64,000 bases of DNA from an uncultured Thermoleophilia bacterium. GTDB taxonomy: Bacteria; Actinomycetota; Thermoleophilia; UBA2241. The notes below the pieces were generated by a model. The model was not told the DNA's origin and made no database searches. It saw only the letters and a list, made by a program, of their open reading frames with translations. The stretch lies in contig CAVQLY010000017.1 of the NCBI GenBank assembly GCA_963713475.1, positions 37,606-101,605 on the forward strand. Reading direction: 5' to 3'. The position numbers and the translations under genes were made by a program. Position 1 is the first letter of the stretch; each line of letters opens with the position of its first letter. This document shows, piece after piece, positions 1 through 64,000 of the stretch.

Positions 1-831
1 CCGAACGGAGCCGGCAAGACGACGACGCTCCGTATCCTGCTCGGGCTGCTGGACAAGGACGGGGGCGGCGCTTCCGTCCTCGACCTCGATCCGTGGCGCG
101 ACGCGGCCGCCCTGCACAGGCGCCTCGCGTATGTGCCCGGCGAGGTCAGCCTGTGGCCCAATCTCACCGGCGGCGAAGTGATCGACCTGCTCGGTTCCCT
201 GCGCGGCGGCCTGGACCGGACGCGCCGCGACTCCCTGATCGAGAGGTTCCGGCTCGACCCGGCCAAGAAGTGCCGCGCCTACTCCAAGGGCAACCGCCAG
301 AAGGTCGCGCTGGTCGCGGCGTTCGCGTCCGGCGCCGAGCTGTACCTCCTGGACGAGCCGACGTCGGGCCTCGACCCGCTCATGGCCGCCGTCTTCCAGG
401 AGTGCGTGCGCGAGGCGCACGCGGCCGGCAGCACCGTCCTCCTCTCGAGCCACGTGCTCTCGGAGGTCGAGGCGCTGTGCGACCGGGTGACGATCGTCCG
501 GGCCGGTCGCACCGCGGATTCCGGCACGTTCCGGGAGCTCCGCCACCTCACGCGGACCACGGTCGTCGTCGAGACCGCCCGGCCGCTCTACGGGCTGCGG
601 ACGCTGCCCGGCGTGCACGACGCGCGCATCGACGCGACGCGGGCGGAGTTCTCCGTCGACCAGGACGACCTGAACCGCGTCCTCGAGCGGCTCGTGCGCC
701 TGGACGTGCGCTCCCTGACGACGTCGCCTCCGACACTGGAAGAGCTCTTCATGCGGCACTACCGGGACGCGGACGCCGCCGATGACGGCCTCCTCGTCGA
801 GCTCGAAGCCACCCTGGAGGCCGTGCGATGA
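1..831 (+). CDS. ABC transporter ATP-binding protein (5' partial; window begins inside Walker A)
   Basis: Frame-1 translation from nt 1: PNGAGKTTTL Walker A, signature KGNRQKV, Walker B LYLLDEPTSGLD, H-loop SSHVL; stop TGA 829-831 overlaps next ATG (ATGA coupling). Confidence 0.85.
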   Translation, partial: PNGAGKTTTLRILLGLLDKDGGGASVLDLDPWRDAAALHRRLAYVPGEVSLWPNLTGGEVIDLLGSLRGGLDRTRRDSLIERFRLDPAKKCRAYSKGNRQKVALVAAFASGAELYLLDEPTSGLDPLMAAVFQECVREAHAAGSTVLLSSHVLSEVEALCDRVTIVRAGRTADSGTFRELRHLTRTTVVVETARPLYGLRTLPGVHDARIDATRAEFSVDQDDLNRVLERLVRLDVRSLTTSPPTLEELFMRHYRDADAADDGLLVELEATLEAVR

Positions 832-2444
832 ACGTGCTCACCGGAACGGGAAGGCTCATCCGCCTCGCCCTGCGGCGGGACCGCTTCGTGCTCGCCGCCT
901 GGGTCATCGGACTGACCGTCTTCCTCGCGATGACCACGCACATGTCGGTCACGGGGCTGCCGACGCAGCAGGATGTGGTGACCGAGACGCAGTTCATGGC
1001 CGCCAACCCCGGCATGCGCCTGCTCAGCCTCTCCGCAGGCGCGAGCGTCGGCGCCTACGCGATGAGCCGGAGCTACCTGACGCTGGCCATCCTGGCGGCG
1101 GTGATGAGCGTCCTCACCGTGGTCCGGCACACGCGGAAGAGCGAGGAGCGAGGCTGCGACGAGCTCCTGCGAGCCGGCGTCGTCGGCTCCGCCGCGAGCC
1201 TGGCGGCGGCCGTCGTCGTCGCCCTGGCGGCGAACGTCGTGCTGGCGCCGCTGCTCGCCCTGGCCATGATCGCCAACGGACAGCCCGTGGCGGGCTCGTT
1301 CGCAGCGGGCGCGGCCATCGCCGCCGTAGGCGTGGCGTTCACCGGCGTCGCCGCCGTGACCTCACAGCTCTCCTCCACCGGGCGTGGGGCGAACGGCCTC
1401 GCCATGGCGGTGCTGGCGGTCTCCTTCGTCGTCGGCGGCGTCGGGAACATGCTCGGGAGCGTCGACGCGAGCGGGCTGATCGCCCTCCCCGCCTGGCCCA
1501 CCTGGCTGTCGCCGCTCGGCTGGGGATACCTGCTGCGCCCGTTCGGCGGCGACCACTGGTGGCTGCTCGCCCTGTCCGGCGCCTTCGCCGCCACGCTCAT
1601 CGTCGCCGCCGGCTGGTATGCCTCGCGACGCGACCTGGGCCGCGGCCTCGTCCCCGAGCGAGCCGGGAGTGACCGCGCGTCGCGCGCGCTCCGCGGGCCG
1701 TTCGGACTCGCCTGGCGTCTTCAGCGCTCCACCTTTGTCGCCTGGCTGGCCGGCCTCGTCGGCTTCGGCCTGGTCTTCGGGTCCGTCGCCGAGAGCGCGA
1801 CCGGCCAGCAGGGCAGCTTCCGGGAGTGGTATCAGCGCATGGGCGCGACGAGCGACATGCTGCACGCATTCGCGACTTCGATGGTCGAGATGGCCGGCAT
1901 GCTCGTCGCCATCTACGCGGTCCAGGCCCTGCTCAGGATGCGTGAGGAGGAAGCGCGTGGCCGGCTCGAACCCGTCCTCTCGGCGGCCGTCGGCAGGCCG
2001 AGGTGGATGGCGAGCTACGTGGGGACCGTGGTGCTCGGCGCCGTGGTGCTGCTCGTGGCCTTCGCGGCCGCGATGGCGCTCACTGCCGGGCACGCCTTGG
2101 GCGACACGTCCGGGCTGCTCCGCGAGCTGACCGGCGCCGCGCTGGCCCAGTTGCCGGCCGTCCTGGCCATCGCCGCGGCCGTGGTCGCGGCCGTGGCGCT
2201 GCTGCCGCGCCGGGCGGCCACGGTCTCGTGGCTGCTGCTCGCGGCGTCCGTCCTGCTCAGCCCGGTGTTCGGCACCAGCCTCGGGCTGCCGCGCTGGGTG
2301 CTGGACGCCTCGCCGTTCGCCCACCAGAAGGCGCCGGCGCTCGCGATCAGCGCGCCCGCGGTCGCCGCTCTGGCCGCGGTCGCTGCCGGCCTCATCCTCG
2401 TCGGTCTGGCGGCGTTCCGCCGCCGCGACCTGCTGCCCGGGTGA
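828..2444 (+). CDS. ABC-2 family transporter permease (538 aa, polytopic membrane protein)
   Basis: Translationally coupled to upstream ATPase; translation is dominated by long hydrophobic helices typical of ABC-2 exporter permeases. Confidence 0.65.
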   Translation: MNVLTGTGRLIRLALRRDRFVLAAWVIGLTVFLAMTTHMSVTGLPTQQDVVTETQFMAANPGMRLLSLSAGASVGAYAMSRSYLTLAILAAVMSVLTVVRHTRKSEERGCDELLRAGVVGSAASLAAAVVVALAANVVLAPLLALAMIANGQPVAGSFAAGAAIAAVGVAFTGVAAVTSQLSSTGRGANGLAMAVLAVSFVVGGVGNMLGSVDASGLIALPAWPTWLSPLGWGYLLRPFGGDHWWLLALSGAFAATLIVAAGWYASRRDLGRGLVPERAGSDRASRALRGPFGLAWRLQRSTFVAWLAGLVGFGLVFGSVAESATGQQGSFREWYQRMGATSDMLHAFATSMVEMAGMLVAIYAVQALLRMREEEARGRLEPVLSAAVGRPRWMASYVGTVVLGAVVLLVAFAAAMALTAGHALGDTSGLLRELTGAALAQLPAVLAIAAAVVAAVALLPRRAATVSWLLLAASVLLSPVFGTSLGLPRWVLDASPFAHQKAPALAISAPAVAALAAVAAGLILVGLAAFRRRDLLPG

Positions 2445-2559
2445 CGACGGACGCAGGCCGCAGCGCACATCTGCTCGAGCAGGAGAAGGGGCGGCGGCGC
2501 CATCGGCGCCGCCGCCCCTTCCTTCACAGATGCCGGGGATCCCGGCGCCGGTCTCACAC

Positions 2560-3135
2560 TCAGGCGGTCATGCACATCGCATCTTCGGCGTGCTGTGCGC
2601 AGTACGCCGCCAAGGACTTCTCGGACGCCCGCGAGCGACGACGGAAAGATGCCCATGCGGCGACGGCCACGAGCAGCACCGCGACGGCGATGCCGACGAT
2701 CACCCACACGCCGAAGCCGGTCGTCGCCGCGGTGGTCGACGGTGCGGCGAAGGCACCGGCCGCCGGCCGCGGAACGCCGCCCCTCGCACGCAACGAGAAG
2801 CCGTTGCCTGCGACCGTGGTCTCACCGGCGAGCGTCGCCGGACCGGCGAGAGCAGCCACGCCGCCGCGACCCTCACTGCCGGCTGCGGGAGTAGTCACGG
2901 CCACGACGGTCACCGACGCGTCTGCGCCGCCGCGGCCTTCGGTCCCTGCCGTCGGCGTCACCGCGATCGCGGCGGACGACGACGCGGAGACCCCGCCGCG
3001 GCCCTGGGTACCGGCCGCGGGAGTCAAGCTCGAGCTTGCCGCCAGTACCGCCTGCGCGCCGACGGCGATCGCGAGCAGTGCGAGGAGCGACAGGACGATG
3101 ATGCTGCCCAGCCTCTTGGGGGCTGTTGTCTTCAT
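2560..3135 (-). CDS. hypothetical exported repeat protein with C-terminal membrane anchor
   Basis: N-terminal signal peptide (MKTTAPKRLGSIIVLSLLALLAIAVGAQA), three TP[AT]AG[TS][QE]GRGG repeats, C-terminal hydrophobic helix followed by RRRSR; RBS AGGTGG before ATG at 3135. Confidence 0.45.
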   Translation of the reverse strand: MKTTAPKRLGSIIVLSLLALLAIAVGAQAVLAASSSLTPAAGTQGRGGVSASSSAAIAVTPTAGTEGRGGADASVTVVAVTTPAAGSEGRGGVAALAGPATLAGETTVAGNGFSLRARGGVPRPAAGAFAAPSTTAATTGFGVWVIVGIAVAVLLVAVAAWASFRRRSRASEKSLAAYCAQHAEDAMCMTA

Positions 3136-3500
3136 GATGCCACCTGACGTCTCGGTGCCGGCGCTGCAGCTCTGCCCGCCCCGGCACCCTTGCTGGTCGG
3201 CGGTCGCCCGCCTACCTCACCACTGAGGTCGTTCATAGCGTTTCCCCACTCGCGAGCGGTAAACACGATTGATACAGTGTTAACTCGGCGCCTCTCAGTG
3301 TCCTCCAGCATCTCGTGCGCGGCGCGGCGATGGGCCTGACGCTCGTGGCCCGCGGCGGCGACACCTTCTCCGGCGAGGCCTGCGTGGCGAGCGTCACCGC
3401 CACCGAGGACGGCGTGACGCTCGTCGTCCTGTCGGGTGTAGGACCACTGGTGTCGCAGTAAGCTCTCTCCCGAGTCGGGAGTCGTCGTCGGGAGCGGGGC

Positions 3501-4100
3501 TTGAAGAAGATCATCGCGGTCGTCGCACTGGTCGTCGCACTGGGGCTGTCGGCGGCCTCGCTGCTCGCCGGCTGCGGAGGCCGCCCAGCGACCTCCGGCA
3601 CGGAGCCGCCCGCTTCCCAGCCACCGCCGGCCGCCACGCCCATGACCGCATCCCCTGCCGCGCCTGTCGCGGTGCCCGCGATCTCGGACCGCGAGGGACC
3701 GTCCTGGAAAGGCGATCTCGGCGACACGGTCGAGATCGGCTGGTACGACCAGGCCCGCGGCGCCACCGCCGGCGAGCGGATCGCCGTGCTCGCGGTCCGG
3801 CGCGTCGCCGCGCCGGACGACAGCGGGCCATACGACTGGAAGTACGGCATCAAGGTGCGGCTCACCAGCATGGATGAGACGACCGCGCGCGACCCCATCG
3901 CCTACCAGTTCCTGCGCCTGACGCGTGGCTCGGACTGGGAGGACGGGATCGCCGGCCTCGGGAAGGGCGGGGGACCGGATCCCTCGACGGTCGGGAGGCC
4001 CTCGGTCGGCTGGCTCTACCAGTGGGCGGAGGAGGGCTTCAGGCCGACCGAGGTCGTGGTGCCGGTCGGCGCGTGGCAGGCCACGTGGTCTCTGGACTAG
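3501..4100 (+). CDS. hypothetical lipoprotein (TTG start)
   Basis: Lipobox LLAGCGG after hydrophobic N-terminus; GGGAG RBS 6-10 nt upstream of TTG at 3501. Confidence 0.5.
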   Translation: MKKIIAVVALVVALGLSAASLLAGCGGRPATSGTEPPASQPPPAATPMTASPAAPVAVPAISDREGPSWKGDLGDTVEIGWYDQARGATAGERIAVLAVRRVAAPDDSGPYDWKYGIKVRLTSMDETTARDPIAYQFLRLTRGSDWEDGIAGLGKGGGPDPSTVGRPSVGWLYQWAEEGFRPTEVVVPVGAWQATWSLD

Positions 4101-4183
4101 CCGGATCCCCGCAGGCTCTCCCGACCCGTGTTCACGGACCCGGGGCCAAGGGGGAAGAAGGTAGCACGCGAAAGGAGCGGACC

Positions 4184-4315
4184 ATGCCCGACGAGAAGCA
4201 GGATCAGCTGGACGAGATCGACGACGAGATGCCGGACATCGGCGGACCGCCGTGCGGAGACATCTTCGGCACGCCCGACACCATCATCGTCACCGACGAC
4301 ACGACCGGCGCATAG
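4184..4315 (+). CDS. small acidic protein, 43 aa (MPDEKQDQLDEIDDEMPDIGGPPCGDIFGTPDTIIVTDDTTGA)
   Basis: Strong RBS AAAGGAG 7 nt upstream of ATG 4184; the ORF-track ORF 4022..4315 has an implausible Gly/Arg N-terminal extension; convergent with MacB-like permease gene. Confidence 0.4.
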   Translation: MPDEKQDQLDEIDDEMPDIGGPPCGDIFGTPDTIIVTDDTTGA

Positions 4316-4355
4316 AGTGGACCGCGCCGGGAGCGCAGCTCCCAGGCGCCGGCCA

Positions 4356-5546
4356 TCACCCCGCGGAGGGCGATGGTCGGCTCCACCGACGAGGCCTGCG
4401 CCGCAGGCCCGATGCCGGCCAGCACGCCGACCACGATGGCGACGACGATGGCCAGGATGACGGCGGTCCAGAGAACACGGGCGTCACGTCGAGCCAGGAC
4501 CCGCCGGCGAACGCGCCGGCGAACCCTAGCGCAAGGCCGATGACGCCGCCGATCAGGCTGATCACCACGGCGTCCACGAGGAACTGGACGACGATGTCCC
4601 GGCGCGTGGCGCCGACGGCGCGGCGCACGCCGATCTCCCGCGTCCGCTCACGGACGGTGACGAGCATCACGTTGGCGACGCCGATGCCGCCGACGACGAG
4701 GCTGATGGCGGCGATGGCGGCCATCAGCCGCGTCAGCGTCTTGGTGCTCGAGGAGACGGCCGACGAGATCGAGCTCGCGTCGACGATCTGGAAGTCGTTC
4801 TGATCGCTCGTCGCGAGCCCGTGCTGTGCGCGCAGCGTGGTTTCGACGGCGGTGTCGAAGGTGTCCTTCGCGCCCGGCTCGGCCTGCACGCGCACCGTGG
4901 AGATGTCCGGGTGGAACGCGACCAGCCGGCCCTCGATCGCCGACAGCGGCGCGAGGATGCTCGAGTCGACCGACCCAAAGCTCATGCCGCCCTGCGAGGC
5001 CAGCACACCGACCACGCGAAAGCGGACGCCCCCGACGTTGATGGTCTGGCCGATCGCCCGCAGCGGCGAGATGCCCAGGTCGTCCACCGTCGAGGATCCG
5101 AGCACCGCCACCGGCAGGCTGTGGTCCACGTCGAACTGTGTGAAGAAGGTGCCAGCCTCGATCGTCAAGTGGTTGATGGCCTTGTACTGCGGGAAGGTGC
5201 CGACGACGCTGGCCTGCGCCGAGGTGGAGTCGGAGGTGATCGTGGCGTTCGTGTCGACCGTGTAGACCGTCGTCTTGACGCCGGGCGTCTCCCTGATCGC
5301 CGCGAGGTCGCTCTGCGTGATGGCCGTCGCGTTGGAGGAGAAGCGGCTCGTCTGCACGGTGACGGTGTCCGTGCCGAACGAGTTGAACCGGTCGACGACG
5401 GCCTTGGTCGAGCCGCCGCCGATCGAGGTGAGCGCGACCACGGCGGCGACGCCGATCACTATCCCGAGGATGGTGAGCACGGCGCGCAGCGGGTTGGCCC
5501 GCAGGCTCGAGAACGCGAGGCGCAGCGACTCGAGGAAGACGGTCAC
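4356..5546 (-). CDS. MacB/FtsX-family ABC transporter permease
   Basis: Periplasmic MacB-like domain; REIGVRRAVGATRRDIVVQFLVDA motif and TM helices. The last ~36 codons are out of frame: the overlapping frame encodes the expected final TM and PAxxAxxxEPTIALRG end. Two compensating 1-nt indels near 4462 and 4358. Confidence 0.8.
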   Translation of the reverse strand: MTVFLESLRLAFSSLRANPLRAVLTILGIVIGVAAVVALTSIGGGSTKAVVDRFNSFGTDTVTVQTSRFSSNATAITQSDLAAIRETPGVKTTVYTVDTNATITSDSTSAQASVVGTFPQYKAINHLTIEAGTFFTQFDVDHSLPVAVLGSSTVDDLGISPLRAIGQTINVGGVRFRVVGVLASQGGMSFGSVDSSILAPLSAIEGRLVAFHPDISTVRVQAEPGAKDTFDTAVETTLRAQHGLATSDQNDFQIVDASSISSAVSSSTKTLTRLMAAIAAISLVVGGIGVANVMLVTVRERTREIGVRRAVGATRRDIVVQFLVDAVVISLIGGVIGLALGFAGAFAGGSWLDVTPVFSGPPSSWPSSSPSWSACWPASGLRRRPRRWSRPSPSAG

Positions 5547-7201
5547 TGGCCGCCACCCGCAGGCGCGCCGGGCGGCATGCCGCCGCTCGGGAAGCCGCCG
5601 GCCGGCATGCCCTGGAGGACGCTGCCCGTCCCGCCTGACTGCGACGAGGTCGTCCCCGTGCGCGTGGCGCCGTCTGTGTACTGCCCGGTGACCACGGTCT
5701 CACCCTCGACGAGGCCGCTGGTGATCTCCGTGGAGGAGGCGGTCGCCATGCCGGTCTCGACCTGGCGGAAGACCGGCTTGCCGTCCTGCATCACGCGCAC
5801 GAACGACGTGCTCGAGCTGCCGGACACCGCGGTCGTGGGCACCAGGAGCACGTTCTCGCGCTGTTCGATGACGATGTCGAGGGTGCCCGTCATGCCGGAC
5901 TTGGCCAGCTCGGGCAGGTCCTCGGCGCTCACCGTGATGGAGTACTGCGTGGAGCTGGACGAGCCGGAGGCGGACGAGGACGACGCCGGCTCGCTCGAGA
6001 TGAAGCTGATCCTGCCGGTGAACGCGTCGCCGTCGTAGCCGTCGATGGTCATCTGCGCCTTCTGCCCGACCTTCAGGTCGGCGATGTCGGCCTGGCTGAT
6101 GAGCGCCTCCGCCGTGAGCCGGCTCGGCGAGACGACGGACGCCAGGGCGGTGCCCGAACTGACGTGGCTGCCCAGGTTGACGGTCCACGCGGTGAGCACG
6201 CTCCCGGCGGGCATCCAGACGAAGCGGCCGACGTCGAGGACGCCGGTCGCGCTCATCCCGTTGGCCTTCTGCCAGCGCTTGTAGGCCTTCTCTGTCGCGG
6301 AGGTGAAGCGGCCGTTGACCGCCTTCTTGTAGTAGCCCTCGGCCTTGAGGGCGCGCTGCAGGACGGCGACGTTCACGCGCTGCGAGCCGGAGGAGAGGCT
6401 CGTGGACAGGTTCTTCCAGAGCGGCGTCGGGCTCACGAAGGCGAAGACCGGCTTGCCGGAGACGAACAGCACGCGCCCGAGGGTCACCGGCTTGGCTCCG
6501 GCCGGGAGCGCGAGCCGCGTGACGACTCCGCTGAGGCTCGACGAGCTGGAGGAGCTCGTCGTCGAAGTCGTGGTAGAGGTCGAGCCGCCGGCCGCGGCGC
6601 CGCCTGAGCCGCCCGAGGGCTGGGCGCCGCCGGACTGCGACGGTGAGGGCGTGGGGAACGCCGTCTTCGTGGGCGTCGGCTTCGGCTTGGGCGTCGGCGT
6701 CGGCGTGGGCGTCGCGGTCTGAGTTGGGGACGGCGAGGGCGAGGGGCTGCCGGAGCCATCGCTCGCCTGCGGAACGTCGCTGGTATCCGGAGCGGCCACG
6801 GTCAGGGCGGCGTACGTGGTCGTCGTGTCGGCGACCACCTCATCGCCGACCGAGGCGACGCTGAGGCCGGACGACACGCTCGATGTGGTCGGAGTCGTGG
6901 ACGTCGAGCTCGAGGTGCTGCTCGACGAACTGGAGGACGAATCGCTGCTCGCCGCCCCGCCGCCGAGAGCGACGGACGTCGTACCGTTCTCGGAGCTCAG
7001 CGTGAAGTCGGCCTGCACGGTCTGCGAGATCGTCCCCGTCGTCGCCTTCGAAGTCAGGTAGTGGACGCTCGACGACTTGTCGCGGCCGAACCACATGACG
7101 CCCGCCACCGCGACTGCGGCAACGACGATCACGAAGATCCCGACGATCAGCCAGCGCTTGCGCTTCTTCATCCGTGCACTCCTCCGCTCAGCGCCGCGCA
7201 A
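5543..7201 (-). CDS. periplasmic adaptor (HlyD/MacA-like membrane fusion protein) with peptidoglycan-binding domain
   Basis: N-terminal TM anchor, Ser/Thr/Pro linker (TPTPTPKPKPTP), PG_binding_1-like segment (VLQRALKAEGYYKKAVNGRFTSATEKAYKRWQ), C-terminal beta-barrel adaptor-like region (LVPTTAV...GETVVT), Gly/Met/Pro-rich tail; 4-nt overlap with permease start. Confidence 0.65.
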   Translation of the reverse strand: MRGAERRSARMKKRKRWLIVGIFVIVVAAVAVAGVMWFGRDKSSSVHYLTSKATTGTISQTVQADFTLSSENGTTSVALGGGAASSDSSSSSSSSTSSSTSTTPTTSSVSSGLSVASVGDEVVADTTTTYAALTVAAPDTSDVPQASDGSGSPSPSPSPTQTATPTPTPTPKPKPTPTKTAFPTPSPSQSGGAQPSGGSGGAAAGGSTSTTTSTTSSSSSSSLSGVVTRLALPAGAKPVTLGRVLFVSGKPVFAFVSPTPLWKNLSTSLSSGSQRVNVAVLQRALKAEGYYKKAVNGRFTSATEKAYKRWQKANGMSATGVLDVGRFVWMPAGSVLTAWTVNLGSHVSSGTALASVVSPSRLTAEALISQADIADLKVGQKAQMTIDGYDGDAFTGRISFISSEPASSSSASGSSSSTQYSITVSAEDLPELAKSGMTGTLDIVIEQRENVLLVPTTAVSGSSSTSFVRVMQDGKPVFRQVETGMATASSTEITSGLVEGETVVTGQYTDGATRTGTTSSQSGGTGSVLQGMPAGGFPSGGMPPGAPAGGGQ

Positions 7202-7226
7202 ACCCGCCGGCGTTCACCTCGGGCCC

Positions 7227-8168
7227 TCACTGGAAGCTCCCGCCGGATTGGCCGTCACCCGTCTGCCCGCCCTGCTGCGGGAGCGGCATGCCGCTCTGTC
7301 CGCCGCCGCCTGGGAACCCCTGGAACGACTGCAGGTAGACGATGTTCTCGCCCTCGTCCAAGCCGGATACGACCTCGGTCTGCGCGCCCGACTGCCGGCC
7401 GACGGTGATGGTGCGCGTCTCCGTCTTGCCGTTCGCAATGACCTGGACGGTCGCCGAGCTGCCGCTGCCTTTGACGGCCGCCGTGGGGACGAGGATGACG
7501 TCGGCGGCGAGGACCTTGACCTCGATCCGCGCGAAGCCCGTGGATTTCGTCGTCACGTTCGCCGGGAGCTCGTCGAGAGCGATGGTGGCGGCCGCGGTCC
7601 CGTCCGCGTTCGTGGTGACGTCCGTGACCGTGCCGGGCGCGCCGCCGCGGTCACCCTGACCGGGACCGCCCGGGAACCCGCCCTGGGGCATCGGCATGCC
7701 GCTGGCGCCCGGCTGAGGCATGCCGCTGCCCTGCGGCACAGGCATGCCGCTCTGCCCGCCCTGCGGGACGGGCATGCCGCTGGCGCCGGGCTGAGGCATG
7801 CCGCTGCCTTGCGGGACCGGCATGCCGCTCTGCGAGCCGGAGAAGAAGAGCACGGTGGCGGTCTGGCCGGCCGCGACTAACGCCGCGTTCTGGGCGTCGA
7901 TCGTGGCGACCACGACCGTCTTGCCGCCGGCCTTCTCCACCGTCGCGGCGCCCATCACGGACTGCGTGAGGTCGCCGCGTGTGGCCTTGGCCAGCACCTG
8001 GATGACGGTCGGCGTCGCGCCGGCCGCCGGGGTATCGCTCGCGCTCGAGCCGCCGCAGCCGGCGGCGAACGCGGCGAACGCCACGAGGGCTAGGCCGGCG
8101 AGGAGCGCCGCTGCGGCCCCGCGGGCGTCGCGCATGCGGCGTGGTCGGCGGGTCTGGAGTGGGTTCAT
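7227..8168 (-). CDS. lipoprotein, adaptor-like beta-barrel protein with GMPxPQG tandem repeats
   Basis: Lipobox FAAGCGG; internal repeats SGMPVPQGSGMPQPGA x ~3.5; C-terminal region (ILVPTAAVKG...GENIVYL) resembles efflux adaptor beta-barrel domain; overlaps ATPase stop by 4 nt. Confidence 0.5.
   Translation of the reverse strand: MNPLQTRRPRRMRDARGAAAALLAGLALVAFAAFAAGCGGSSASDTPAAGATPTVIQVLAKATRGDLTQSVMGAATVEKAGGKTVVVATIDAQNAALVAAGQTATVLFFSGSQSGMPVPQGSGMPQPGASGMPVPQGGQSGMPVPQGSGMPQPGASGMPMPQGGFPGGPGQGDRGGAPGTVTDVTTNADGTAAATIALDELPANVTTKSTGFARIEVKVLAADVILVPTAAVKGSGSSATVQVIANGKTETRTITVGRQSGAQTEVVSGLDEGENIVYLQSFQGFPGGGGQSGMPLPQQGGQTGDGQSGGSFQ
7665..7850 (-). repeat. intragenic tandem repeat (~24/48-bp units, catgccgctg...) encoding GMP[VQM]PQG repeats
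   Basis: Repeated ggcatgccgct[ggc]gcc / cctgcgg blocks visible directly in DNA 7665-7850. Confidence 0.7.
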
Positions 8169-8911
8169 CGGTGTGCCTCCGCGGCCTGGGAATGGTAGTC
8201 GTGCAGGATGCCGTCGCCGAGGACCAGGCGCCTGTCGGCGTGCTCGGCGACGTCCTCTTCGTGCGTGATCATGACGATGGTGCGGCCCTGGTCGTGCAGC
8301 CGGTCGAGCAACTCGAGGACCTCGCCGGTCGCCTGGAGGTCGAGGTTGCCGGTGGGTTCGTCGACGAGCAGGACCTCGGGGTCGCCCACCAGGGCGCGAG
8401 CGATGGCGACCCGCTGCATCTGGCCGCCCGAGAGCTCGTTGGGGTCGTGGTCGGCGCGGTCGGCCAGGCCGACCATCTCGAGCGCGTCGGCGGCCCGCTT
8501 CAGCCGCTCCGAGCGACGCATGCCCCGGTAGACGAGCGGAGTGGCGACGTTCTCGAGCGCCGTCGTCCTCGGAAGCAGGTTGTGGAGCTGGAAGACGAAC
8601 CCGAGCAGCCGGTTGCGCACGCGCGCTCTGCCGGTGTCGTCGAGTTCGTGGACGTTCTGGCCGGCGAGCAGGTAGGTGCCGTCGTCGGCGCTATCGAGAA
8701 GGCCGAGGACGTTCAGCAGCGTCGACTTGCCCGAGCCCGAACGCCCCGTACAGGCGACCCACTCGCCGCGCACGACCTCGAGGTCGAGGCCTTTGAGCAC
8801 GGGGACTTCGATCGCACCACGCCTGTAGGTGCGGACGACGCCGTGCGCGTCGAGGACGATCTCCGCCTCGTGCGGCGTTGCTGTCATCTCCCCAGACGTC
8901 GGCCCCATCAC
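8165..8911 (-). CDS. ABC transporter ATP-binding protein (MacB/LolD-type)
   Basis: Walker A GRSGSGKST, signature LSGGQMQRVAIARAL, Walker B LLVDEPTGNLD; first gene of minus-strand operon ATPase-lipoprotein-adaptor-permease. Confidence 0.85.
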   Translation of the reverse strand: MMGPTSGEMTATPHEAEIVLDAHGVVRTYRRGAIEVPVLKGLDLEVVRGEWVACTGRSGSGKSTLLNVLGLLDSADDGTYLLAGQNVHELDDTGRARVRNRLLGFVFQLHNLLPRTTALENVATPLVYRGMRRSERLKRAADALEMVGLADRADHDPNELSGGQMQRVAIARALVGDPEVLLVDEPTGNLDLQATGEVLELLDRLHDQGRTIVMITHEEDVAEHADRRLVLGDGILHDYHSQAAEAHR

Positions 8912-9035
8912 TCTCCTCCATCACAAGCACCCGATGGAGTCTCCCAACCGCGGCTGGGATGTTGATGGGACTGGCCTGAGATTCAGCTGAGAGCGACGCT
9001 CGGGCGCCGGCGCGAAGGTCGGTCTCCGCGTGAGG

Positions 9036-9970
9036 CTACTGCCGCTGCAGCCACTTGGCGACGGCGACCCCGGCTCTCGCCCCATCGCCGGCGGCGATGA
9101 TGACCTGCTTGCCGAGCTGGTCCGTGACGTCGCCGGCGGCGAACACGCCGGGGCATCGTCGTCATGAGGTTGCGATCGACCTCGATCTCGCCCGACTCGT
9201 TCACCGGCACGAGACCGCCGGTGAGCTCCTCGGCCGGGATCGAGCCCGTCTCGATGAAGACTCCGTTCACCGGAAGCGTCACTTCGCGCTCGGAGGCGTC
9301 CCGCAGCCGTCACGCCGGTGACGCGCTCTTCCCCCTCGATGCTCGTCACCTGAGACTCCATGCGCAGCTCCACCCGGGGAGCGGCGGCAAGTCTGTCCAT
9401 CAGCGTCGGGGACGCCCTCAGCTGCTTCTGGTCGCAGACCACGGTGACCTCGGCGTCGAGGGCCGCGAGCTGGAGCGCAGCCTCGGCCGCGGACTCGCCC
9501 GGACCGACGACCGCGACCCGCTGCCCGCGGAAGAACGCGGCGTCACAGGTCGCGCAGTAGCTGATGCCGCGCCCGACCAGTTCCTTCTCACCGGGCACGG
9601 CGAGACGTGACGGAGCGCGCCCCGTGGCGATGATCGCGGCGCGCCCGTTCAGTGACAGACCCTCGCGCGAATGGACCTCGAATCCTCCGTCAGACGGCAT
9701 CAGCGCGTCGGCATGCTGCCCGGGGAACGTGTCGACGTCGAACCTGTCCACGTGGTCGCGGAAGTGACGCGCCAGTTCGCCACCGGAGATGGCCGCGAGC
9801 CCAAGGTAGTTGTCGATCTGGCCGGCCCACTGCGCCTGGCCGCCGAGTTCAACGGCGACGACAGCCGTGGTCAGGCCCTGGCGGGCCGTGTAGACGGCGG
9901 CCGCCAGGCCGGCCGGGCCGCCACCGATGATGACCACGTCGTAGAGGTCTCTCGGTCGCTGCTCCGCCAT
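9036..9970 (-). CDS. trxB: thioredoxin-disulfide reductase (apparently frameshifted twice)
   Basis: N-terminus MAEQRPRDLYDVVIIGGGPAGLAAAVY, CATC redox motif (ISYCATCDA), second NAD(P)H GxGxxA motif (VAVVGPGESAAEAA). The C-terminal third (VNGVFIETG..., PGVFAAGDVTDQLGKQVIIAAGDGARAGVAVAKWLQRQ*) is recovered in two other frames; indels near 9285 and 9160 (ccgggg run). Confidence 0.7.
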
Positions 9971-10046
9971 CCGTGCCTCCCCGTTCGAGTGCCCGAGCCG
10001 GGCTCACGTGGAGCATGCCCGGAGGCCGAACGAGGCGAACCGCCTG

Positions 10047-11183
10047 CTAGGCCACCAGCGGCAGGAGCGCCGGCGAGCCGGCGAGCTCGGCCATGAGATC
10101 GCTCGTGCGCAGGATGCGATCCACCCTCGCGGCGGTGGTGCCCGCCGTGTACAGCGGCTGCTCTTCATGGGAGTCGTGGCCGGCGGCGCTGAACAGCCCT
10201 TCGCAGATGCAGAAGAAGTTCTCGTTATCGTGCTTGGCGGCGCACTTGGTGAACCGCCCGTCCGCGTCCTTGAAGAGCACGTAGCCTTTGGTGCATCTCG
10301 GCGGGCGGGCTCGCACCAGCGCCTCCTGGTACATCGGAGACTCGCGGAGCACGCGGAACGGCAGGCCGCAGGGCGAGCCGGGCGCGTTGGCCACGACCAT
10401 GTCTTGAGGGCGTGCCCGCAGGACGGCCGCCTTGTAGGCCGGAGATGCGCTGCTCTCCTCGGTGGCGAGGAAGCGCGTCCCCATCTGCACGCCGTCGGCC
10501 CCGAGGGCGATGAAGCGGCGGATGTCCTCGTGCGAGTAGACGCCGCCGGCGACGATCACCGGCAGGTCGCCGTGCGCCATGGCCACTTCTTTCACCGGCG
10601 GCAGCAGCCGCTCGAGGGTGTTCTCCTCGAGGTCGACCTGGTCGGCGCGGAAGCCGAGGTGGCCGCCGGCCAGAGGGCCTTCGAGCACGACCGCGTCCGG
10701 GCGGGCGCGCAGACGCTCCCAGCGCCGGCAGATGATCTCCAGCGCCCGGGCGGACGAGACGATCGGGATCAGCGCGGTGTTGCGCGCCGGCTGCACGGAC
10801 GGCAGCGAGAGCGGGAGGCCGGCGCCCGAGACGATCGCGTCGGCGCCGGCGTCGATGGCCGCGCGCACAGAGGCGACGAAGTCGCGCTGAAGCGCCACCA
10901 TGATGTTGACTCCGGCGAAACCCCCGCGAGCCTTGGCGGCCTCCACTTCCAGGCGCACGGCCTCGTAGATGCCCACTTTGCGGCCGAGGCGTTTGGAGAC
11001 GATCCGGTCGAGACCCGCACTGGAGACCAGGCCCAGACCGCCTGCGACGGCGACGGCGGACGCCAGCGGAGAAAGGGACACGCCGACGCCCATTCCACCT
11101 TGGAAGATCGGCAGAGCGAGTTGCATGCCCTTGAGGGCGAGGAGCGGAAGCGAGGAAGGATCGACTAACAAGACTAAAATCAT
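10047..11183 (-). CDS. nitronate monooxygenase (NMO) / enoyl-ACP reductase FabK-like FMN oxidoreductase
   Basis: LPIFQGGMGVGVS FMN-binding N-terminus, ...VVLEGPLAGGHLG, VIVAGGV motifs typical of NMO family; start uncertain (ATG 11183 is followed by TTA/ATT codons unusual for this GC; ATG at 11126 is an alternative). Confidence 0.65.
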   Translation of the reverse strand: MILVLLVDPSSLPLLALKGMQLALPIFQGGMGVGVSLSPLASAVAVAGGLGLVSSAGLDRIVSKRLGRKVGIYEAVRLEVEAAKARGGFAGVNIMVALQRDFVASVRAAIDAGADAIVSGAGLPLSLPSVQPARNTALIPIVSSARALEIICRRWERLRARPDAVVLEGPLAGGHLGFRADQVDLEENTLERLLPPVKEVAMAHGDLPVIVAGGVYSHEDIRRFIALGADGVQMGTRFLATEESSASPAYKAAVLRARPQDMVVANAPGSPCGLPFRVLRESPMYQEALVRARPPRCTKGYVLFKDADGRFTKCAAKHDNENFFCICEGLFSAAGHDSHEEQPLYTAGTTAARVDRILRTSDLMAELAGSPALLPLVA

Positions 11184-11219
11184 ACGATATTCCGCGACGA
11201 GAAGCCAGCCGACGCCGCG

Positions 11220-12143
11220 TCAGCCGAGCAGCTGCCAGAGCAGGACCCCGGCGATGACCAGCGGAGTGGAGACGGCGACGAGCAGCCGCGCGAGCTCCTT
11301 GTCGAGGTCGAAGACCGCCGCTACCACCATGGTGTAGAAGGCGACGGGCATCGCCGCGAGCAGGAGGAACACGGCGGGGATGTGGACGCCGGCAAGCCAG
11401 CCCAGCACCAGCAGGATGACCGGCGCAACGGCGCAGCGCAGGACCACGGTCACCGCGCCCCGCCACAGGTCACCGCGGTCGTGGCGCAGCGGCTCCAGCG
11501 AGACGGCGAGGCCGAGCTGGAGGAACCCGACGAACCCGATCAGCAACCCGACCACCGGCCCGATGGGGTCGAGCACCACGGTGAGGTCCACGCCCAGCAG
11601 CCGCAGCGCAACGGCCGCCGCGCCGACGACGACCGGCGGATTGAGGAGCCAGGTGCGCAGCACCTGCCACGCGCCGAGAGCCCGGCCCCCGCGCGACTCC
11701 GGCCCGGCATAGTGCCGCGCGATCCCCAGGATGACGCCCGGGGTCGGGATCAGGAACTGGAACTCGGTGAAGACCACGGCCAGCGCCAGGCCGGGGCCGC
11801 CGAAGATGAGGGTCGCGAAGGGATACCCGAGGATCGCCGTGTTGCCCAGGGTGGTCGCGTAGGCCATGACGCCGGCCTCACCCCGGCTGCGGCTGCCGAA
11901 CCGCCCCCACAGCATGCCGACGAGGAGCGTGAGCCACGCGGCCGCGACCACGCAGACGAACGCGGCCACGATCTCCGGTCGCACCGCGACGGTCGTGTAC
12001 GCGTACGCCACGGTGAGCGGCGAGAGCACCCAGAGCACGAACATGAACACCAGGTGCGAGGCCCGCTGGGGGTCGCGCAGCCGTCGCTGCAGCGCGACGC
12101 CGGCGGCGAAGCAGGCCAGCCAGCCGGCGATGGAGATCAGCAC
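11220..12143 (-). CDS. AEC-family (auxin efflux carrier / malate permease-like) transporter
   Basis: 307-aa polytopic membrane protein with two hydrophobic repeat halves typical of AEC transporters. Confidence 0.55.
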   Translation of the reverse strand: MLISIAGWLACFAAGVALQRRLRDPQRASHLVFMFVLWVLSPLTVAYAYTTVAVRPEIVAAFVCVVAAAWLTLLVGMLWGRFGSRSRGEAGVMAYATTLGNTAILGYPFATLIFGGPGLALAVVFTEFQFLIPTPGVILGIARHYAGPESRGGRALGAWQVLRTWLLNPPVVVGAAAVALRLLGVDLTVVLDPIGPVVGLLIGFVGFLQLGLAVSLEPLRHDRGDLWRGAVTVVLRCAVAPVILLVLGWLAGVHIPAVFLLLAAMPVAFYTMVVAAVFDLDKELARLLVAVSTPLVIAGVLLWQLLG

Positions 12144-12317
12144 CGTGGGTCCCGGACCCGGTCGGCTCTGTCGCGGCGAAGACGCATGGGCCGTGAGTCT
12201 CTCACACGCGACCGCAGCCGTTGACGATCACGGACGCCGGGGGGCGGCGCCCATCGGGCGCCGCCCCCCGCTCCCCTCTGAAGATTCGGCGAGGATGCTG
12301 CCCTCACCGCCGCTCTG

Positions 12318-12788
12318 CTAATAGATCCCGAACCAGCCGTACCCGCGGAACTTCTGGTAGCCCGTCGTCGCACCCGCGTAGGACGCACCGGGCGGGATCA
12401 TCGCGGATGCACGGAACTTCCCGCGGTGTACCGGCTTGAACTTCCAGCTGTAGATCCCCGTCGCGGTGACCGTGCAGTCGACCGTCACACGGGTCGCCCA
12501 CTTGTGCGCCACCCGCTTCTGCACGACGATCGTGACCACGCCCCCCAGGTCGGCGGGGGTCACCTTCCCTGGATCCCCACCTTGTGCCCGAGCTTGGCGC
12601 TGGCTGCCGTCAGGAACCCGCCGGTCAGGCCGCTGAACGTGATCGTCAGGCTGGGCGTGGGCAGCGCGCCGACAGCCGCCGATCCCGGGCTCGCGGCGCC
12701 GCCAGCGACCGCCGGCGCCGCACCCCACTCCGATGATCAAGACGGCGACCAGGCACAGCACGATCGACGTGGTCCTCTTGAGAGACAT
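12318..12788 (-). CDS. hypothetical lipoprotein with Ig-like beta domain (internal frameshifts)
   Basis: Signal/lipobox LIIGVGCG, RBS AAGGAGG. The middle Arg-rich stretch is out of frame; the alternate frame gives AAPAVAGGAASPGSAAVGALPTPSLTITFSGLTGGFLTAASAKLGHKVGIQG, joining to VTPADLGGVVTIVVQKRVAHKWATRVTVDCTVTATG... Shifts at G/C runs (~12725, ~12580). Confidence 0.45.
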   Translation of the reverse strand: MSLKRTTSIVLCLVAVLIIGVGCGAGGRWRRREPGIGGCRRAAHAQPDDHVQRPDRRVPDGSQRQARAQGGDPGKVTPADLGGVVTIVVQKRVAHKWATRVTVDCTVTATGIYSWKFKPVHRGKFRASAMIPPGASYAGATTGYQKFRGYGWFGIY

Positions 12789-12872
12789 GGTGTCCTCCTT
12801 GGTTCGGCCTCCTCCACGGAGGCAGATCGGTTGAAGCCTCCCTCCAGCGTCAGTTTGGAGGCTCGAGGCGTG

Positions 12873-12900
12873 GTCGTCTTCACCGGAATCAGGTGAATCT
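12873..12900. promoter_or_regulatory. copy 1 of 26-bp palindromic motif (gtcgtcTTCACCGGAATCaGGTGAAtct), ~90 bp upstream of lipoprotein gene 12318..12788
   Basis: Near-perfect inverted repeat shared with five other intergenic sites. Confidence 0.6.
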
Positions 12901-12965
12901 CTGCCCGCGCCTGGCGCGGGAGCCAGTTGCTGCGTGTGTCCACGACCCCCAGCGGGAGTTCGGGT

Positions 12966-13574
12966 TTACGGGGTTGGTGAGGCGGACACCGGCAGGAACT
13001 TGAAGTTCCCGCTCAGGTCCATGTAGGCGAAGGTGCCTGCCGGGTAGGCCCAGCCCTCATCGTGCTCCTGCCAGCGCACGAAGCGGATCTCGGGGGCCCA
13101 GACCACGCCGTCGGGGTCGGTGCCGGGGTCGCCGCTCATGGCGCTGAGGAAGGCCAGGACGTAGTGACGCCCGGCCTCCAGCACGACCGGCTCGATCGGC
13201 TCGTAGCGGAAGAGACCGTCCAGCTCGCTGGCATCGCCGACGGTGACGGTCGGCGTGACGGCCTTCTTGTAGGAGTCGTAGATGACGACCTTGTGGTCGT
13301 TGCGCAGGCCGTCCTGGCCGTGGTCGTAGAAGCCGAGGGCGCTGACCTCGATGTCGACCAGGGGCACGAACTGGAGACCGCCGGTGCCTCCCGAGGGCTA
13401 CACCGACTCAACCGGCTTCTGGTCGGCAGGGAACGTGACCGCGGCCACCGGGGTCGTGCGCATCGGCAGGTCGGCCGGTGTCGTCGTTCCCGAGCCGCAG
13501 GCGGCGAGGGCGAGCGCGGCGAGCAGCACCAGCGCGGCGCAGATGGACATACGAGCTGCTTCCCGCACCTTCAT
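12966..13574 (-). CDS. hypothetical lipoprotein (in-frame TAG at 13398-13400)
   Basis: Start ATG 13574 gives MKVREAARMSICAALVLLAALALAACGSG lipoprotein signal. The frame continues through one TAG (ESV*PSGG) into the 133-aa ORF 12966..13367. The signal peptide is paralogous to that of gene 15811..16946. Confidence 0.4.
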
Positions 13575-13638
13575 CACCGGCTCCTCTCCCCGCGATGCTG
13601 CTGTTGCGTCTCCTCGTCACGCGGCTCGCGGGCGACGG

Positions 13639-14199
13639 CTACCTCGACCTGCAAGGCGGCAGCCACCAGGCGCCCGAGTAGTTGGCGACGCCGGTGCCGC
13701 TCTCGGCTTCCGCGACCACGTCCTCGGTCCACGTCCCCATCCCGAAGAGGCCCTTGAGCCCGCCGGTGCCCCTCACGACCGACCAGTGGCCCGTCATCGG
13801 GGTCCCCTCGGGCACGCCAGCCGGGATCTCGACGGTCAGCGCGATGTCCGCAGTCCCGTAGTGGCCGGCGACCTTGCCTCTGAAGCCGATCGAGATCAGG
13901 GCCCAAGCGTCGCCCTCAGGGCCACCGTAGACGCACCAGGGCTCGACGGACTTGCCGTTGAACGTGCCTGTCCAGGTCCCACGCTCACGGTCGTTGAAGC
14001 TGTACGACAAATCGTTGAGCATGGCGCCCCATTCGATGCCGTAGTCGACGTAGGTCCACGTCCACACCCCCGAGGCCGGCGCCAGCACCGGGGTCGGCGG
14101 CGCGGGCTTGGCAGAGGCCGCCGGGGCGAGCATCCCCACCAGGATCGCGACGACGCACACCAGCAGGACTCCCCATCGTGCCCGTCTCATCGTCTCCAT
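13639..14199 (-). CDS. hypothetical secreted protein (~186 aa)
   Basis: METMRRARWGVLLVCVVAILVGMLAPAASA signal peptide; the rest of ORF-track ORF 13639..15063 upstream of 14199 is antisense shadow of the MFS gene. Confidence 0.5.
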   Translation of the reverse strand: METMRRARWGVLLVCVVAILVGMLAPAASAKPAPPTPVLAPASGVWTWTYVDYGIEWGAMLNDLSYSFNDRERGTWTGTFNGKSVEPWCVYGGPEGDAWALISIGFRGKVAGHYGTADIALTVEIPAGVPEGTPMTGHWSVVRGTGGLKGLFGMGTWTEDVVAEAESGTGVANYSGAWWLPPCRSR

Positions 14200-14290
14200 C
14201 TCTCTCGCGCGCACACTGGGTGCGCCTACAGGCTTCCGGCCGCCTCTCAGGCCGGCTTCCCCGCTACCGTAGAAGCGCCGCACCCACCCT

Positions 14291-14316
14291 GTCTTCACCG
14301 GAATCCGATGATTCTC
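14291..14316. promoter_or_regulatory. copy 2 of palindromic motif (GTCTTCACCGGAATCCGATGATTCTC), ~95 bp upstream of 13639..14199
   Basis: Sequence identity with other copies. Confidence 0.6.
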
Positions 14317-14375
14317 GGACGGTGACGAGCGTGGAGCAGGCAGCGTCCTCCTCCTTCGGCGATCCATGGGCGGGG

Positions 14376-15731
14376 TCAGTCGACGGGCCGGCCCCTCGGA
14401 GCGCCCGCCGGAGGCGCGGGCACGGCGATCCCGGTGGCCGCCTCCTCGCCCAGGCGCTCGGTCCGCAGGCCGAGCGCCCGGACCGACGGCACCGAGACCG
14501 CCAGCACGGAGAGCAGCGCCATCCCCACACCGGCGACGGCGATCACGCCGTCGAAGCTGAGGCGGATGAGGAAGCCGGCGAAGAGTTGCGACACCGGGAC
14601 CAGTCCGATCGACGCCAGCACCATCAGGCTCATCATGCGACCTTGCAGGGCCGGCACGGTCATGCGCTGCAGCCAGGTGATGAACAGCAGTCCGATGTAG
14701 CCGTTGATGAGCCCCATCCCGGCGGCCAGTGCCGCGATGCCGAGAAGCGTCGACCCCAGCGCGATGAGGCTGAAGAGGACGCCCATCACGATCGCCAGGA
14801 GTGGCAGCATGGACCCGAACAGCCTGGGCGGCGGGGGCGGCAGCACGCCGGCGAGCAGGATGCCGACAAGCGACCCGCCACCCTGCGCCGACACGATGAC
14901 GCCGAAGGCGACCGCGCCCTGGAGGCGGCTCTCGGCGATCAGAGGGATGCCGACCGTGAAGGGTCCGACGATCAGCAGGTTGACGCCGAGCAGCAGTCCG
15001 AAGACCACCCGGAGCGCCGAGTCGTGCCAGACAAAGGCGAGGCCCTCGCTGATGGACTGCCACAGGCTCTGCGCCTTCTGCGCGGCCGATGCGGCGGACG
15101 CCTGCGCGCGCAGGAGCGCCAGCGTGACGACCGAGATGAGGAAGGTCACCGCGTCGACGGCGAAGGCGAGGCCGATGCCGGTGAGGCCGTGCCCAGCCTC
15201 GCCCTGCCCGCCGGCGAACAGCGCGATGACTGCGCCGGCGAGCGCCGGCCCGACGAACAGGCTGGCCTGCGCCGTCCCCTGCACGGCGGTGTTGCCCAGC
15301 GGCAGATCATCGCCCTGCACCACACGGGGCACGATCGCCGTCTGTGCCGGGAAGAAGAATGCGTCGGCGACGCCGAACGCGAGAGCATACGCGTAGACCA
15401 TCCAGAGCTCCACGCGCCCGGAGATGACGACAGCCGCGAACAGCGCGGTCAGGACGAGCCGCGCCAGGTTGGAGACGAGCATCACTGCGCGCGGCGAGTA
15501 ACGGTCCGTGACTGCGCCGCCGACGAGCATGAGCACGGCGCGAGGGAAGGCGGCTGCGGCGAGGACGCCTCCGACCGCCACGGGGCTGCCCGTCAGCTTC
15601 ACGACCAGCCACGGCAGGGCGATGAGCTCGAACTGGTCGCCGATCAGGGAGACGGCCTCGCCGCCCCAGAGCAGGCGGAAGTCCCGGCCGCCGATGAGAC
15701 GTGCGAACGATGGGCGCCCCGGCTCCGTCAT
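14376..15731 (-). CDS. MFS transporter
   Basis: 12 predicted TM helices; start MTEPGRPSFARLIGGRDFRLLWGGEAVSLIGDQF typical MFS N-terminus; conserved GR[KR] loop motifs. Confidence 0.75.
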   Translation of the reverse strand: MTEPGRPSFARLIGGRDFRLLWGGEAVSLIGDQFELIALPWLVVKLTGSPVAVGGVLAAAAFPRAVLMLVGGAVTDRYSPRAVMLVSNLARLVLTALFAAVVISGRVELWMVYAYALAFGVADAFFFPAQTAIVPRVVQGDDLPLGNTAVQGTAQASLFVGPALAGAVIALFAGGQGEAGHGLTGIGLAFAVDAVTFLISVVTLALLRAQASAASAAQKAQSLWQSISEGLAFVWHDSALRVVFGLLLGVNLLIVGPFTVGIPLIAESRLQGAVAFGVIVSAQGGGSLVGILLAGVLPPPPPRLFGSMLPLLAIVMGVLFSLIALGSTLLGIAALAAGMGLINGYIGLLFITWLQRMTVPALQGRMMSLMVLASIGLVPVSQLFAGFLIRLSFDGVIAVAGVGMALLSVLAVSVPSVRALGLRTERLGEEAATGIAVPAPPAGAPRGRPVD

Positions 15732-15810
15732 GACCGGCTCCTCCACGTCAGCGCACTCACTTCCGAGGGGACGTCTACGCCCGGGCGGCGCGGAGTTCAA
15801 GCGTTTCGGG

Positions 15811-16946
15811 CAGCCGGGTGGCCGCGAGCCTCACTCCGGCCGCCAGGCGGCGTCTCTCGCCCCGGTGACGCCGGGGATGGCCGAGAGCGGAACCCCGCCC
15901 TTCACGCTTGACATAGGGGCGACGACCAAGGACGAAGACTCCCAGACCATGCCTGTGTTCGGCACCACCGACAGCCCCGTGCCGTCGGTGTTCACCACGT
16001 AGAGTGCGGACCCGGGGCAGAAGCCGCCGTAGGTGCTGGCGAACGCGAGGGCCTTGCCGTCCGGCGACCAGGTCAGGGCGACGCCGTAGGTGGCGCCGTA
16101 CCTGTCGACCCCGACGTAGCCTTCGCCGTTACCTTGTCGACCACCGTGACGGGGTCGCCGCCGGCGACGGGCAGGAGCACGATGCGGTCGGTGAGCTCCT
16201 CGTAGACGGCGAACGTCTTGCCGTCGGGCGAGAGCGCGAAGTGGCTGACGTCCCCGTCGTCGGTCATGCGCTTGAGTCCCGTGCCGTCCGGACGCACGGC
16301 CCAGACGTCGGCCCCGCCTCTGATGAAGAGGATCTTCGCGCTCGGCGCCCAGTTGGTCCAGGCGTCGCTATCCACGTCCGTGACCGTTTGGAGGCCGCCG
16401 CCGCTCGCGTTCACGACGGAGATGCCGTTCTTCCTCGCCCCGGGACGAGCTGTTGTGGAAGGCGATCCGCGTGCCGTCGGGCGACCAGGCGGGGTCATAG
16501 CCTCGGGCATCGCCCGTTGTCAGCTTGCGCTGGCCGGAGCCGTCGGCATTCATGACCCACACCGTGTAGAGCTTCCCCTCTGGGTTGCGCAGGCCGGAAT
16601 GGCAGTAGGCGATGCGCGTGCCGTCGGGCGACCAGACCGGCCCGTCCAGGGAGTAGCCGGCCTCGGAGGCCAGCGGCGTGAGGCCGGTGCCGTCCCCGTT
16701 GATCACGTAGATCTCCCCGAACTGCTGCTCGTTGACCTTCGCGAACACGAAGGTGCCGGCGACGCTCGCCGCCGGCAAGGGCGTCGCGCTCGACGACGTC
16801 GCGAGCGAGACCGCCTCCTGGCTGGACGCAGGCGACGGCGAGCTCGACGCCGTCGTGCTCGAGTCGCCGCAGGCGGCGAGGACGAGCGCCGCGAGCAGCA
16901 CGAGCGCGGCACAGATGGACAGACGAGATGCTTGCGCTTCCTTCAT
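15811..16946 (-). CDS. TolB-like beta-propeller lipoprotein (fragmented by >=2 frameshifts; 3' end approximate)
   Basis: MKEAQASRLSICAALVLLAALVLAACGDSS lipoprotein signal, then repeated (W)SPDG(T/K)(R)IA(F/Y) PD40-type blades continuing in ORFs 16368..17030, 16073..16510 and a third frame down to ~15811. Confidence 0.5.
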
Positions 16947-17003
16947 GACCGGCCCCTTCCCGTCGCTAGTCTCACTCCCGAGGGGCCGGTCCCCACAAAG
17001 CAC

Positions 17004-17047
17004 GAAGACCGACCCGCGGGTCGGTCTCACCAGTGGCTCCCCGCCGG
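17004..17047. repeat. leader module A: hairpin GAAGACCGACCCGCGGGTCGGTCTC + ACCAGTGGCTCCCCGCCGG (copy 1), upstream of lipoprotein gene 15811..16946
   Basis: Nearly identical module at 17723..17766 upstream of a different gene. Confidence 0.6.
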
Positions 17048-17212
17048 ATGAAGGTGGCCGTCAGGTGCCTCCGGCGGATCCTCGCCTCCCGTGTGCAGCG
17101 CTGCACTTCTCAGGAGTCTCGTATGGGGACGGTCTACGCCGGAACGGCAGGGACTTCAAGCGTTTTGGGGTGGTCGCGGCTGAAGTCGCCGGTGGCGGCG
17201 CGCACTCGTCCC

Positions 17213-17238
17213 GTCTTCACCGGGATCCGGTGATTCGT
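17213..17238. promoter_or_regulatory. copy 3 of palindromic motif (GTCTTCACCGGGATCCGGTGATTCGT)
   Basis: Sequence identity with other copies; ~270 bp upstream of lipoprotein start 16946. Confidence 0.6.
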
Positions 17239-17263
17239 CTCAGTGCGGGATCGATGCGAGGGT

Positions 17264-17668
17264 CAGCTGACCGGCCTCGCCGGTGGCGCGTGGTGCGCTC
17301 GTCTCGATGTGACCCAGGTGACTACAGCCCCGATGATGCCCACCACAAGTGCGGCGGGGCAGACGAAGATGGCGATGAGGAAGAAGACGCCTCCGCCCCC
17401 GATGCCGGCGTTCTCCAACGTCACACTGAGCGAGTGTGCACGCGATGAACGCCAGGACCGATGCGCCGGTCAGGAGGAGGAACCGCCTCGAGGTCCTCCA
17501 GGGATGAGCGACGGCCAGCACCAGGGCGATGGCCGAGAGCCACGCGAGCGACCCGCCCACAGGATTGTCGTCCATGCCCACGACGCCGGCTGCGGCTGCC
17601 AGAGCCCCGCACACCACGAAGAAGATCAGCGTCGTCTTCCACTGCGCTTTCGAGAATGCCTCGAACAT
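17264..17668 (-). CDS. small 4-TM membrane protein (frameshift near 17390)
   Basis: MFEAFSKAQWKTTLIFFVVCGALAAAAGVVG... has three TM helices. A fourth TM (GVFFLIAIFVCPAALVVGIIGAVVTWV) and the stop lie in another frame after a G-run. Confidence 0.4.
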
Positions 17669-17722
17669 GGCTCCGACTCCTCTCTGGCCCCCCGGCTCAG
17701 AGGAGGTTCCCCAAGAACCGCA

Positions 17723-17766
17723 GAGACCGGCCTCGCGGGCCGGTCTCACCAGTGACTCCCCGCCGG
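17723..17766. repeat. leader module A copy 2 (GAGACCGGCCTCGCGGGCCGGTCTC + ACCAGTGACTCCCCGCCGG)
   Basis: Aligned with 17004..17047; hairpin arms co-vary (compensatory changes keep the stem). Confidence 0.6.
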
Positions 17767-17841
17767 TGTGCGGTGGCCGCGTGCAGCCGCCGGCGGATCG
17801 ACGCCTCCCACGTTCTGATTATGCCCACTCGACCCATCGGT

Positions 17842-17867
17842 GTCTTCACCGGAATCCGGTGATTCTT
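17842..17867. promoter_or_regulatory. copy 4 of palindromic motif (GTCTTCACCGGAATCCGGTGATTCTT)
   Basis: Best (perfect 9+9) palindrome copy; ~175 bp upstream of 17264..17668. Confidence 0.6.
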
Positions 17868-17951
17868 CACCCGCCCGTCAGCGAGGCTGCCGCGCGATAG
17901 CAACGGCCGCTTCGGGGGTCGATACGGTGACCTCCGATCCGGCTCTCGACG

Positions 17952-19336
17952 TCACGCACCCTCCGCGCGCAGGCGCCGGAAGGGGTACCCCGCAACGTTC
18001 AGCCCGGTGACCACGCCCCGATCGTCGGTGAGGAAGCACGCCGCCTCCCCGGCAGGGCGCCCGGTGCGCACGGTCCACACCAGCGCGTCGCCGGTGGCGA
18101 CGAGCACGCTGGCATCATGCTCGCCGACGAGCGTCACCTGCCCGTCACGCCACTCGACGCGGACGACGCTGCTGTGGTCGTCGTCGTCCTGGTAGGGGCC
18201 GAGCAGGCGCTCCACCTCCGCCGGCGGCGGCGCGGGCGGAGCGGCCGGCTCCGGCTCCGGCCGGCCGCGCAAGGCACCGGCGGCCAGCGTCCCGAGTTCC
18301 ATGGCGAGCTTGCCGGCGTCGGCGATGCCGTTCAGCAGGACGATCGACGCCGACGCCGTCCTCGGGCCGGAACAGCGTGCGGCTGATGAAGCCGGGCACG
18401 CCGCCGGCGTGGCCCAGCCAGGGAGAACCGTCGGGTGCGGCCTCCGAGTACCAGCCGAGTCCCTGAAGGGCCGGCGGCGAGTCGGCGGTGAGGATCCGGC
18501 AATCCTGCATCTCGGCCAGGGATCGCGGCGAGAGCACGGGATGGGAGGCGTCGCTCCAGCGATCGGCGGTCATGGCGAAGGCGAGGAAGCGCGCCAGGTC
18601 GGCGACCGTCGACCAGAGCATGCCGCACCCGGGCATGAGGTCCGGGTCGAGTACCCGGGCGGGCCGAAGCACGTCGGAGTCCTCGCGGACGTCGTAGCCC
18701 ACCGCGCAGCGGTCCGCAAGGTCCCCCGTGGGATGACAGGTGGTGGCGGCCATCCCCAGCGGTCGCAGGACGCGCCGCTGCAGCACCTCCTCGTAGTCGC
18801 CGCCGTTGAGACGCGCCACGACCTCGCCGAGCAGGTCGAAGCCGAGGTTGCAGTACTTGTTGGCGCTGGACGGCGGGATCGCGACCCGCACGCTGCCGAG
18901 CGCCGCGAGCAACTGCTCGCGGCGCAGTTCGGCGGGTCGCGTGAGGTCGGTGTACGGGTGCTCCCCCTGCAGGCCCGACTCGTGCATCAGGAGGCGGCGG
19001 ATGGTCACGTCCTCGATCGGGGCCAAAGGGGTTGGTGACCTGGGCGAACTCCGGAAGGTGCACGACCAAGGGGTCGTCGAGACGCAGCCGTCCTTCGTCT
19101 CGCAACTGCATGACGCCGATCGCCGTGAAGACCTTGGTGTTGGAGGCGATGCGGTACGGCGTGTCGGCGTCCGGCCGACGCGCCGCGGCGAGGTCGGCGA
19201 AGCCGGCCGCTCCGGCCCATGCAAGGCCGTCGCGGCCGACCACGCCCACGGCGGCGCCCGGCAGGCGTTCCTCGCGCACGAACGCGCGGGTGCGGTCGAG
19301 CAGTTGCTCGGCGACGGTCGCGACGTTCTCGTCCAT
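17952..19336 (-). CDS. serine hydrolase / beta-lactamase-family protein (fragmented by >=2 frameshifts)
   Basis: Active-site S-x-x-K (IASNTKVFTA) in ORF 18332..19510; YxN-like region and HAGG(V) motif in ORF 18145..19224; C-terminal lipocalin-like tail in ORF 17952..18302; the three pieces are collinear. Confidence 0.6.
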
Positions 19337-19555
19337 CTCGGCTCCCGTGGCAGGTGTCAGGCCCGGTCGGATTGTCCGCCCCGGCCCCACCGGGGGCAAG
19401 GGCGGGCGCCGTGGCCGAGGCGCCCAGGCCGGACACCATGGCCGCGGCGCCCCACGCTCGCCGACTGCGCCGTCCAGACCGGCCTGCTGCCGGCCGGGGA
19501 GCTCCCACACTGACCGCTCCCCGGCCGGCAGCCGGAACCACCGGGTCCGGCCGGC

Positions 19556-20993
19556 TCAGAACTTCTGTGGCTGCAGGATCGCCCTGCCGGTGACCGACGC
19601 CCGCGAGGCGCCCAGCGACCGTGCCGCGCCGCCCGTCACGAGCTCGGTGACGCGGATGAGGAGGTTGTCGGTGCCCTCATCGAGGACCTCAGTCCTCGGG
19701 CCGCCGCCGAGCACCAGGCAGTGGCTCGACTCGGCGCCGAGCCAGATCTGGGCCGCCGGCCCTTCGAAGACGTTGACCGGACGGACCTTGCTGACGTCGT
19801 TACCGATGATGCGCCAGCCGTGGCCCGGCCCCCACGGGTACCCCCAGAAGCCGTAGATGTCGGTGCCGGCGTCGATCCCCGCGATCCCCGTGCCGCGGAT
19901 CCGGTTGCCGATGACGCGCACGCCCTCGGCCCCCACGCCGTTGACTCCGCCGTCCCAACCATCGTTGTCCAGGGTGATGCGGTTCTCGGCCACGACGGCG
20001 CGCAACCTGCTGGGCGCGCCGAGCATCCACGAGTCGTCCTCGAGGAGCACTCCGCCGGCGCCGACGACCAGTGCCGTCATCGAACTCGATCGTCCCGGCG
20101 TAGATCGAGTTGTGGTGGATGAAGTACTGCGGCGCCGGCAGGGGCGGCAGTTCGTCCACGGTTTGCGCGCCGACGCCCTGCATGATCAGGACGCCCTCTC
20201 CCCACAGCGTGCTCATGCGGTTGTACGAGATCTCGCTGCGCGAGTCGCTGTAGTAGTCCAGTTTGCAGGGCACGCCGGCCAGATCGAAGGTGTTGCCCAT
20301 GCCCGGACGCCCTCCGACGACCAGTCCGCCGCCGGTGATGCCGCCGGTCTCGAGGCCGTCGTTCCCACCCCGGAACGAGCAGCGCGTCACGCGATGCGTC
20401 CCCGAGGTGTCGTAGATGGCGACCGCTCCATCCATGTTGAAGCCGTTGAGCTCACCGTAGTGTGGCTCGAAGCTCACTCTGTCGAACGAGGAGCGTGAGT
20501 CACGGGTCACGATGAAGACATCGGAGAGGTGGTACCACTCAGACTCCCAGGCCTCCCATCGCTCGCACGGCTGCTCGTCGGTGATGTCGAAGCTCATGTC
20601 GGCGACGCGCACGTCGCTCTCGACGAGGGCGATGAGGCTCGTCCACTCTGCGAGCGGCGCCGTCCCGCCCGGGTCAATCGCCAGTTCGACCCCCGGAAGC
20701 TCCGGGTCGAGGCCTCGCAGGGTGTCGATGACCGTCCTGTCCATCCCGGCGCCCTTGAAGCAGCCGTCGAAGCCTTTCACGACGATCTCGTTGGTGTAGA
20801 ACTTGCCCTTCGTCAGCTTGACCACGCTGCCGGGCCCGGCCGCGACGGCGGCGTCGAACGCTTGCTGGAGCGCAGCGGTGTCGTCCCCGCCGCTGGGCGC
20901 GACGACGAACGTCCGTGGTCCGGCCAGGGCCGGCGCGGCGAGCACGCAGACCAGGGCGACGGTGAGCACGAGCAGAAGCGGCAATCTCTTCAT
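19556..20993 (-). CDS. secreted right-handed parallel beta-helix repeat protein (frameshift near 20075)
   Basis: Signal peptide MKRLPLLLVLTVALVCVLAAPALAGP; NxxG/GxxG beta-helix-like repeats (GNRIRGTGIAGIDAG...); C-terminal part continues in ORF 19556..20080. Confidence 0.5.
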
Positions 20994-21130
20994 GATCCGA
21001 GTCCTTTCTCCACATGCGTCGAGCGCTCGCCGCTCCGCGACGCGCGCCTGCCGGAAAGGCTGTTCCATAGGCGCTCCACTGCTGCCGGGTCCGTACGACT
21101 TCGCCCATCGTGAACGGTCGACGCGACGCC

Positions 21131-21156
21131 GTCTTCACCGGAATCCGATGATTCTC
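21131..21156. promoter_or_regulatory. copy 5 of palindromic motif (GTCTTCACCGGAATCCGATGATTCTC)
   Basis: ~135 bp upstream of beta-helix gene start; 70 bp from tRNA-Ile 3' fragment. Confidence 0.6.
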
Positions 21157-21207
21157 CGGCTGGGGAGGGGCGGCGGCAGTCAGGTCTGGCGGCGAAGAGA
21201 GGCCGCC

Positions 21208-21261
21208 ATCTCACGGGAGATCGCCGGTGGGCACCCGTGGGTTCGGACCACGGACCTCTTC
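21208..21261 (-). repeat. degenerate copy of tRNA-Ile 3' end (~36 nt) plus downstream hairpin ATCTCacggGAGAT: att-like scar
   Basis: cGGTGGGCaCcCGTGGgTTCGgACCACGGACCTCTTCgcc vs tRNA-Ile tGGTGGGCGCACGTGGATTCGAACCACGGACCTCTTCctt (5 mismatches). Confidence 0.55.
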
Positions 21262-21265
21262 GCCG

Positions 21266-22618
21266 TCAGTCGCCTTGACCGTAGGTCTGCAGCGACTCGG
21301 CCACCGCCAGCAACTCGTCGCGGGTGAGGCCGCCGCGGATCACCACGTCGAGCGGCACGTCGCCGGAGTGCACGTAGATCTGGGCGACGGCAGCCCAAAG
21401 CCCGATGAACACATCCGCGCGCGAACCGCTCATCGCCCCGCGCGTGAGTGTCACGCTCTGGCTCAGGTCGCCGGCGGTGAACGCGCCCCCGGCGAAGTCG
21501 TTGAGCCCGTTCGGACCGGAGACGTCCTCCTCCGACAGGATCGCGACGGTGAAGCTGCTGAGCCCACGCCGGTAGACCATGCTCACCAGGGGGCTGTGGC
21601 TGCGTTGGCCCTGGCCGCCGGCGAACTCGGCAGATGCGGTGACGTCGGTCAAGGTGAAGCCGTCCGGCACTTGGGCGGGGACCACCGGGGCGTATCCCAC
21701 GATGCCCTTGACTGCCGAGAGTGCCACGCGCTTGAACCCGTCGTCTTGCCGCGCCCGACCCGAGCCTCCCTGAGAGAGCTGCACCGCTCCCGGCCGGAAC
21801 AGCGACGGGTCGAGCGGTTCGTTGACGCGCACGTTCTCCATGTGGCGCTCCCACATCGGGTGGCCGTTCTCGCGCGAGCTGTAGCCGAACACCAGACCCG
21901 TCTCCTGATCGACGACCAGGCGGATCTCCAGGCTGTTCGCCGAGTGGTCGGCGAACGTCACCGTCCAGGACGGTCGGCCGTTCAGCGTGCTGGTGCGCAC
22001 GTCCATGCCTTCCTGGCCAGCGGCCAGCAGGGCGCGCAGTGCCGTCCCATAGCCGGCTCCCATGAAGTAGTTGGAACTGTCGCCGGCATTGCCGAAGACG
22101 CTGCCGGCCGGGAGCCCTGTCGACACCTGCGTGGCGACGAGGCGACCGTCCACGCGCTCCAGTGTCCACTGGGTGCCCAGCGCAGCATTGTGGATGACCG
22201 CCCACTTGCCGTGCTCGTCCTCGACGCGCCCGTCGCCGTTCGCGGCGAGGTACACACGGCTCCTGCTCGTGACGGGGGCATCGCCGTTCTGGTAGTCGAC
22301 ACCGATGTCGTCGGCGGTGAAGCTGCGAACGGCGCCGAGCGAGCCACTCATCTTCGCGAGCACCTGGGCGGCGAGGGAGATCTGCGGACCGCTGTCCCGG
22401 ACTCCGGGCAGGCCGAAGAGCACCACGGCTACCGTCACCGCAGCCGCCACGGCCGCGGCGGCGAGGCCGAAGCGGAGCACGCGGCGGCGCCGCGGCGCCG
22501 CGGCCGGCCTTTCTCGCTCCAGCGTCGTGACGAGCCGGGAGTAGTACCCCTCGGGGAGCTCCGGCACCGGGATGCTCGCCAGAGCCTGACCCATCTTGAG
22601 GTCGCGATCCGTGTTCAT
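21266..22618 (-). CDS. anti-sigma factor with large extracytoplasmic domain (450 aa)
   Basis: Overlaps ECF sigma gene stop by 4 nt; cytoplasmic N-terminus, single TM (VLRFGLAAAAVAAAVTVAVVLFGL); C-terminal ...LLAVAESLQTYG paralogous to C-terminus of 29549..31045. Confidence 0.55.
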   Translation of the reverse strand: MNTDRDLKMGQALASIPVPELPEGYYSRLVTTLERERPAAAPRRRRVLRFGLAAAAVAAAVTVAVVLFGLPGVRDSGPQISLAAQVLAKMSGSLGAVRSFTADDIGVDYQNGDAPVTSRSRVYLAANGDGRVEDEHGKWAVIHNAALGTQWTLERVDGRLVATQVSTGLPAGSVFGNAGDSSNYFMGAGYGTALRALLAAGQEGMDVRTSTLNGRPSWTVTFADHSANSLEIRLVVDQETGLVFGYSSRENGHPMWERHMENVRVNEPLDPSLFRPGAVQLSQGGSGRARQDDGFKRVALSAVKGIVGYAPVVPAQVPDGFTLTDVTASAEFAGGQGQRSHSPLVSMVYRRGLSSFTVAILSEEDVSGPNGLNDFAGGAFTAGDLSQSVTLTRGAMSGSRADVFIGLWAAVAQIYVHSGDVPLDVVIRGGLTRDELLAVAESLQTYGQGD

Positions 22619-23274
22619 GCTTCACCACCACGTTCGTTCGGGTCGCCCAGCAGGCGGCGGACGGTCGCTCTCGCGATCGAGACACGGGAACTCACCGTCC
22701 CCGCCGGGACGCCGATGATCTCGCCGGCGGTCCGGTAGTCGTAGCCCTCCTGGTCGATCAGTAGCAGCGCGGCGCGCTGGTCGGCAGGCAGAGCACCCAG
22801 GGCCGCATCGAGCCTCTCCCACGCCACGAGCCTGTCGAGAGGGTCAGATTCCGGCTCCACCGTGTGCTCCTCGAGAGGAGCCGGTTGTTCCAGCAACCCC
22901 GGCCTTCGTCTCAAGCTGTCCAGGCAGGTGTTGTAGAGGATGCGGTAGAGCCACGTGCCCACTCCCGAGCGGCTCTTGAACCCGGGCAGCGCACGATAAG
23001 CCTTGATCGCCGCGTCCTGCACGGCGTCTTCCATCTCGTCCTGGTCGCCGAGCAGCCGGTAGGCCAGGAGGCGAAGCTGCCGGTCGTGCATCTGGAGGAT
23101 CTCGGCGAACGCCCGCGCGTCGCCACGCTTGGCGGCGGCAAGGACGGCCGGATGCACCTCAGTACGCGGCGGCGCGGTCAGATCGCTCCCTCGTCTGGTG
23201 TGGGAAGTCCCTCGCTCAGCTTCGCCGCACGCAAGGTCCCCGCCTTCACCGATCGCCACGGACTTGCCCTCCAC
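22615..23274 (-). CDS. ECF (sigma-70 family) RNA polymerase sigma factor
   Basis: Region 2 (DAVQDAAIKAYRALPGFKSRSGVGTWLYRILYNTCLD) and region 4 (LPADQRAALLLIDQEGYDYRTAGEIIGVPAGTVSSRVSIARATVRRLL); N-terminal start uncertain (likely internal GTG). Confidence 0.8.
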   Translation of the reverse strand: MEGKSVAIGEGGDLACGEAERGTSHTRRGSDLTAPPRTEVHPAVLAAAKRGDARAFAEILQMHDRQLRLLAYRLLGDQDEMEDAVQDAAIKAYRALPGFKSRSGVGTWLYRILYNTCLDSLRRRPGLLEQPAPLEEHTVEPESDPLDRLVAWERLDAALGALPADQRAALLLIDQEGYDYRTAGEIIGVPAGTVSSRVSIARATVRRLLGDPNERGGEA

Positions 23275-23511
23275 GGTGCTACGCCCCCAGTCATCGCCGG
23301 CCTTCCACTCACATGGCGCCTCTACCCTGTTGGACGAGCGGCGGCGGCGATTCTCTCAGACGGAGGCGAGGACGCGCGGTCGGTCGGCCGCCCGCCCGCC
23401 AATAGGCACATCGACCTGGCGCGTCCAGGCGCTACACTCTGACGTGAGCGCCGCCCGCGCGGGTCGCACGCGGCGCGAGACGATCCCGACAGAAGGTCAC
23501 CGAGCGATCGC

Positions 23512-24285
23512 ATGGCTGTGGAGTTCCCTATCCTGGAGTTCGACGGCGAGAGGGAGGCTCTCATCGAGCCCTCCCGGATCATCGACGCCATCGACATCCC
23601 AGAGCGCTGTGTCCTGCCGATCTACCACACCGTCATCGACAAGTTGGCGAGGGCCTCGCGCCTGACCCACGTCGCGGACATCCAGACGGCCATGGGACCG
23701 TTTCCGGTCTACAAGCTCGACCATGACGGCGCCTGGGTGACCGTGGCGCATCCGGGGCTCGCCGCCCCCCTCGCGGCGGGCGTCATGGAAGAACTGATCG
23801 CGTTGGGGTGCCGCAAGTTCGTCGCCTGCGGCGCGGCGGGCGTTCTCGACAGGTCCCTTGCCCGCGGCACCGTTGTCGTCCCGTCGGGCGCCGTCCGGGA
23901 TGAGGGCACCTCGTATCACTACGTCGCGCCCGCGAGAGAGATCTCCACGGATCCGCGCGTGGTGGAGACGATCGAATCCATCCTCCGGCTGCACGATGTC
24001 CGCTACCGGGTCGGCAAGACGTGGACGACCGACGGCCTGTACCGTGAGACGCCGACGCGGATCGCGCGGCGAAAGGCCGAAGGCTGCCTGACCGTCGAGA
24101 TGGAGTGCGCGGCGTTCCTTGCGGTCGCTCAGTTTCGCGGTGTCACCTTCGGCCAGCTGCTTGCCACGGGCGATGACGTCAGTGGAGACGAGTGGGACCC
24201 CCGAGACTTGGGTTCGGAGGCGCACGCGCAGTTCTCCGGCAGGTTGTTCTGGCTCGCCGTCCAAGCTTGCCTGGCGCTTGAGTGA
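23512..24285 (+). CDS. nucleoside phosphorylase (PNP/UDP family 1)
   Basis: GAAGVLD...VVVPSGAVRDEGTSYHY and VEMECAAFLAVAQFRGV motifs characteristic of uridine/purine nucleoside phosphorylase fold. Confidence 0.65.
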   Translation: MAVEFPILEFDGEREALIEPSRIIDAIDIPERCVLPIYHTVIDKLARASRLTHVADIQTAMGPFPVYKLDHDGAWVTVAHPGLAAPLAAGVMEELIALGCRKFVACGAAGVLDRSLARGTVVVPSGAVRDEGTSYHYVAPAREISTDPRVVETIESILRLHDVRYRVGKTWTTDGLYRETPTRIARRKAEGCLTVEMECAAFLAVAQFRGVTFGQLLATGDDVSGDEWDPRDLGSEAHAQFSGRLFWLAVQACLALE

Positions 24286-24360
24286 GAGACCGAGGTCGGC
24301 GGAATTCGGGGCGCATCAACCCTGGGGGACGAGCGGAGGATCTGGCGGAGGGGAGGAATC

Positions 24361-24418
24361 GCGATCTCGCTCGAGATCGCTGGGGGGCGCACGTGGATTC
24401 GAACCACGGACCTCTTCC
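24361..24418 (-). repeat. copy of tRNA-Ile 3' terminal 38 nt (1 mismatch) plus its downstream hairpin GCGATCTCGCTCGAGATCGC: att-like repeat
   Basis: ctGGgGGGCGCACGTGGATTCGAACCACGGACCTCTTCC identical to 31499..31537 except one base. The hairpin parallels GCGATTTCGCTGGAAATCGC next to the intact tRNA. Confidence 0.7.
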
Positions 24419-24443
24419 CACCGCCAACGGCCGCCGGCCTGAG

Positions 24444-24854
24444 TCAGTCAAGCTCCTCGGCTGGACCGAAGCCACCGCCCGTGACGTGTTCCTGCCACGG
24501 CACGAGGAAGCATTCGACCTGCGCGCTGAAGAGGCGGTCGCCGAGTCTCCGCTGCACCGCCCGCAGGTCACGCTCCAGCACCTCGCGTTCGTCGTAGAAG
24601 AAGCCGCCGAGCCGCCGCTCGTAGGCGAGGCAGTGCTGATGCGCGACCAAATAGACCGTCCGTATCCCATGTCCGCGAACGATGGTCTCGATCCAGGCCG
24701 AAACGTGGTCGTGTTCGGGTGTGGAGTCTGTCAGCATGAGCGGCCCGCCGGGTATGAGCAGACGGTCGCCGTTCTCGGAGCCGATGCGCATCTCCAACTC
24801 GTGCAGGGTCTCGCGCAGGCGGCCGTCCACACAGGAGACAAGCAAGGTCGCCAC
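24444..24854 (-). CDS. hypothetical protein (136 aa)
   Basis: Clean ORF between two tRNA-fragment scars; no recognisable motifs. Confidence 0.35.
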   Translation of the reverse strand: MATLLVSCVDGRLRETLHELEMRIGSENGDRLLIPGGPLMLTDSTPEHDHVSAWIETIVRGHGIRTVYLVAHQHCLAYERRLGGFFYDEREVLERDLRAVQRRLGDRLFSAQVECFLVPWQEHVTGGGFGPAEELD

Positions 24855-24896
24855 GATGAGCGCCTCCCCTCGAGGATCCGTATGCGTTGATCGAGT

Positions 24897-24922
24897 CTAC
24901 CCCCCGACGCCACGTGGATTCG
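24897..24922 (-). repeat. short fragment matching tRNA-Ile T-arm (CACGTGGATTCGAACCACGGACC)
   Basis: 23-nt identity to tRNA-Ile T-stem/loop; flanks diverge. Confidence 0.4.
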
Positions 24923-24999
24923 AACCACGGACCAAGCTTCCGCTTCTCGCCATCATGGTCCGCCCACACAGATCGCGGATGCACCCAGCCGTGCTCGCT

Positions 25000-25782
25000 C
25001 TATGACTGCGGCACGGCCCAGTACGCAGCGTTGTCGACGACCGAGAATCCCAGGTCCTCATAGAGGGGCTCGCCGGCGCTGCTGGCAAACAGGTAGAAGC
25101 CATCAGCGGTGTCGTGATGCGAGAAGAGGACGGACAGAAGAGCTCTCCCGGCGCCTTGGCGCTGTCGGCCCGGCACCGTCGCCATCGCCCAGACCCCCAC
25201 TGCGTTCAAGGTGCGCGTGCTGAAGACGCAACTGACGGGCTCAGAACCGTCTCTCGCGACGTGGACCTCGACGCCGGAGAAGGGCGAGAGGATCCTGCTC
25301 CACGCGCGGACGAGCAGCTCTGGATCGATGTCGAAGGCCGCCGCTGCGACGGCGACGGCATCAGCCAGGCCGCCGGAGTCATGCACGACCTCGATCGAGA
25401 GACCACCGGGTCCGCCGGTCGGATGCTCCGGCTCACACAGAAGCATGAGAGGGGTGAGGTCAGGTCCTTGTAGCCCGATCTCCTGGGCGATCGGAGCAAG
25501 GCTGTCCGCAACAGAACCCGCAAGCAGGACGTAGCCGGGTAGTCGCCGTTCTCGCAAGCGGCGCACGCATGCTCGAAGGTCGGCCTCGGCGTCTTCACCA
25601 GCAGCCACGATCGCCCAATTCATCTCGACATGCGGCTCGCCGCTCATCGCCAGCGCCGCGTTGGGCAGCAACCATCCCTCTCCCCTCTGGGACACGCGCC
25701 AGAATTGGCACGACCCAAGGCCGCACAGGGTCCAGAGGGACGCTGCGGTGACGTCGGCGTCGGTGGTCATGGATTCCTCCAT
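25000..25782 (-). CDS. GNAT-family N-acetyltransferase
   Basis: C-terminal RQGAGRALLSVL...GFYLFASSAGEPLYEDLGF acetyl-CoA binding motif; start at MEESMTTD. Confidence 0.55.
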   Translation of the reverse strand: MEESMTTDADVTAASLWTLCGLGSCQFWRVSQRGEGWLLPNAALAMSGEPHVEMNWAIVAAGEDAEADLRACVRRLRERRLPGYVLLAGSVADSLAPIAQEIGLQGPDLTPLMLLCEPEHPTGGPGGLSIEVVHDSGGLADAVAVAAAAFDIDPELLVRAWSRILSPFSGVEVHVARDGSEPVSCVFSTRTLNAVGVWAMATVPGRQRQGAGRALLSVLFSHHDTADGFYLFASSAGEPLYEDLGFSVVDNAAYWAVPQS

Positions 25783-26669
25783 CTCTCGATCGGTACTGTG
25801 CACCAGTCGAGCACGGCCCGGCGAAACTCGTCGGGCTTCTCGTAGGCCGGGATGTGGCCGCAGTCGGGAATGACCACGAGCTCGGCGCCGGGTACGCGGC
25901 GAGCGATCTCCCTCGCATTTGCCGGCCCGCAGATGAAGTCCAGCTCGCCGACGACGACCAGCGTCGGCACGCGGATCTGGGGCAGTAGCGCGAAGAGGTC
26001 GTCCTGATAGGCGGATTCGTCGGAGATGGCCCACGGTTCACGGCCGAAGCGCAGATCGCGGCTGAGGCGCGCTATGTGCTGCTGGGCAAGAGGCCGCTCG
26101 GGGTGGGCGAAGTAGAGGGGCCACGCAGGGTTCCACGTCGCTTCGGGATCGTCGTTCTGGAGGAATCCGGGCTCGGCGGCGGCGTCCCAGGCGACCTTCG
26201 CCGCTTCGAACCAGGGCTCTCCAGCGTGTCGCTCGAAGCCCGCCGCCATCTCGGCCTTGGCCTCGGGCCCATCATCGACGTCGCGGCAGGCGCCCCAGGC
26301 GTCGATGGCGATGCAGCGACGCGTCGAGGCAGGGAAGAGCGCCGCGTAGGCGAGACAGACGGTCCCGCCCCAGGAGTGGCCGAGCAGCGTCACCGGCGGA
26401 AGACGGAGGGCACCGCGCACGTTCTCGTAGAACGCCGCCGAACCCCTTGCCCCGTACTCCCGCTTGTCACTCGGCGGCGTCGTGCCACCGGTGCCGGGCG
26501 CGTCGACCAGATAGCAGCGGAAGTGGTCGGCGAGCACCTCGCAGTCACCGCGACCGAGGGCGGCGTTGAAGCCGGGGCCGCCCTCGAACCAGAGCGCGGG
26601 TTCCCCGTCACCGACGACCTCGTAGGTGACCTGGCGGTCGTCGTCCAAGACGAGGATCTCGGTCGTCAT
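25767..26669 (-). CDS. alpha/beta-fold hydrolase
   Basis: HGWGG-type nucleophile elbow (LLGHSWGGTV), C-terminal PDCGH catalytic His region; start MTTEILVLDDD. Confidence 0.6.
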   Translation of the reverse strand: MTTEILVLDDDRQVTYEVVGDGEPALWFEGGPGFNAALGRGDCEVLADHFRCYLVDAPGTGGTTPPSDKREYGARGSAAFYENVRGALRLPPVTLLGHSWGGTVCLAYAALFPASTRRCIAIDAWGACRDVDDGPEAKAEMAAGFERHAGEPWFEAAKVAWDAAAEPGFLQNDDPEATWNPAWPLYFAHPERPLAQQHIARLSRDLRFGREPWAISDESAYQDDLFALLPQIRVPTLVVVGELDFICGPANAREIARRVPGAELVVIPDCGHIPAYEKPDEFRRAVLDWCTVPIERWRNP

Positions 26670-26800
26670 GCCGCTCCTCCAAGGCAGTGCGGGCTCCGCA
26701 TCACCCTGCCATCGCACGCCGCCAAAGGCCAGAGAGCACCGTTCGGCACCACGCAATCGGATCGCAGGATGGTCACACAACGAGGATCTGGCGGAGGGTG

Positions 26801-26900
26801 GAAGACGCGGTTTCCCTGGAAACCACCGGATGGCGCAGGCGGATTCGAACCACAGCCCCTTCGGTGGTCACCTCAGAACGGTCATCGGCGAAGAAACCGC
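26801..26900 (-). other. tRNA-like element (73-nt tRNA-shaped sequence with TTCGAAT T-loop; imperfect fold) followed by hairpin GCGGTTTCCCTGGAAACC
   Basis: Aligns with the hairpin+3'-end architecture of tRNA-Ile (GCGATTTCGCTGGAAATCGC-TGGTGGGCGCACGTGGATTCGAACC). T-stem and acceptor pairing are only partial, possibly because of indel errors. Confidence 0.3.
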
Positions 26901-26959
26901 GCCTCCCGCCATCTAACCAGACCATCTGACCAGAAGACGCACAGCCAAAGGGGGAGGTC

Positions 26960-28818
26960 ATGAAAGGAAGATACGGCATCCGACTGGGCTGGCTGATCCT
27001 GGTGCTGCTCGTGATCCTGGCGTTGGGATCCGTCGTGGCGGCGTGTGGCTCACCCAGCTCCAGCTCGGCCTCCGGCGCCCCGAGCGCAGAGGGGAACGCG
27101 GCGAGCCCAGCCGTCCTCGCGACGCCGACGGCAATCGCGACGGACCGGCCCAACGTGCCCTCCGCAGAGATCATGGCCGTCCTGGAGGGTCGCATCGCCG
27201 CCATGAACGAGGGTGACGGTGCTGCTGCGGCGGCCTTCTACACGGAGGACGGAGTCCTCGAGGAGACCGACTTGACGCCCCATCTCGTATCCACGGGGCG
27301 AGAGCGGCTGGCGGCGAGGTTCGACGACCTCTATCGCGCAGGGCCTGCGCCTCGCCCCCGCCGGCACGCCGATCGCCTACGACAGGTACGTCGCCGAGCC
27401 GACACGGTTCTACAACGGCAACGAGCCGGGGCGCGGCGCCGGCATGCTCGTCTTCGAGATCGGTGCCGGCAACAAGCTCGCGTATCAGTGGATGATCGGC
27501 TGGGCCGCGGGGCCCGAGGAGGCCTTCGCGCATCACGAAGTCGCCGGCGGTCGACCGGCCCAACCTGCCGCCGCGCCGGGTCATGAAGGTCCTCGATGGC
27601 CTCACGGCGGCCATCAACCGCGGCGATGGTCAGGCCGCGGCCTCCTACTTCGCCGAGGATGGCAAGCAGGAGGAGCTGAACGAGGAGCCGAGTCTCGTCT
27701 TCAAAGGACGCGAGGCCATCGCGACCCGGCTCGAGGAGCTCCACGGCATGGGCCTGCGCCTCGCGTCGGCGGGAGCGCCCATCACCTACGACAAGTACGT
27801 CGCCGAGCCAGTACGCTTCTTCAACGGAGACGGCTCCGGACGAGGTGCGGGGATGCTCGTCTTCGAGTTCGACCCCGCGTACAAGATCGCCCACGAGTGG
27901 GTCATCGGATGGGCGGACGAGTCCGCCGATGGCAGCCAGGCGGCAGCGACCGGCACGACGACCTCGCCGACAAGCGCCGGTCCTGGGGAGATCGCCTTCA
28001 CCAAAGGCACCCTGAGTGGAAGCCTGATCCAGGAGGAGGGCATCTACCTGGTGCATGCCGACGGTACGGGACTTACTCCTCTTGTCGCCGAGGCCGGCGC
28101 AAGGAACCCCGCCTGGTCGCCGGACGGCGCCAGCATCGCCTACTTCGACGGGAGGGGCGTCAATGTCATCAACGCGGACGGGTCCGGGAAGCGGTTCGTC
28201 ACGGCTGCGAAGGCCTGGGGAGGTTGGGCAGGGTGGCTCACCTGGTCGCCCGACGGCGCGCAGATCGCCTTCACCAGCTACACCGGGGACAAGAGCGACC
28301 TCTACCTGGTCAACGCGGACGGGAGCGCCCGAAGGCAGCTCACGCACGGGCAGGCCAAGACCAGGGTGGGACACCTGGGATGGGCTCCGGACGGACGGAT
28401 CTTCTTCGACAGGCGCGCCGGCGACGCCGGAGAGACGCGGATCTACTCGATCAACGCCGACGGTACAGGGCTGACCGCGCTCAGGGACGTACCCGGCATC
28501 GGCTCCTTCTCGCTCTCGGCGGACGGCAAATGGCTGTTGGTGTGGGAGGCGAACGGCCTCGTGCGCGTGCCCGCGTCAGGCTCGAGGCCGCGCAGGGAAG
28601 TGCTCGTCACGTTCGGGATCACGCAGCGGATCAAGGCGCGATCGTTCTTCGCGCTTGCTTCCGCGTGGGCGCCGGACGGCAAGAGGATCGCGATCGCTGC
28701 GGACCAGCAGGCCTGGATCCCTCCGACCCCTCTCTGGGTCATAGGCGCGGACGGCCGGCACCTCAGGAGGATCCCGCACGCGGGCGCGGGCTGGAACGCC
28801 GCGTGGCGACCGGAGTAG
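26960..28818 (+). CDS. lipoprotein with tandem-duplicated NTF2/SnoaL-like domain and C-terminal TolB-like beta-propeller (split by >=3 frameshifts)
   Basis: RBS GGGGGAGG; lipobox VVAACGS. Repeat 1 (IMAVLEGRIAAMNEGDGAAAAAFYTEDG...MLVFEIGAGNKLAYQWMIGWA) and repeat 2 (VMKVLDGLTAAINRGDGQAAASYFAEDG...MLVFEFDPAYKIAHEWVIGWA) are collinear across three frames. They are followed by PD40-type blades (WSPDGASIAY, WSPDGAQIAF, WAPDGRIFF, WAPDGKRIAI). Confidence 0.5.
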
Positions 28819-28976
28819 GAGCATGGCGCCGAGCCGCTGCGCATCCGCTTCCGTTGGGGACGTGTATGGTTCTCCTGCTGGCCACCGTGGACGGTCGAGC
28901 GCCGGGTGGTCACGCTCTGGCCCGGCCCCTCCCGGTCAGGCCTCGGTCTGGTGGCGATGCGTCGAGGAGCGTCGCC

Positions 28977-29552
28977 GTGGCACGCGTGGACGATGCGGAT
29001 GCAGTCCGTGACGAGCTGGACCCGGAGGTCCTGCGGCGGGCGAAGCGTGGCGACCGGGACGCGTTCGTGCGACTGATGGACCACTACGACCGCCGTCTGC
29101 GGTCGCTCGCCTTCCGCCTGCTTGACGACCGTGACGACGCGATCGACGCCATGCAGGACGTCTACGTGAAGGCGTTCGGCGCGCTGCCGGGGTTCCGGGA
29201 GAAGTCCTCGGTCGGCACCTGGCTCTACCGCATCACCTACACCACGTGCTGCGAGCACCTGCGACAACGCAGACGCAGCCCCCTCCATCTCGACGACGAG
29301 GAGCCACCGGCCTCCTCGTCGTCAGCGCGGGATCCGGCCGACGAGGCCACCCTGCACGCTGACCTGGCCGTCGCGCTGCGCTCCCTCAGCCCGGAGGCCC
29401 GGGCCGCCGTCCTGCTCGTCGACCGCGACGGCTACGACTACCGCACGGCCGCGGGCATCCTCGACATCCCGCAGGGGACGCTGGCGTCGCGGTTGTCGGC
29501 GGCCCACGCCGTGCTGCGGCGGGCGCTGCGCGGAGAGGAGGCGCCGTCATGA
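28977..29552 (+). CDS. ECF sigma factor (paralog of 22615..23274), GTG start
   Basis: Region 2 DAIDAMQDVYVKAFGALPGFREKSSVGTWLYRITYTTCCEHL and region 4 LSPEARAAVLLVDRDGYDYRTAAGILDIPQGTLASRLSAAHAVLRRAL; stop overlaps anti-sigma start. Confidence 0.75.
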   Translation: MARVDDADAVRDELDPEVLRRAKRGDRDAFVRLMDHYDRRLRSLAFRLLDDRDDAIDAMQDVYVKAFGALPGFREKSSVGTWLYRITYTTCCEHLRQRRRSPLHLDDEEPPASSSSARDPADEATLHADLAVALRSLSPEARAAVLLVDRDGYDYRTAAGILDIPQGTLASRLSAAHAVLRRALRGEEAPS

Positions 29553-31045
29553 GGCGCCGCAAGGACGACGTGAACGGCGGCGAGAGGCGCGATCTCGAAC
29601 TCGGACGCGCGCTCGAAGAACTCGACGCGCCGGAGTACCCGCCGGGCTTCCTCGCCGCCGTATGGGCGCGCGTGGACGCCGGAGAGGTGGCGGCGCGCGA
29701 GGCAACGGACGGCGCGGCCGCGGCGCGGCCGCTCAAGTCCCGCCGGCGGTGGTTCCGCCGCCCTGCGTTCGTGGCGACCGCAGCCGCCGTGGCGGTCGGG
29801 GCCGTCATCGCCGTGGCCTTCCTCGCCGGCGTGCCCGGCATCTCCAGGTTGAGCGGCCCCGAACCGGTCTCCGCCGCCGAGGTCATCCAGAAGGCGCTGC
29901 GGGCGATGTCCTCCGGCAAGACGCTGGTCATCGCCCACACCGCGAGGGAGATCGACGGCTACGTCCCGGGCGGCGAGGCGGACTACAGGACCACCCACGT
30001 CCGCCTCGTCATGCGCTCCGACGGCAGCTACCGGCTGGTGCAGACCGACGTCGCTCCCGTCTCCGTGGCCAAGGGTAGGCCGCGGCAGGGGTACGAGGGA
30101 GGCGTCTACGATGCTCCCACCGGCGTCTTTCGCCACTACGTCGTCGGGTGGGAGGAGGATGCCGGCAGGTACATGCGCGAAGCGGAGGTGACCACCGGCT
30201 GGCCGCTCGGGCCACCGGACACCTGGGTCAGCCTGGAGAGCGGCGTCCAGTCCGTGGCGCTGGCGCTGCGGTCCGCCGGCCGCGCGACGGTGACGACGAC
30301 CTCCTTCGCCGGCCGGCCGGTCTGGGTCATCTCCGCAACCGGGGTGATGGCCCTGCGCGACAAGACCGAACGTCAGACGATCGCGATCGACAGGCAGACC
30401 TGCCTGCCGCTCCGCGTGCAGGCGTGGAAGGACGGCATCCTCCAGGTCGAGTACACGTGGCGCTACGTCAGCGTAGACGCCCCGGTGCCGGAGTCGGCCT
30501 TCACGACTATCCCGACGAACCACATGAAGACGAAGCACTCCGACGGCGGCTTCCGCAGGTGGCCGCTGGCCAAGATCGCTGCGACGCCGGGCTACGTCGT
30601 GCTCCTGCCGGCCCGCTTGCCGGCCGGCTATCGCCTGCAGTGGGTCGCCGCCGCCGAGCGCTCGACGACGGCGAACGAGATCACCGAAGGACGCGACGTC
30701 ACGGCGCTGCAGTACGTGCGCGGCTTCGACGGCCTGACGGTCACCACGCGCACCGTGAGCGATCCCGAGGAGGCGGCCAAGTACGACCCCGTCGACTGGG
30801 AGACGTCCTACGCCGAGCTGGTGACCAGAGAAGTGACCCTGACGGGAGGGGCCTTCTCCGGCGCGACCGCTCACGTGGTCGTCGCGCCGGGCATCATGGT
30901 CCCCCACCTCTACGCGCTGAAGGGCGACGTCATGCTCACCGTCGTCGGGGCGGCGACGGCAGAGGAACTGGTCGCCGTCGCCGAGTCGACGCAGCCATAC
31001 GCGGTCAACGTCGCCTCCCCAAGCGCTCCGTCCTCGAACGACTGA
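29549..31045 (+). CDS. anti-sigma factor with large extracytoplasmic domain (498 aa), paralog of 21266..22618
   Basis: Translational coupling (ATGA) to sigma gene; single TM (AFVATAAAVAVGAVIAVAFLAG); C-terminal TAEELVAVAESTQPY conserved with paralog. Confidence 0.6.
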   Translation: MRRRKDDVNGGERRDLELGRALEELDAPEYPPGFLAAVWARVDAGEVAAREATDGAAAARPLKSRRRWFRRPAFVATAAAVAVGAVIAVAFLAGVPGISRLSGPEPVSAAEVIQKALRAMSSGKTLVIAHTAREIDGYVPGGEADYRTTHVRLVMRSDGSYRLVQTDVAPVSVAKGRPRQGYEGGVYDAPTGVFRHYVVGWEEDAGRYMREAEVTTGWPLGPPDTWVSLESGVQSVALALRSAGRATVTTTSFAGRPVWVISATGVMALRDKTERQTIAIDRQTCLPLRVQAWKDGILQVEYTWRYVSVDAPVPESAFTTIPTNHMKTKHSDGGFRRWPLAKIAATPGYVVLLPARLPAGYRLQWVAAAERSTTANEITEGRDVTALQYVRGFDGLTVTTRTVSDPEEAAKYDPVDWETSYAELVTREVTLTGGAFSGATAHVVVAPGIMVPHLYALKGDVMLTVVGAATAEELVAVAESTQPYAVNVASPSAPSSND

Positions 31046-31312
31046 TCCGGCCGCGACGAGAACCACTTCGGCCGGAACCCGTGGTTCGACGACCCGTCGC
31101 CGTGCAAGAAGAGGCGGTGGCACCCTGCGGCGCCACCGCCACGTTCCGCATCCCCCAGGGTGCCGACCCCGCCCCGCCCTAGCTTCGAGCGCCCGGCCAG
31201 CTCGGGCGCCGGCTCAATGCAGCACCGTGAATGCGCACCAGTTGTGGTACGACCAGTTCTTGTCCCCCGGCATGAACTTGTGGGTCCGGGCGTAGAAAGT
31301 CGTACGGCAGGT

Positions 31313-31339
31313 TGTCTTCACCGGATTCCGGTGATTCTC
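31313..31339. promoter_or_regulatory. copy 6 of palindromic motif (GTCTTCACCGGATTCCGGTGATTCTCC)
   Basis: Located 40 bp upstream of a 19-codon ORF (31214..31273, minus strand) and 160 bp from tRNA-Ile. Confidence 0.6.
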
Positions 31340-31498
31340 CGGGAGGGCAGGGGGTCAGAAGTGAGGGACCGGGCTTGCCTCGGCATGTGCCAAGGAGTCT
31401 CGCCACGCGCCATCCGCACCCGGGCATTTGAGCTTCAGAATGATTGCAGAACGGGGGCTGGGTGGTGGTGGGCAAACGCGATTTCGCTGGAAATCGCT

Positions 31499-31575
<77 letters not shown>

Positions 31576-31738
31576 CAAGGGGCCTTGGAGTGTAGCGAGG
31601 CGAGCCTCAGGGCGTCAACCGCGCATCTCACGAGGCGCCCCGCTCGACGACGCTAGCGACAAGGTCAACGTTGTCATCCTCTTCTGACCGGTTTACATTC
31701 CTCAAGATGACTTGTCCGCATCGAGAGGAAGGTCCATC

Positions 31739-32035
31739 ATGCCTTCTGTGAGCATCACGGAACTGAAAGCACATCTCGCCGAGTACCTGCGCCGGACCGA
31801 GAGCGGGGAGCGCTTCTTCATCACCGTTAGGGGCAAGGAGGTGGCCGAGCTCAAGCCTCCGGACCCGGAGAGGGTCGCGCTCTGGGACATGGTTCGATCC
31901 GGCGAAGCCGAGTGGAGCGGTGACTACATGATCGTCCCGTTTGATCTCCCCAAGAACGACGGGCCGCTCGTATCCGACATCGTCCTTGAGGACCGCGGAC
32001 CATATCCCGACGAACCGGATCCCGTCGGCGAATGA
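31739..32035 (+). CDS. type II antitoxin, Phd/YefM family
   Basis: MPSVSITELKAHLAEYLRRTESGERFFITVRGKEVAELKP is the classic Phd/YefM N-terminus; RBS AGGAAGG; stop overlaps toxin start (ATGA). Confidence 0.7.
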   Translation: MPSVSITELKAHLAEYLRRTESGERFFITVRGKEVAELKPPDPERVALWDMVRSGEAEWSGDYMIVPFDLPKNDGPLVSDIVLEDRGPYPDEPDPVGE

Positions 32036-32475
32036 TCATCTACCTCGATACCAGCGCATTCGTGAAGCTCGTCATCGACGAAGACGGGGCCGACCTGGCA
32101 CGCCGCTGGTTCGACGAGGCGTCGCTGGCGACATCAAGCGTCATCACCTTCCCCGAGGCGTGCTCGGCACTCGCGCGGCGTGCCAGCCGGAAGGCGGCCG
32201 CCGATGGCCGGCTGGACGACTGGCTGTCCGAGCTCGACGCACGCTGGTCCCGCACGGCGCGAGTACGGGTGGACGAGCGCGTGGCGGGACGACTCGCGGT
32301 CCAGCACGGCCTGAGAGGCATGGACGCAGTCCACCTCGGCGCGGCGGTAGCTATTCGCGAGCGCGCCCTGGCCCGATCGAGGACCGCGATGGTCACGGTG
32401 GCGGCGTTCGACCGGCGGTTGCTCGAGGCCGCCGAGCGCGAGGGCTTCGCCACGCTCGGCGGCCCTCTGAAGTAG
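32032..32475 (+). CDS. vapC: type II toxin VapC (PIN-domain ribonuclease)
   Basis: MIIYLDTSAFVKL with conserved acidic residues (D6, E43-like, D100-like) of PIN domains; coupled to antitoxin. Confidence 0.8.
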   Translation: MIIYLDTSAFVKLVIDEDGADLARRWFDEASLATSSVITFPEACSALARRASRKAAADGRLDDWLSELDARWSRTARVRVDERVAGRLAVQHGLRGMDAVHLGAAVAIRERALARSRTAMVTVAAFDRRLLEAAEREGFATLGGPLK

Positions 32476-32561
32476 TAGCCCGAAGCCGGGCGAACGCGAG
32501 GGGCCGACGGCACGGAAGCGCCGGCGGCCCCTCGCGCGTTGAGTCGCGCGTCAGTCGCGGG

Positions 32562-33809
32562 TCACGGTCCCGCGACTGGATCGACGACGAAGGTGAACGT
32601 GCCGTCCGGCGTCATCGTCGCCAGCCGGCCACCGTCGATCGGCACGGCAGCCGCGTACGTCCCCGGGACGGACGCGATCACCCATGTGTCGGTGTTGATC
32701 ACTGTTAGCGCGCCCGAGTTCGTGACGCCGGCGAGGCACTTGATCTGGTCGTCGTGCCGGAACCAGATGCTGCTTGAGGCCTCGTTGAACGTCCAGGCGC
32801 GTTTGTAGAGCATCATCGGCGTGTGATCCAGCACCGTGACCATGTACGTGCTCCACCCGAGCTGGTCGTCGCCGAACGTGTAGGCGCCCTGCACGAAGAT
32901 CCGCTGGGCGCTCACGTCCATCTGCCCGCTGGCCTCACCCTCGAACAACCGGCCGGAGAACCTGCCGAAGCGGACCCAGAGATTGCCCACGCCGCCGACG
33001 GCCTCGGAGGTCATGATGGCGGCCCTGTCCCCACTCGGGCTGAGCGCCGCGTAGGCCCAGTCGGTAATCCGGTGGGAGACGATGGTGGGCACACCCTTGC
33101 GACTGACCCGCAGCCAGTACACCATCTCACGGCGTTGGCTGGTGGACGGCAGGGACTCACCGACGACGACGCTCGAGCCATCGGCCGAGGCTGCCGCCGG
33201 ATTGACGAAGTGGGCCTCCGGCGGCACGTAGCCCAGGGCGACGTTGTGGGTGACTCCGCCCTGTCGCACGAATACGCGCGTGACTGCCTTCGCCGAGGTC
33301 TCGAGCCAGACGAGGCGCTTCGCGGTATCGGCCAGAGGCTGGACGAACTTCTTCTTGAAGCTCTTGCGGAAGAGAGTGTCACCGTCAGCGTCATACGCTC
33401 GCAGCTCCCCGTTGCGCAGCACGTTCGGATCCCCGTTCGGGAACGTCGCCACCAGCGCGGCCGGCAAGGTGCCGGATGCCGCCCAGACGTCGCCGGCCCC
33501 CGCCGACCAGACGGTCTTCCCCGTGGCGTCCGTCGCCGTGAGCGTCATCGACGGGGTGCCGCCGCCCTGCGCGTAGGTGATGGCGCCGGTAGGTTGCGCG
33601 TCGTAGATCCCGTAGGAGACATCGCCTCCCTGGGCGAGACGCGTAGCGAGCGCGCCCGGCTCCCAGCCCTTCATCGTCTCAGGGCCGACGCGGCCGCTCT
33701 TGGCGAACGCGGGCGCCGCGGCGGCGAGGCCGAGCAGCACGATGACCACGAGGAGCAGGCTGGGCAGCTTGGGTGATCCGTGTCGTCTGGCGGGAGTACG
33801 GCTGAGCAT
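32562..33809 (-). CDS. hypothetical secreted protein (415 aa)
   Basis: RBS GGAGG; signal peptide MLSRTPARRHGSPKLPSLLLVVIVLLGLAAAAPAFA; the N-terminal 340 codons of ORF-track ORF 32562..34832 are antisense shadow of the nuclease gene. Confidence 0.5.
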   Translation of the reverse strand: MLSRTPARRHGSPKLPSLLLVVIVLLGLAAAAPAFAKSGRVGPETMKGWEPGALATRLAQGGDVSYGIYDAQPTGAITYAQGGGTPSMTLTATDATGKTVWSAGAGDVWAASGTLPAALVATFPNGDPNVLRNGELRAYDADGDTLFRKSFKKKFVQPLADTAKRLVWLETSAKAVTRVFVRQGGVTHNVALGYVPPEAHFVNPAAASADGSSVVVGESLPSTSQRREMVYWLRVSRKGVPTIVSHRITDWAYAALSPSGDRAAIMTSEAVGGVGNLWVRFGRFSGRLFEGEASGQMDVSAQRIFVQGAYTFGDDQLGWSTYMVTVLDHTPMMLYKRAWTFNEASSSIWFRHDDQIKCLAGVTNSGALTVINTDTWVIASVPGTYAAAVPIDGGRLATMTPDGTFTFVVDPVAGP

Positions 33810-34013
33810 AGGGACCCCTCCTTCGACCGTGCAGACGTGCGCCTGCCGGAAGCCTCCGGTCACCGGGCGGTGCACCGGTGTGCTGAACCGAATAGTAGGG
33901 CTTCGCAGGCGAAGGTCAATCGGGTGACGGACCCATCGACCGCGCCCGAGGCGGTCTGGTACATCCGCCGCCCTACGGTGTGAGGTCCCGGCCACCTGCC
34001 GTATACTCAGACC

Positions 34014-34667
34014 ATGATGGATGTACAGGAAATGGTGATCTACGGCGTGAGCTTCGACGTGATCGGCAAGCAGCCCATCGTGCTGCTCAAGACCGTCGAG
34101 GGCAATCGCTTCCTCCCGATCTGGATCGGCCACCCCGAGGCGGCCGCGATCCTCATCAAGCTGCAGGGCACCAGTCTGCCGCGGCCGATGACCCACGATC
34201 TGCTGACCAGCGTCATCGGCAAGTTCGACGCCGAGGTCTCGCGCATCACGGTGACCGAGCTCAAGGAGAGCACCTTCTACGCACGGCTCACGCTCAAGAA
34301 GGACGGCGAGGAGGTGGACATCGACTCGCGCCCCAGCGACGCGCTCGCGCTGGCGGTGCGCACCGACGCGCCGATCTTCGCCAGCACCGAGCTCATCGAC
34401 GAGAACGCCATCGAGTTCGAGCGCGAGGTCGACGATACCGAGGAGATCGTGGAGAGCTTCCGCGACTTCCTCGAGGGCGTCTCGCCGGACGACTTCCGCA
34501 CCGCCGAGGTCACGGCCGACGACGAGGCGTTCCTCATCGACCACGACGCTGACGACGACGATGACGACGAAGACGATGACGACCTCGATGACGAAGACAT
34601 CGAGGATGACGACGACGAGGACGACGAAGAGTTCGACGACCGCGCGGGCGGCCCACCGCAGAACTAG
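34014..34667 (+). CDS. bifunctional nuclease (BFN/DUF151) family protein with poly-acidic C-terminal tail
   Basis: MMDVQEMVIYGVSFDVIGKQPIVLLKTVEGNRFLPIWIGHPEAAAILIKLQG... matches BFN-domain architecture; C-terminus is DDDDDEDDDDLDDEDIEDDDDEDDEE. Confidence 0.65.
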   Translation: MMDVQEMVIYGVSFDVIGKQPIVLLKTVEGNRFLPIWIGHPEAAAILIKLQGTSLPRPMTHDLLTSVIGKFDAEVSRITVTELKESTFYARLTLKKDGEEVDIDSRPSDALALAVRTDAPIFASTELIDENAIEFEREVDDTEEIVESFRDFLEGVSPDDFRTAEVTADDEAFLIDHDADDDDDDEDDDDLDDEDIEDDDDEDDEEFDDRAGGPPQN

Positions 34668-34722
34668 CCGCGGCGTCCCTCCGCTCTCTTCCTCCGCAGA
34701 CCCCCCCGACGAAAGGCCCGCC

Positions 34723-35013
34723 GTGAGCACGCCCAGCGACGACCCCGTGGTGAAGCAGTTCCGCGACCAGATCAGCGACAACGACCTCAAGATCATCGAG
34801 CTCATCAACAAGAGGCTCACGCTGGTCGACAAGCTGTGGCGCTACAAGGCCGAGCACGGGCTGGACATGTACGTCCCCGCGCGCGAGGAGTGGATGCTCA
34901 CCTTCCTCTCGCGCGCGAACAAGGGCCCGCTCTCGCAGGACGCGCTGCGCGAGCTCTACCGGACGATCGTCGAGACGACCAAGAGCGAAGCGACGCGGCT
35001 CGGCGCCGGCTGA
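34723..35013 (+). CDS. chorismate mutase (AroQ class), GTG start
   Basis: FRDQISDNDLKIIELINKRLTLVDKLWRYK (R-x3-I-D-x2-D-x2-L-x2-LL-x2-R pattern of AroQ helices). Confidence 0.6.
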   Translation: MSTPSDDPVVKQFRDQISDNDLKIIELINKRLTLVDKLWRYKAEHGLDMYVPAREEWMLTFLSRANKGPLSQDALRELYRTIVETTKSEATRLGAG

Positions 35014-35014
35014 G

Positions 35015-36448
35015 CTAGCCCTTGAGCACACCGAGCGGCCGCAGGCGCGCGACCTTGCGGGCCAGGCCGACGGCGGCCACGACGCCGACGACGTCGGCCA
35101 CGTCCTTGTAGGCGAACGGCGCCTCCTCGGCGAGACCGCCGACGGACGCCGCCTTGACCACGATGCCGGCGTCCTCCAGATCCCGCCGCACCTCCGCGCC
35201 GCTCCTCACCTTGCGGGCCGCGTGACGCGAGAGCAGGCGGCCCGCCCCGTGGCAGGTCGAGCCGAAGGTCTCGCGCATCGCCTGGTCCGTGCCGGCGAGC
35301 AGCCAGCTCTCGGTGCCCATGTCGCCGGGGATGATCACCGGCTGGCCGACGTCCCTGTAATCCGGCGGGACGTCGGGATGACCAGGCCCGAACGCACGCG
35401 TGGCCCCCTTGCGGTGCACGCGCACCGCGCGCTCCACACCGTCCACCACATGCACCTCGCGCTTGGCGATGTTGTGCGCCACGTCGTAGACGAGCTCCAC
35501 ACCGAGGCGCTCCCAGCTGGCGTGGAAGACCCGCTCGAACGCGCCGCGGACCTCGTGCAGCATCATCTGGCGGTTGGCGAAGGCGAAGTTGCAGGCGCAG
35601 GCCATGGCGGCGAGGTACTCGCGGGCCTCGGGCGAGCCGAGCGGCGCGCAGGCGAGCTGCCTGTCGGGCAGCTCGATGCCGGCGCGCGCCGCCACGCTCG
35701 CCATCCGGCCCACGTGGTCGGTGCAGATCTGGTGACCGAAGCCGCGCGAACCGGAGTGGATCATCGCGACCACCTGGCCGGGGCCGACGCCGAAGGCGCT
35801 CGCGGCCCGCTCGTCCAGGACCTCCTCCACCACCTGGATCTCGAGGAAGTGGTTGCCCGAGCCGAGGCTGCCGACTTGCGTGCGTCCGCGCTCGAGCGCG
35901 CGACGGCTCACCGCCGCCGCGTCCGCCCCGGGCATCGTGCCGTTCTCCTCGGTGTGCGCGAGGTCGTCCTCCGTCGCGCATCCCCGGGCGACGAGGAACG
36001 CGGCTCCCTCTTCGGCGAGCCGCTCGAGCTCGCCCTCCTTGAGCTGCAGCGCGCCGTGCGGCCCGGAGCCCTGCGGCACACGGCGCATCAGCTCGTGCAT
36101 CAGCGGCTCGAGACGCGGCCCGACGTCCTCGATGCCGAGCCCCGTCCGCACCAGCCGCACGCCACAGTTGATGTCGAAGCCGACGCCGCCCGGCGAGACC
36201 ACGCCGTCGGCCTCGTCCATGGCGGCCACGCCGCCGATCGGGAAGCCGTAGCCCCAGTGGATGTCCGGCATCGCGATGCTCGCGCTCACGATGCCGGGCA
36301 GCGTGGCCACGTTGGCGACCTGTTGCAGCGCCTCCTCGTGGCCGGCCTGGTCGAACAGGCTCGGGTGCGCGTACACACGCCCGGGCACGCGCATGCCGTC
36401 CTCGGGCGCTATCTCGTAGACGAACTCGGCGGTCTGCTCGATCCGCAT
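35015..36448 (-). CDS. rtcB: RNA-splicing ligase RtcB
   Basis: 477 aa; GVGFDINCGVRL, GSRGFGHQ, CHGAGR metal/GTP-binding motifs of RtcB. Confidence 0.9.
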   Translation of the reverse strand: MRIEQTAEFVYEIAPEDGMRVPGRVYAHPSLFDQAGHEEALQQVANVATLPGIVSASIAMPDIHWGYGFPIGGVAAMDEADGVVSPGGVGFDINCGVRLVRTGLGIEDVGPRLEPLMHELMRRVPQGSGPHGALQLKEGELERLAEEGAAFLVARGCATEDDLAHTEENGTMPGADAAAVSRRALERGRTQVGSLGSGNHFLEIQVVEEVLDERAASAFGVGPGQVVAMIHSGSRGFGHQICTDHVGRMASVAARAGIELPDRQLACAPLGSPEAREYLAAMACACNFAFANRQMMLHEVRGAFERVFHASWERLGVELVYDVAHNIAKREVHVVDGVERAVRVHRKGATRAFGPGHPDVPPDYRDVGQPVIIPGDMGTESWLLAGTDQAMRETFGSTCHGAGRLLSRHAARKVRSGAEVRRDLEDAGIVVKAASVGGLAEEAPFAYKDVADVVGVVAAVGLARKVARLRPLGVLKG

Positions 36449-36475
36449 CGCCGCGGCCCGCTCCGCCGGCCGCGG

Positions 36476-36895
36476 CTAGACGTCCAGGAGGACGAAGCCC
36501 TCCCAGCCGTCGTCCCGCCGCACGAGCGAGAGCTCGTGCAGGGTCGCCGCCTTGACGCCGCCGCAGATGATGTGGCGGCTCGCGTCGAGCGGCTCGCCGC
36601 TCACGCGGGCGCGGAGGGAGTGGTCTCCCAGCTCCAGCAGGTCGAACTGGGAGAGCACCAGCTTGCGCGCTTCGAACACGTAGAGAAGCTCGTTGAGCCA
36701 CGCGGCCAGGAGCAGGTCCATGGACTCCGCCTCGAGCGCGACCTCGACGGACTCGAGCTCGCCGACATCCAAGGGGTCGCAGACCAGGGAGAACATCGCC
36801 AGCGCGGCCTGTTCGAAGACCTCTTCGGCCGTCGGGCCCCACAGGCGCACGCCGATGTCGGCGGTGTGATCGACGAGTTCGTAGCCCACGCTCAT
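36476..36895 (-). CDS. archease (RtcB activator)
   Basis: MSVGYELVDHTADIGVRLWGPT... archease signature N-terminus; immediately upstream of rtcB on same strand. Confidence 0.8.
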   Translation of the reverse strand: MSVGYELVDHTADIGVRLWGPTAEEVFEQAALAMFSLVCDPLDVGELESVEVALEAESMDLLLAAWLNELLYVFEARKLVLSQFDLLELGDHSLRARVSGEPLDASRHIICGGVKAATLHELSLVRRDDGWEGFVLLDV

Positions 36896-36965
36896 GAGCA
36901 CACTGTACCCACGAGAGCACCCGCTCACGAGCGAGACTCGTTGGCGGCGCGCCCGAGGCCGCCGG

Positions 36966-37898
36966 TCAGCCGGAGACGGTGGCGCCGGCGGCCGAGGCGG
37001 CCAGGCCGAGTGGGATCGCCGTGACGCCCTCGTCGGCGAACGCCTCGGCCATCACGCGCGCGATGCGCGAGGCGTCGGTGGCCAGGCTCACGAAGGCGAT
37101 GAGGCTCGGCCCGGAGCCCGAGACGGCGACGGCGGACGCACCGGCGCTCAGCGCCGCGAGCCAGGCGGTGCGGCCTCCCGGTATGCGCTTGAGGCGGGAG
37201 GCCTGGTGCAGCCGGTCGTCCATCACCTGGCTGAGGAGCTCGTAGTCGCCGGTGCGCAGCGCCTCCACGACGAGCGGCGTGCGCTGCAGGTTGAAGACGG
37301 CGTCGACCATCGAGACCTCGGTGGGCAGGTCCGCCCTGGCGGCGTTGGTGCTGAACGGCAGGTCCGGCACGGCCAGCGCCACGTGCACCTCGGGGACGAG
37401 GATCTTCTTGGTGAGCAGCCGGTCCTGCTTCTGGACGACGATGGTGAGGCCGCCGAGCAGGGCCGCCGCGACGTTGTCGGGGTGGCCCTCCATGTCGGCC
37501 GCGAGCTCCAGGAGCTGCTCGCGGTCGAACGGCCGGCCGACCAGCGTGTTGGCGCCGAGGAGCCCGGCGACGATGGCCGTGGAGCTGGAGCCGAGGCCGG
37601 ATGACATGGGCACGCGGATGTCGCAGTGGATGCGCAGGCCGGCCGGCGCAGCCCTGCCGGCCTCCTCGCACAGACGCAGGAACGCCCGCGCGACCAGGTT
37701 GCTCTCGTCGCGCGGCAGGCCGGCGGGGTCCGGCCCTTCGACGGTGACCACGATCCCGTCTCCCTCGAGCGAGAACCGGACCTCGTTCCACAGGTCGAGC
37801 GCGAGCCCCAGGCAGTCGAAGCCCGGCCCGATGTTGGCGGTGGTCGCCGGCACCCGGACGCGGCAGCTGGAGCCCGGCGCGTCGCCGGCGGCGTTCAT
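36966..37898 (-). CDS. thrB: homoserine kinase
   Basis: GHMP kinase motif PxxxGLGSSSA (VPMSSGLGSSSTAIVAGL), N-terminal VPATTANIGPGFDCLGLAL; start ATG 37898 overlaps dedA stop. Confidence 0.85.
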   Translation of the reverse strand: MNAAGDAPGSSCRVRVPATTANIGPGFDCLGLALDLWNEVRFSLEGDGIVVTVEGPDPAGLPRDESNLVARAFLRLCEEAGRAAPAGLRIHCDIRVPMSSGLGSSSTAIVAGLLGANTLVGRPFDREQLLELAADMEGHPDNVAAALLGGLTIVVQKQDRLLTKKILVPEVHVALAVPDLPFSTNAARADLPTEVSMVDAVFNLQRTPLVVEALRTGDYELLSQVMDDRLHQASRLKRIPGGRTAWLAALSAGASAVAVSGSGPSLIAFVSLATDASRIARVMAEAFADEGVTAIPLGLAASAAGATVSG

Positions 37899-38551
37899 GC
37901 CTCGTCCCCGTACTCCGTGGCGTCGGGGCCGGCGCCCAGCTTTCGGCCCTTGCGCCACTTCCACACCGCCCACACCACGATCACGACCAGCGCGGCGACC
38001 ACGGCGTAGTCGGCGTAGTGCAGGTACGGGCGGATCTTCTCCCAGTTCTCGCCCAGCCGCGTGCCGAGCCAGCCGAGGAAGAACACCCAGGGGATGCAGC
38101 CCAGGACCGTGTAGAGCGTGAACTTCCAGAAGGGCATCCTGGCGATGCCCGCCGGCAGGGAGATGAACGTGCGCACGATGGGCAGGCAGCGGCTGAAGAA
38201 GACGGCGACGGGCCCGTAGCGTGCGAACCAGCGCTCGGCGAGCTCGACGTGGTGGTGGCGGAGCAGCACGTACTTGCCGTACTTGTCGATGAAGGGACGG
38301 CCGCCGTAGAGCCCGACCCAGTAGGCGATCCAGGAGCCGACGACGTTTCCGGCGACCCCGGCGACGGTGATGCCGAAGAGGGTCATGGTGCCCTCGCTGA
38401 CGGCGAAGCCGGCGAAGGGCATGATCGCCTCGCTCGGCACCGGGATGCAGGCGCTCTCGAGCAGCATCAGGAAGAAGACCGCGGGGAGGCCCCAGGCGCC
38501 GATGAGGTGCGTCGCCCACTGGACGACGGCGTCGATGATCGCTTGCATCAT
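37895..38551 (-). CDS. DedA-family membrane protein
   Basis: ESACIPVPSEAIMPFAGF and FFSRCLPIVRTFISLPAGIARMPFWKF motifs of DedA/SNARE-associated family. Confidence 0.75.
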   Translation of the reverse strand: MMQAIIDAVVQWATHLIGAWGLPAVFFLMLLESACIPVPSEAIMPFAGFAVSEGTMTLFGITVAGVAGNVVGSWIAYWVGLYGGRPFIDKYGKYVLLRHHHVELAERWFARYGPVAVFFSRCLPIVRTFISLPAGIARMPFWKFTLYTVLGCIPWVFFLGWLGTRLGENWEKIRPYLHYADYAVVAALVVIVVWAVWKWRKGRKLGAGPDATEYGDEA

Positions 38552-38673
38552 GCGCGACAGCGTACCGTACCGGGCCCCGGAGGGGCGAACACCGGGCCCG
38601 GTCCGGTAGCCCGCTCCGGGGGCCTGTGGTAGGTTCCGGGCTCGACTTCTCCCGCCCTCAAGGAGGCGTAGCA

Positions 38674-39771
38674 ATGGCCGTCGGACTCATGGACATCAAG
38701 GGACAGTACGCCGAGCTGCAGGACCGCATCGAGGATGCTGTGCTGTCGGTACTGCGCAGCGGGCGGGTGATCCTGGGGCCGAACGTCAAGGGGTTCGAAG
38801 AAGAGGCCGCCGCCTTCATGGGCACGTCCGGAGCCGTCGGCGTGGCCAACGGCACCGACGGCCTCACCATCGCGCTGCGCGCGCTCGGCGTGGGTCCGGG
38901 CGACGAGGTCATCACCGTCCCGTTCACCTTCTACGCCACGCCGGAGGCCATCGCGCAGTCCGGGGCCAAGCCGGTGTTCGTCGACATCCTGCCCGACACG
39001 CTGAACATGGACCCGGACGCCATCAAGGCGGCCATCACGCCGCGCACCAAGGCGGTCATGCCGGTCGACCTGTTCGGCCTGCCGTGCGACGCCAACGGCA
39101 TCCGCAAGGTCGCCGAGGCGCACGGCCTCTCCGTGGTCGAAGACGCCTGCCAGGCGTGGGGCGCGACCTACGACGGTCGTCGCGCCGGCAGCCTCGGCGA
39201 CATGGGCGTCTTCAGCTTCTTCCCCACCAAGAACCTCGGCGGGTACGGCGACGGCGGCCTGGTCACCGGCCACAGCGAGGTCCTCGTCCAGCGCGCCCGC
39301 GAGCTCCGCTTCCACGGCAGCAAGGACAAGAAGACCTTCACCGACATCGGCTTCAACTCCCGTCTGGACGAGCTCCAGGCGGCGATCCTGCGCATCGAGC
39401 TCGGCGTCATCGACGAGTGGAACGGCCGCCGCGCCCTGGTGGCCGAGTGGTACGACGAGTACCTGCCGGACGAGGTCGTGCGCCCCGCCGTCCCCGACGG
39501 CCACACGCACGTCTACCACCTCTACGTCATCCGCCATCCGCGGCGCGACGACATCGCCGCCGCATGCAAGGAGCGCCAGGTGGACTGCGCCGCGTACTAC
39601 ACGACGCCGATGCAGCTGCAGCCGGTGTTCGCGGACATGGGTCACAAGCTGGGCGACTTCCCCAACACCGACGAGGCCGCGAGGACCAACCTCGCGATCC
39701 CGATGCACCCGAACCTCACCGAGGAGCAGGTGAAGGAAGTGGCCGCAGCGGTGGAGGCCGGGCTGGCCTGA
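38674..39771 (+). CDS. DegT/DnrJ/EryC1/StrS-family PLP-dependent sugar aminotransferase
   Basis: RBS AGGAGG; N-terminal DIKGQYAELQ..., PLP-lysine region (FSFFPTKNLGGYGDGG) and overall 366-aa length typical of DegT family. Confidence 0.85.
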   Translation: MAVGLMDIKGQYAELQDRIEDAVLSVLRSGRVILGPNVKGFEEEAAAFMGTSGAVGVANGTDGLTIALRALGVGPGDEVITVPFTFYATPEAIAQSGAKPVFVDILPDTLNMDPDAIKAAITPRTKAVMPVDLFGLPCDANGIRKVAEAHGLSVVEDACQAWGATYDGRRAGSLGDMGVFSFFPTKNLGGYGDGGLVTGHSEVLVQRARELRFHGSKDKKTFTDIGFNSRLDELQAAILRIELGVIDEWNGRRALVAEWYDEYLPDEVVRPAVPDGHTHVYHLYVIRHPRRDDIAAACKERQVDCAAYYTTPMQLQPVFADMGHKLGDFPNTDEAARTNLAIPMHPNLTEEQVKEVAAAVEAGLA

Positions 39772-39793
39772 CGGGCTCCCGGCTCGCGCTGAC

Positions 39794-40885
39794 ATGCGCG
39801 TCTGGGTCGACATCACCGACGCGGCGGCGGTCGTCTTCTTCGCACCGATCGTGCGCCGGCTGGAGGACGCCGGCCACACCGTCACACTGACGGCGCGCCG
39901 CTTCGCCGGCGCCGACCTGGTGCTCAAGCGCTACGGCCTCGGCGGCATGCTCACCACGCAGCACCGCGGCGGCAGCCTCGGCACCCGCGCCGTCGGCCTG
40001 GTCAACAGGACGGCGCAGCTGCTCGGCTCCGCCTCGAGCGGCCGCTTCGATGTGGCCGCCGGCAGCCACGCCAGCGACTTCGTGCTCACCGCCTGGACGC
40101 TGGCGATCCCGCAGATGACGTTCCTCGATCCGGACCGCCTCGGGCGCAGCAACCTCGTCAACGTGCGTCTGGTGGACGAGGTCGCGGTCCCCGAGGCGAT
40201 CCCCGTCGCCGGTCTCACCTCCCAGGGCGCGACCCGGGAGAAGCTCTTCCGCTATCCCGGCTTCAAGGAGGAGTACTACCTCCACGACGCCCAGCCGGAC
40301 CCTGCGGCGCTGGCCCGGCTCGGCGTCGAGCGCCGGCACATCACGGGCGTCGTGCGGCCGCCGGCGCGAAAGACGCGCCTGGGCGACGAGGAGTCGCCGG
40401 CGCCCGACGAGGCCGGCCTCTTCGGACTGCTCGCCGGCCTGGCCGGACGGCGCAACCTGACGCTGATCGTGGTCGCCCGCGGCCAGGGCCAGCGGCAGCG
40501 GATCCTGGCCCTCGACCTGCCGGGCGTCATCGTGCCCGACGGACCGGTGGACGGCACCGGGCTGCTGGCCGCCGCCGACTTCGCCGTCGGGATGGGCGGC
40601 GTGATGCTGCGCGAGGCCGCCGCCCTGGGCACGCCGGCCTACACGCTCTCGTCGTCGGCCGGCCCGGTCGAGGCTTCGCTGCTCGCCGACGGCAGACTCA
40701 AGCGCGCCGCCGGACCTGATGACATCCTGCTGCGCAAGAAGGAGACGAGGACGTCGACCGCCCTGCCGCGCGACCCCTGGCTGTTCGCCGAGCGGCTGGT
40801 CGATCTGGCGCGCAGCCGCTCCCGCAGGGCGCGCCTCGGCCGCCTCGTCCAGGACGCCGCCGACCAGCAGCCGCCGCTCGTCTGA
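39794..40885 (+). CDS. DUF354-family protein (predicted glycosyltransferase-like)
   Basis: MRVWVDITDAAAVVFFAPIVRRLEDAGHTVTLTAR matches the conserved DUF354 N-terminus (MKIWIDI..P..FF..). Confidence 0.5.
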   Translation: MRVWVDITDAAAVVFFAPIVRRLEDAGHTVTLTARRFAGADLVLKRYGLGGMLTTQHRGGSLGTRAVGLVNRTAQLLGSASSGRFDVAAGSHASDFVLTAWTLAIPQMTFLDPDRLGRSNLVNVRLVDEVAVPEAIPVAGLTSQGATREKLFRYPGFKEEYYLHDAQPDPAALARLGVERRHITGVVRPPARKTRLGDEESPAPDEAGLFGLLAGLAGRRNLTLIVVARGQGQRQRILALDLPGVIVPDGPVDGTGLLAAADFAVGMGGVMLREAAALGTPAYTLSSSAGPVEASLLADGRLKRAAGPDDILLRKKETRTSTALPRDPWLFAERLVDLARSRSRRARLGRLVQDAADQQPPLV

Positions 40886-40983
40886 TCCGGAGCGGCCCCG
40901 CCCGGACCGTCGGCGGAGGCAGGTCGGCGGACGCACGGCCGGTCGCCGGTATGCGATCCCGTGCGGCGTCAAGGGTGGCATCA

Positions 40984-41075
40984 TGGATGGCGTCATCGGT
41001 GGCATCATGGATGGCGTCATCGGTGGCATCATGGATGGCGTCATCGGTGGCGGCATGGGTGGTGCTACCGCGCAA
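40984..41075. repeat. 24-bp tandem repeat (GGTGGCATCATGGATGGCGTCATC) x3.8 in LysR upstream region
   Basis: Three perfect units 40984-41055 plus a degenerate fourth; would encode (GIMDGVIG)n or (MASSVASW)n if translated. Confidence 0.8.
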
Positions 41076-41173
41076 AGGACATCACCGGTGGTGCCGCCCG
41101 GCGGGCCTGGCGCTCGTACCGCGCGCGGGAGGATCAGGTGACGCGCAGCCACTTGATAGGATAAGCTTCGCTT

Positions 41174-42076
41174 ATGGACATTCGCCAGCTACGCCTCTTC
41201 TGCCGGATCGTCGACCGCAAGAGCTTCTCGCTCGCCGCCGACGAGATGCACATCACCCAGCCGGCCGCCAGCCAGCAGGTCCGCAGCCTCGAGCGAGAGC
41301 TCAAGACGACCCTGCTCGACCGCTCGCGCCGCACCGTCGTCCCCACGGACGCCGGCCAGGTGCTGTACCGCTACGGCCGCGAGATCCTCGACCTCGACGA
41401 GCGCGCCCGCACCGAGATCCTCGACCTCGGCGAGCTCGTCGCCGGCCGCGTCGTCGTCGGCGCCTCGACCGGCCCGGGCGAGCACGTCCTGCCGGCCATG
41501 CTCACCCAGTTCAAGGGCGACTTCCCCGGCGTGACCATCTCGCTCGCCGTGGACGACACGCACGCGGTCATCGAGCGCGTGCTGTCCCGCGAGTTCGAGA
41601 TCGGCGCCGTCGGCGCCGTCACCCCGCGCCCGGAACTGGTCGCGGAGCCGCTCGCCCGCGACGAGATCGTCCTCGTGTGCGCGACCACCCACCCGTGGGC
41701 GTTGCGCGGCGAGGTCACCCTCGACGACCTGGTCGCCGAACCACAGCTCGTGCAGCAGCAGGGCGCCGGCGTCCGCATCGTCGTCGAGGACCACCTGCGG
41801 CGCGCCGGGGTACGCCCCGAACGGCTCAACATCGTCATGGAGATGGGCCTCATGGAGTCGGCCAAACAGGCGGCCATCGCCGGCGGCGGCGTGACGTTCC
41901 TCAGCCGGTGGGCGATCGGCCCCGAGGTCGAGCACGGCACCCTCACCGTGGTGCCCATCGAGGGCTTCCGCGTGCTGCGCGACTTCTACACGGTGCGCTC
42001 CAAGACCCGGGTGCTGAGCCGGGCCGCCGAGGCGCTGCTCGCGTTCTTCCGCGAGCAGTACGCGGCGGCCGGCTGA
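41174..42076 (+). CDS. LysR-family transcriptional regulator
   Basis: MDIRQLRLFCRIVDRKSFSLAADEMHITQPAASQQVRSLERELKTTLLDRS HTH N-terminus plus substrate-binding domain. Confidence 0.85.
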   Translation: MDIRQLRLFCRIVDRKSFSLAADEMHITQPAASQQVRSLERELKTTLLDRSRRTVVPTDAGQVLYRYGREILDLDERARTEILDLGELVAGRVVVGASTGPGEHVLPAMLTQFKGDFPGVTISLAVDDTHAVIERVLSREFEIGAVGAVTPRPELVAEPLARDEIVLVCATTHPWALRGEVTLDDLVAEPQLVQQQGAGVRIVVEDHLRRAGVRPERLNIVMEMGLMESAKQAAIAGGGVTFLSRWAIGPEVEHGTLTVVPIEGFRVLRDFYTVRSKTRVLSRAAEALLAFFREQYAAAG

Positions 42077-42091
42077 CACATGGCCCGCTGA

Positions 42092-42756
42092 TGGACGAGG
42101 CCCGCGCCGGCGTCCTCCGTCTGACCCAGTCCAGTGAGCTCCGTGTGAGCTTCGCGCCCGAGCTCGGCTGGCACCCCGTGCGGCACCTGCTCGGCATCAC
42201 CGCGTTCGGCATGAACGCGTACACGTGCCACACGGACGGCGGGCCACTGGTCGAGGAACATGACGAGCTCGGCGACACCGCCGGAGGCCACGAAGAAGTC
42301 TACGTCGTGATCACCGGCCACGCCGTCTTCACCCTGGACGGCGAGGAGGTCGACGCGCCGGCCGGGACGGTCGTGGCCGTCCACGACCCCGCCGTCCGGC
42401 GCGGCGCCCGGGCGCTCACGGCCGGCACCACCGCGCTCGCCGTCGGCGGCGCGCCCGGCCGTCCTTTCGAGGTGTCCAAGTGGGAGTACGCCTTCCGCGC
42501 CGACGCCGAGTCGTACCGGGGACGACCGCTCGAAGGCGTCGCCATCCTCGAGGAGGCGCTGCAGCGCTGGCCGGACGACCCGATCCTGCTCTACAACCTC
42601 GCCTGCTTCGAGTGCCTCGGCGGGCGCGGCGGAGAGGCGCTCGCGCACCTCCGCCGCTCCGTCGAACTCGACCCGAAGTACGCCGGCTACGCCGCGGACG
42701 ACGCCGATCTCGAGGCGATCCGCGGCGAGCCCGGGTTCCCTTCGCCGCCCGGCTGA
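42092..42756 (+). CDS. cupin-domain protein with C-terminal TPR-like segment
   Basis: Cupin-like core (GHEEVYVVITGHAVFTLDGEEVDAPAGTVVAV) then helical repeat (LEGVAILEEALQRWPDDPILLYNLACFECLGG...). Confidence 0.45.
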
Positions 42757-42939
42757 ACCCGGGCTGAGCTCCCGCAGGCGCCGCGGCCCGACGCCCCCGC
42801 CGCGTCCGCGAACGCTTCACCCCTTGCGCCCACCACGTCGCCCTCCGATACTCGGCCTGCAGCTCACTCGTCAGGGGCTTCGCCCGGCGACGCCGGGCAA
42901 GGGGGTGGAGCGATGGATCGTGCGAACGGAGGGAGAGCC

Positions 42940-44119
42940 ATGCGCAGGGGATCCGTGCTCGTCATGCTCGTCGTCGTACTGGCATTGCTGTTCGTCGTGG
43001 CGCCGGCGGCGCTCGCTGCGCCGCCGGCCGACGAAGGCCTGGACCGTCATGGTCTACCTGGACGGCGACAACAACCTCGAGGACTACGTCGTCAAGGACA
43101 TCGAGACCGAGCTGTCCGCGCTCGGCTCCAACTCCAGCGTCAACGTGGTGGCGCTCGCCGACCGCGGCCCGGGCTACGACGCCTCGCGCGGCGACTGGCA
43201 GTCCACCAAGGTCTTCTACTGCACGCAGGGGATGCTCGCCGACGCGGCCAGCGCGGTGGCCGACTGGGGCGAGCGCAACATGGGCGACCCGCAGACCCTC
43301 AGGGATTTCGTCACCTGGACCAAGGCCAACTACCCGGCGACGAACTACCTGCTGGCGTTCTGGGACCACGGCTACATGACCTTCCAGGGCTACACGTCGG
43401 TGGACGATTCGTCCGGCGGTGACGCGCTGAACGAGGACGAGCAGGTGGCCGCCATGGCGACCGTCGGCCCGGTCGGCGTCGTCGCCTGGGACATGTGCAA
43501 CCGCCAGATGGTCGAGGTCGGCGCTGACTGGCAGCCCTACGCGGCGGCGATGGCCGGCAGCGAGTCGTACACCAACTGGGAAGGCATCCAGTACGACGCG
43601 GTGATCTCCGCCCTCCGCACCACACCCACGATGACGCCGCAGCAGGTCAGCGACAAGATCGCGGCGACCGCCCTCGGCGACAGCGACACGTTCTCGAGCG
43701 TGGCGCTCGACGCCCGCTTCACGACGCTGATGACGGCGGTGGACCAGTGGGCCGTCGCCCTGAAGGCGGGCCTGCCCGTGTACAAGAGCGCGTACCTGAG
43801 CGCCAGGCGCAGCACCGTGAGCTACTACAGCGTCGCCTTCGACGTGTGGCAGCTCGCCTCCAACATGAAGGCCAAGGTGGCCGACCCGACCATCAAGGCC
43901 AGGTGCGACGCGGTCATGGCCGCCGCGGCTGCCTGTACGACCTACAACTGGACGAGCACCAACAAGCAGTTCAACAAGAGCAAGGGGCTGATGGTCTGGA
44001 TGCCGTCGACGCGCCAGCAGCTGACGCCCTACAGCGCGACCGACTTCACCTACTACCGGACACTGAGACTCAGCACGCAGACCAACTGGGACGACTTCCT
44101 GGCAGCGCTCTGCCAGTGA
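42940..44119 (+). CDS. clostripain-like (peptidase C11) cysteine protease, secreted (frameshift near 43030)
   Basis: RBS GGAGGGA; signal peptide MRRGSVLVMLVVVLALLFVVAPAALAAP in one frame joins after a 1-nt shift to WTVMVYLDGDNNLEDY..., catalytic His (FWDHG) and Cys (VAWDMCNRQ) of C11 family. Confidence 0.6.
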
Positions 44120-44154
44120 CGCATCGAGGCGCGCCGCGTAGCTGACGCGACGCC

Positions 44155-44225
44155 GTGGCCGACGCCGAGGCCGAGGCCGACGCTGAGACCGAGGCCGACG
44201 TCGAGGCCGAGGCCGTCTCCGACGC
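44155..44225. repeat. low-complexity 9-bp periodic repeat (GCCGAGGCC/GACGCTGAG)n
   Basis: gccgacgccgaggccgaggccgacgctgagaccgaggccgacgtcgaggccgaggcc directly after protease stop. Confidence 0.6.
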
Positions 44226-44403
44226 GGGCCCCACGTGTAGTCGATCCGCGTCGGCACCGGGTGCGGTGCCGCGTGCGACACCGCAGATCCGATGCCGGTA
44301 CCGAGGGCCGAGGACGAGACGCCGTCCGTTGTCGTGGCCGGAGCCCGCAGCGCAGAGTCGCAGAAGGAACCACGGTGCCGCACGCGGCACCGGCGACGGC
44401 TCC

Positions 44404-44471
44404 GCCTCGAAACGCACTACCGGCCGGGCCGGCGGGGTCCCGAAATGCACTACCGGCCGGGCCGGCGGGGT
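44404..44471. repeat. 39-bp direct repeat x2 (GCACTACCGGCCGGGCCGGCGGGGTCCC)
   Basis: Two near-identical copies separated by ~10 nt upstream of TauE promoter. Confidence 0.6.
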
Positions 44472-44612
44472 CCCCGAAGGGGCGCCCCGCCGGCCCGGCT
44501 CTTCTATTGCCATTCCCTATGCTTCCGTCGTCACGGATAAGCGCTGCTTCTGGCACGAGACTCGGGCGTGCCCCACCCACGACGGCGCACGCGAATCATT
44601 TATCCATCTTAT

Positions 44613-44642
44613 TTGACAGATAAGTCAGACGCTCCCATACTC
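44613..44642 (+). promoter_or_regulatory. sigma-70-type promoter candidate TTGACA-N18-ATACTC upstream of TauE gene
   Basis: Consensus -35 hexamer in an unusually AT-rich 60-bp patch (tttatccatcttatttgacagataagtcag); two GATAAG motifs flank it. Confidence 0.4.
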
Positions 44643-44695
44643 GCGCCCAATCTGCCGCCGGCGAGAGCGCCCGGCGGACCCGCTCCGAGGAAGAG

Positions 44696-45685
44696 ATGAC
44701 CGAGACCGAGAGCAGCACTGTCGCCGTGGCCTCCGTCGACGACGAGGTCTACGATCCCGAGATCGACGACACCCTCCCGCCGTTCCGGCCGGGTCCCGAT
44801 CCCACCCGGCTCACCGCCGGCGCTTGGCTCAAGCGCTGGGGCCTCGGGCTGGCCGGCTGGGGCGTCTTCGTCCTCGTCGTCTACCTGACGCTGGGCGCCC
44901 ACCTCAACGGCTACCTCAGCATCGCCGGCCTCATGATCGGCTTCCTCGTCGGCCTCACGGGTATGGGCGGCGGCGCGCTCATGACGCCGGTGCTCGTGTT
45001 CGTCTTCGGCTTCGAGCCGACCATGGCGATCGGCACCGACGTCGCCTACGCCGCCGTCACCAAGATCGCCGGCTCGTACAAGCACTGGCGCCAGGGCTCG
45101 GTCGACATCCCCCTGGCGCTCTGGCTGGCGCTCGGCAGCATCCCCGCCTCGCTCCTCGGCGTCGCCACCATCGCCTACGTGAAGTCCAACTACGGCATCG
45201 ACTTCATCAATGGCATCCTCTACAAGGCGATCGGCTCCGCGCTGATGATGGTCGGCGTGCTGCTCATCGTGAAGGTCGTCATGCACGTGGACGCCGCTCA
45301 CCGCCGCGAGAACATCAAGATGACGCGGCGGCTCAAGCTGATGACCGTCACGCTCGGGCTCTGCACCGGCTTCGTCATCGGCTTCACGTCGGTCGGCAGC
45401 GGCACCCTGCTGGCGGTGTTCCTCATCCTGTTCTATCCGTTGACCACCGACAGGATCGTCGGCACGGACATCTTCCACGCCATGATCCTGCTGCTCGTCA
45501 CCGCCCTTGCGCAGATCGGGGTCGGCAACGTCGACCTGTGGATGGTCGCCTCGCTGCTGATGGGGTCCATCCCCGGCGTGCTGCTCGGCTCGCAGCTCAC
45601 GGTCAAGGCGCCGACGCGCGTGCTGCGCACCTGCCTCGCCGCGGTCCTCTTCCTGAGCGGCCTCGCCATGCTCTTCAAAGGGTAG
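44696..45685 (+). CDS. TauE/SafE-family sulfite/sulfonate exporter (DUF81)
   Basis: Two 4-TM repeat halves with GxGGGxxxxP motifs (GLTGMGGGALMTPVL; GFTSVGSGTLLAVFL). Confidence 0.7.
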   Translation: MTETESSTVAVASVDDEVYDPEIDDTLPPFRPGPDPTRLTAGAWLKRWGLGLAGWGVFVLVVYLTLGAHLNGYLSIAGLMIGFLVGLTGMGGGALMTPVLVFVFGFEPTMAIGTDVAYAAVTKIAGSYKHWRQGSVDIPLALWLALGSIPASLLGVATIAYVKSNYGIDFINGILYKAIGSALMMVGVLLIVKVVMHVDAAHRRENIKMTRRLKLMTVTLGLCTGFVIGFTSVGSGTLLAVFLILFYPLTTDRIVGTDIFHAMILLLVTALAQIGVGNVDLWMVASLLMGSIPGVLLGSQLTVKAPTRVLRTCLAAVLFLSGLAMLFKG

Positions 45686-45788
45686 GGCCGGAGGTCGACA
45701 GGCTCCGCCGGCGCGGTCGCCGCAGGTCGTCTGGTACCATCTACCGAGCGCCGCGACGCCCCGCGGCTGACCACGGGAGGATTGACCG

Positions 45789-46541
45789 ATGTTCGAGTTC
45801 CTGACGCTCCCCGAGCGCACCACAAAGCCGCGCGAGAGCGGGCTCACGCACGTGCTCGACAAGGGGCTGAGCCTCGAACAGGTGCGCCAGTTCGTCGAGG
45901 TGGCCGGCGATTACGTCGACATCGTCAAGCTCGGCTGGGGCACCGCCGTGGTCACGCCGAACGTCAAGGAGAAGATCGCGCTCTACCAGAGTCTCGGCAT
46001 CCCCGTCTGCTTCGGCGGCACGTTCTTCGAGGTCTGCCTGCGCCAGAACAAGGTCGAGGAGTACATCGCGCTCGTACGCGAGTGCGAGATGACCTGTATC
46101 GAGATCTCGGACGGCACCATCGACATGGACGAGGTCGACAAGCTGGCCCTCCTCCGCCGCTTCGCCAAGGAGTTCAAAGTCCTCAGCGAGGTCGGCAGCA
46201 AGGACGAGTCGGTGGTGATCACCCCGACCAAGTGGGTCGACTCGATCAAGCGCGAGCTCGAGGCTGGGGCCTGGAAGGTCATCACCGAGGGCCGCGAGTC
46301 GGGCACCGTAGGCATCTACCGCCCGACCGGGGACGTCAAGGACGGTCTGCTGGAGGAGATCCGCACCGCGTTCGACACGTCGCAGATCCTCTTCGAGGCG
46401 CCCATCAAGAAGCAGCAGGCCTGGTTCATCAAGCAGTTCGGCACCAATGTGAACCTCGGCAACATCCCGCCCGAGGAAGTCATCTCGGTCGAGACGCTGC
46501 GCGTGGGCGTGCGCGGCGACACGCTGCTGCACTTCCACTGA
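45789..46541 (+). CDS. comA: (2R)-phospho-3-sulfolactate synthase ComA-family protein
   Basis: MFEFLTLPERTTKPRESGLTHVLDKGLS... and VDIVKLGWGTAVV match ComA (PF02679) TIM-barrel signature; RBS GGGAGGA. Confidence 0.7.
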   Translation: MFEFLTLPERTTKPRESGLTHVLDKGLSLEQVRQFVEVAGDYVDIVKLGWGTAVVTPNVKEKIALYQSLGIPVCFGGTFFEVCLRQNKVEEYIALVRECEMTCIEISDGTIDMDEVDKLALLRRFAKEFKVLSEVGSKDESVVITPTKWVDSIKRELEAGAWKVITEGRESGTVGIYRPTGDVKDGLLEEIRTAFDTSQILFEAPIKKQQAWFIKQFGTNVNLGNIPPEEVISVETLRVGVRGDTLLHFH

Positions 46542-46584
46542 GCACGGCGCCGGGACGCGCCCAGCTCATCGGCCAGGCTCACCC

Positions 46585-47184
46585 ATGACGCTCCTCCTCG
46601 TCCGCCACGGCCAGACCGACTGGAACCGTGAACCCGCGCGCTGCTCGGGCTGGGCCGAGGTAGAGCTCAACGAGACTGGGCGCGGCCAGGCGCGCGACCT
46701 CGGTCGCGCGCTCACCGGGCGCGGCGTCGAGCTCATCGTCACCAGTCACCTCGTGCGCGCCCTCGAGACCGCCGAGCTGCTTCGCGACGAGCTCGGCGGC
46801 GAGCTGCCCCTCATCGTCGACCCCCGGCTCGCCGAGACGCATCGCGGCGAGTGGGAGACGCGCCGCTTCACCTCGATCATGCGCGAGGAGTCCGACGGGT
46901 GGCGGCACTACCTCGAGCGCCCCGCGACGTTCCGCTTCCCCGGCGGCGAGAGCCTGGAAGGGCAGCAGCGCCGCGTCCTGGCCTGCCTGCGCGACTGCGT
47001 GCTCGACGGCCGCACGGCGCTGCTCGTGACGCACGGCGGCAGCATCCGCCTCACCCGCTGCTTCCTCGAGGGCCGCGGCATCGATGCGTTCCACGCGACC
47101 AAGGCGGAGAACGGCTGCATGGACGAGATCGAGACGGACGGCCTCGCACAGCGGATCGACGCCCACCTCGGCCTGGAGGCCTGA
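46585..47184 (+). CDS. histidine phosphatase (phosphoglycerate mutase) family protein
   Basis: LLLVRHGQTDWN catalytic RHG motif, second His region VTHGGSIR. Confidence 0.75.
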   Translation: MTLLLVRHGQTDWNREPARCSGWAEVELNETGRGQARDLGRALTGRGVELIVTSHLVRALETAELLRDELGGELPLIVDPRLAETHRGEWETRRFTSIMREESDGWRHYLERPATFRFPGGESLEGQQRRVLACLRDCVLDGRTALLVTHGGSIRLTRCFLEGRGIDAFHATKAENGCMDEIETDGLAQRIDAHLGLEA

Positions 47185-47284
47185 GCCGTCGCGGAGCGGC
47201 GAACGCGGGAGTGCCGCTGAGCGTCCCTGTGGTATCCTTCGGCCCCGTGCCGACTGCTCACTCTTTTCGCTGCTCACAGAGGTC

Positions 47285-48532
47285 ATGACACCGCCCGACG
47301 ACCCCACGCCGACGCTCCCCGACGACTCCGCCCGACAGCCGCTCCCCGGCGAGCCCGGCTACCCGACCGGCTCCGCCGAGGCGCCGGCGATCGAGACGGC
47401 CGCGCCGGCGCCCGGCAAGCTCAAGCAGCGGGTCATCCCGGACCCGCCGGAGATGGACCAGGCCAAGGGCCGGCGGGCGTTCTTCTTCGTCCTGGTCCTG
47501 GTGCTGGTGACCGCGCTCGTCCTGGGTGCGGTGCTCGCGCTCAACGTCGTCGCCGACCCTTACGGCTCGGTCGGCACGCACCTCTTCCCGACCGTGACCA
47601 CCTCCGACCGCACGGTGAAGGCGGACCGCATCGAGGCGCTCAAGGAGCCGCCGGAGCTCGTCGTGCTCGGCAGCTCGCGTTCGATGCGCTACGAGCCCTC
47701 GTATCTGGAGAAGAAGACCGGCCTCAGGACCTTCAACGCCGGCGTCAACGGCATCGGCGGCACGGCGGACGCCTGGGCGATGACCCAGTTCATCCACGAG
47801 GTGTGGCCCGATGCGAACCCCGCGTACCTGTGGCTGGTCGACGTGGAGAGCTTCGTGCCGTTCGAGGTGCAGGCGCGCACGGCCAACGAGCCGCGCCTCG
47901 CCAAGTACGTCGGCGCGGCCACCGCCGGCAAGGGCGCCGTCGAGCTGGCCAAGGCGATCTGGCAGAACCGCACCACCCTCTTCTCTCTCGACACGGCCAA
48001 GGATTCGACCCGTCTCCTCCTCTACAGGGACAAGGCCAAGAACACCCAGAGCAAGTACCAGAAGCAGATCCTCGCCGACGGCGTGCTCAAGCAGCGCCTG
48101 TGGAGCAAGAAGGAGTGGAGCCGCCGCTACCCCAACTCCGTGCAGCGGTACAGCGACCTCTACAAGAACGTCTACCGCCAGATCGACCCGGCGTCGCAGG
48201 CGTACTTCGAGAAGACGCTCGCGTTCATGAACGAGCAGGGGATCACGCCGCTGCTCGTGCTCACGCCCATCAACCCCAAGCTGGCGAAGGTCCTCGACCC
48301 GCTGGGCCGCAAGACCCGCCATCAGCAGGTCGTCACGTACATCGAGTCGATGCAGGGCGAGTACGACTTCAAGTTCCTCGACCTCACCGACCCGTCGCTG
48401 TTCGGCTTCGACCCCAAGCAGTTCTACGACGGCATGCACATGACGACGATCAACACCCAGAAGGCGATCGACTACATCCTCAAGAAGACCGGCGGCGTGC
48501 CGCCGGTGAAGCCGCCGGCGGGCGGCGAGTAG
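47285..48532 (+). CDS. membrane-anchored SGNH-fold protein, DltD/AlgX-like partner of MBOAT
   Basis: N-terminal TM (FFFVLVLVLVTALVLGAVLAL), block-I-like VVLGSSRS, C-terminal DGMHMT (DxxH) as in DltD/SGNH hydrolases; immediately upstream of MBOAT gene. Confidence 0.45.
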   Translation: MTPPDDPTPTLPDDSARQPLPGEPGYPTGSAEAPAIETAAPAPGKLKQRVIPDPPEMDQAKGRRAFFFVLVLVLVTALVLGAVLALNVVADPYGSVGTHLFPTVTTSDRTVKADRIEALKEPPELVVLGSSRSMRYEPSYLEKKTGLRTFNAGVNGIGGTADAWAMTQFIHEVWPDANPAYLWLVDVESFVPFEVQARTANEPRLAKYVGAATAGKGAVELAKAIWQNRTTLFSLDTAKDSTRLLLYRDKAKNTQSKYQKQILADGVLKQRLWSKKEWSRRYPNSVQRYSDLYKNVYRQIDPASQAYFEKTLAFMNEQGITPLLVLTPINPKLAKVLDPLGRKTRHQQVVTYIESMQGEYDFKFLDLTDPSLFGFDPKQFYDGMHMTTINTQKAIDYILKKTGGVPPVKPPAGGE

Positions 48533-48542
48533 GCCCGGCGGC

Positions 48543-49952
48543 GTGCTCCTCAACAGCTACACGTTCCTGCTCATCTTCCTGCCGGTCGTCGTCGTCCTCT
48601 ATTGGCTGATCCCGCGCGGGTACGCGCGGCTGCTGTTCCTGATCGCCGCGTCGCTGCTCTTCTACGGGCTCTGGGACTGGCGCTACGTGCCGCTGCTGCT
48701 CGCGACCACCCTGGTCGACTGGGTCGCCGGGCACTACCTGGCGAAGAGCGAGACCGGCGAGGACGGCGCCGGCCGCCGCCGCAAGCTGCTCCTGGCGGCG
48801 GCCGTCGCCATCAACCTCGCGTTCCTCGGCTACTTCAAGTACCGCGGCTTCTTCGTCGACTCGCTCGACGGCATCCTCAGCCTCGTCGGCGCGGGCAAGC
48901 CGCTCCCGGCGCTCAAGCTGCTGCTGCCGATCGGCATCAGCTTCTACACGTTCGCCGGCATCTCGTACGCGGTGGACGTCTACCGCGGCACGATCAAGCC
49001 TGCGAAGAGCGTGATCCACTACCTGGCCTGGGTCACGCTGTTCCCGTACATCCTCGCCGGCCCGATCATCCGCTACGGCCACGTCGGCGCCCAGCTCGAG
49101 CGCTCGCAGCAGCGCTTCCGCTGGGCGCTCATCGGGACGGGCCTCTTCTTCGTCGTCATGGGCTTCGCCAAGAAGATGCTCGTCGCCGACATGATGGCGC
49201 CCTACGTGAACAACCTCTTCTCGCACCACGCCCACCTCGGGCTCCTGTCCGGCTGGGCGGCGGCGCTGGGCTACACGCTGCAGCTGTACTTCGACTTCTC
49301 GGGCTACAGCGACATGGCCGTCGGTGTGGCGATCATGATCGGTCTGCGCTTCCCGCAGAACTTCGACTCGCCGTACAAGGCGGTCAACCCGTCCGACTTC
49401 TGGCGACGCTGGCACATGACCCTCTCCGGCTGGCTGCGCGACTACCTGTTCATCCCGCTGGGCGGCTCCCGTGGTACGACGCTGCTCACCGTCCGCAACC
49501 TGCTCATCACCTTCCTGCTCGGCGGGCTGTGGCACGGACCCGCCTGGACGTTCGTCTTCTGGGGCCTTCTCTGGGGCACGTACCAGTCGGTGCACGTGGT
49601 GGCGAAGAAGTACGGGTTCGCGCCGAAATGGGTCTGGCTCAACCGGATCCTGACCTTCGTCGCCGCGACCGTCGCGTGGGTGTTCTTCCGCGCCTCGTCG
49701 ATGCGCGCCGCCGCCGACGTCCTCGCGGCGATGGTCGGCCTGAGGGGAGTCAGCGGCGAGGGCATCCTGCGCGTCGCGCCGATCCTCGCCGCGTTCATCG
49801 TCGGCGGCCTCCTCTGGGTGAACCTGCTGCCCAACACCTGGGAGATCCAGCCTCGTCCGAAGCTCCGCTACGCTCTGCTGCTCGGGATCGTGCTTGCGGC
49901 CTCGCTGCTCGCCCTGAGCAAACCCAGCCCCTTCCTCTACGTCCAGTTCTAG
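48543..49952 (+). CDS. MBOAT-family membrane-bound O-acyltransferase (AlgI/DltB-like)
   Basis: MLLNSYTFLLIFLPVVVVLYW N-terminus, conserved His region (RWHMTLSGWLRDYLFIPLGGSRG) of MBOAT. Confidence 0.85.
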   Translation: MLLNSYTFLLIFLPVVVVLYWLIPRGYARLLFLIAASLLFYGLWDWRYVPLLLATTLVDWVAGHYLAKSETGEDGAGRRRKLLLAAAVAINLAFLGYFKYRGFFVDSLDGILSLVGAGKPLPALKLLLPIGISFYTFAGISYAVDVYRGTIKPAKSVIHYLAWVTLFPYILAGPIIRYGHVGAQLERSQQRFRWALIGTGLFFVVMGFAKKMLVADMMAPYVNNLFSHHAHLGLLSGWAAALGYTLQLYFDFSGYSDMAVGVAIMIGLRFPQNFDSPYKAVNPSDFWRRWHMTLSGWLRDYLFIPLGGSRGTTLLTVRNLLITFLLGGLWHGPAWTFVFWGLLWGTYQSVHVVAKKYGFAPKWVWLNRILTFVAATVAWVFFRASSMRAAADVLAAMVGLRGVSGEGILRVAPILAAFIVGGLLWVNLLPNTWEIQPRPKLRYALLLGIVLAASLLALSKPSPFLYVQF

Positions 49953-49961
49953 GAGGCCGCG

Positions 49962-51581
49962 GTGGGCCGCGACCACTCCCGCCGGCTGAGTCTCATCGCC
50001 TTCGTGGTGCTGGCGATCGCCCTGCTCGCCGGCACGGGTCTGCGCGTCCACGCCCAGCAGGCGAGCCCCAACATCCAGCACGACGAGGCGTGGTCGTATG
50101 CGAGCGCCTCCGGCCGGCTCGGCCCCTTCCTGGCCGCCATGGACGGCGGCCTCACGGGCCGCTGGGTGCCGGCGAGCGAGTGGCAGCACTTCTGGCAGTC
50201 TGACGGGCTCAGCGACGTGGGCAGGATCGGCCCCGACCTCGCCGCCAACGACGTGCACCCGCCGCTCTACTTCGGCCTGCTGCACGGCTGGCTGGCGATC
50301 ACCGGCGAGCACGTGTGGTCGGGGCGAGCGCTCAACCTGGTCTTCGCGGCGCTCGCCGTCCTCGCCATCTTCGGCTTGGCCCGCGCCCTCGGCTTCGAGC
50401 GGCTCGAGGGCGCGCTGGTCGCTCTCGTCTGGGCGGTGAGCCCGGCCGTGGTGAGCGTCTCGTCGATCACCCGCCAGTACGACCTGGTGGCGCTCACGAC
50501 CGTCCTGCTCGTCTGGGGATTGGTGAAGGCCTGCGGCGCGCCGCCTGAGCAGATCGAGGGCGAGCGGCGCCCGCGCACCTGGCTCTGGCTCGCCGTGCTC
50601 TGGGTGGCCGCCGCCACCGCCGCGGCGCTGCTCACGCACTATCAGGCGGTGCTGCTGGTCGCCGGCGGCGCCTTCTACGTCGTCGCCGGCTTCCTCCTGG
50701 CCCGCCGGAGCGGCCGGCGCCGGCCCTGGTGGCCGCCGCTGCTCGGCCTGGCGGCCGGCACGCTCGCCGCGGCCCTGCTGGCGCCGGGCTGGTCCGGCGC
50801 CTTCGGCCGCGAGCGCTCCAAGCTGGAGCACTTCTCCACCAAGGTGCTCGTCGAGAAACTCGACGCCATCGCCCAGACGCTCGGCCGGTTCATCGGTGGG
50901 CCGGTCCTGATCATCGCGGCCGCTGTCGTCGTGGTCGTTGTGCTGCTGCTCATCCCGCGCACGCGGCGCAACATCGTGCAGCGCGTCAGGACCGCCCGGC
51001 CGGGGTGGTGGACGATCCTCTACTTCGCGGTGTTCACGGCCGGCGCGATCATCCTCCAGAACGTGCTGTTCCTCAGCATGCCGCCGCGCATCAGTGCGCG
51101 ATACCTGGCCATGGCGTGGCCGTTCCTCGCGTTCCTGCCGCTGCTGTTCTTCGGGCTGTGGCCGAAGGCTCGCTACGCGCTCACCGCGGCCTTCTGCCTG
51201 CTGGTGCTGGTCCCGGTCGCGATCGCGGCTCCTCTGCAGCACGGCGGCAAGGACCGGATGGACCTGACGGGGCTCGCCGGCGCCGACGCCGTGCTGGTGG
51301 ACAACGTCGGCGCCGGCGAGCTCCCGCGCTTCCTCTGGTCGGTGCCGGCGGACGCGCCGGTGTTCGTCGGCACGCAGAAGGAGTTCCTCGCCGACCAGGG
51401 CGCCTGGAGCACCGCGGACCTGGGCGACAAGGCCTACTACGTGAGCATCCTCCGCTCCGGCGGCAAGTACCGGGACCGCAACGCCATCCTCGCCGAGCTG
51501 CGTCGCACGCATGAGGTCACCCAGGTGGCGACGAACGGGTTCGTGTACATCTACGAGATCACGCCGAAGCCGGCAGAGTAG
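49962..51581 (+). CDS. glycosyltransferase family 39/83-like (ArnT/PMT-type) membrane protein, GTG start
   Basis: DEAWSYA...HPPLYFGLLHGWL (DE..h.PPL motif of ArnT/PMT), ~11 TM helices, C-terminal soluble domain. Confidence 0.55.
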   Translation: MGRDHSRRLSLIAFVVLAIALLAGTGLRVHAQQASPNIQHDEAWSYASASGRLGPFLAAMDGGLTGRWVPASEWQHFWQSDGLSDVGRIGPDLAANDVHPPLYFGLLHGWLAITGEHVWSGRALNLVFAALAVLAIFGLARALGFERLEGALVALVWAVSPAVVSVSSITRQYDLVALTTVLLVWGLVKACGAPPEQIEGERRPRTWLWLAVLWVAAATAAALLTHYQAVLLVAGGAFYVVAGFLLARRSGRRRPWWPPLLGLAAGTLAAALLAPGWSGAFGRERSKLEHFSTKVLVEKLDAIAQTLGRFIGGPVLIIAAAVVVVVVLLLIPRTRRNIVQRVRTARPGWWTILYFAVFTAGAIILQNVLFLSMPPRISARYLAMAWPFLAFLPLLFFGLWPKARYALTAAFCLLVLVPVAIAAPLQHGGKDRMDLTGLAGADAVLVDNVGAGELPRFLWSVPADAPVFVGTQKEFLADQGAWSTADLGDKAYYVSILRSGGKYRDRNAILAELRRTHEVTQVATNGFVYIYEITPKPAE

Positions 51582-51623
51582 CGGAGCCGGCGGGAGCCTC
51601 CCGGTCGCGCCGGGACGCCGGCG

Positions 51624-52608
51624 TCAGAGTGCCTGGTTGAGCGCGGAGTCGCGCTGCTCCCAGCGCCGCAGCTCGAGGTCCCTGGGCAGCCTGACCCAGA
51701 AGCCGAACGCCTGCTGGTCGCCGACCAGGCTCGCCTTGCCGTCCCGCGTGACCTCGATCCAGCCGTGCCAGCGGCCGGCCAGGTCGAGCGGCCACGACGA
51801 CGACACCTCGATGGACTGGCCGGCGGCCAAGGTGAGTGGCTCGTCGGAGACCAGGTCGCGCACGGTCCGGCCGGGGCCGCGGATGGCCATGCGGATGCCC
51901 TCGAGCTCGAGCGGCTGGCCGCCCGTGTTGGTCAGCGTGAACCAGGCGTAGATGCGCTGGCCGACCTCGCGGTCGCCGCTGTCGAGCTTGACGGAACCGC
52001 TGAGCGCGACCAGGCCGGGCTCCGAGGACGGCGGCGTGGGGCTCGGGCTGGGCGTTGCGCCGGCGGCGGCGACGCGCGTGTCGTCCGGATTGCCGCCGAG
52101 CTCGATCATGAACGCCTTGACGTTCGTGATCCACTGCTCGGTCCCGTCGGGGCAGTACTTGGGCGCGATCGCGTCCACTGAGTAGAGGCCGACGTCGTGG
52201 TAGAGCGGGCCACCGAGCCCCTCGGCGACGCGAGCGATGCCCTCACCCCAGGAGGTGAAGTCGCTGGTCGGCCACGTGGGGCCGTAGAACCAGTTGAACG
52301 CGTTGAACGTGCACTGGTCGCCGTCCTTGGGAGTACAGCAGCTTGCCGAAGCTGGTCTCGGCGCCGGAGATGGCGACGAGGAAGACGGGGTCGACCCCGT
52401 ACAGCTGACCCTCGGCGATGAAGGTGGCGCCGGTGCCGGCCATGGGAGATCCGTGCTGGGTGAGGAAGGCGTCGAGCTGGGTGGCATCGGGAGACGCCGC
52501 GGCCGCCGGCGCGAACGCGAGCGCGCCGGCCAGGGCGGCGGCGAGCAGTACGAGGAGTGCCGCCGCGACGACGACGCTGACTGGCTTGCTGTGGGCCCGC
52601 TGCTTCAC
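51624..52608 (-). CDS. hypothetical secreted protein (frameshift near 52310), GTG start
   Basis: RBS GGAGAAG; signal peptide VKQRAHSKPVSVVVAAALLVLLAAALAGALAFA; N-terminal FIAEGQLYGVDPVFLVAISGAETSFG region, then continues in ORF 51624..52487 frame. Confidence 0.4.
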
Positions 52609-52837
52609 TGAGGCTTCTCCCGCCCTACCCGAACGAACCTCAAGTATAGCCGGGTCGGCGCCGCGCGCCGACCCGGCGCGGACGCCGTCCCGGGTGGCGT
52701 CCGTCAGGGAGACGACCGGGGACGCGCGCCGGTTCGCTCGGGGGCGGCGGACCCGGCTGATCCGCCCGCGAATCGAGGGGCTCGGCCGGCGGCGGCGTCC
52801 GGGTTCCCGAGGCGGGCGCAGCAGGTAGGATGAGCGC

Positions 52838-53959
52838 ATGACTGCCGACCTCGACCGCCTCGCCTGCGACGACCGTTTCCCGGGCCTGCAGATCGTGCGC
52901 CTCATGCGCCGCGCGATCGAGAGCACGCGCCTCGATCTGAAGGGGCTGCGCGTGCTCACCGAGGCCTCCGTAGGATACCGGCGCATCACGCCGACGCTCG
53001 CCGCGCTGGCCGGCGCCGACGAGGTCTACGCCGTCGGACGCGACACGGTCGCGGCGTCGCGCAAGGAGGCCGAGGAGCAGACCGCGTACTTCGCCGAGCT
53101 CGCCCGCGTCGGCGCGCGGGTCAAGCTCCTCTCGACACGCCTGCAGGCGCCGCTCGAGACCGTCGACGTGGTGACCGACCTCCCCGGCGTGCGGCCGATC
53201 GACGAGTCCATCATCCGCAACGTCGCCGAGACCGCCGCCGTGACCCTCATGCGCGGTACGGCCCACTGGCGCGGCGGGGACGTCGACGTCGCGACCTGCC
53301 GGCGGCACGGCATCGCCGTGGCCGGGCTCGACGAAGAGGCGGTCGGCCTGCACCGCTATCCGCCGCTGGGCGTGCTCGCCGCGCTGCTCGAGCTTGGCAT
53401 CGAGGTCGCCGGCTCCACCATCGTGGTCGCCGGCGACGGCCCGTCGTCCGCCTACATCGTGCAGGCGCTCGCCCGGCAGGGAGCGCGCGTGCTCGTGGCG
53501 GCGCCGGAGTCGGCCGGCCGCATCGGCCTGTTCGGCGGCGAGAAGGCCGGAGACGCCCTGGGCGACGACGGCGTCGCCGGCCGCCTGCCGGAGGCGGACG
53601 CCCTCGTGCTCTGCCCGGCCGACGCGAGCGAGCGCCGGGTGGGACCAGGCGCGCCCACGGACGCCGCGCGCCTCGCGGCGGCCGCGCCGCACCTCGCCGT
53701 GGTGGGCGTCGAGGCCGAGAGCGACCTGCGTGCGCTCGGCTCCGCCGGCCTGCGCTGCCGGCCGGCCGGCGGTCCCGGCGGCATCTTCGACCTCCTGCCG
53801 CAGGCCGTGGTCGCGCAGGTCACGGCCGGCCTCAAGGTCGCCGAGGTGATGACGCGGGCGCGGCGGCGCGGCTCTTCGCCGCTCGCCGCCGAGCAGCTCG
53901 CCGCCACAGAGGCGCACGCCGAACTGCTGCCCAAGGACCTGTCCGCCGCCCGGCGGTAG
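52838..53959 (+). CDS. hypothetical protein (373 aa), possible Rossmann-like domain
   Basis: Clean ORF with GxGxxG-like TIVVAGDGPSSAYIVQAL segment; function not recognisable. Confidence 0.4.
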   Translation: MTADLDRLACDDRFPGLQIVRLMRRAIESTRLDLKGLRVLTEASVGYRRITPTLAALAGADEVYAVGRDTVAASRKEAEEQTAYFAELARVGARVKLLSTRLQAPLETVDVVTDLPGVRPIDESIIRNVAETAAVTLMRGTAHWRGGDVDVATCRRHGIAVAGLDEEAVGLHRYPPLGVLAALLELGIEVAGSTIVVAGDGPSSAYIVQALARQGARVLVAAPESAGRIGLFGGEKAGDALGDDGVAGRLPEADALVLCPADASERRVGPGAPTDAARLAAAAPHLAVVGVEAESDLRALGSAGLRCRPAGGPGGIFDLLPQAVVAQVTAGLKVAEVMTRARRRGSSPLAAEQLAATEAHAELLPKDLSAARR

Positions 53960-54127
53960 CTTGGCCCGAGGCGGGGCGGCGGACCCGTACGTGCGTCAGG
54001 AAGTCCGCTTCGAGGCTGGATGGTAGAATCCGGCGGACCACGGCAACCGGCGGCCGGCGGCCGTCCCCGCGGCCGGCCGTACCCACCAGTCTCCGGAGGC
54101 ACCACGAACCCATTCGCCCGCCTGCGC

Positions 54128-55825
54128 ATGGGCCGACGCAAGAAGCCGAGCGGCCACGGCTACTCGCTGCTGCTGAAGGACTCCGTGATCTACGGCGGCG
54201 GCCGGATGCTGCAGAAGTTCCTGACGGCGCTCATGCTGCCGCTCTTCACCGCGTTCCTCACCAAGAGCGACTACGGCATCGTCGGCATGGTGGTCACGGT
54301 GACGACGTTCCTCGACGTCTTCGTCACCCTCGGCTTCGACGTCGCGTTCACCCGCTTCTACTTCGACGACAAGAGCCCGAAGCACCGCAGCGACGTCATC
54401 ACCCACGTCTTCTACGTGAAGTGCTTCTACCCGGCCATCCTGCTGGGCGCCCTCATGGCCCTGATGCCGTGGATCTCCAGCACGCTCATGGGTGGCGGCG
54501 GCTACACGATCTACTTCGACATCGGCGTCGCGACGCTCTTCTTCACCAACCTGAGCGACCTGCCGTTCACGCTCATGCGGCTGGAGCACCGGCCCTGGAC
54601 GTTCACCACCTTCACCATCGCCCGGGTGCTCATCCAGGTGCCGATGGCGATCGTCTTCCTGGCCGTGTTCCACTGGGGCCCGGCCGGCTACCTGGGCGCC
54701 AACCTGGCCACGGCCGTCATCCTCAACCTCGCCGCCATGCCCTTCTACGTCCCGCGGCTCCGCTTCCTCTGGGACAGGCCGCTGATGCGCTCGATGCTGG
54801 CGTTCGCCGTCCCGGCCATGTTCACCGCCATCTCGTTCTTCTTCCTCAAGCTCAGCGACCGGTTCTTCCTGCTGCATTACCAGGGCATCGCCGTCGTCGG
54901 CCTCTACACCGTGGCCAACTCGCTCTCGCAGCCGCTCTACATCGTCGGCATGGCGTTCCGCATGGCCTGGCCGCAGTGGCACTACGCCAAGCTCAACGAG
55001 CCGGAGAAGCACAAGCGCATGGTCTCGCGCTCGTCCACCTACTTCATGGCGTTCAACGGCATCCTGCTGGCGCTGGTGGGCTTCTACCTGCCGCTGGTCA
55101 TCCACGTGCTGCTGAACGAGAAGTTCTGGTCCGTGGGACCGACGACGTTCGTGCTCACGCTCTCCGTAGCGCTCTACAACCTGTACTTCATCTTCTGGAT
55201 CGGGGCCAACGTCGCCAAGAAGAACCGGCTGATCCCCGTGATCACCCTCGTCGCGTCGGGCGTGAACGTGGGGCTGAACTTCCTGCTCGTCCCCACCTAC
55301 GGCATGTGGGCCGCGGCGTGGACGACGACCATCGGCTTCGGCATCCTCGCCGTGCTCGTCTACTTCATCTCGAACCGGTGGTATCCGATCCCGTACGAGT
55401 GGCGCCGGCTCATCACGATCGCCGGGGCGACGGCGCTCACGCTCGGCGCCGGATGGGCGATCGGGCTGGCGACCGGCGTCAGCGTGCATCAGCCGCTGGG
55501 AGACCTGATCCTCGGCGAGCTGGCGATGACGCCGGCGCTGCTCGTGTTCCCGCTCGTGCTGTGGGCGACGCGGTTCTTCACGCCCGGAGAGCGCAGCAGG
55601 CTCCGGGCGGCCGCAGGACGCGTGACCGGTCGGCGCGCCAGGCCGGCGGCGCCGGTCGCGGCGGCCGTCCCCGCGGCCGCGGTCGCCACCGCCGGCGTCG
55701 CCGCGGGGGCAGCGCCTGCAGCCGGAGCCGAAGGACTCACGGCAGACGACCTCGAGGCGGAGCTGGAGGAGACGGAGATCGAGGCCGAAGTCGACATCGC
55801 CGAGGGCGGGAGCACCACGCTATGA
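54128..55825 (+). CDS. Wzx-like oligosaccharide flippase (polysaccharide biosynthesis protein, MOP superfamily)
   Basis: ~12-14 TM helices, N-terminal GYSLLLKDSVIYGGGRMLQKFLTALMLPLFTAFLTKSDYGIVG typical of Wzx/RfbX. Confidence 0.75.
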   Translation: MGRRKKPSGHGYSLLLKDSVIYGGGRMLQKFLTALMLPLFTAFLTKSDYGIVGMVVTVTTFLDVFVTLGFDVAFTRFYFDDKSPKHRSDVITHVFYVKCFYPAILLGALMALMPWISSTLMGGGGYTIYFDIGVATLFFTNLSDLPFTLMRLEHRPWTFTTFTIARVLIQVPMAIVFLAVFHWGPAGYLGANLATAVILNLAAMPFYVPRLRFLWDRPLMRSMLAFAVPAMFTAISFFFLKLSDRFFLLHYQGIAVVGLYTVANSLSQPLYIVGMAFRMAWPQWHYAKLNEPEKHKRMVSRSSTYFMAFNGILLALVGFYLPLVIHVLLNEKFWSVGPTTFVLTLSVALYNLYFIFWIGANVAKKNRLIPVITLVASGVNVGLNFLLVPTYGMWAAAWTTTIGFGILAVLVYFISNRWYPIPYEWRRLITIAGATALTLGAGWAIGLATGVSVHQPLGDLILGELAMTPALLVFPLVLWATRFFTPGERSRLRAAAGRVTGRRARPAAPVAAAVPAAAVATAGVAAGAAPAAGAEGLTADDLEAELEETEIEAEVDIAEGGSTTL

Positions 55826-57075
55826 AGAAGCTGCTCGTGATCGCCAACCCGTATCCGCCGATGGCGAGCGCGGGGACCACCCGGGTGGTGCGCTTCCTGC
55901 GGCACCTGCCCGACGAGGGCTGGGAGCCGTCGGTGCTGACGGCCACGGCGACCGGCCCGGCCGCCGTGCCGCCGGGCGTGCGCGTGGCCAGGGCCGCAGT
56001 GCCCTGGCCGAAGCAGCTTCTCGGCGGCGGTCGCCGGAGCACGAAGGTGAACCGGTGGGTGGCGGTGCCCGACCCCTACTTCGCCTGGGTCGGGCCGGCG
56101 ATCATGAAGGGCCGCGAGATCTTCAAGCGGGAGCACTTCGACGTGATCTTCAGCAGCTCGCCGCGGGCGAGCGTGCACCTCGTCGCCGCCGTGCTCTCGG
56201 AGCACGCCGGCGTGCCGTGGCTGGCCGACTATCGCGACCCGTGGTCGACCTACCAGTTCCGGCAGTACCCCACGCGGGGGCACAAGGCGGCCCACGCGCG
56301 GCTCGAGTCGTGGGCGCTCGGCCGGGCCGGCGCCGTGACCGCGGTGAACCGGCCGATCGTCGACGATCTGGTCGCGCGGCATCCATGGCTGGCGGACCGC
56401 GCCCACGTGCTCCCCAACGGCTTCGACCGCGCCGAGCAGCCGGCGGACGTCTCGCTCGGCGAGGGCTTCTGGATCGTCCACACGGGCCGGCTCTACGGGC
56501 GCGAGCAGCAGGTCTCAGCGTTCCTCGAGGCGCTCGCGACGCTGCCGGCCGACGTCAAGACGCTGTTCGTCGGCGTCGACGAGAGCCGCGTGCGCCCGGA
56601 CGCCGACCGCCTCGGCCTCGGCGACCGCGTGCGCGTCGAGCCGCTCGTGCCGCTGCCGGTCGCGCTCGGCTACCAGCGCGCCGCCGACGCGCTGCTGCTG
56701 GTCAACGGGCGCCGGCCGGAGAGCATGTCGAGCAAGGTCTTCGAGTACCTGCAGGCCGGCCGGCCGATCTTCGCCATCTCGCCGGCCGGCTCCGCCGCCC
56801 GGGGGCTCTTCGCCGAGACCGGCGCCGGCACGTGCGTCCTTCCCGACGACCCGATGGCGGAGCCGCTGGCGGCGTTCGTCGCCGCCGTGCGCGAAGGGCG
56901 GGCGCCCGTCGCCGATCCCGCCGCCATCGGCCGCTACGAGCTCGCCCACCTCACCGTCGAGCTCGCCGCCATCCTGGACGGCCTCGCCGCGCACCCCTGG
57001 GTGGCCGACCCCGACGACCGGGGCGAGGCGGCAGGACCGGGACACCCTCCGGAGGCTGGTGCCCGGTCGCTTTGA
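55822..57075 (+). CDS. glycosyltransferase family 4
   Basis: ATGA coupling with flippase; GT-B fold with E-x7-E-like motif (SKVFEYLQAGRPIFA). Confidence 0.75.
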   Translation: MKKLLVIANPYPPMASAGTTRVVRFLRHLPDEGWEPSVLTATATGPAAVPPGVRVARAAVPWPKQLLGGGRRSTKVNRWVAVPDPYFAWVGPAIMKGREIFKREHFDVIFSSSPRASVHLVAAVLSEHAGVPWLADYRDPWSTYQFRQYPTRGHKAAHARLESWALGRAGAVTAVNRPIVDDLVARHPWLADRAHVLPNGFDRAEQPADVSLGEGFWIVHTGRLYGREQQVSAFLEALATLPADVKTLFVGVDESRVRPDADRLGLGDRVRVEPLVPLPVALGYQRAADALLLVNGRRPESMSSKVFEYLQAGRPIFAISPAGSAARGLFAETGAGTCVLPDDPMAEPLAAFVAAVREGRAPVADPAAIGRYELAHLTVELAAILDGLAAHPWVADPDDRGEAAGPGHPPEAGARSL

Positions 57076-57192
57076 AGCTGCCAAGGCACAGCCTGACGGG
57101 GGTGCCGCACGGCGGCGCCGAGTACGCCGCTGGTAGGATGCGAGCATGATCGCCGGCTCTTCGTCCGATACCGAACGCCGCTCGCGGCCGCG

Positions 57193-58707
57193 ATGCGGGA
57201 GGCGGCGGCAGGTTCTCCGCCGCCGACGCCGCGCTGCTCGGCGGCGGGGCCGTCCTCACCGCGGCGATCGCCGCGGCGGCGACGCGCCAGCCGGCCGCGG
57301 CGCTCGGACTGCTCGCGGTGGTGGCGTTCGCGGCAGCGGTGCTCCTCGGTCGCGGGCGCCTCGCGCGCACGAGCGTCGGCGCCGTGCTCACGGCCCTGCT
57401 CGTCTCCCTGCCGGTCCTCGCGCTGCTCGGCCCCTCGTTCGCCCTTCCGGCCGTGCCGCAGGCGTTCCTCTTCCGCATCGTCCTCGCCGTGGTGGTCTGC
57501 GCCGGCGTCTGCTACCTCGTGGTGCGCCGCGACCCGATGCCGTTCGCCGCCAAGGACCTCCTCCTGCCGGCCGTGCTGTGGTTCGCCTGGCTGCTGCTCG
57601 GCATGGTCTGGTCGCCGGACAAGCTCATGGCCCTCAACTACATCGCCATCGTCGTGACCATGGTCGCCGTCCTGCTGGCGACGGCGGCGGCCGGCGGTAC
57701 CCGCCGCCGCCTCATCTGGTTCGGCTACACCATGCTCCTCGGCTACGCCTTCGTGGTCGGCTTCACCATCCTCGAGGCCCGGCTCGGCATCCGCCTGCCC
57801 ACCTCGCGCCTCCTCACCACGGTCACCTCGCAGACCTACGCCGTCACCAGCGTCTTCCACAACCAGAACGACCTCGCCACGTACATCGTCATGTGCTGGC
57901 CGTTCATGCTCTGCGCGTTCTTCTTCACGCGGAAGCTGCGCTGGCTGGCGCTCACCCTGCTCTTCATGGCCATGGGCGCAGCGGCGTTCGTGCGCACCGG
58001 CTCACGCTCGAGCCTGGTCGCCGCCGGCATCTCGTCGCTCGCCGCCGTGGTCCTCTTCTGGCACCTGGGGCCGAGGCTCTCGAGCCGGACCGGCAAGGTC
58101 GTGATGGGGCTCGTCATCGTCGGACTCGTCGTCGTCGCCGGCTGGCTGCTCTTCAACAACAGCTCCAACGACATGCTGCGGCAGTTCCGCCTGGAGTCGC
58201 TGCTCAGCCAGGCGGAGGCGAACAAGGGGTCCGGAGCCATCCGCTCCAACCTCACCGAGCGCGGCCTGCAGATCGCCGGCGGCACCTGGCTCCTGGGCGC
58301 CGGCCCGGGGCAGGCCGAGGGCATCATCGGCTCCGGCACCGACGCGCTCGGCATCAGCAACCTGCACAACTGGTGGCTGGAGACCTACGCCGACGGCGGA
58401 CTCGTCGGGCTTCGCCCTGCACCTCGTCTTCTTCCTGCTGCTGGTGATCGCGCTGTGGCCGATGGCCCGGCACGACCCCGACCGGCTGACGCGGTACCTG
58501 GCCTGCGGGACGTGGCTGGCGCTGCTCGGCTGGACGATCGGGTCCGTCGGCCCGAGCAGCTCCGTCAGCTTCGCGCCGATGTGGATCCTGTACGGACTCG
58601 GGCTCGCGGTGGTCTCGCGCTCCCGGCTGGCGGCGCGACAGCGGGCGAAGGAAGCGGCGGGCGGACCAGCCGCCGCGGCCGGCGCGGCCGGCGAGGCCCG
58701 CCCGTGA
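57193..58707 (+). CDS. O-antigen ligase/polymerase-family (Wzy/WaaL-like) membrane protein (frameshifts near 57210 and 58410)
   Basis: 10+ TM helices, Wzy_C-like loop; C-terminal TM segments (FALHLVFFLLLVIALWPMA...WILYGLGLAVV) are in a second frame; start uncertain (ATG 57193 or GTG 57318). Confidence 0.55.
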
Positions 58708-59882
58708 AGCTCCTCGTGATCTCGCACCTGTACCCCTCGCCGGGGGTGGAGCGCCACCTCTTCGTGCACGAGCAGCTGCTGGCGCTGCGCGAGCTCGGCG
58801 TCGAGGCGCACGTCATCTCGCCGACTCCCTACGCGCCGCGGGTCCTCTGGCGCAACGAGCGCCAGCGCCGCCGCGGCGAGAAGCCCAGGGAGGCGGTCCG
58901 CGACGGCATCACCGCCGAGTACCCCCGCGTGGTCCAGCCGCCGAAGCGCCTGCTGTTCGACCGCCTCGGCGACCTCGCCTACCGCAGCGTCTGCTCGCTG
59001 CCGTCGGTGACCGCCGGCGAGTGGGACCTCATCCACGCGCACCAGGCGCTGCCGGACGGCGCGCTCGCGCAGCGCCTGGCGGCCGACCTGCGCGTGCCCT
59101 GGGTGGTGACGGTGCACGGCGCCGACGTCTACCAGCACTTCCGCATGGGCGGCAGCGGTAGAGCGCCGCGCCAAGGACCGTGCTCGGCGCCGCCGACGCG
59201 GTGATGGCCAACTCGAGCGCCGTCGCCGGCCTGCTGGACGGCGTCGTGACGCCGGACAAGCTGACCGTCGTGCTGAACGGCACGACGGGCCTCGGCGCGA
59301 CGGTCGAGCCGGCGGACGACTACCTGCCCGGCGAGCCGCTCGTCCTGACCGTCGGCTACCTGATCGAGCGCAAGGGCATCGGCGACCTGGTCGCGGCCCT
59401 CGGGAGGCTGCGCCGCGAGGGCCGCACCGTGCACCTCGCCGTCGCCGGCGACGGCCCGCTCCGCGGCTCCCTCGAGGCGCAGGCCGCGGAGGAGGGCGTC
59501 GCCGACACGGTGCACTTCCTCGGCCGCGTGCCGCACGCGCGCGTGCTGGCGCTCATGGCGCGCGCGCAGCTGGTGGCCCTCCCGAGCTGGGACGAGGCGT
59601 TCGGGCTCGTCTACACCGAGGCGATGGCCCAGGGCACGCCGGTGGTCGCCGGCAAGGGCGAGGGTCCCGAGGACTTCATCACCGACGGAGAGAGCGGCTA
59701 CCTGGTCCCGGTTCGCTCGCCCGACGCGCTGGCGAGTATCATCGCGGAGGGTGCTGGACGACCCGGCGAAGGCGGCGGCGATCGGCGAAGCCGGACGCGC
59801 CGCCGCCCTCGAGCTGAGCTGGGCACGCAACGCGAAGCTGACGCTCGGCGTGTACGAGAAGGTCCTCGCCGCGGCACCCTGA
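58704..59882 (+). CDS. glycosyltransferase family 4 (two apparent frameshifts near 59170 and 59740), GTG start
   Basis: VKLLVISHLYPSPGVERHLFVHEQ GT4 N-domain; C-domain GRVPHARVLALMARAQLVALPSWDEAFGLVYTEAMAQGTPVV with EX7E; C-terminal VLDDPAKAAAIGEAG...LAAAP in another frame. Confidence 0.65.
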
Positions 59883-59892
59883 AAGGACGCAT

Positions 59893-61114
59893 GTGCGCCT
59901 CGACACGTTTCTGACGCAGGCCGGCGAACGCCATCCGGCGCTCGTCTTCCAGGTCTCCTGGGCGAACGGCCTCGACATCATCCGCGACCTCTCGGCCGAG
60001 GGCGTGCCGCTGCTCGCCCTGGACGCGAACCCGCGCGCCCTGGGCCTGCGCTCCCGGCTCGCCGCCGGCATGGTCTGCCCCGACCCGCGCGCAGGACGAG
60101 GAGGCGTTCGTCTCGTTCCTCGAGGACCTCGGCCGGCGGCTGCCGCGCAAGGGCGTCCTCTTCCCGACCCACGACCAGTACATCTGGCCCATCTCGCGCC
60201 ACGCCGACAGGCTGGAGCCGTACTACTTCATCCCGTTCTCCCGCTGGGAGACGATGCAGCGCCTGCACGACAAGCGCGCCCAGATGGAGGCGGCCTGGCG
60301 CGTGGGCGTCGACACGCCGAAGACGGTGTTCGTCGACTCCGCCGCGGACCTCGAGCGCGGCGTGGAGGAGATCGGCTTCCCGTGCATCTTCAAGCCGGTC
60401 GAGTCGCTGGCGTTCAAGACGCGCTTCCGCCGCCACGTGCTCGAGATCGGCTCCGCCGAGGAGCTGCGCGAGACCTACGCCAAGGTGGACGACTGCGGCA
60501 CGCTGATGCTGCAGGACATCGTCCCCGGCGGCGACGAGGAGCTGTACACGCTGGGCTCGTATCTGGACGCGCAGAGCCGGGCGCTCGCCGTCTTCACCGG
60601 CCACAAGCTGCGCCAGCACCCGCCGCAGTTCGGCCACGTGAGCATGGCGGTCAGCAAGTGGGTGCCCGAGCTCGCCGAGGCGGGACTCCGCCTGCTCGAC
60701 GAGCTCGGCTACCACGGCGTCAGCCAGGTCGAGTTCAAGCGCGACCCGCGCGACGGCCGCTACCGCCTCATGGAGGTCAACGCGCGTCACTGGATGTGGC
60801 ACTCGCTCGGCACCGCCTGCGGCGTCAACCTCTCGCTCGCCGCCTACCGCGACGCGATCGGCGAGCCGTACATCTCCGCCCGCCAGGTCGACGGCCTCAA
60901 GTGGGTCGTCTCGCTCACGGACGCGCGCGACGCGTTCGCCCGCTGGCGCCGGGGCGAGGAGAAGCTGCTGCCCTGGCTCAGGAGCTACCGCGGCGTGCGC
61001 GTCGACGGCCTGTACTCGCTCCGCGACCCGTTCCCGGGCGCGCTGCTCACCGCGCGTCAGCTCAAGAACATCGTGACGCGCGGCGGCAAGCCGGCCGAGG
61101 GGGAGTCGCTGTGA
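59893..61114 (+). CDS. ATP-grasp domain protein, paralog 1 (frameshift near 60090)
   Basis: N-terminal pre-ATP-grasp region (ALVFQVSWANGLDIIRDL) and ATP-grasp core (FPCIFKPVESLAFKTRFRRHVLE...GVSQVEFKRDPRDGRYRLMEVNAR) in adjacent frames. Confidence 0.6.
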
Positions 61115-62326
61115 AGTTCGGCCGCTTCGTGGCGGCGGCGGCGATCACGCCTCCCGCCGCCGTCTTCCAGGTGAGCTACGCCTGCGGCCTCGACGTGGTG
61201 CGCGACCTCGGCCGGCACGGCGTGCCGGTGCTGGCGCTCGACCCGGACCCGGCGGCGATCGGCCTGCGCTCGCGCTACGCCGCCGGACGCGTCTGCCCGG
61301 ACCCGCTCGCCGACGAGGAGGCGTTCCTCACGTCGCTGGAGACCCTCGGCGCCGCAGCTGCCGCAGCGCGCCGTCGTCTTCCCCAGCCACGACGAGTTCA
61401 TCTGGCCGCTCTCGCGCCACGCCGAGCGGCTCGAGCCGTGGTTCATCGTGCCGTTCTCGCGCTGGGACGTGATGGCCAAGGTGCACGACAAGCGCGCCCA
61501 GATGGAGGCGGCCTGGCGCGCCGGCGTCGACACGCCGAAGACGGTCTTCGTCAGCTCCGGCGCGGAGCTCGAGGCGGCCGCCGGCGAGATCCGCTTCCCG
61601 GCCGTGCTCAAGCCCGTCGAGTCGCTGGCGTTCAAGCTCCGCTTCCACCGCCACATCCTCGACGTCGAGACCCCGGCCGAGCTCCAGCGCATCTACGACA
61701 AGGTCGACGACCTCGGCGTGCTGATGCTGCAGGAGCGCATCCCCGGCGGCGAGGACGAGCTCTGGACGGTCGGCTCCTACCTCGACGCCGAGTCCCGGCC
61801 GCTGGCCGTCTTCACCGGTCACAAGCTGCGCCAGTACCCGCACGCCGGCGGCAGCTGCCTCGCCGGCGTGAGCCGCTGGGACGAGAAGCTCGCCGACGCG
61901 GCCCTGCGGCTGCTGCAGGAACTGCGCTTCCACGGCGTCAGCCAGGTCGAGTTCAAGCGCGACCCCCGTGACGGCCGCTTCTGCCTCATGGAGGTCAACG
62001 CCCGGCACTGGAAGTGGCACGGACTGGCCGCGCGCTGCGGCGTGAACCTCTCCTTCGCAGCCTATCGGGACGCCATCGGCGACCCGTACATCGCCCGGCG
62101 CCAGCAGGACGGCGTCAAGTGGATCGTGGCCAACAAGGACGTCCCGCTGGCGCTGCTGGAGATCGCCAAGCGCCAGCGCAGCGCGCCCGAGTACCTGCGC
62201 TCCCTGCGCGGCACGCGCATGGACGGCCTGCACGCGGCGGACGACCCGCTGCCGGGCCTGCTGAACGCCGGCACCGTGGCGGCGCAGATCCTGACGCGGG
62301 CGCCGCGCAAGAGGACAGACGTTTGA
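61111..62326 (+). CDS. ATP-grasp domain protein, paralog 2 (frameshift near 61350)
   Basis: ~60% identical to upstream paralog (FPAVLKPVESLAFKLRFHRHILD...GVSQVEFKRDPRDGRFCLMEVNAR); GTGA coupling. Confidence 0.6.
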
Positions 62327-62336
62327 CGGGCCGCCC

Positions 62337-63806
62337 GTGACCCCGCCCGAGCTGACCGTGTTCGTCGGCGCGCCGGACGCCTTCGCGGCGCGCGCCGAGT
62401 GGGCGCTGCGGACGCTGCTGGCGCCGCTGGGTCGCCGGGCCGCGATCACCCGCGACCCGGCCGCTGCGAGCGGCGCCGCTCTGGCGTACGCCGCGGAGCC
62501 CGTCGCCGGCGTGCCGACGATCCCGTGCGACGCCGGCGCCATGGAGCTCCTCGCCGCCGGACGGGCGCTGCCGGCCGGCGCCTTCGCGGCGCGCGGGAGC
62601 GGCGACGGCGCGGCCGTCGCCGCCTGGCCCGCCGATCCCGGCGCCGGCTTCGCCGTCCCCTTCGACCTCGTCGCCTCGGCGTTCGTCCTGCTCGCCTGCT
62701 GGGACGAGCGCACGACCGGCGAGCGCGACAAGTACGGCCGGCTGCCCTTCTCGGCGAGCGTCTTCGCCGCCAGCCCGGAGCTGAAGATCGACGAGCCGGC
62801 CGTGGACCGCTACGCCGAGCTCCTGCGCGGCGCCCTGGCGCCGCGCCTCGCCGAGCTCGGCCTCGAGCCGCTTCCGACGGCGGGGGCCGTCTGGGGAGCG
62901 CGCGGCCGCTTCGCGATCGCGCTCACCCACGACCTCGACAACCTGTGGCGCTGGACGCGCCGCGGGTTCGCCGCCTCCGGCTACCGCACGCTGCGCGCCG
63001 CCCGGCACCTGGACGCCCGCGGCGTCGGCCGCGAGCTGGGCGACGGCGCCGACTGGCTGGCGCGCCACTCCTGGCGCCGCACCGACCCCTTCTGGACGTT
63101 CCCGCAACTCCTGCGCGGCGAGGACGTGCGTGGCGTCTCCTCGACCTTCTACGTGATCGCCCGCCACACGCACAAGCAGGACGGCAACCAGCCGGAGACC
63201 TATCAGCGCAAGATCCCGCAGGCCCTCGAACTGGTGACCGACGCCGGCCGCGAGGTCGGCCTGCACGGCAACGACGCCGACCGGCTCTCTCTCGCCGAGG
63301 TGACGCTCGACCGCGACGACCTCGCCGCCCGCGCCGGCCGCGCCGTGACGGGCGTCCGCTACCACTACCTGCGGGCGCTCTATCACGAGACACTGCCGCT
63401 GCTCGAGCAGGCCGGGTTCACCTACGACACCACCATGGCGTTCGCCGAGCACGAGGGCTTCCGCTGCGGCTGCTCGTTCCCGTTCCGGCCGTACTCCCTC
63501 GACGAGGAGCGACCCCTGGAGCTCGTCGAGCTGCCGCTCGCCGTGATGGACGGCACGCTGCAGGAGCCGCACTACCGCGACCTCAAGGCGGCGGAGGCGG
63601 AGCGCGCGGCGGCGGCCGTGCTGGCCCGCGCCCTGCGCAGCGGCGGCGCGGTCAGCCTGCTCTGGCACAACAACCGCTTCGACAAGCGCGTCTCGCGCGG
63701 CTACGACAAGGTCTACTGGCGCCTGCTCGACCAGGCGCTGGCGCGCGGCGCCTGGTGCAGCAGCGCCGCCGACGTCGTCGCACACTGGAAGGAGGCGACG
63801 GCATGA
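62337..63806 (+). CDS. polysaccharide deacetylase-family protein (DUF3473-like) with N-terminal extension
   Basis: Central STFYVIARHTHKQDGNQ and C-terminal LLWHNNRFD regions resemble polysaccharide deacetylase/NodB-like fold proteins found in EPS loci. Confidence 0.5.
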   Translation: MTPPELTVFVGAPDAFAARAEWALRTLLAPLGRRAAITRDPAAASGAALAYAAEPVAGVPTIPCDAGAMELLAAGRALPAGAFAARGSGDGAAVAAWPADPGAGFAVPFDLVASAFVLLACWDERTTGERDKYGRLPFSASVFAASPELKIDEPAVDRYAELLRGALAPRLAELGLEPLPTAGAVWGARGRFAIALTHDLDNLWRWTRRGFAASGYRTLRAARHLDARGVGRELGDGADWLARHSWRRTDPFWTFPQLLRGEDVRGVSSTFYVIARHTHKQDGNQPETYQRKIPQALELVTDAGREVGLHGNDADRLSLAEVTLDRDDLAARAGRAVTGVRYHYLRALYHETLPLLEQAGFTYDTTMAFAEHEGFRCGCSFPFRPYSLDEERPLELVELPLAVMDGTLQEPHYRDLKAAEAERAAAAVLARALRSGGAVSLLWHNNRFDKRVSRGYDKVYWRLLDQALARGAWCSSAADVVAHWKEATA

Positions 63807-64000
63807 CCCGCGTCCTCCACCTGAGCGTGGTCCACAAGCCCGACGACCCGCGCATCTACGAGCGCGAGTGCCGCACGCTGGCCGAGGCCGGCTACGAGGT
63901 CATGTACATGGTCCCCGGCGCCGAGCCGGGCCGCGACGACGCCGGCGTGATCCTGGCGCCGCTGCCGGAGCGCGGTCGCAGCACCAGGTTCCTCAGCTCC
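63803..64000 (+). CDS. glycosyltransferase family 4 (3' partial, runs off window)
   Basis: MTRVLHLSVVHKPDDPRIYERECRTLAEAGYEVMYM is GT4 N-terminal domain; ATGA coupling. Confidence 0.5.
   Translation, partial: MTRVLHLSVVHKPDDPRIYERECRTLAEAGYEVMYMVPGAEPGRDDAGVILAPLPERGRSTRFLSS

Follow-up and report, generated by a model that had tools for sequence, protein, structure and literature searches.

The locus described here probably combines a wall-anchored pump that is typical of its clade with a real miniprotein gene, tied to the pump by neighborhood synteny and not as its cargo, and with an upstream lipoprotein gene that is a strain-specific insertion. It lies in a window of 64,000 nt (the whole stretch of DNA analyzed) from the genome of an uncultured member of the Thermoleophilia (Actinomycetota; contig CAVQLY010000017.1, positions 37,606 to 101,605, forward). 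About a dozen contexts with usable flanks, phylogenetically close to each other, were compared with it. A previous sequence-only reading had described six ORFs, and all six were recovered where it had placed them, although the small ORF and the permease stop lie 40 nt apart and not the 41 nt it had counted.

The pump operon

Four genes on the minus strand, spanning 4356-8911, encode an ATPase, a lipoprotein adaptor, a long membrane-anchored adaptor with a PG_binding_1 domain and a MacB_PCD/FtsX permease. Their coordinates and translations show start/stop overlaps of 4 nt at 8165-8168 and 5543-5546. The four genes are translationally coupled in a single operon that encodes a type VII ABC envelope pump of the monoderm MacB/YknXYZ type, and the proposal of a MacB-type exporter was borne out by the Pfam and NCBIfam domains found on the ATPase, the permease and the adaptors.

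The first gene of the operon (8165..8911, minus strand) encodes an ABC ATPase of the YknY or MacB-NBD type (Pfam ABC_tran, 5.5e-32). Its best NCBIfam match is the NBD region of MacB (1.2e-66), followed by LolD (1.8e-66) and DarD, and it belongs to the MacB/LolD/FtsE subgroup expected of a type VII ATPase. The permease (4356..5546, minus strand) is YknZ-like, with matches to MacB_PCD (1.5e-35) and FtsX (2.4e-16) in Pfam and to MacB (5.7e-54) in NCBIfam, and it has the type VII arrangement of an extracytoplasmic MacB_PCD domain between TM1 and TM2 and an FtsX domain at the C terminus. The NBD and permease are encoded by separate genes and are not fused as they are in E. coli MacB.

The FtsX match on the window permease ends at position 69 of the 120 in the profile, and the final ~35 codons of the ORF are out of frame. 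Alignment with the loci L001 and L012, the latter a sister contig with 99.15% identity, mapped single bases missing relative to L012 at 4469, 4362 and 4359, and this comparison indicates that the three deletions are assembly errors. The FtsX match is therefore truncated by errors at the 3' end of the gene; the corrected permease has 397 aa, equal to its intact orthologues, and its true stop is still at 4356. Two further indels, at 9156 and 9309, are putative errors as well.

The two adaptors

Two different adaptor-family proteins had been proposed, one with a transmembrane anchor and PG_binding_1 and one a lipoprotein, and both were confirmed. The long adaptor (5543..7201, minus strand) is a membrane-anchored YknX/MacA-like protein with Pfam matches to HlyD_3 (9.3e-14), HlyD_D23 and PG_binding_1 (3.5e-11), an NCBIfam match to RND_mfp (1.2e-25) and a PDB sequence match to MacA (2.3e-13). 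The ATG at 7171 is the more likely start than 7201, since the resulting product of 542 aa agrees with a database protein of 100% identity (P0006). In the AF2 model a transmembrane helix (residues 13-37) and a disordered S/T/P linker (82-219) are followed by beta strands (224-255), the helices of PG_binding_1 (272-312), further beta strands (326-356), a barrel (361-425) and a membrane-proximal domain (437-508).

The best Foldseek matches of this model are to MacA (9qgy_G at 5.8e-12, 5nik_D and 4dk0), and the Foldseek probability is 1.00 against MacA, AcrA, MexA, CusB and BesA. The lowest rmsd, about 7 A with a TM-score on the target of 0.42-0.45, is to BesA, which has no hairpin. With lipoyl, beta-barrel and membrane-proximal domains, the long adaptor is a member of the HlyD/YknX/MacA membrane fusion protein family. 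No coiled-coil hairpin is present in the AF2 model, where the predicted PG_binding_1 helices occupy the position of the alpha-hairpin. A tblastn search of plasmids with the long adaptor, made to find annotated actinobacterial examples, gave one weak proteobacterial match.

The second adaptor (7227..8168, minus strand) is a lipoprotein of 313 aa with the lipobox FAAGC. Its NCBIfam matches, to RND_mfp (8.1e-11) and CzcB (6.7e-11), cover residues 177-278, its PDB sequence matches are to MacA (4dk1 at 1.8e-05, also 3fpp and 5nik), and its orthologues bear RND-MFP_C, CzcB_C and YknX_C. These matches identify the beta-barrel and membrane-proximal domains of a membrane fusion protein, presumably preceded by an N-terminal lipoyl half. 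The protein has no alpha-hairpin and carries a Gly/Met/Pro/Gln-rich repeat in its middle. The GMPxPQG repeat noted earlier is real: Tandem Repeats Finder placed the SGMPxPQG units at 7677..7833 (minus strand), with a period of 78 in 2.0 copies (89% matches) and a nested period of 24 in 4.6 copies.

The pump in related Thermoleophilia

The combination of two adaptors with a peptidoglycan-binding module had been called unusual, a view that the related genomes do not support. The order of ATPase, adaptor of ~310 aa, PG_binding_1 adaptor and permease recurs in all related Thermoleophilia loci whose operon is intact. The four-gene operon is present in L010, L013/L017, L015, L019 and the P0204 contig, and also in L001, where it is fragmented by frameshifts and still recognizable. 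Among the long-adaptor homologues listed, 120 of 120 carry PG_binding_1 (PF01471) together with YknX-type domains, and the architecture is therefore typical of the clade. The form with PG_binding_1 in place of the hairpin and an additional lipoprotein adaptor thus represents the normal state of this pump in Thermoleophilia.

Comparison with known systems and proposed mechanism

The closest parallels are YknXYZ of Bacillus subtilis and B. amyloliquefaciens and Spr0693-0694-0695 of Streptococcus pneumoniae, which likewise combine an ATPase, a MacB_PCD/FtsX permease and a membrane-anchored adaptor in one monoderm operon. The split between ATPase and permease is that of YknY/YknZ and Spr0694/0695, and the adaptor is in each case peptidoglycan-associated, with the pump presumed to act at the outer face of the membrane. 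Unlike those systems, the present operon has two adaptor genes and not one, PG_binding_1 in place of the alpha-hairpin, and long disordered S/T/P and G/P segments, and it has no YknW-like membrane protein. E. coli MacAB-TolC is similar in that MacA is the best PDB match of both adaptors and MacB the best NCBIfam match of both the ATPase and the permease. It differs in its fused NBD and permease, in its outer-membrane factor (OMF) and in its TolC-docking hairpin; the ORF list and Pfam showed no OMF gene among the genes of this operon, the adaptors are without a docking hairpin (for the long adaptor, in the AF2 model), and in these two respects the operon departs from a tripartite MacAB-TolC system.

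By analogy with the characterized family, a cytoplasmic ATPase dimer would bind and hydrolyze ATP, and the four-helix FtsX/MacB permease would pass the resulting movement to the extracytoplasmic MacB_PCD domain. Such mechanotransmission is how MacB-type pumps work, with no movement of substrate across the cytoplasmic membrane (PMC5985334). Relatives of the pump suggest that substrates, likely amphipathic antimicrobial peptides, toxins or lipids, would be expelled from the outer membrane face or wall zone through a channel formed by the two different hairpin-less adaptors. PG_binding_1, at the position of the hairpin that docks onto TolC in Gram-negative bacteria, would fix the tip of this channel in the peptidoglycan; Gram-positive adaptors are known to bind peptidoglycan (PMC5985334).

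In a hetero-oligomer of the TriA/TriB kind, the short lipoprotein adaptor probably alternates with the long one. Precedents for two adaptors are TriABC and the fused two-MFP protein DSY0927 (PMC4338810): both TriABC-OpmH of P. aeruginosa and DSY0927 of Desulfitobacterium hafniense need or encode two different adaptors. TriC, unlike the present pump, is an RND transporter in a diderm. DSY0927 has one half without a coiled coil and belongs to an ABC-type transporter in a Gram-positive (PMC4338810), but its two adaptors are fused, whereas here they are separate genes whose joint use is suggested by analogy. BesA of Borrelia burgdorferi, the lowest-rmsd match, is consistent with the lack of a coiled-coil hairpin in the long adaptor, although BesA has nothing at the hairpin position and here the three-helix PG_binding_1 domain is inserted. 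The role of adaptors in bacteria without an outer membrane has been flagged as an open gap in reviews (PMC4338810), and a natural two-adaptor, wall-anchored MacB system is a lead that could clarify it.

The miniprotein family

The small ORF (4184..4315, plus strand) is a monocistronic gene for an acidic protein of 43 aa that belongs to a conserved Thermoleophilia family. The strong ribosome binding site proposed for it is present: the Shine-Dalgarno sequence AAGGAG lies at 4172-4177, 6 nt ahead of the ATG. The protein contains 10 Asp, 3 Glu, 1 Lys and one Cys, with 13 acidic residues in 43. The family core is D-[DE]-M-P-x4-5-P-C-G-D-I-F-x6-8-V-T-D-A-D, and M1, M16, P17, P23, C24 and G25 are invariant in an alignment of 69 sequences. 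The window copy has one such module, and a subfamily has two tandem core-like modules.

No credible Pfam or NCBIfam match was obtained in searches that included the 69 members and the two-module forms, and no signal peptide, hydrophobic stretch, membrane segment or DNA-binding segment was found. AF2, using the 69-sequence alignment, gave no secondary structure (pLDDT 65, pTM 0.16), and the miniprotein is predicted to be intrinsically disordered. We envisage a cytoplasmic, disordered and very acidic protein that would function through a short linear motif with a Cys, of which each protein has one or two copies; its most likely mode of action is to bind a partner protein or a metal. With its invariant Cys motif, this well-conserved and uncurated family of acidic, predicted disordered miniproteins is a lead in its own right.

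Synteny of the miniprotein gene and the pump

In the window, L012 and L001 the small gene and the permease converge; in L010, the P0204 contig and L007 the small gene is transcribed away from the ATPase, with roughly 170-260 nt between the two. It lies one gene away from the operon in L019 and five genes away in L017. In the clade designated 'MPDEK', the small gene and pump remain no more than 5 kb apart, in at least three arrangements. The co-occurrence with MacB systems that had been suggested for checking therefore holds in part, since the small gene neighbors the pump in several loci, but it persists without the operon and is absent near the operon of L015.

A regulatory or accessory role deserves attention because the two are neighbors in one clade through three arrangements, seen in the window, L012, L001, L010, the P0204 contig, L019 and L017. 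The miniprotein would then be a cytoplasmic accessory or regulator of the pump that binds the ATPase or the transcription factor of the operon, in a YknW- or AcrZ-like but soluble role, and such a role would explain why the two genes stay neighbors; the divergent placement upstream of the ATPase in L010, the P0204 contig and L007 fits it, and small accessory components of adaptor-dependent pumps are on record (PMC4338810, PMC5985334). We nevertheless regard this role as unlikely. The small gene is intact in loci where the operon is deleted (L005, next to an NMO gene, and L006, next to an MFS gene), where it has decayed (L007, with the ATPase and an adaptor stub, and L002-4, with a 29-aa ATPase fragment) and where it was never nearby (the distant members L021 and L022, with no operon within 10 kb of the small gene). 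Conversely, the orthologous operon of L015 has no copy of the small gene within 6 kb. NMO and AEC-permease genes lie near the small gene about as often as the pump does, and these and the MFS gene of the neighborhood are equally syntenic. The miniprotein also lacks a DNA-binding segment and the transmembrane helix of AcrZ/YknW-type modulators, and AF2 shows no helix in it.

In our preferred reading, the proximity of the small gene to the pump would reflect their common membership in a chromosomal neighborhood that is conserved, though much rearranged, in one Thermoleophilia sublineage. A layout of an exporter plus a small peptide can thus be mere synteny. The proximity in the 'MPDEK' clade could nevertheless reflect a functional tie, as a purely neutral model does not demand it. 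In its strongest and rather improbable form, such a tie would mean that monoderm MacB-type pumps have a soluble partner of a new kind, the miniprotein, which would dock on the ATPase or a regulator and gate the pump; if true, this would account for the persistence of the gene next to the operon despite several rearrangements in a single Thermoleophilia lineage.

Readings independent of the pump or as its cargo

An AfsS-like function unrelated to the pump, in which short repeats would bind a large regulator and so adjust transcription, seems quite unlikely. Repeats of Streptomyces coelicolor AfsS contain D-N-H-M-P-x-x-P, and members of the miniprotein family, predicted to be disordered, have one or two short acidic motifs with D-D-M-P-A-P. 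Binding of AfsS-like proteins to AfsR requires their 2-5 short repeats (PMC10832544). A gene for a large adenylate-cyclase/AAA_16 regulator lies at most two genes downstream of the small gene in L007 and L019, but this regulator is missing from most contexts, including this window, and no SARP gene was found in the window. Compared by description only, both are small actinobacterial proteins with no recognizable domain and short acidic repeats; the miniprotein differs in its Cys-Gly-Asp-x-Phe core, its occurrence in Thermoleophilia and the lack of an adjacent SARP regulator, and any homology would be hypothetical. We know of no AfsS counterpart for the invariant C-G-D-x-F element.

The sequence-only reading had compared the layout with peptide or bacteriocin exporter modules and had considered the miniprotein a possible substrate. 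A role as an exported peptide, a bacteriocin or the precursor of a RiPP, with the MacB system as its exporter or immunity pump, is very improbable and already largely refuted. In its favor, the protein is small, the window copy contains GG and its gene converges on an ABC exporter, part of the family has a tandem pair of core-like modules, and MacB-type systems handle peptide toxins such as SDP, AS-48 and STII (PMC5985334). The position of GG is, however, variable across the family (GG, GA, GR, GN, ERR, EVH or EQA), and conservation is concentrated in mid-peptide and not in a leader. The absence of a signal peptide or hydrophobic stretch also speaks against export, as does that of a C39 peptidase domain from the ABC proteins, for which Pfam matched only ABC_tran-type ATPase families, MacB_PCD and FtsX; both marks of a double-glycine system, a conserved GG cleavage motif and C39 on the transporter, are therefore lacking. 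No radical-SAM, ATP-grasp, lanthipeptide or other maturase, and no enzyme class at all, is common to the contexts compared, as would be expected beside a RiPP precursor gene; radical-SAM genes are sporadic, or lie beside operons with no miniprotein gene in the flank covered. MacB-type pumps offer no transmembrane path for a substrate, and their known peptide substrates exit via Sec (PMC5985334). The gene is, moreover, retained where the pump is absent or decayed.

Evidence that the small ORF is a gene

The conservation of the small ORF, for which a homologue search had been proposed, is clear: its family comprises 112 clusters at 90% identity (E<=0.01), with 17 representatives at the 50% level, and 13 of 13 loci have the ATG and a Shine-Dalgarno sequence. 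Variable sites are distributed 16/16/26 over codon positions 1/2/3, with a median dN/dS of 0.44. Taken together, these comparisons point to a genuine, conserved gene. It is very unlikely that the small ORF is open merely by chance or mirrors, on the opposite strand, a longer C terminus of the frameshifted permease, a view that comparative genomics refutes. In the window, an alternative minus frame with the true permease C terminus is open to 4204 and spans the small ORF, and GC3 cannot separate the two because they share third codon positions. Against this view, the permease of L001 and L012 stops 30-41 nt short of the small ORF, stops interrupt the codon-phase-matched antisense frame at five of the six loci compared (L002 alone is free of them), substitutions pile up at plus-strand third positions, and the small ORF is also found with unrelated genes downstream. 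The alignment with L001 and L012, together with these stops, rules out a permease that extends over the small ORF in another frame. A putative distant homologue in the Acidimicrobiia (L008) proved to be a false positive, the match lying in the wrong frame of another gene.

A GC-rich hairpin lies between the convergent small ORF and permease at 4317..4356 (MFE -28.7 kcal/mol, z -4.28), with none of 200 shuffles equally stable, and is likely a bidirectional terminator that lacks a U tract. Homologues elsewhere do not all share this terminator: six other loci gave z values of -1.4 to +0.5, and only the window beats its shuffles. A promoter and terminator consensus scan of 3100-4500 returned nothing relevant, as expected because of the 70% GC content.

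The upstream lipoprotein gene

The ORF upstream of the small gene (3501..4100, plus strand) encodes a lipoprotein with the lipobox LLAGC and no Pfam or NCBIfam family. It had been paired with the peptide gene, a pairing that fails on its distribution: its tblastn matches are confined to L012, a contig of the same species, and no other locus gave one. It thus appears to be strain-specific and not a conserved partner of the small ORF. In L001, the place of the lipoprotein, immediately upstream of the small ORF, is taken by a membrane-protein homologue.

The small ORF and its relatives

The 43-residue acidic ORF at 4184..4315 on the plus strand has an AAGGAG six bases ahead of its ATG and is followed by a hairpin (-28.7 kcal/mol, z -4.28) far more stable than shuffled sequence. 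A direct search returned five relatives, and profile searches returned 17 among 1.84 billion representatives and 112 among the 90% clusters; the ORF, for which the sequence-only reading had proposed a homologue search, is thus conserved. Across 69 aligned miniproteins M1, M16, P17, P23, C24 and G25 are invariant and D14, D26, F28, V36 and T37 nearly so, and the consensus reads D-[DE]-M-P-x4-5-P-C-G-D-I-F-x6-8-V-T-D-A-D with acidic, variable ends on both sides. An ATG and a purine-rich Shine-Dalgarno sequence are present in 13 of the 13 loci with DNA, variable sites number 16, 16 and 26 at codon positions 1, 2 and 3, the median pairwise dN/dS is 0.44, and in five of six loci inspected, stop codons interrupt the antisense frame whose third codon positions coincide with those of the ORF. 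We conclude from these sequence comparisons that the small ORF represents a genuine gene of an unannotated family, and Pfam and NCBIfam gave no family match. AlphaFold predicted no secondary structure for the miniprotein (pLDDT 65, pTM 0.16), and, as it lacks a hydrophobic segment, we presume that it is disordered and resides in the cytoplasm.

Members of one subfamily, 65-71 residues long and of metagenomic origin (P0131, P0132, P0139, P0154, P0172, P0184, P0202, P0204 and P0223), carry a second module, D-D-M-P-A-P-x2-4-[HR]-C-G-D-[PQ]-F-…-H-V-T-D-A-D, suggesting that the functional unit is a motif of ~28 residues. Given one or two of these Cys-containing linear motifs, the most plausible role of the miniprotein is to bind a metal or a protein partner. 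A candidate parallel is AfsS, one of the small repeat proteins that dock on a large regulator, and we offer as a lead only that the miniprotein might act in this way. In two loci, the opposite strand downstream of the miniprotein gene encodes a large adenylate/guanylate-cyclase + AAA_16 (STAND-type) regulator; its gene directly adjoins the small gene in L007 (10161..13808, minus strand), a 298-aa gene intervenes in L019 (11165..14593, minus strand), and the window has no such gene.

The pump operon

The G+C content of the window is ~70%, and each of the six ORFs called by the sequence-only reading was found where it had been placed. Four minus-strand genes make up the pump: an ATPase (8165..8911; Pfam ABC_tran, 5.5e-32), a 313-aa short adaptor (7227..8168), a long adaptor (5543..7201; HlyD_3 9.3e-14, HlyD_D23, PG_binding_1 3.5e-11) and a permease (4356..5546; MacB_PCD 1.5e-35, FtsX 2.4e-16). 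The short adaptor had no match in Pfam, matched RND_mfp (8.1e-11) and CzcB in NCBIfam and MacA chains in a PDB sequence search, and is taken to be a lipoprotein adaptor because it has a lipobox; the SGMPxPQG units within this protein form a genuine tandem repeat (7677..7833). Start and stop codons overlap by four bases at 8165-8168 and at 5543-5546, which points to a single translationally coupled operon. MacB was the best NCBIfam match of both the ATPase (1.2e-66) and the permease (5.7e-54), and MacA the best match of both adaptors among solved structures. The Pfam, NCBIfam and PDB matches thus agree with the proposed MacB-type operon with two adaptors, one bearing PG_binding_1.

The FtsX match of the permease ends at profile position 69 of 120, and the canonical C-terminus (…VGVLAGIGPAAQASSVEPTIALR…) is found in a different minus-strand frame, which stays open across the small ORF. 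Alignment to the related contig L001 and to L012, a 99.15%-identical contig of the same species, showed that the match is interrupted because the window misses single bases at 4469, 4362 and 4359, and ruled out an extension of the permease across the small ORF; by this alignment the true permease end is 4356, without overlap. The TrxB-like (thioredoxin-reductase-like) gene (8921..9970) is split over three frames because the window has additional bases at 9156 and 9309, and is intact, at 310 aa, in L012 and L006. On these alignments both breaks are assembly indels and not pseudogenes. L012 has different indels of its own (its positions 3354 and 6443); such differing single-base indels are a typical signature of unpolished long-read metagenome assembly, so other apparent frameshifts in the window should be distrusted.

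The architecture had been thought unusual, a view that the homologues do not bear out. PF01471 and YknX-type domains occur in all 120 long-adaptor homologues among the matches listed, and the order ATPase, ~310-aa adaptor, ~540-aa PG_binding_1 adaptor and 397-aa permease recurs in L010, L013/L017, L015, L019 and the P0204 contig, and in L001 but fragmented; operon-bearing loci are Thermoleophilia wherever a taxon is named. MacB-like pumps dependent on adaptors have been described in Gram-positives, and YknX binds peptidoglycan (PMC5985334); pumps with two different adaptors are known from TriABC, and a Gram-positive ABC system with a fused two-MFP protein is a further precedent (PMC4338810). 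The pump is a member of an already known kind of system.

In the AlphaFold prediction for the long adaptor, which drew on 40 homologues, a TM helix (residues 13-37) and a disordered Ser/Thr/Pro linker (82-219) are followed by beta strands (224-255), the PG_binding_1 helices (272-312), further strands (326-356), a beta-barrel (361-425), a membrane-proximal domain (437-508) and a disordered Gly/Pro tail. The model contains no coiled-coil hairpin, whose position is taken by the peptidoglycan-binding domain. Foldseek matched it to MacA, AcrA, MexA, CusB and ZneB at probability 1.00, with the lowest rmsd to BesA, a hairpin-less adaptor. From the family precedents, the pump would work by ATP-driven mechanotransmission acting at the membrane's outer surface, and its two adaptors would form a wall-anchored channel.

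Relationship of the small gene to the pump

The suggested co-occurrence of peptide and MacB system holds for several loci and fails in others. The small gene is convergent with the permease of a complete operon in the window, L012 and L001, divergent from the ATPase of such an operon in L010 and the P0204 contig, and one gene (L019) or five genes (L017) away from the operon elsewhere. In L007 an ATPase ORF (8888..9769, minus strand) continues into the lipoprotein adaptor for that protein's first ~40 residues and is followed directly by NMO, and L002-4 retain a 29-residue ATPase fragment (212..298, minus strand, in L002); the decayed operons of L007 and L002 adjoin intact miniprotein genes. No operon stands beside the small gene in L005, L006 or L011, where the next gene is NMO (window counterpart 10047..11183), an MFS transporter and a TrkA-C-like gene, respectively, or within 10 kb of it in L021 and L022, the distant 'MSDEP' members, and the orthologous operon of L015 has no copy of the small gene within 6 kb. 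Genes for NMO, the AEC permease, MFS and DrrAB are found in this neighbourhood with about the same frequency as the pump. The simplest reading of these gene orders is that the adjacency reflects a conserved, heavily rearranged chromosomal neighbourhood of one sublineage, within which the small gene appears to outlive the pump. Because the small gene stays near the pump through three arrangements, we give a low probability to the miniprotein being an accessory or regulator of the pump. The peptide or bacteriocin module proposed earlier found no support, and we reject the miniprotein as pump cargo: the GG is not conserved across the family, and there is no signal peptide on the miniprotein, no C39 peptidase domain on the pump ABC proteins in Pfam and no maturase common to the small-gene contexts. 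MacB-type pumps offer substrates no path through the membrane, and the peptides that they handle reach the outside by Sec (PMC5985334).

Neighbouring genes and RNA elements

The lipoprotein (3501..4100), which matches no family, is present only in the window and the same-species contig L012, so the supposed lipoprotein-peptide gene pair is not a conserved one. More conserved is its neighbour at 2560..3135 on the minus strand, with homologues in the same neighbourhood of L001, L006, L010 and L019; it encodes a 191-aa protein, secreted or anchored by its C-terminus, that bears TPAAGT(E/Q)GRGG repeats and gives a weak match of GPS-CTERM type. The plus strand at 133..2444 encodes a DrrA-type ABC ATPase, truncated by the start of the window, and a 538-aa permease without a Pfam match; in L017 and L018 this pair stands immediately before the miniprotein gene. 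Elsewhere, two c-di-GMP-II-GAG riboswitch aptamers (RF03169; 17010..17098 and 17729..17817, both on the minus strand and ~700 nt apart) score 67.4 and 52.8 bits against a gathering score of 40, and a tRNA gene lies at 31501..31574 on the minus strand (Rfam RF00005, 74.2 bits).

Follow-up and report, generated by a model that had tools for sequence, protein, structure and literature searches.

A −35-like promoter element joined to a palindrome, a predicted regulator site, upstream of exported-protein genes in uncultured Thermoleophilia

The window analyzed here, a stretch of 64,000 nucleotides from an uncultured Thermoleophilia bacterium, carries six copies of a short repeat, each of which probably joins the −35 part of a promoter to a palindromic regulator site, with a LAL protein as the candidate regulator and with possible dual control of some of the genes. 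The repeat is a real and previously undescribed regulon motif with a predicted operator function, and the module is common to many exported-protein genes of uncultured soil Thermoleophilia. The first-pass annotation had interpreted the motif as a candidate operator of an exported-protein regulon, which our analysis partly supports.

Results

A polar repeat built on a 17-bp dyad

The whole window contained exactly six matches to GTCTTCACCGGAATCCGGTGATTCTC with 1–3 mismatches (0 expected, from 100 shuffles), at 12876–12901, 14291–14316, 17213–17238, 17842–17867, 21131–21156 and 31314–31339, all on the plus strand, and a search with the 15-bp core, for which 0.18 matches were expected, recovered these six sites and no others. 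The six copies are far above chance and all intergenic, as first proposed; the four middle positions given then were correct, whereas the first needs a shift of 3 bases and the last a shift of 1.

Read toward the minus-strand genes, the motif is AAGAWTCACCKGATTCCGGTGAAGACA, which comprises a 17-bp dyad, TCACCKGA-T-TCCGGTGA, and a −35-like hexamer, AAGACA, that shares one base with the dyad. The dyad has an 8-1-8 layout (TCACCGGA-W-TCCGGTGA), beyond which the two sides are unlike, with GTCTT (AAGACA on the gene strand) on one and ATTCTC on the other. Because the sides differ outside the dyad, the element is polar, and not the 26-bp near-perfect palindrome originally described. Its polarity is identical in all six copies, and this fixed orientation upstream of minus-strand genes, already pointed out in the first-pass annotation, is a role conserved across many uncultured Thermoleophilia. 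The copies and the features downstream of them are as follows.

12875–12901, minus strand: copy 1 module GAGATTCACCTGATTCCGGTGAAGACG; dyad 12880–12896, −35 hexamer AAGACG at 12875–12880
12852–12857, minus strand: copy 1 −10-like hexamer CAAACT, 17 nt after the −35
12318–12788, minus strand: copy 1 target, a lipoprotein-like ORF (MSLKRTTSIVLCLVAVLIIGVGCG...), without Pfam match, that has a Shine-Dalgarno sequence
14290–14316, minus strand: copy 2 module GAGAATCATCGGATTCCGGTGAAGACA; dyad 14295–14311, −35 hexamer AAGACA at 14290–14295
14266–14271, minus strand: copy 2 −10-like hexamer TACGGT, 18-nt spacer
13639–14190, minus strand: copy 2 target, a secreted protein (MRRARWGVLLVCVVAILVGMLAPAASA...)
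12966–13577: DUF4082-like lipoprotein gene, after the copy 2 target
17212–17238, minus strand: copy 3 module ACGAATCACCGGATCCCGGTGAAGACG, the most divergent of the six
16073–16946, minus strand: PD40 beta-propeller (PD40/TolB-like) lipoprotein gene; ATG at 16946, two overlapping frames (16368–16946 and 16073–16510)
17841–17867, minus strand: copy 4 module AAGAATCACCGGATTCCGGTGAAGACA; dyad 17846–17862, centre 17854, −35 hexamer AAGACA at 17841–17846
17818–17823, minus strand: copy 4 −10 hexamer CATAAT, 17-nt spacer, from a promoter scan
17240–17668, minus strand: target of copy 4 and its riboswitch, a small multi-pass membrane protein (MFEAFSKAQWKTTLIFFVVCGALAAAAGVV...) lacking Pfam matches
21130–21156, minus strand: copy 5 module GAGAATCATCGGATTCCGGTGAAGACG; dyad 21135–21151, −35 hexamer 21130–21135
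21107–21112, minus strand: copy 5 −10-like hexamer CACGAT, 17-nt spacer
19556–20993, minus strand: copy 5 target, a secreted protein (MKRLPLLLVLTVALVCVLAAPALA...) with no Pfam match, in two frames (19800–20993 and 19556–20080)
31313–31339, minus strand: copy 6 module GAGAATCACCGGAATCCGGTGAAGACA; dyad 31318–31334, −35 hexamer 31313–31318
31289–31294, minus strand: copy 6 poor −10 TACGCC
31113–31273, minus strand: orphan short transcription unit behind copy 6; 19-codon ORF 31214–31273, terminator-like hairpin 31113–31140

Exported-protein genes lie downstream of copies 1–5, as had been claimed for all six. No recognizable gene follows copy 6: behind it come a 19-codon ORF that lacks a Shine-Dalgarno sequence and then a terminator; the homologous promoter drives a lipoprotein gene in related loci L011 and L021. 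The copy 2 target belongs to a paralogous family that is also found behind the motif in L010, L020, L021 and L025, and the copy 5 target, a secreted protein first taken for a beta-helix and without any Pfam match, is orthologous to a motif-driven gene in L010.

Substitutions in the dyad arms are uncompensated (T8:C14 occurs 18 times, T8:A14 only 3 times), which argues for a protein-binding site rather than a hairpin and suits a dimeric DNA-binding protein better. The same substitutions weigh against a structural or mobile repeat, be it a REP-like extragenic palindrome, the end of a MITE or the terminator hairpin of the upstream gene. Each copy does lie 25–200 nt past the stop codon of a preceding co-directional gene, the core can form a hairpin of 6–8 bp, and related genomes have a separate REP-like hairpin repeat near the motif. 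However, neither strand has a T-run after the core, and true terminator hairpins, where present, differ in sequence from it and stand about 40 nt farther upstream. The flanks are unique, the alignment shows neither a second inverted-repeat end nor a target-site duplication, and both orientation and spacing to the −10 hexamer and gene start are fixed. We therefore agree with the first-pass annotation that the motif is not a mobile repeat, and regard a structural or mobile origin of any kind as scarcely credible.

The motif forms the upstream half of a predicted promoter

We assembled 94 unique sites from the window, Thermoleophilia metagenome-assembled genomes (MAGs) and metagenomes. An xANNNT −10 hexamer stood at a spacer of 17–18 nt in 77% of them (offset 42 in 60%, offset 43 in 17%), compared with 2.4% per offset elsewhere, and the register between dyad and −35 was invariant. 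A position matrix of 56 sites had 27 conserved positions, AAGAWTCACCKGATTCCGGTGAAGACA, with the next information peaks at A +43 and T +47. In the window, a −10-like hexamer lay 17–18 nt from the GTCTT side in five of six copies, although the copy 6 version, TACGCC, lacks the final T; thus the earlier statement that the flanks are not conserved holds for alignment beyond about 30 bp in the window but not for this hexamer. For copy 3, a −10 hexamer was sought at the family spacing and none was found; this copy may be in decay or act as a weak upstream promoter. Copy 4 is a perfect match to the family consensus, and a separate promoter scanner reported AAGACA-17-CATAAT at 17846–17818 on the minus strand. 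Transcription from copy 4 would start near 17811, putting the dyad centre at about −43; the fixed −10 spacing similarly suggests a centre near −43 across the family, a position that depends on the predicted −10.

Each copy would accordingly make up the upstream half of a promoter of the sigma-70 type directed at a minus-strand gene, with AAGACA as its −35 hexamer and a c/tANNNT −10 hexamer 17–18 nt on. A dimeric helix-turn-helix regulator would bind the 17-bp dyad near −43 and touch RNA polymerase, a class-II-type arrangement comparable to LuxR-type boxes. The free-standing dimeric helix-turn-helix operator proposed earlier retains its dyad with uncompensated arms, but that dyad is joined in register to a sigma-70-type −35. 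In locus L001 a single dyad is flanked by GAAGAC on either side and has a −10 each way, and therefore appears to be one dimer site for two divergent promoters. A further conserved block, CCACGCTCAGCGTCGCCCAA, lies immediately upstream of many sites in relatives.

Might an alternative sigma factor, such as an ECF sigma of the window, instead recognize the whole 26-bp block, with the dyad incidental? Two ECF sigma/anti-sigma pairs, noted in the first-pass annotation and both real, are situated among the copies, and a weakly conserved G-C-(G/T)-(C/T) within the spacer has GGATT 17 nt upstream of it, loosely recalling GGAAT-N18-GTT promoters. We found no link between these pairs and the motif, which precedes neither ECF operon in the window, and the spacer signal amounts to 0.3–0.5 bits, versus about 1 bit at each of the two positions, A and T, in a TANNNT-type −10 with housekeeping spacing. 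Moreover, a sigma region 4 recognizes about 6–7 bp rather than a two-fold symmetric 25 bp, conservation extends to the distal half-site, which lies beyond any −35, and the L001 dyad serves both directions. Recognition by an alternative sigma factor is thus very improbable.

A classical operator, at which a dimeric repressor blocks the −35 of otherwise constitutive promoters, deserves more weight but still seems unlikely. With 4–5 of 6 positions identical to TTGACA and an ideal 17-nt spacer, the −35 hexamer (AAGACA or ATGACA) might let the promoter work unaided, and the one-base overlap of dyad and −35 would suit a blocking protein. Against repression, repressor operators usually vary in position, whereas an invariant register, seen here in all 94 sites, is typical of activators that contact polymerase; the first −10 base is C in 35 of 56 hexamers, making the −10 sub-optimal; and the best candidate regulator, described below, is of the MalT/LAL type, whose characterized members are activators. 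The geometry of dyad and promoter suits class-II-type activation no less well than repression from an operator.

Riboswitches follow the module

Rfam family RF03169 (c-di-GMP-II-GAG) had two matches in the window (52.8 and 67.4 bits; gathering score 40) and fourteen more in related loci. Fourteen of these 16 begin 21–25 nt after the motif, including that of copy 4. Both window riboswitches had been missed in the first-pass annotation.

17729–17817, minus strand: c-di-GMP-II-GAG aptamer of copy 4, starting 24 nt after the motif
17723–17747: copy 4 expression-platform hairpin, GAGACCGGCC-CGCGA-GGCCGGTCTC, then TGCGGTTCTT
17010–17098, minus strand: c-di-GMP-II-GAG aptamer of copy 3, 115 nt downstream of the motif and preceding the PD40/TolB-like lipoprotein gene
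17005–17028: terminator-like hairpin overlapping the 3′ end of the copy 3 aptamer

The riboswitches behind the motif are orphan c-di-GMP-II-like, and the module is often followed by one. The riboswitch is a downstream partner element and not the motif itself, and the Rfam model contains no conserved upstream promoter-operator; we found no publication on a fixed promoter-operator directly upstream of RF03169.

A MalT-like LAL protein is the best candidate regulator

The window contains no LAL gene or other obvious regulator (tblastn), consistent with the earlier statement that no cognate regulator is obvious nearby, but in relatives a MalT-like LAL protein (AAA_16, WHD_MalT, TPR and LuxR-type HTH) is repeatedly encoded beside the sites. 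LAL orthologues occur in 7 of 61 motif-selected loci. Among eight LAL-centred loci fetched independently of the motif, five have sites and three have none. In L062 and L066 the site precedes the LAL start by 307–323 bp and points in the opposite direction, an arrangement repeated at about 150 bp in L021, a motif-picked locus; at the orthologous position L064 has a site in decay, and the locus of a 40%-identity LAL paralogue has no site. Because representative genomes hold only 1–7 strict-pattern matches each, this proximity is far above chance. The orthologues carry the recognition helix SPNTVG(S/T)H..LHRKL, where paralogues have the usual S.NTVK.H..YRKL. Genomic association thus makes this protein the best candidate regulator. 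Characterized MalT/LAL-type regulators are activators, and the candidate more likely activates than represses.

Scope of the predicted regulon

The pattern recurs in 27 loci of representative genomes, nearly all Thermoleophilia MAGs, and on 34 metagenome contigs. With crude gene calls, the downstream gene was co-directional with the motif in 44 of 53 cases. A hydrophobic N terminus of the signal-peptide or lipoprotein type was found in 62% of 81 downstream products, compared with 14% of 220 other ORFs of the same loci (Fisher p = 2e-15), which extends the export association first proposed for the window to its relatives. Part of the sequence conservation may stem from paralogous genes duplicated together with their upstream regions.

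Discussion

Among the closest parallels are sites read by LuxR-type proteins. In Streptomyces, promoters targeted by PAS-LuxR (PimM-type) regulators carry the 16-bp palindromic box CTVGGGAWWTCCCBAG in their −35 region (PMC9774167). Those boxes and ours are actinobacterial palindromes of similar size on the −35 region, with a GGA-W-TCC-like centre, many promoters under one regulator and a LuxR-type HTH activator as reader (here the candidate LAL). They differ in sequence: ours, TCACCKGA-T-TCCGGTGA, has an odd centre of one base. In place of a PAS domain the candidate carries a STAND ATPase and TPR domains, and its presumed targets encode functionally uncharacterized exported proteins rather than polyketide functions. 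The lux and tra boxes of LuxR and TraR are inverted repeats of 18–20 bp near −42.5 that give class-II-type activation. A similar dyad length, a predicted centre near −43 over the −35, strict promoter register and the capacity of one dyad to serve divergent promoters are shared, but there is no sequence similarity and no sign here of an acyl-homoserine-lactone receptor, and a recognizable −35 hexamer is kept beside the dyad.

Escherichia coli MalT and actinomycete LAL proteins have the candidate's domain order (AAA_16/STAND, MalT-type winged helix, TPR, LuxR HTH; Pfam WHD_MalT and GerE matches), and MalT regulon sites also lie beside or over the −35; as at mal promoters, the extra conserved upstream sequence could represent additional sites. 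MalT boxes are asymmetric GGGGAKGAGG repeats, in contrast to the dyad here, the recognition helix reads TVG(S/T)H rather than TVKxH, and, unlike in the MalT regulon, no sugar-use genes were found among the motif targets. Dyads of TCAC/GTGA-like half-sites near the −35 also recall class II sites of CRP/FNR (TGTGA-N6-TCACA at −41.5) and the BldD box (TNAC-N5-GTNA), and BldD, a c-di-GMP-responsive regulator, echoes the link to c-di-GMP-II-like riboswitches. The half-sites here have the opposite orientation to those of CRP and the spacing TCAC-N9-GTGA instead of the N5 of BldD, and the sites showed no link to a CRP or BldD gene.

Taken as a whole, the promoter-operator explanation, with the LAL protein (STAND ATPase, TPR, LuxR-type HTH) acting as activator, is the one we consider likely. 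For some members of the regulon, a c-di-GMP-II-GAG riboswitch whose platform is a terminator would begin at the predicted transcription start and thereby provide double control, of initiation and then of elongation. The module would then define a lineage-specific regulon of mostly uncharacterized exported, lipo- or membrane proteins.

Six intergenic copies of a directional motif

A search that tolerated three mismatches to the 26-mer recovered exactly six sites in the window, all on the plus strand, and none in 100 shuffled sequences, which bears out the six copies counted by the first-pass annotation, at positions shifted by 1–3 bases from some of those that it had listed. The 15-bp core identified the same six sites (0.18 expected) in this ~70% G+C sequence. 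With genes called by third-position G+C, all six copies fell between genes, as had been claimed, within a run of minus-strand genes.

Motif copies in the window (matches from the mismatch search), with the -10 hexamer and the downstream gene or ORF
Copy 1: 12876-12901 (+); -10 CAAACT, fitting; lipoprotein-like ORF
Copy 2: 14291-14316 (+); -10 TACGGT, fitting; secreted protein of a paralogous family, then a DUF4082-like lipoprotein
Copy 3: 17213-17238 (+); no -10; PD40 lipoprotein
Copy 4: 17842-17867 (+); -10 CATAAT, fitting; small membrane protein
Copy 5: 21131-21156 (+); -10 CACGAT, fitting; secreted protein with no Pfam match, described in the first-pass annotation as a beta-helix protein
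Copy 6: 31314-31339 (+); poor -10; 19-codon ORF

When the six copies were aligned together with 100-bp flanks, conservation ended at ~30 bp, in agreement with the earlier statement that the flanks are not conserved outside the core, and neither a second inverted-repeat end nor a target-site duplication (the marks of a MITE terminus, the alternative that had been raised) was visible. We rejected a REP or MITE on the basis of these unique flanks and of the fixed polarity and fixed spacing to the -10 element and the gene, so the view that the motif is not a mobile repeat stands. Its description as a 26-bp near-perfect palindrome does not: the true dyad is confined to TCACCGGA-W-TCCGGTGA, and the outer bases differ between the two sides, which makes the element directional.

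The motif as part of a predicted promoter

In the direction of the downstream genes, the conserved block reads AAGAWTCACCKGATTCCGGTGAAGACA; beyond it, information content next peaks at +43 (A) and +47 (T). Of 94 sites, 60% had xANNNT at offset 42 and another 17% had it at offset 43, compared to a background of 2.4% per offset. With (A/T)AGACA (also written AAGACA/ATGACA) as the -35 hexamer, the spacer to xANNNT is the canonical 17–18 nt, and the sites thereby have the TTGACA-like -35, 17±1-nt spacer and TANNNT-like -10 by which we defined a sigma-70 promoter. An independent consensus scanner picked out the same arrangement at copy 4 (AAGACA-17-CATAAT, 17846-17818, minus strand). Further downstream, at distances from tens to a few hundred bases, come Shine-Dalgarno sequences and start codons, and the next gene is co-directional with the motif in 44 of 53 scorable cases. 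Judging from these sequence features, we interpret the motif as a predicted sigma-70-type promoter with an inferred transcription start.

Placing that start ~7 nt past the -10 (as at copy 4) positions the 17-bp dyad at -51 to -35, centred on -43, where it overlaps the -35 hexamer by one base in every site. This is the geometry expected of a class-II-type activator site, namely a dyad of 16–20 bp centred at about -41 to -43 in a fixed register. One of the motif-selected loci (L001) contains a single dyad with GAAGAC on both sides and a -10 on both sides, one side leading into a riboswitch, such that one symmetric site would serve two divergent promoters.

The arms of the dyad did not vary as those of a stem would. 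Distal-arm position 8 is T in about a third of the sites while its partner stays C (T8:C14 in 18 cases versus 3 compensated T8:A14 cases). The lack of compensation between the arms, together with the absence of a T-run after the core, led us to reject a hairpin or intrinsic terminator, and no motif copy was found among the terminator-like matches of the window. Recognition of the block by an ECF or other alternative sigma factor is also unlikely. An ECF promoter would have an AAC-containing -35 and a CGT-type -10 at 16–17 nt, and would usually also occur upstream of its own sigma operon, whereas the spacer here carries just 0.3–0.5 bit of signal, the -10 is of the housekeeping (TANNNT) type, conservation extends symmetrically over 27 bp, and the motif is upstream of neither ECF operon in the window. 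We regard the motif as a predicted protein site, as opposed to a hairpin or a mobile element.

The two ECF operons of the window, whose large anti-sigma-like genes are paralogous, lack a Pfam match and have similar C-terminal ends, are:
21266-23274 (-): ECF sigma gene (22615-23274), then anti-sigma-like gene (21266-22618)
28845-31045 (+): ECF sigma gene (28845-29552), then anti-sigma-like gene (29549-31045)

Two other repeated elements were observed near the motif. A second conserved block, (T/C)CACGCTCAGCGTCGCCCAA, with its own small dyad (ACGCT-N-AGCGT), occupies about -74 to -55, directly upstream of the motif. Roughly one site in three, or more, has it in the motif-selected loci (L001–L061), and it is weakly present at window 14317-14336; it may represent an additional regulator site or belong to an intergenic cassette that has been duplicated. 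In the related loci (L001–L056, 561 kb), we counted 40 occurrences of a REP-like hairpin that resembles a terminator, GGCCCGCCACCCGTGAGGGCAGCGGGCC-TCTTCTG (for example L001 547-581, L006 1086-1120 and L018 1985-2019); it is absent from the window. It is often located ~40 nt upstream of the motif or followed by the conserved stretch CGACCGGCCACCGTTTCGGGGACTTCGCCCACACGCACAGAAC.

Distribution of the motif

Scanning one genome per species for the exact pattern returned 27 loci, nearly all from uncultured Thermoleophilia MAGs, the remainder being single matches in other taxa, and a scan of metagenomes added 34 contigs. With up to four mismatches allowed, the window and the genome loci together yielded 58 sites, and unique sites from all sources came to 94. 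Two of the loci (L010 and L020) are 81–89% identical to parts of the window, which places the window in a related, likewise uncultured member of the Thermoleophilia. The motif is real and conserved. Some 8-kb loci carry four to six sites, and strict matches number only 1–7 per representative genome, suggesting a regulon that is modest in size and clustered.

A locus from Streptomyces sp. NPDC001401 (L013) has a perfect 27-bp palindrome, GGGAATCACCGGATTCCGGTGATTCCC, together with a GAAGAC-type copy (6157-6183 and 7047-7074), ahead of genes for an NAD(P)-binding and a SnoaL-like protein. The co-occurrence of the two versions suggests that the dyad is the recurring unit and the -35 side an add-on, and that a similar regulator–site pair may exist outside Thermoleophilia. 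The same locus has a cobalamin riboswitch ahead of metE. Among the other loci, we also noted a tRNA-Sec gene (L006 5535-5628, minus strand, 68 bits) and a PYLIS_2 match that is cut off by the locus end (L012 7910-8000, plus strand, 50.6 bits) and may be spurious.

Genes downstream of the motif

A hydrophobic N-terminal segment was present in 62% of 81 distinct downstream products versus 14% of 220 other ORFs of the same loci (Fisher p = 2e-15), confirming the enrichment upstream of signal-peptide genes that the first-pass annotation had proposed to look for. Fifteen of the 81 also have a lipobox-like cysteine. Most products have no Pfam family; those families that recurred among the 80 targets included in the count were SnoaL_2 (5), PD40 (4), GYD (3), other beta-propellers and DUF6176 (2).

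In the window, copy 6 is followed by only a 19-codon ORF (MPGDKNWSYHNWCAFTVLH) that lacks a ribosome-binding site (Shine-Dalgarno sequence), and by a terminator-like hairpin (31113-31140, 12-bp stem). It heads a transcription unit of ~180 nt (31113-31273, minus strand) that converges on an anti-sigma gene. The promoter's homologues in L011 and L021 each drive a lipoprotein gene, and copy 6 accordingly looks as if it was orphaned by a rearrangement; its unit may specify a small RNA or a small peptide, or it may be a relic.

Several other features of this region were recorded:
31501-31574 (-): tRNA gene (74 bits) just upstream of copy 6, with a good promoter match TTGACG-18-TACACT at 31589-31618 (-); the tRNA-then-motif order also occurs in L011
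32032-32475 (+): PIN-domain toxin gene
32562-34832 (-): 756-codon ORF adjoining the PIN gene
16073-17030, 17240-17749, 18145-19510 and 19556-21068: genes for the PD40 lipoprotein, the small membrane protein, a beta-lactamase-family protein and the secreted protein downstream of copy 5, each broken up into ORFs that overlap in different frames

The N-terminal third of the 756-codon ORF looks non-coding, so its true start is probably internal, at a signal-peptide-like segment. Either the split genes are pseudogenes, or the splits are sequencing errors of the homopolymer type in a long-read MAG.

Coupling to a c-di-GMP-II-GAG riboswitch

Scanning against Rfam identified two c-di-GMP-II-GAG aptamers (RF03169; gathering score 40) in the window, of which the first-pass annotation made no mention:
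17729-17817 (-): aptamer, 52.8 bits, preceding the small membrane protein; terminator-like hairpin 17723-17747 overlapping its 3′ end
17010-17098 (-): aptamer, 67.4 bits, preceding the PD40 lipoprotein; terminator-like hairpin 17005-17028 overlapping its 3′ end

Both aptamers score above the cut-off and precede a gene on their own strand, with the hairpin as a likely expression platform, as is expected of this riboswitch class. The genome loci contained 14 more matches. In 14 of the 16 cases, the motif ends 21–25 nt before the first position of the riboswitch model, a spacing at which the RNA would begin at the riboswitch. The two exceptions, at window 17098 (where copy 3 lies 115 nt further upstream) and at its L021 orthologue, have in common an upstream region that lacks the motif and is unlike that of the other 14. 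Folding of the copy-4 leader produced the terminator hairpin, with an unremarkable overall z-score of -1.4. Of the sites in the window and the genome loci, about one in four had a riboswitch, which makes the promoter module the wider marker of the regulon. In the literature that we searched, c-di-GMP-II-GAG was mentioned only as one of the Rfam models; we found no reported ligand for this variant and no mention of a fixed promoter ahead of it.

A candidate regulator of the LAL type

Clustering ORFs across the loci revealed a recurrent large protein with AAA_16, TPR and GerE/LuxR HTH matches in Pfam, whose homologues in a large database are labelled MalT-like and have WHD_MalT. We refer to this candidate as LAL. 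Orthologues (48–90% identity) were found in 7 of the 61 motif-selected loci; an apparent eighth, in L033, turned out to be a frame artefact of a conserved ~117-codon gene. In L004 (2516-2878) and L033 (246-593) this ~117-codon gene directly follows the motif and the LAL gene comes next, an order suggesting that LAL may be co-transcribed from its own target promoter (autoregulation). The ~117-codon gene is probably the DUF6176 family gene that was matched twice among the 80 targets.

We also fetched eight loci by the LAL protein alone, and five of the eight had motif sites. The arrangements in these LAL-centred loci (L062 onward) and in one motif-selected locus were:
L062: site 323 bp upstream of the LAL start, divergent
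L066: site 307 bp upstream of the LAL start, divergent; four sites in the locus
L021 (motif-selected): divergent site ~150 bp from the LAL start
L065: site at the head of an operon whose last gene is a second LAL
L070: site plus riboswitch driving a neighbouring SnoaL gene
L063: site 7 kb from LAL
L064: decayed site at the orthologous position

Neither L067 and L068 nor the locus of a LAL paralogue (40% identity) had a motif site, and a search of the window for a LAL gene found none. Because each genome has only a handful of sites, the proximity of motif and LAL is far above chance. In addition, the recognition helix of the LAL orthologues reads SPNTVG(S/T)H..LHRKL versus the usual S.NTVK.H..YRKL of the paralogues, which fits a distinct DNA specificity of the orthologue group.

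Also recurrent in the vicinity of motif clusters (L017 4724-8000, L002 83-736 and L018 5530-5775) are genes for adenylate/guanylate cyclase, AAA_16 and TPR proteins that have a zinc ribbon, a possible second family of signalling partners.

Discussion

The most likely model for the motif is a dimeric LuxR-type activator at the dyad. A dimer of LuxR-type HTH domains would bind at -43, contact the polymerase at the adjoining -35 and thereby activate transcription. A repressor bound at the dyad would instead block the -35, a reading that strikes us as less likely: activation is favoured by the invariant register between dyad and -35 and by the first base of the -10, which is usually a sub-optimal C, as well as by the record of the MalT/LAL family, whose described members are activators.

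Comparison with known boxes places the motif apart from each of them. The CRP box is TGTGA-N6-TCACA and the BldD box TNAC-N5-GTNA; the TCAC/GTGA half-site spacing of the motif excludes both, and BldD, CRP and AtrA-like boxes were rejected for unfitting spacing or orientation. MalT boxes are asymmetric repeats, whereas the motif site is a dyad, and repeats of the kind found in the MalT regulon are not what we see. The lux and tra boxes share the geometry of the motif but not its sequence. Direct comparison of the consensus with the lux, tra, PimM, CRP and BldD boxes gave no match. Of the systems described, the PAS-LuxR (PimM) box of Streptomyces comes closest, a 16-bp palindrome (CTVGGGAWWTCCCBAG) in the -35 region of target promoters (PMC9774167), although the sequences are unlike. 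The exact core sequences of the motif were absent from the searchable literature. What is new is best described as a regulon signature in uncultured Thermoleophilia, a putative regulator site embedded in a promoter; elements of this kind are already familiar.

More tentatively, and with considerable doubt, the motif and the orphan c-di-GMP-II-GAG riboswitch might act jointly as a switch with two inputs that governs a lineage-specific secretome, in which the STAND-type LAL, with its unusual LuxR recognition helix, would license initiation at the dyad and the riboswitch would decide read-through. If so, the promoter module would mark the regulon with or without the riboswitch, and the resulting defined gene set and defined regulator would help to identify the ligand of the riboswitch variant and the physiological signal in uncultured soil Thermoleophilia.

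The motif provides a sequence handle on co-regulated, mostly unannotated exported proteins (beta-propellers, SnoaL-like and GYD proteins, and many without a family) of an abundant uncultured class of soil actinobacteria, and searches with the promoter module could help to annotate such MAGs. Added value comes from the concrete candidate regulator, from a specific family and with a recognition helix unlike that of its paralogues, and from the tight coupling to the orphan riboswitch variant, which is almost always found behind this one putatively regulated promoter, narrowing the search for its ligand and for the condition under which these genes are turned on.
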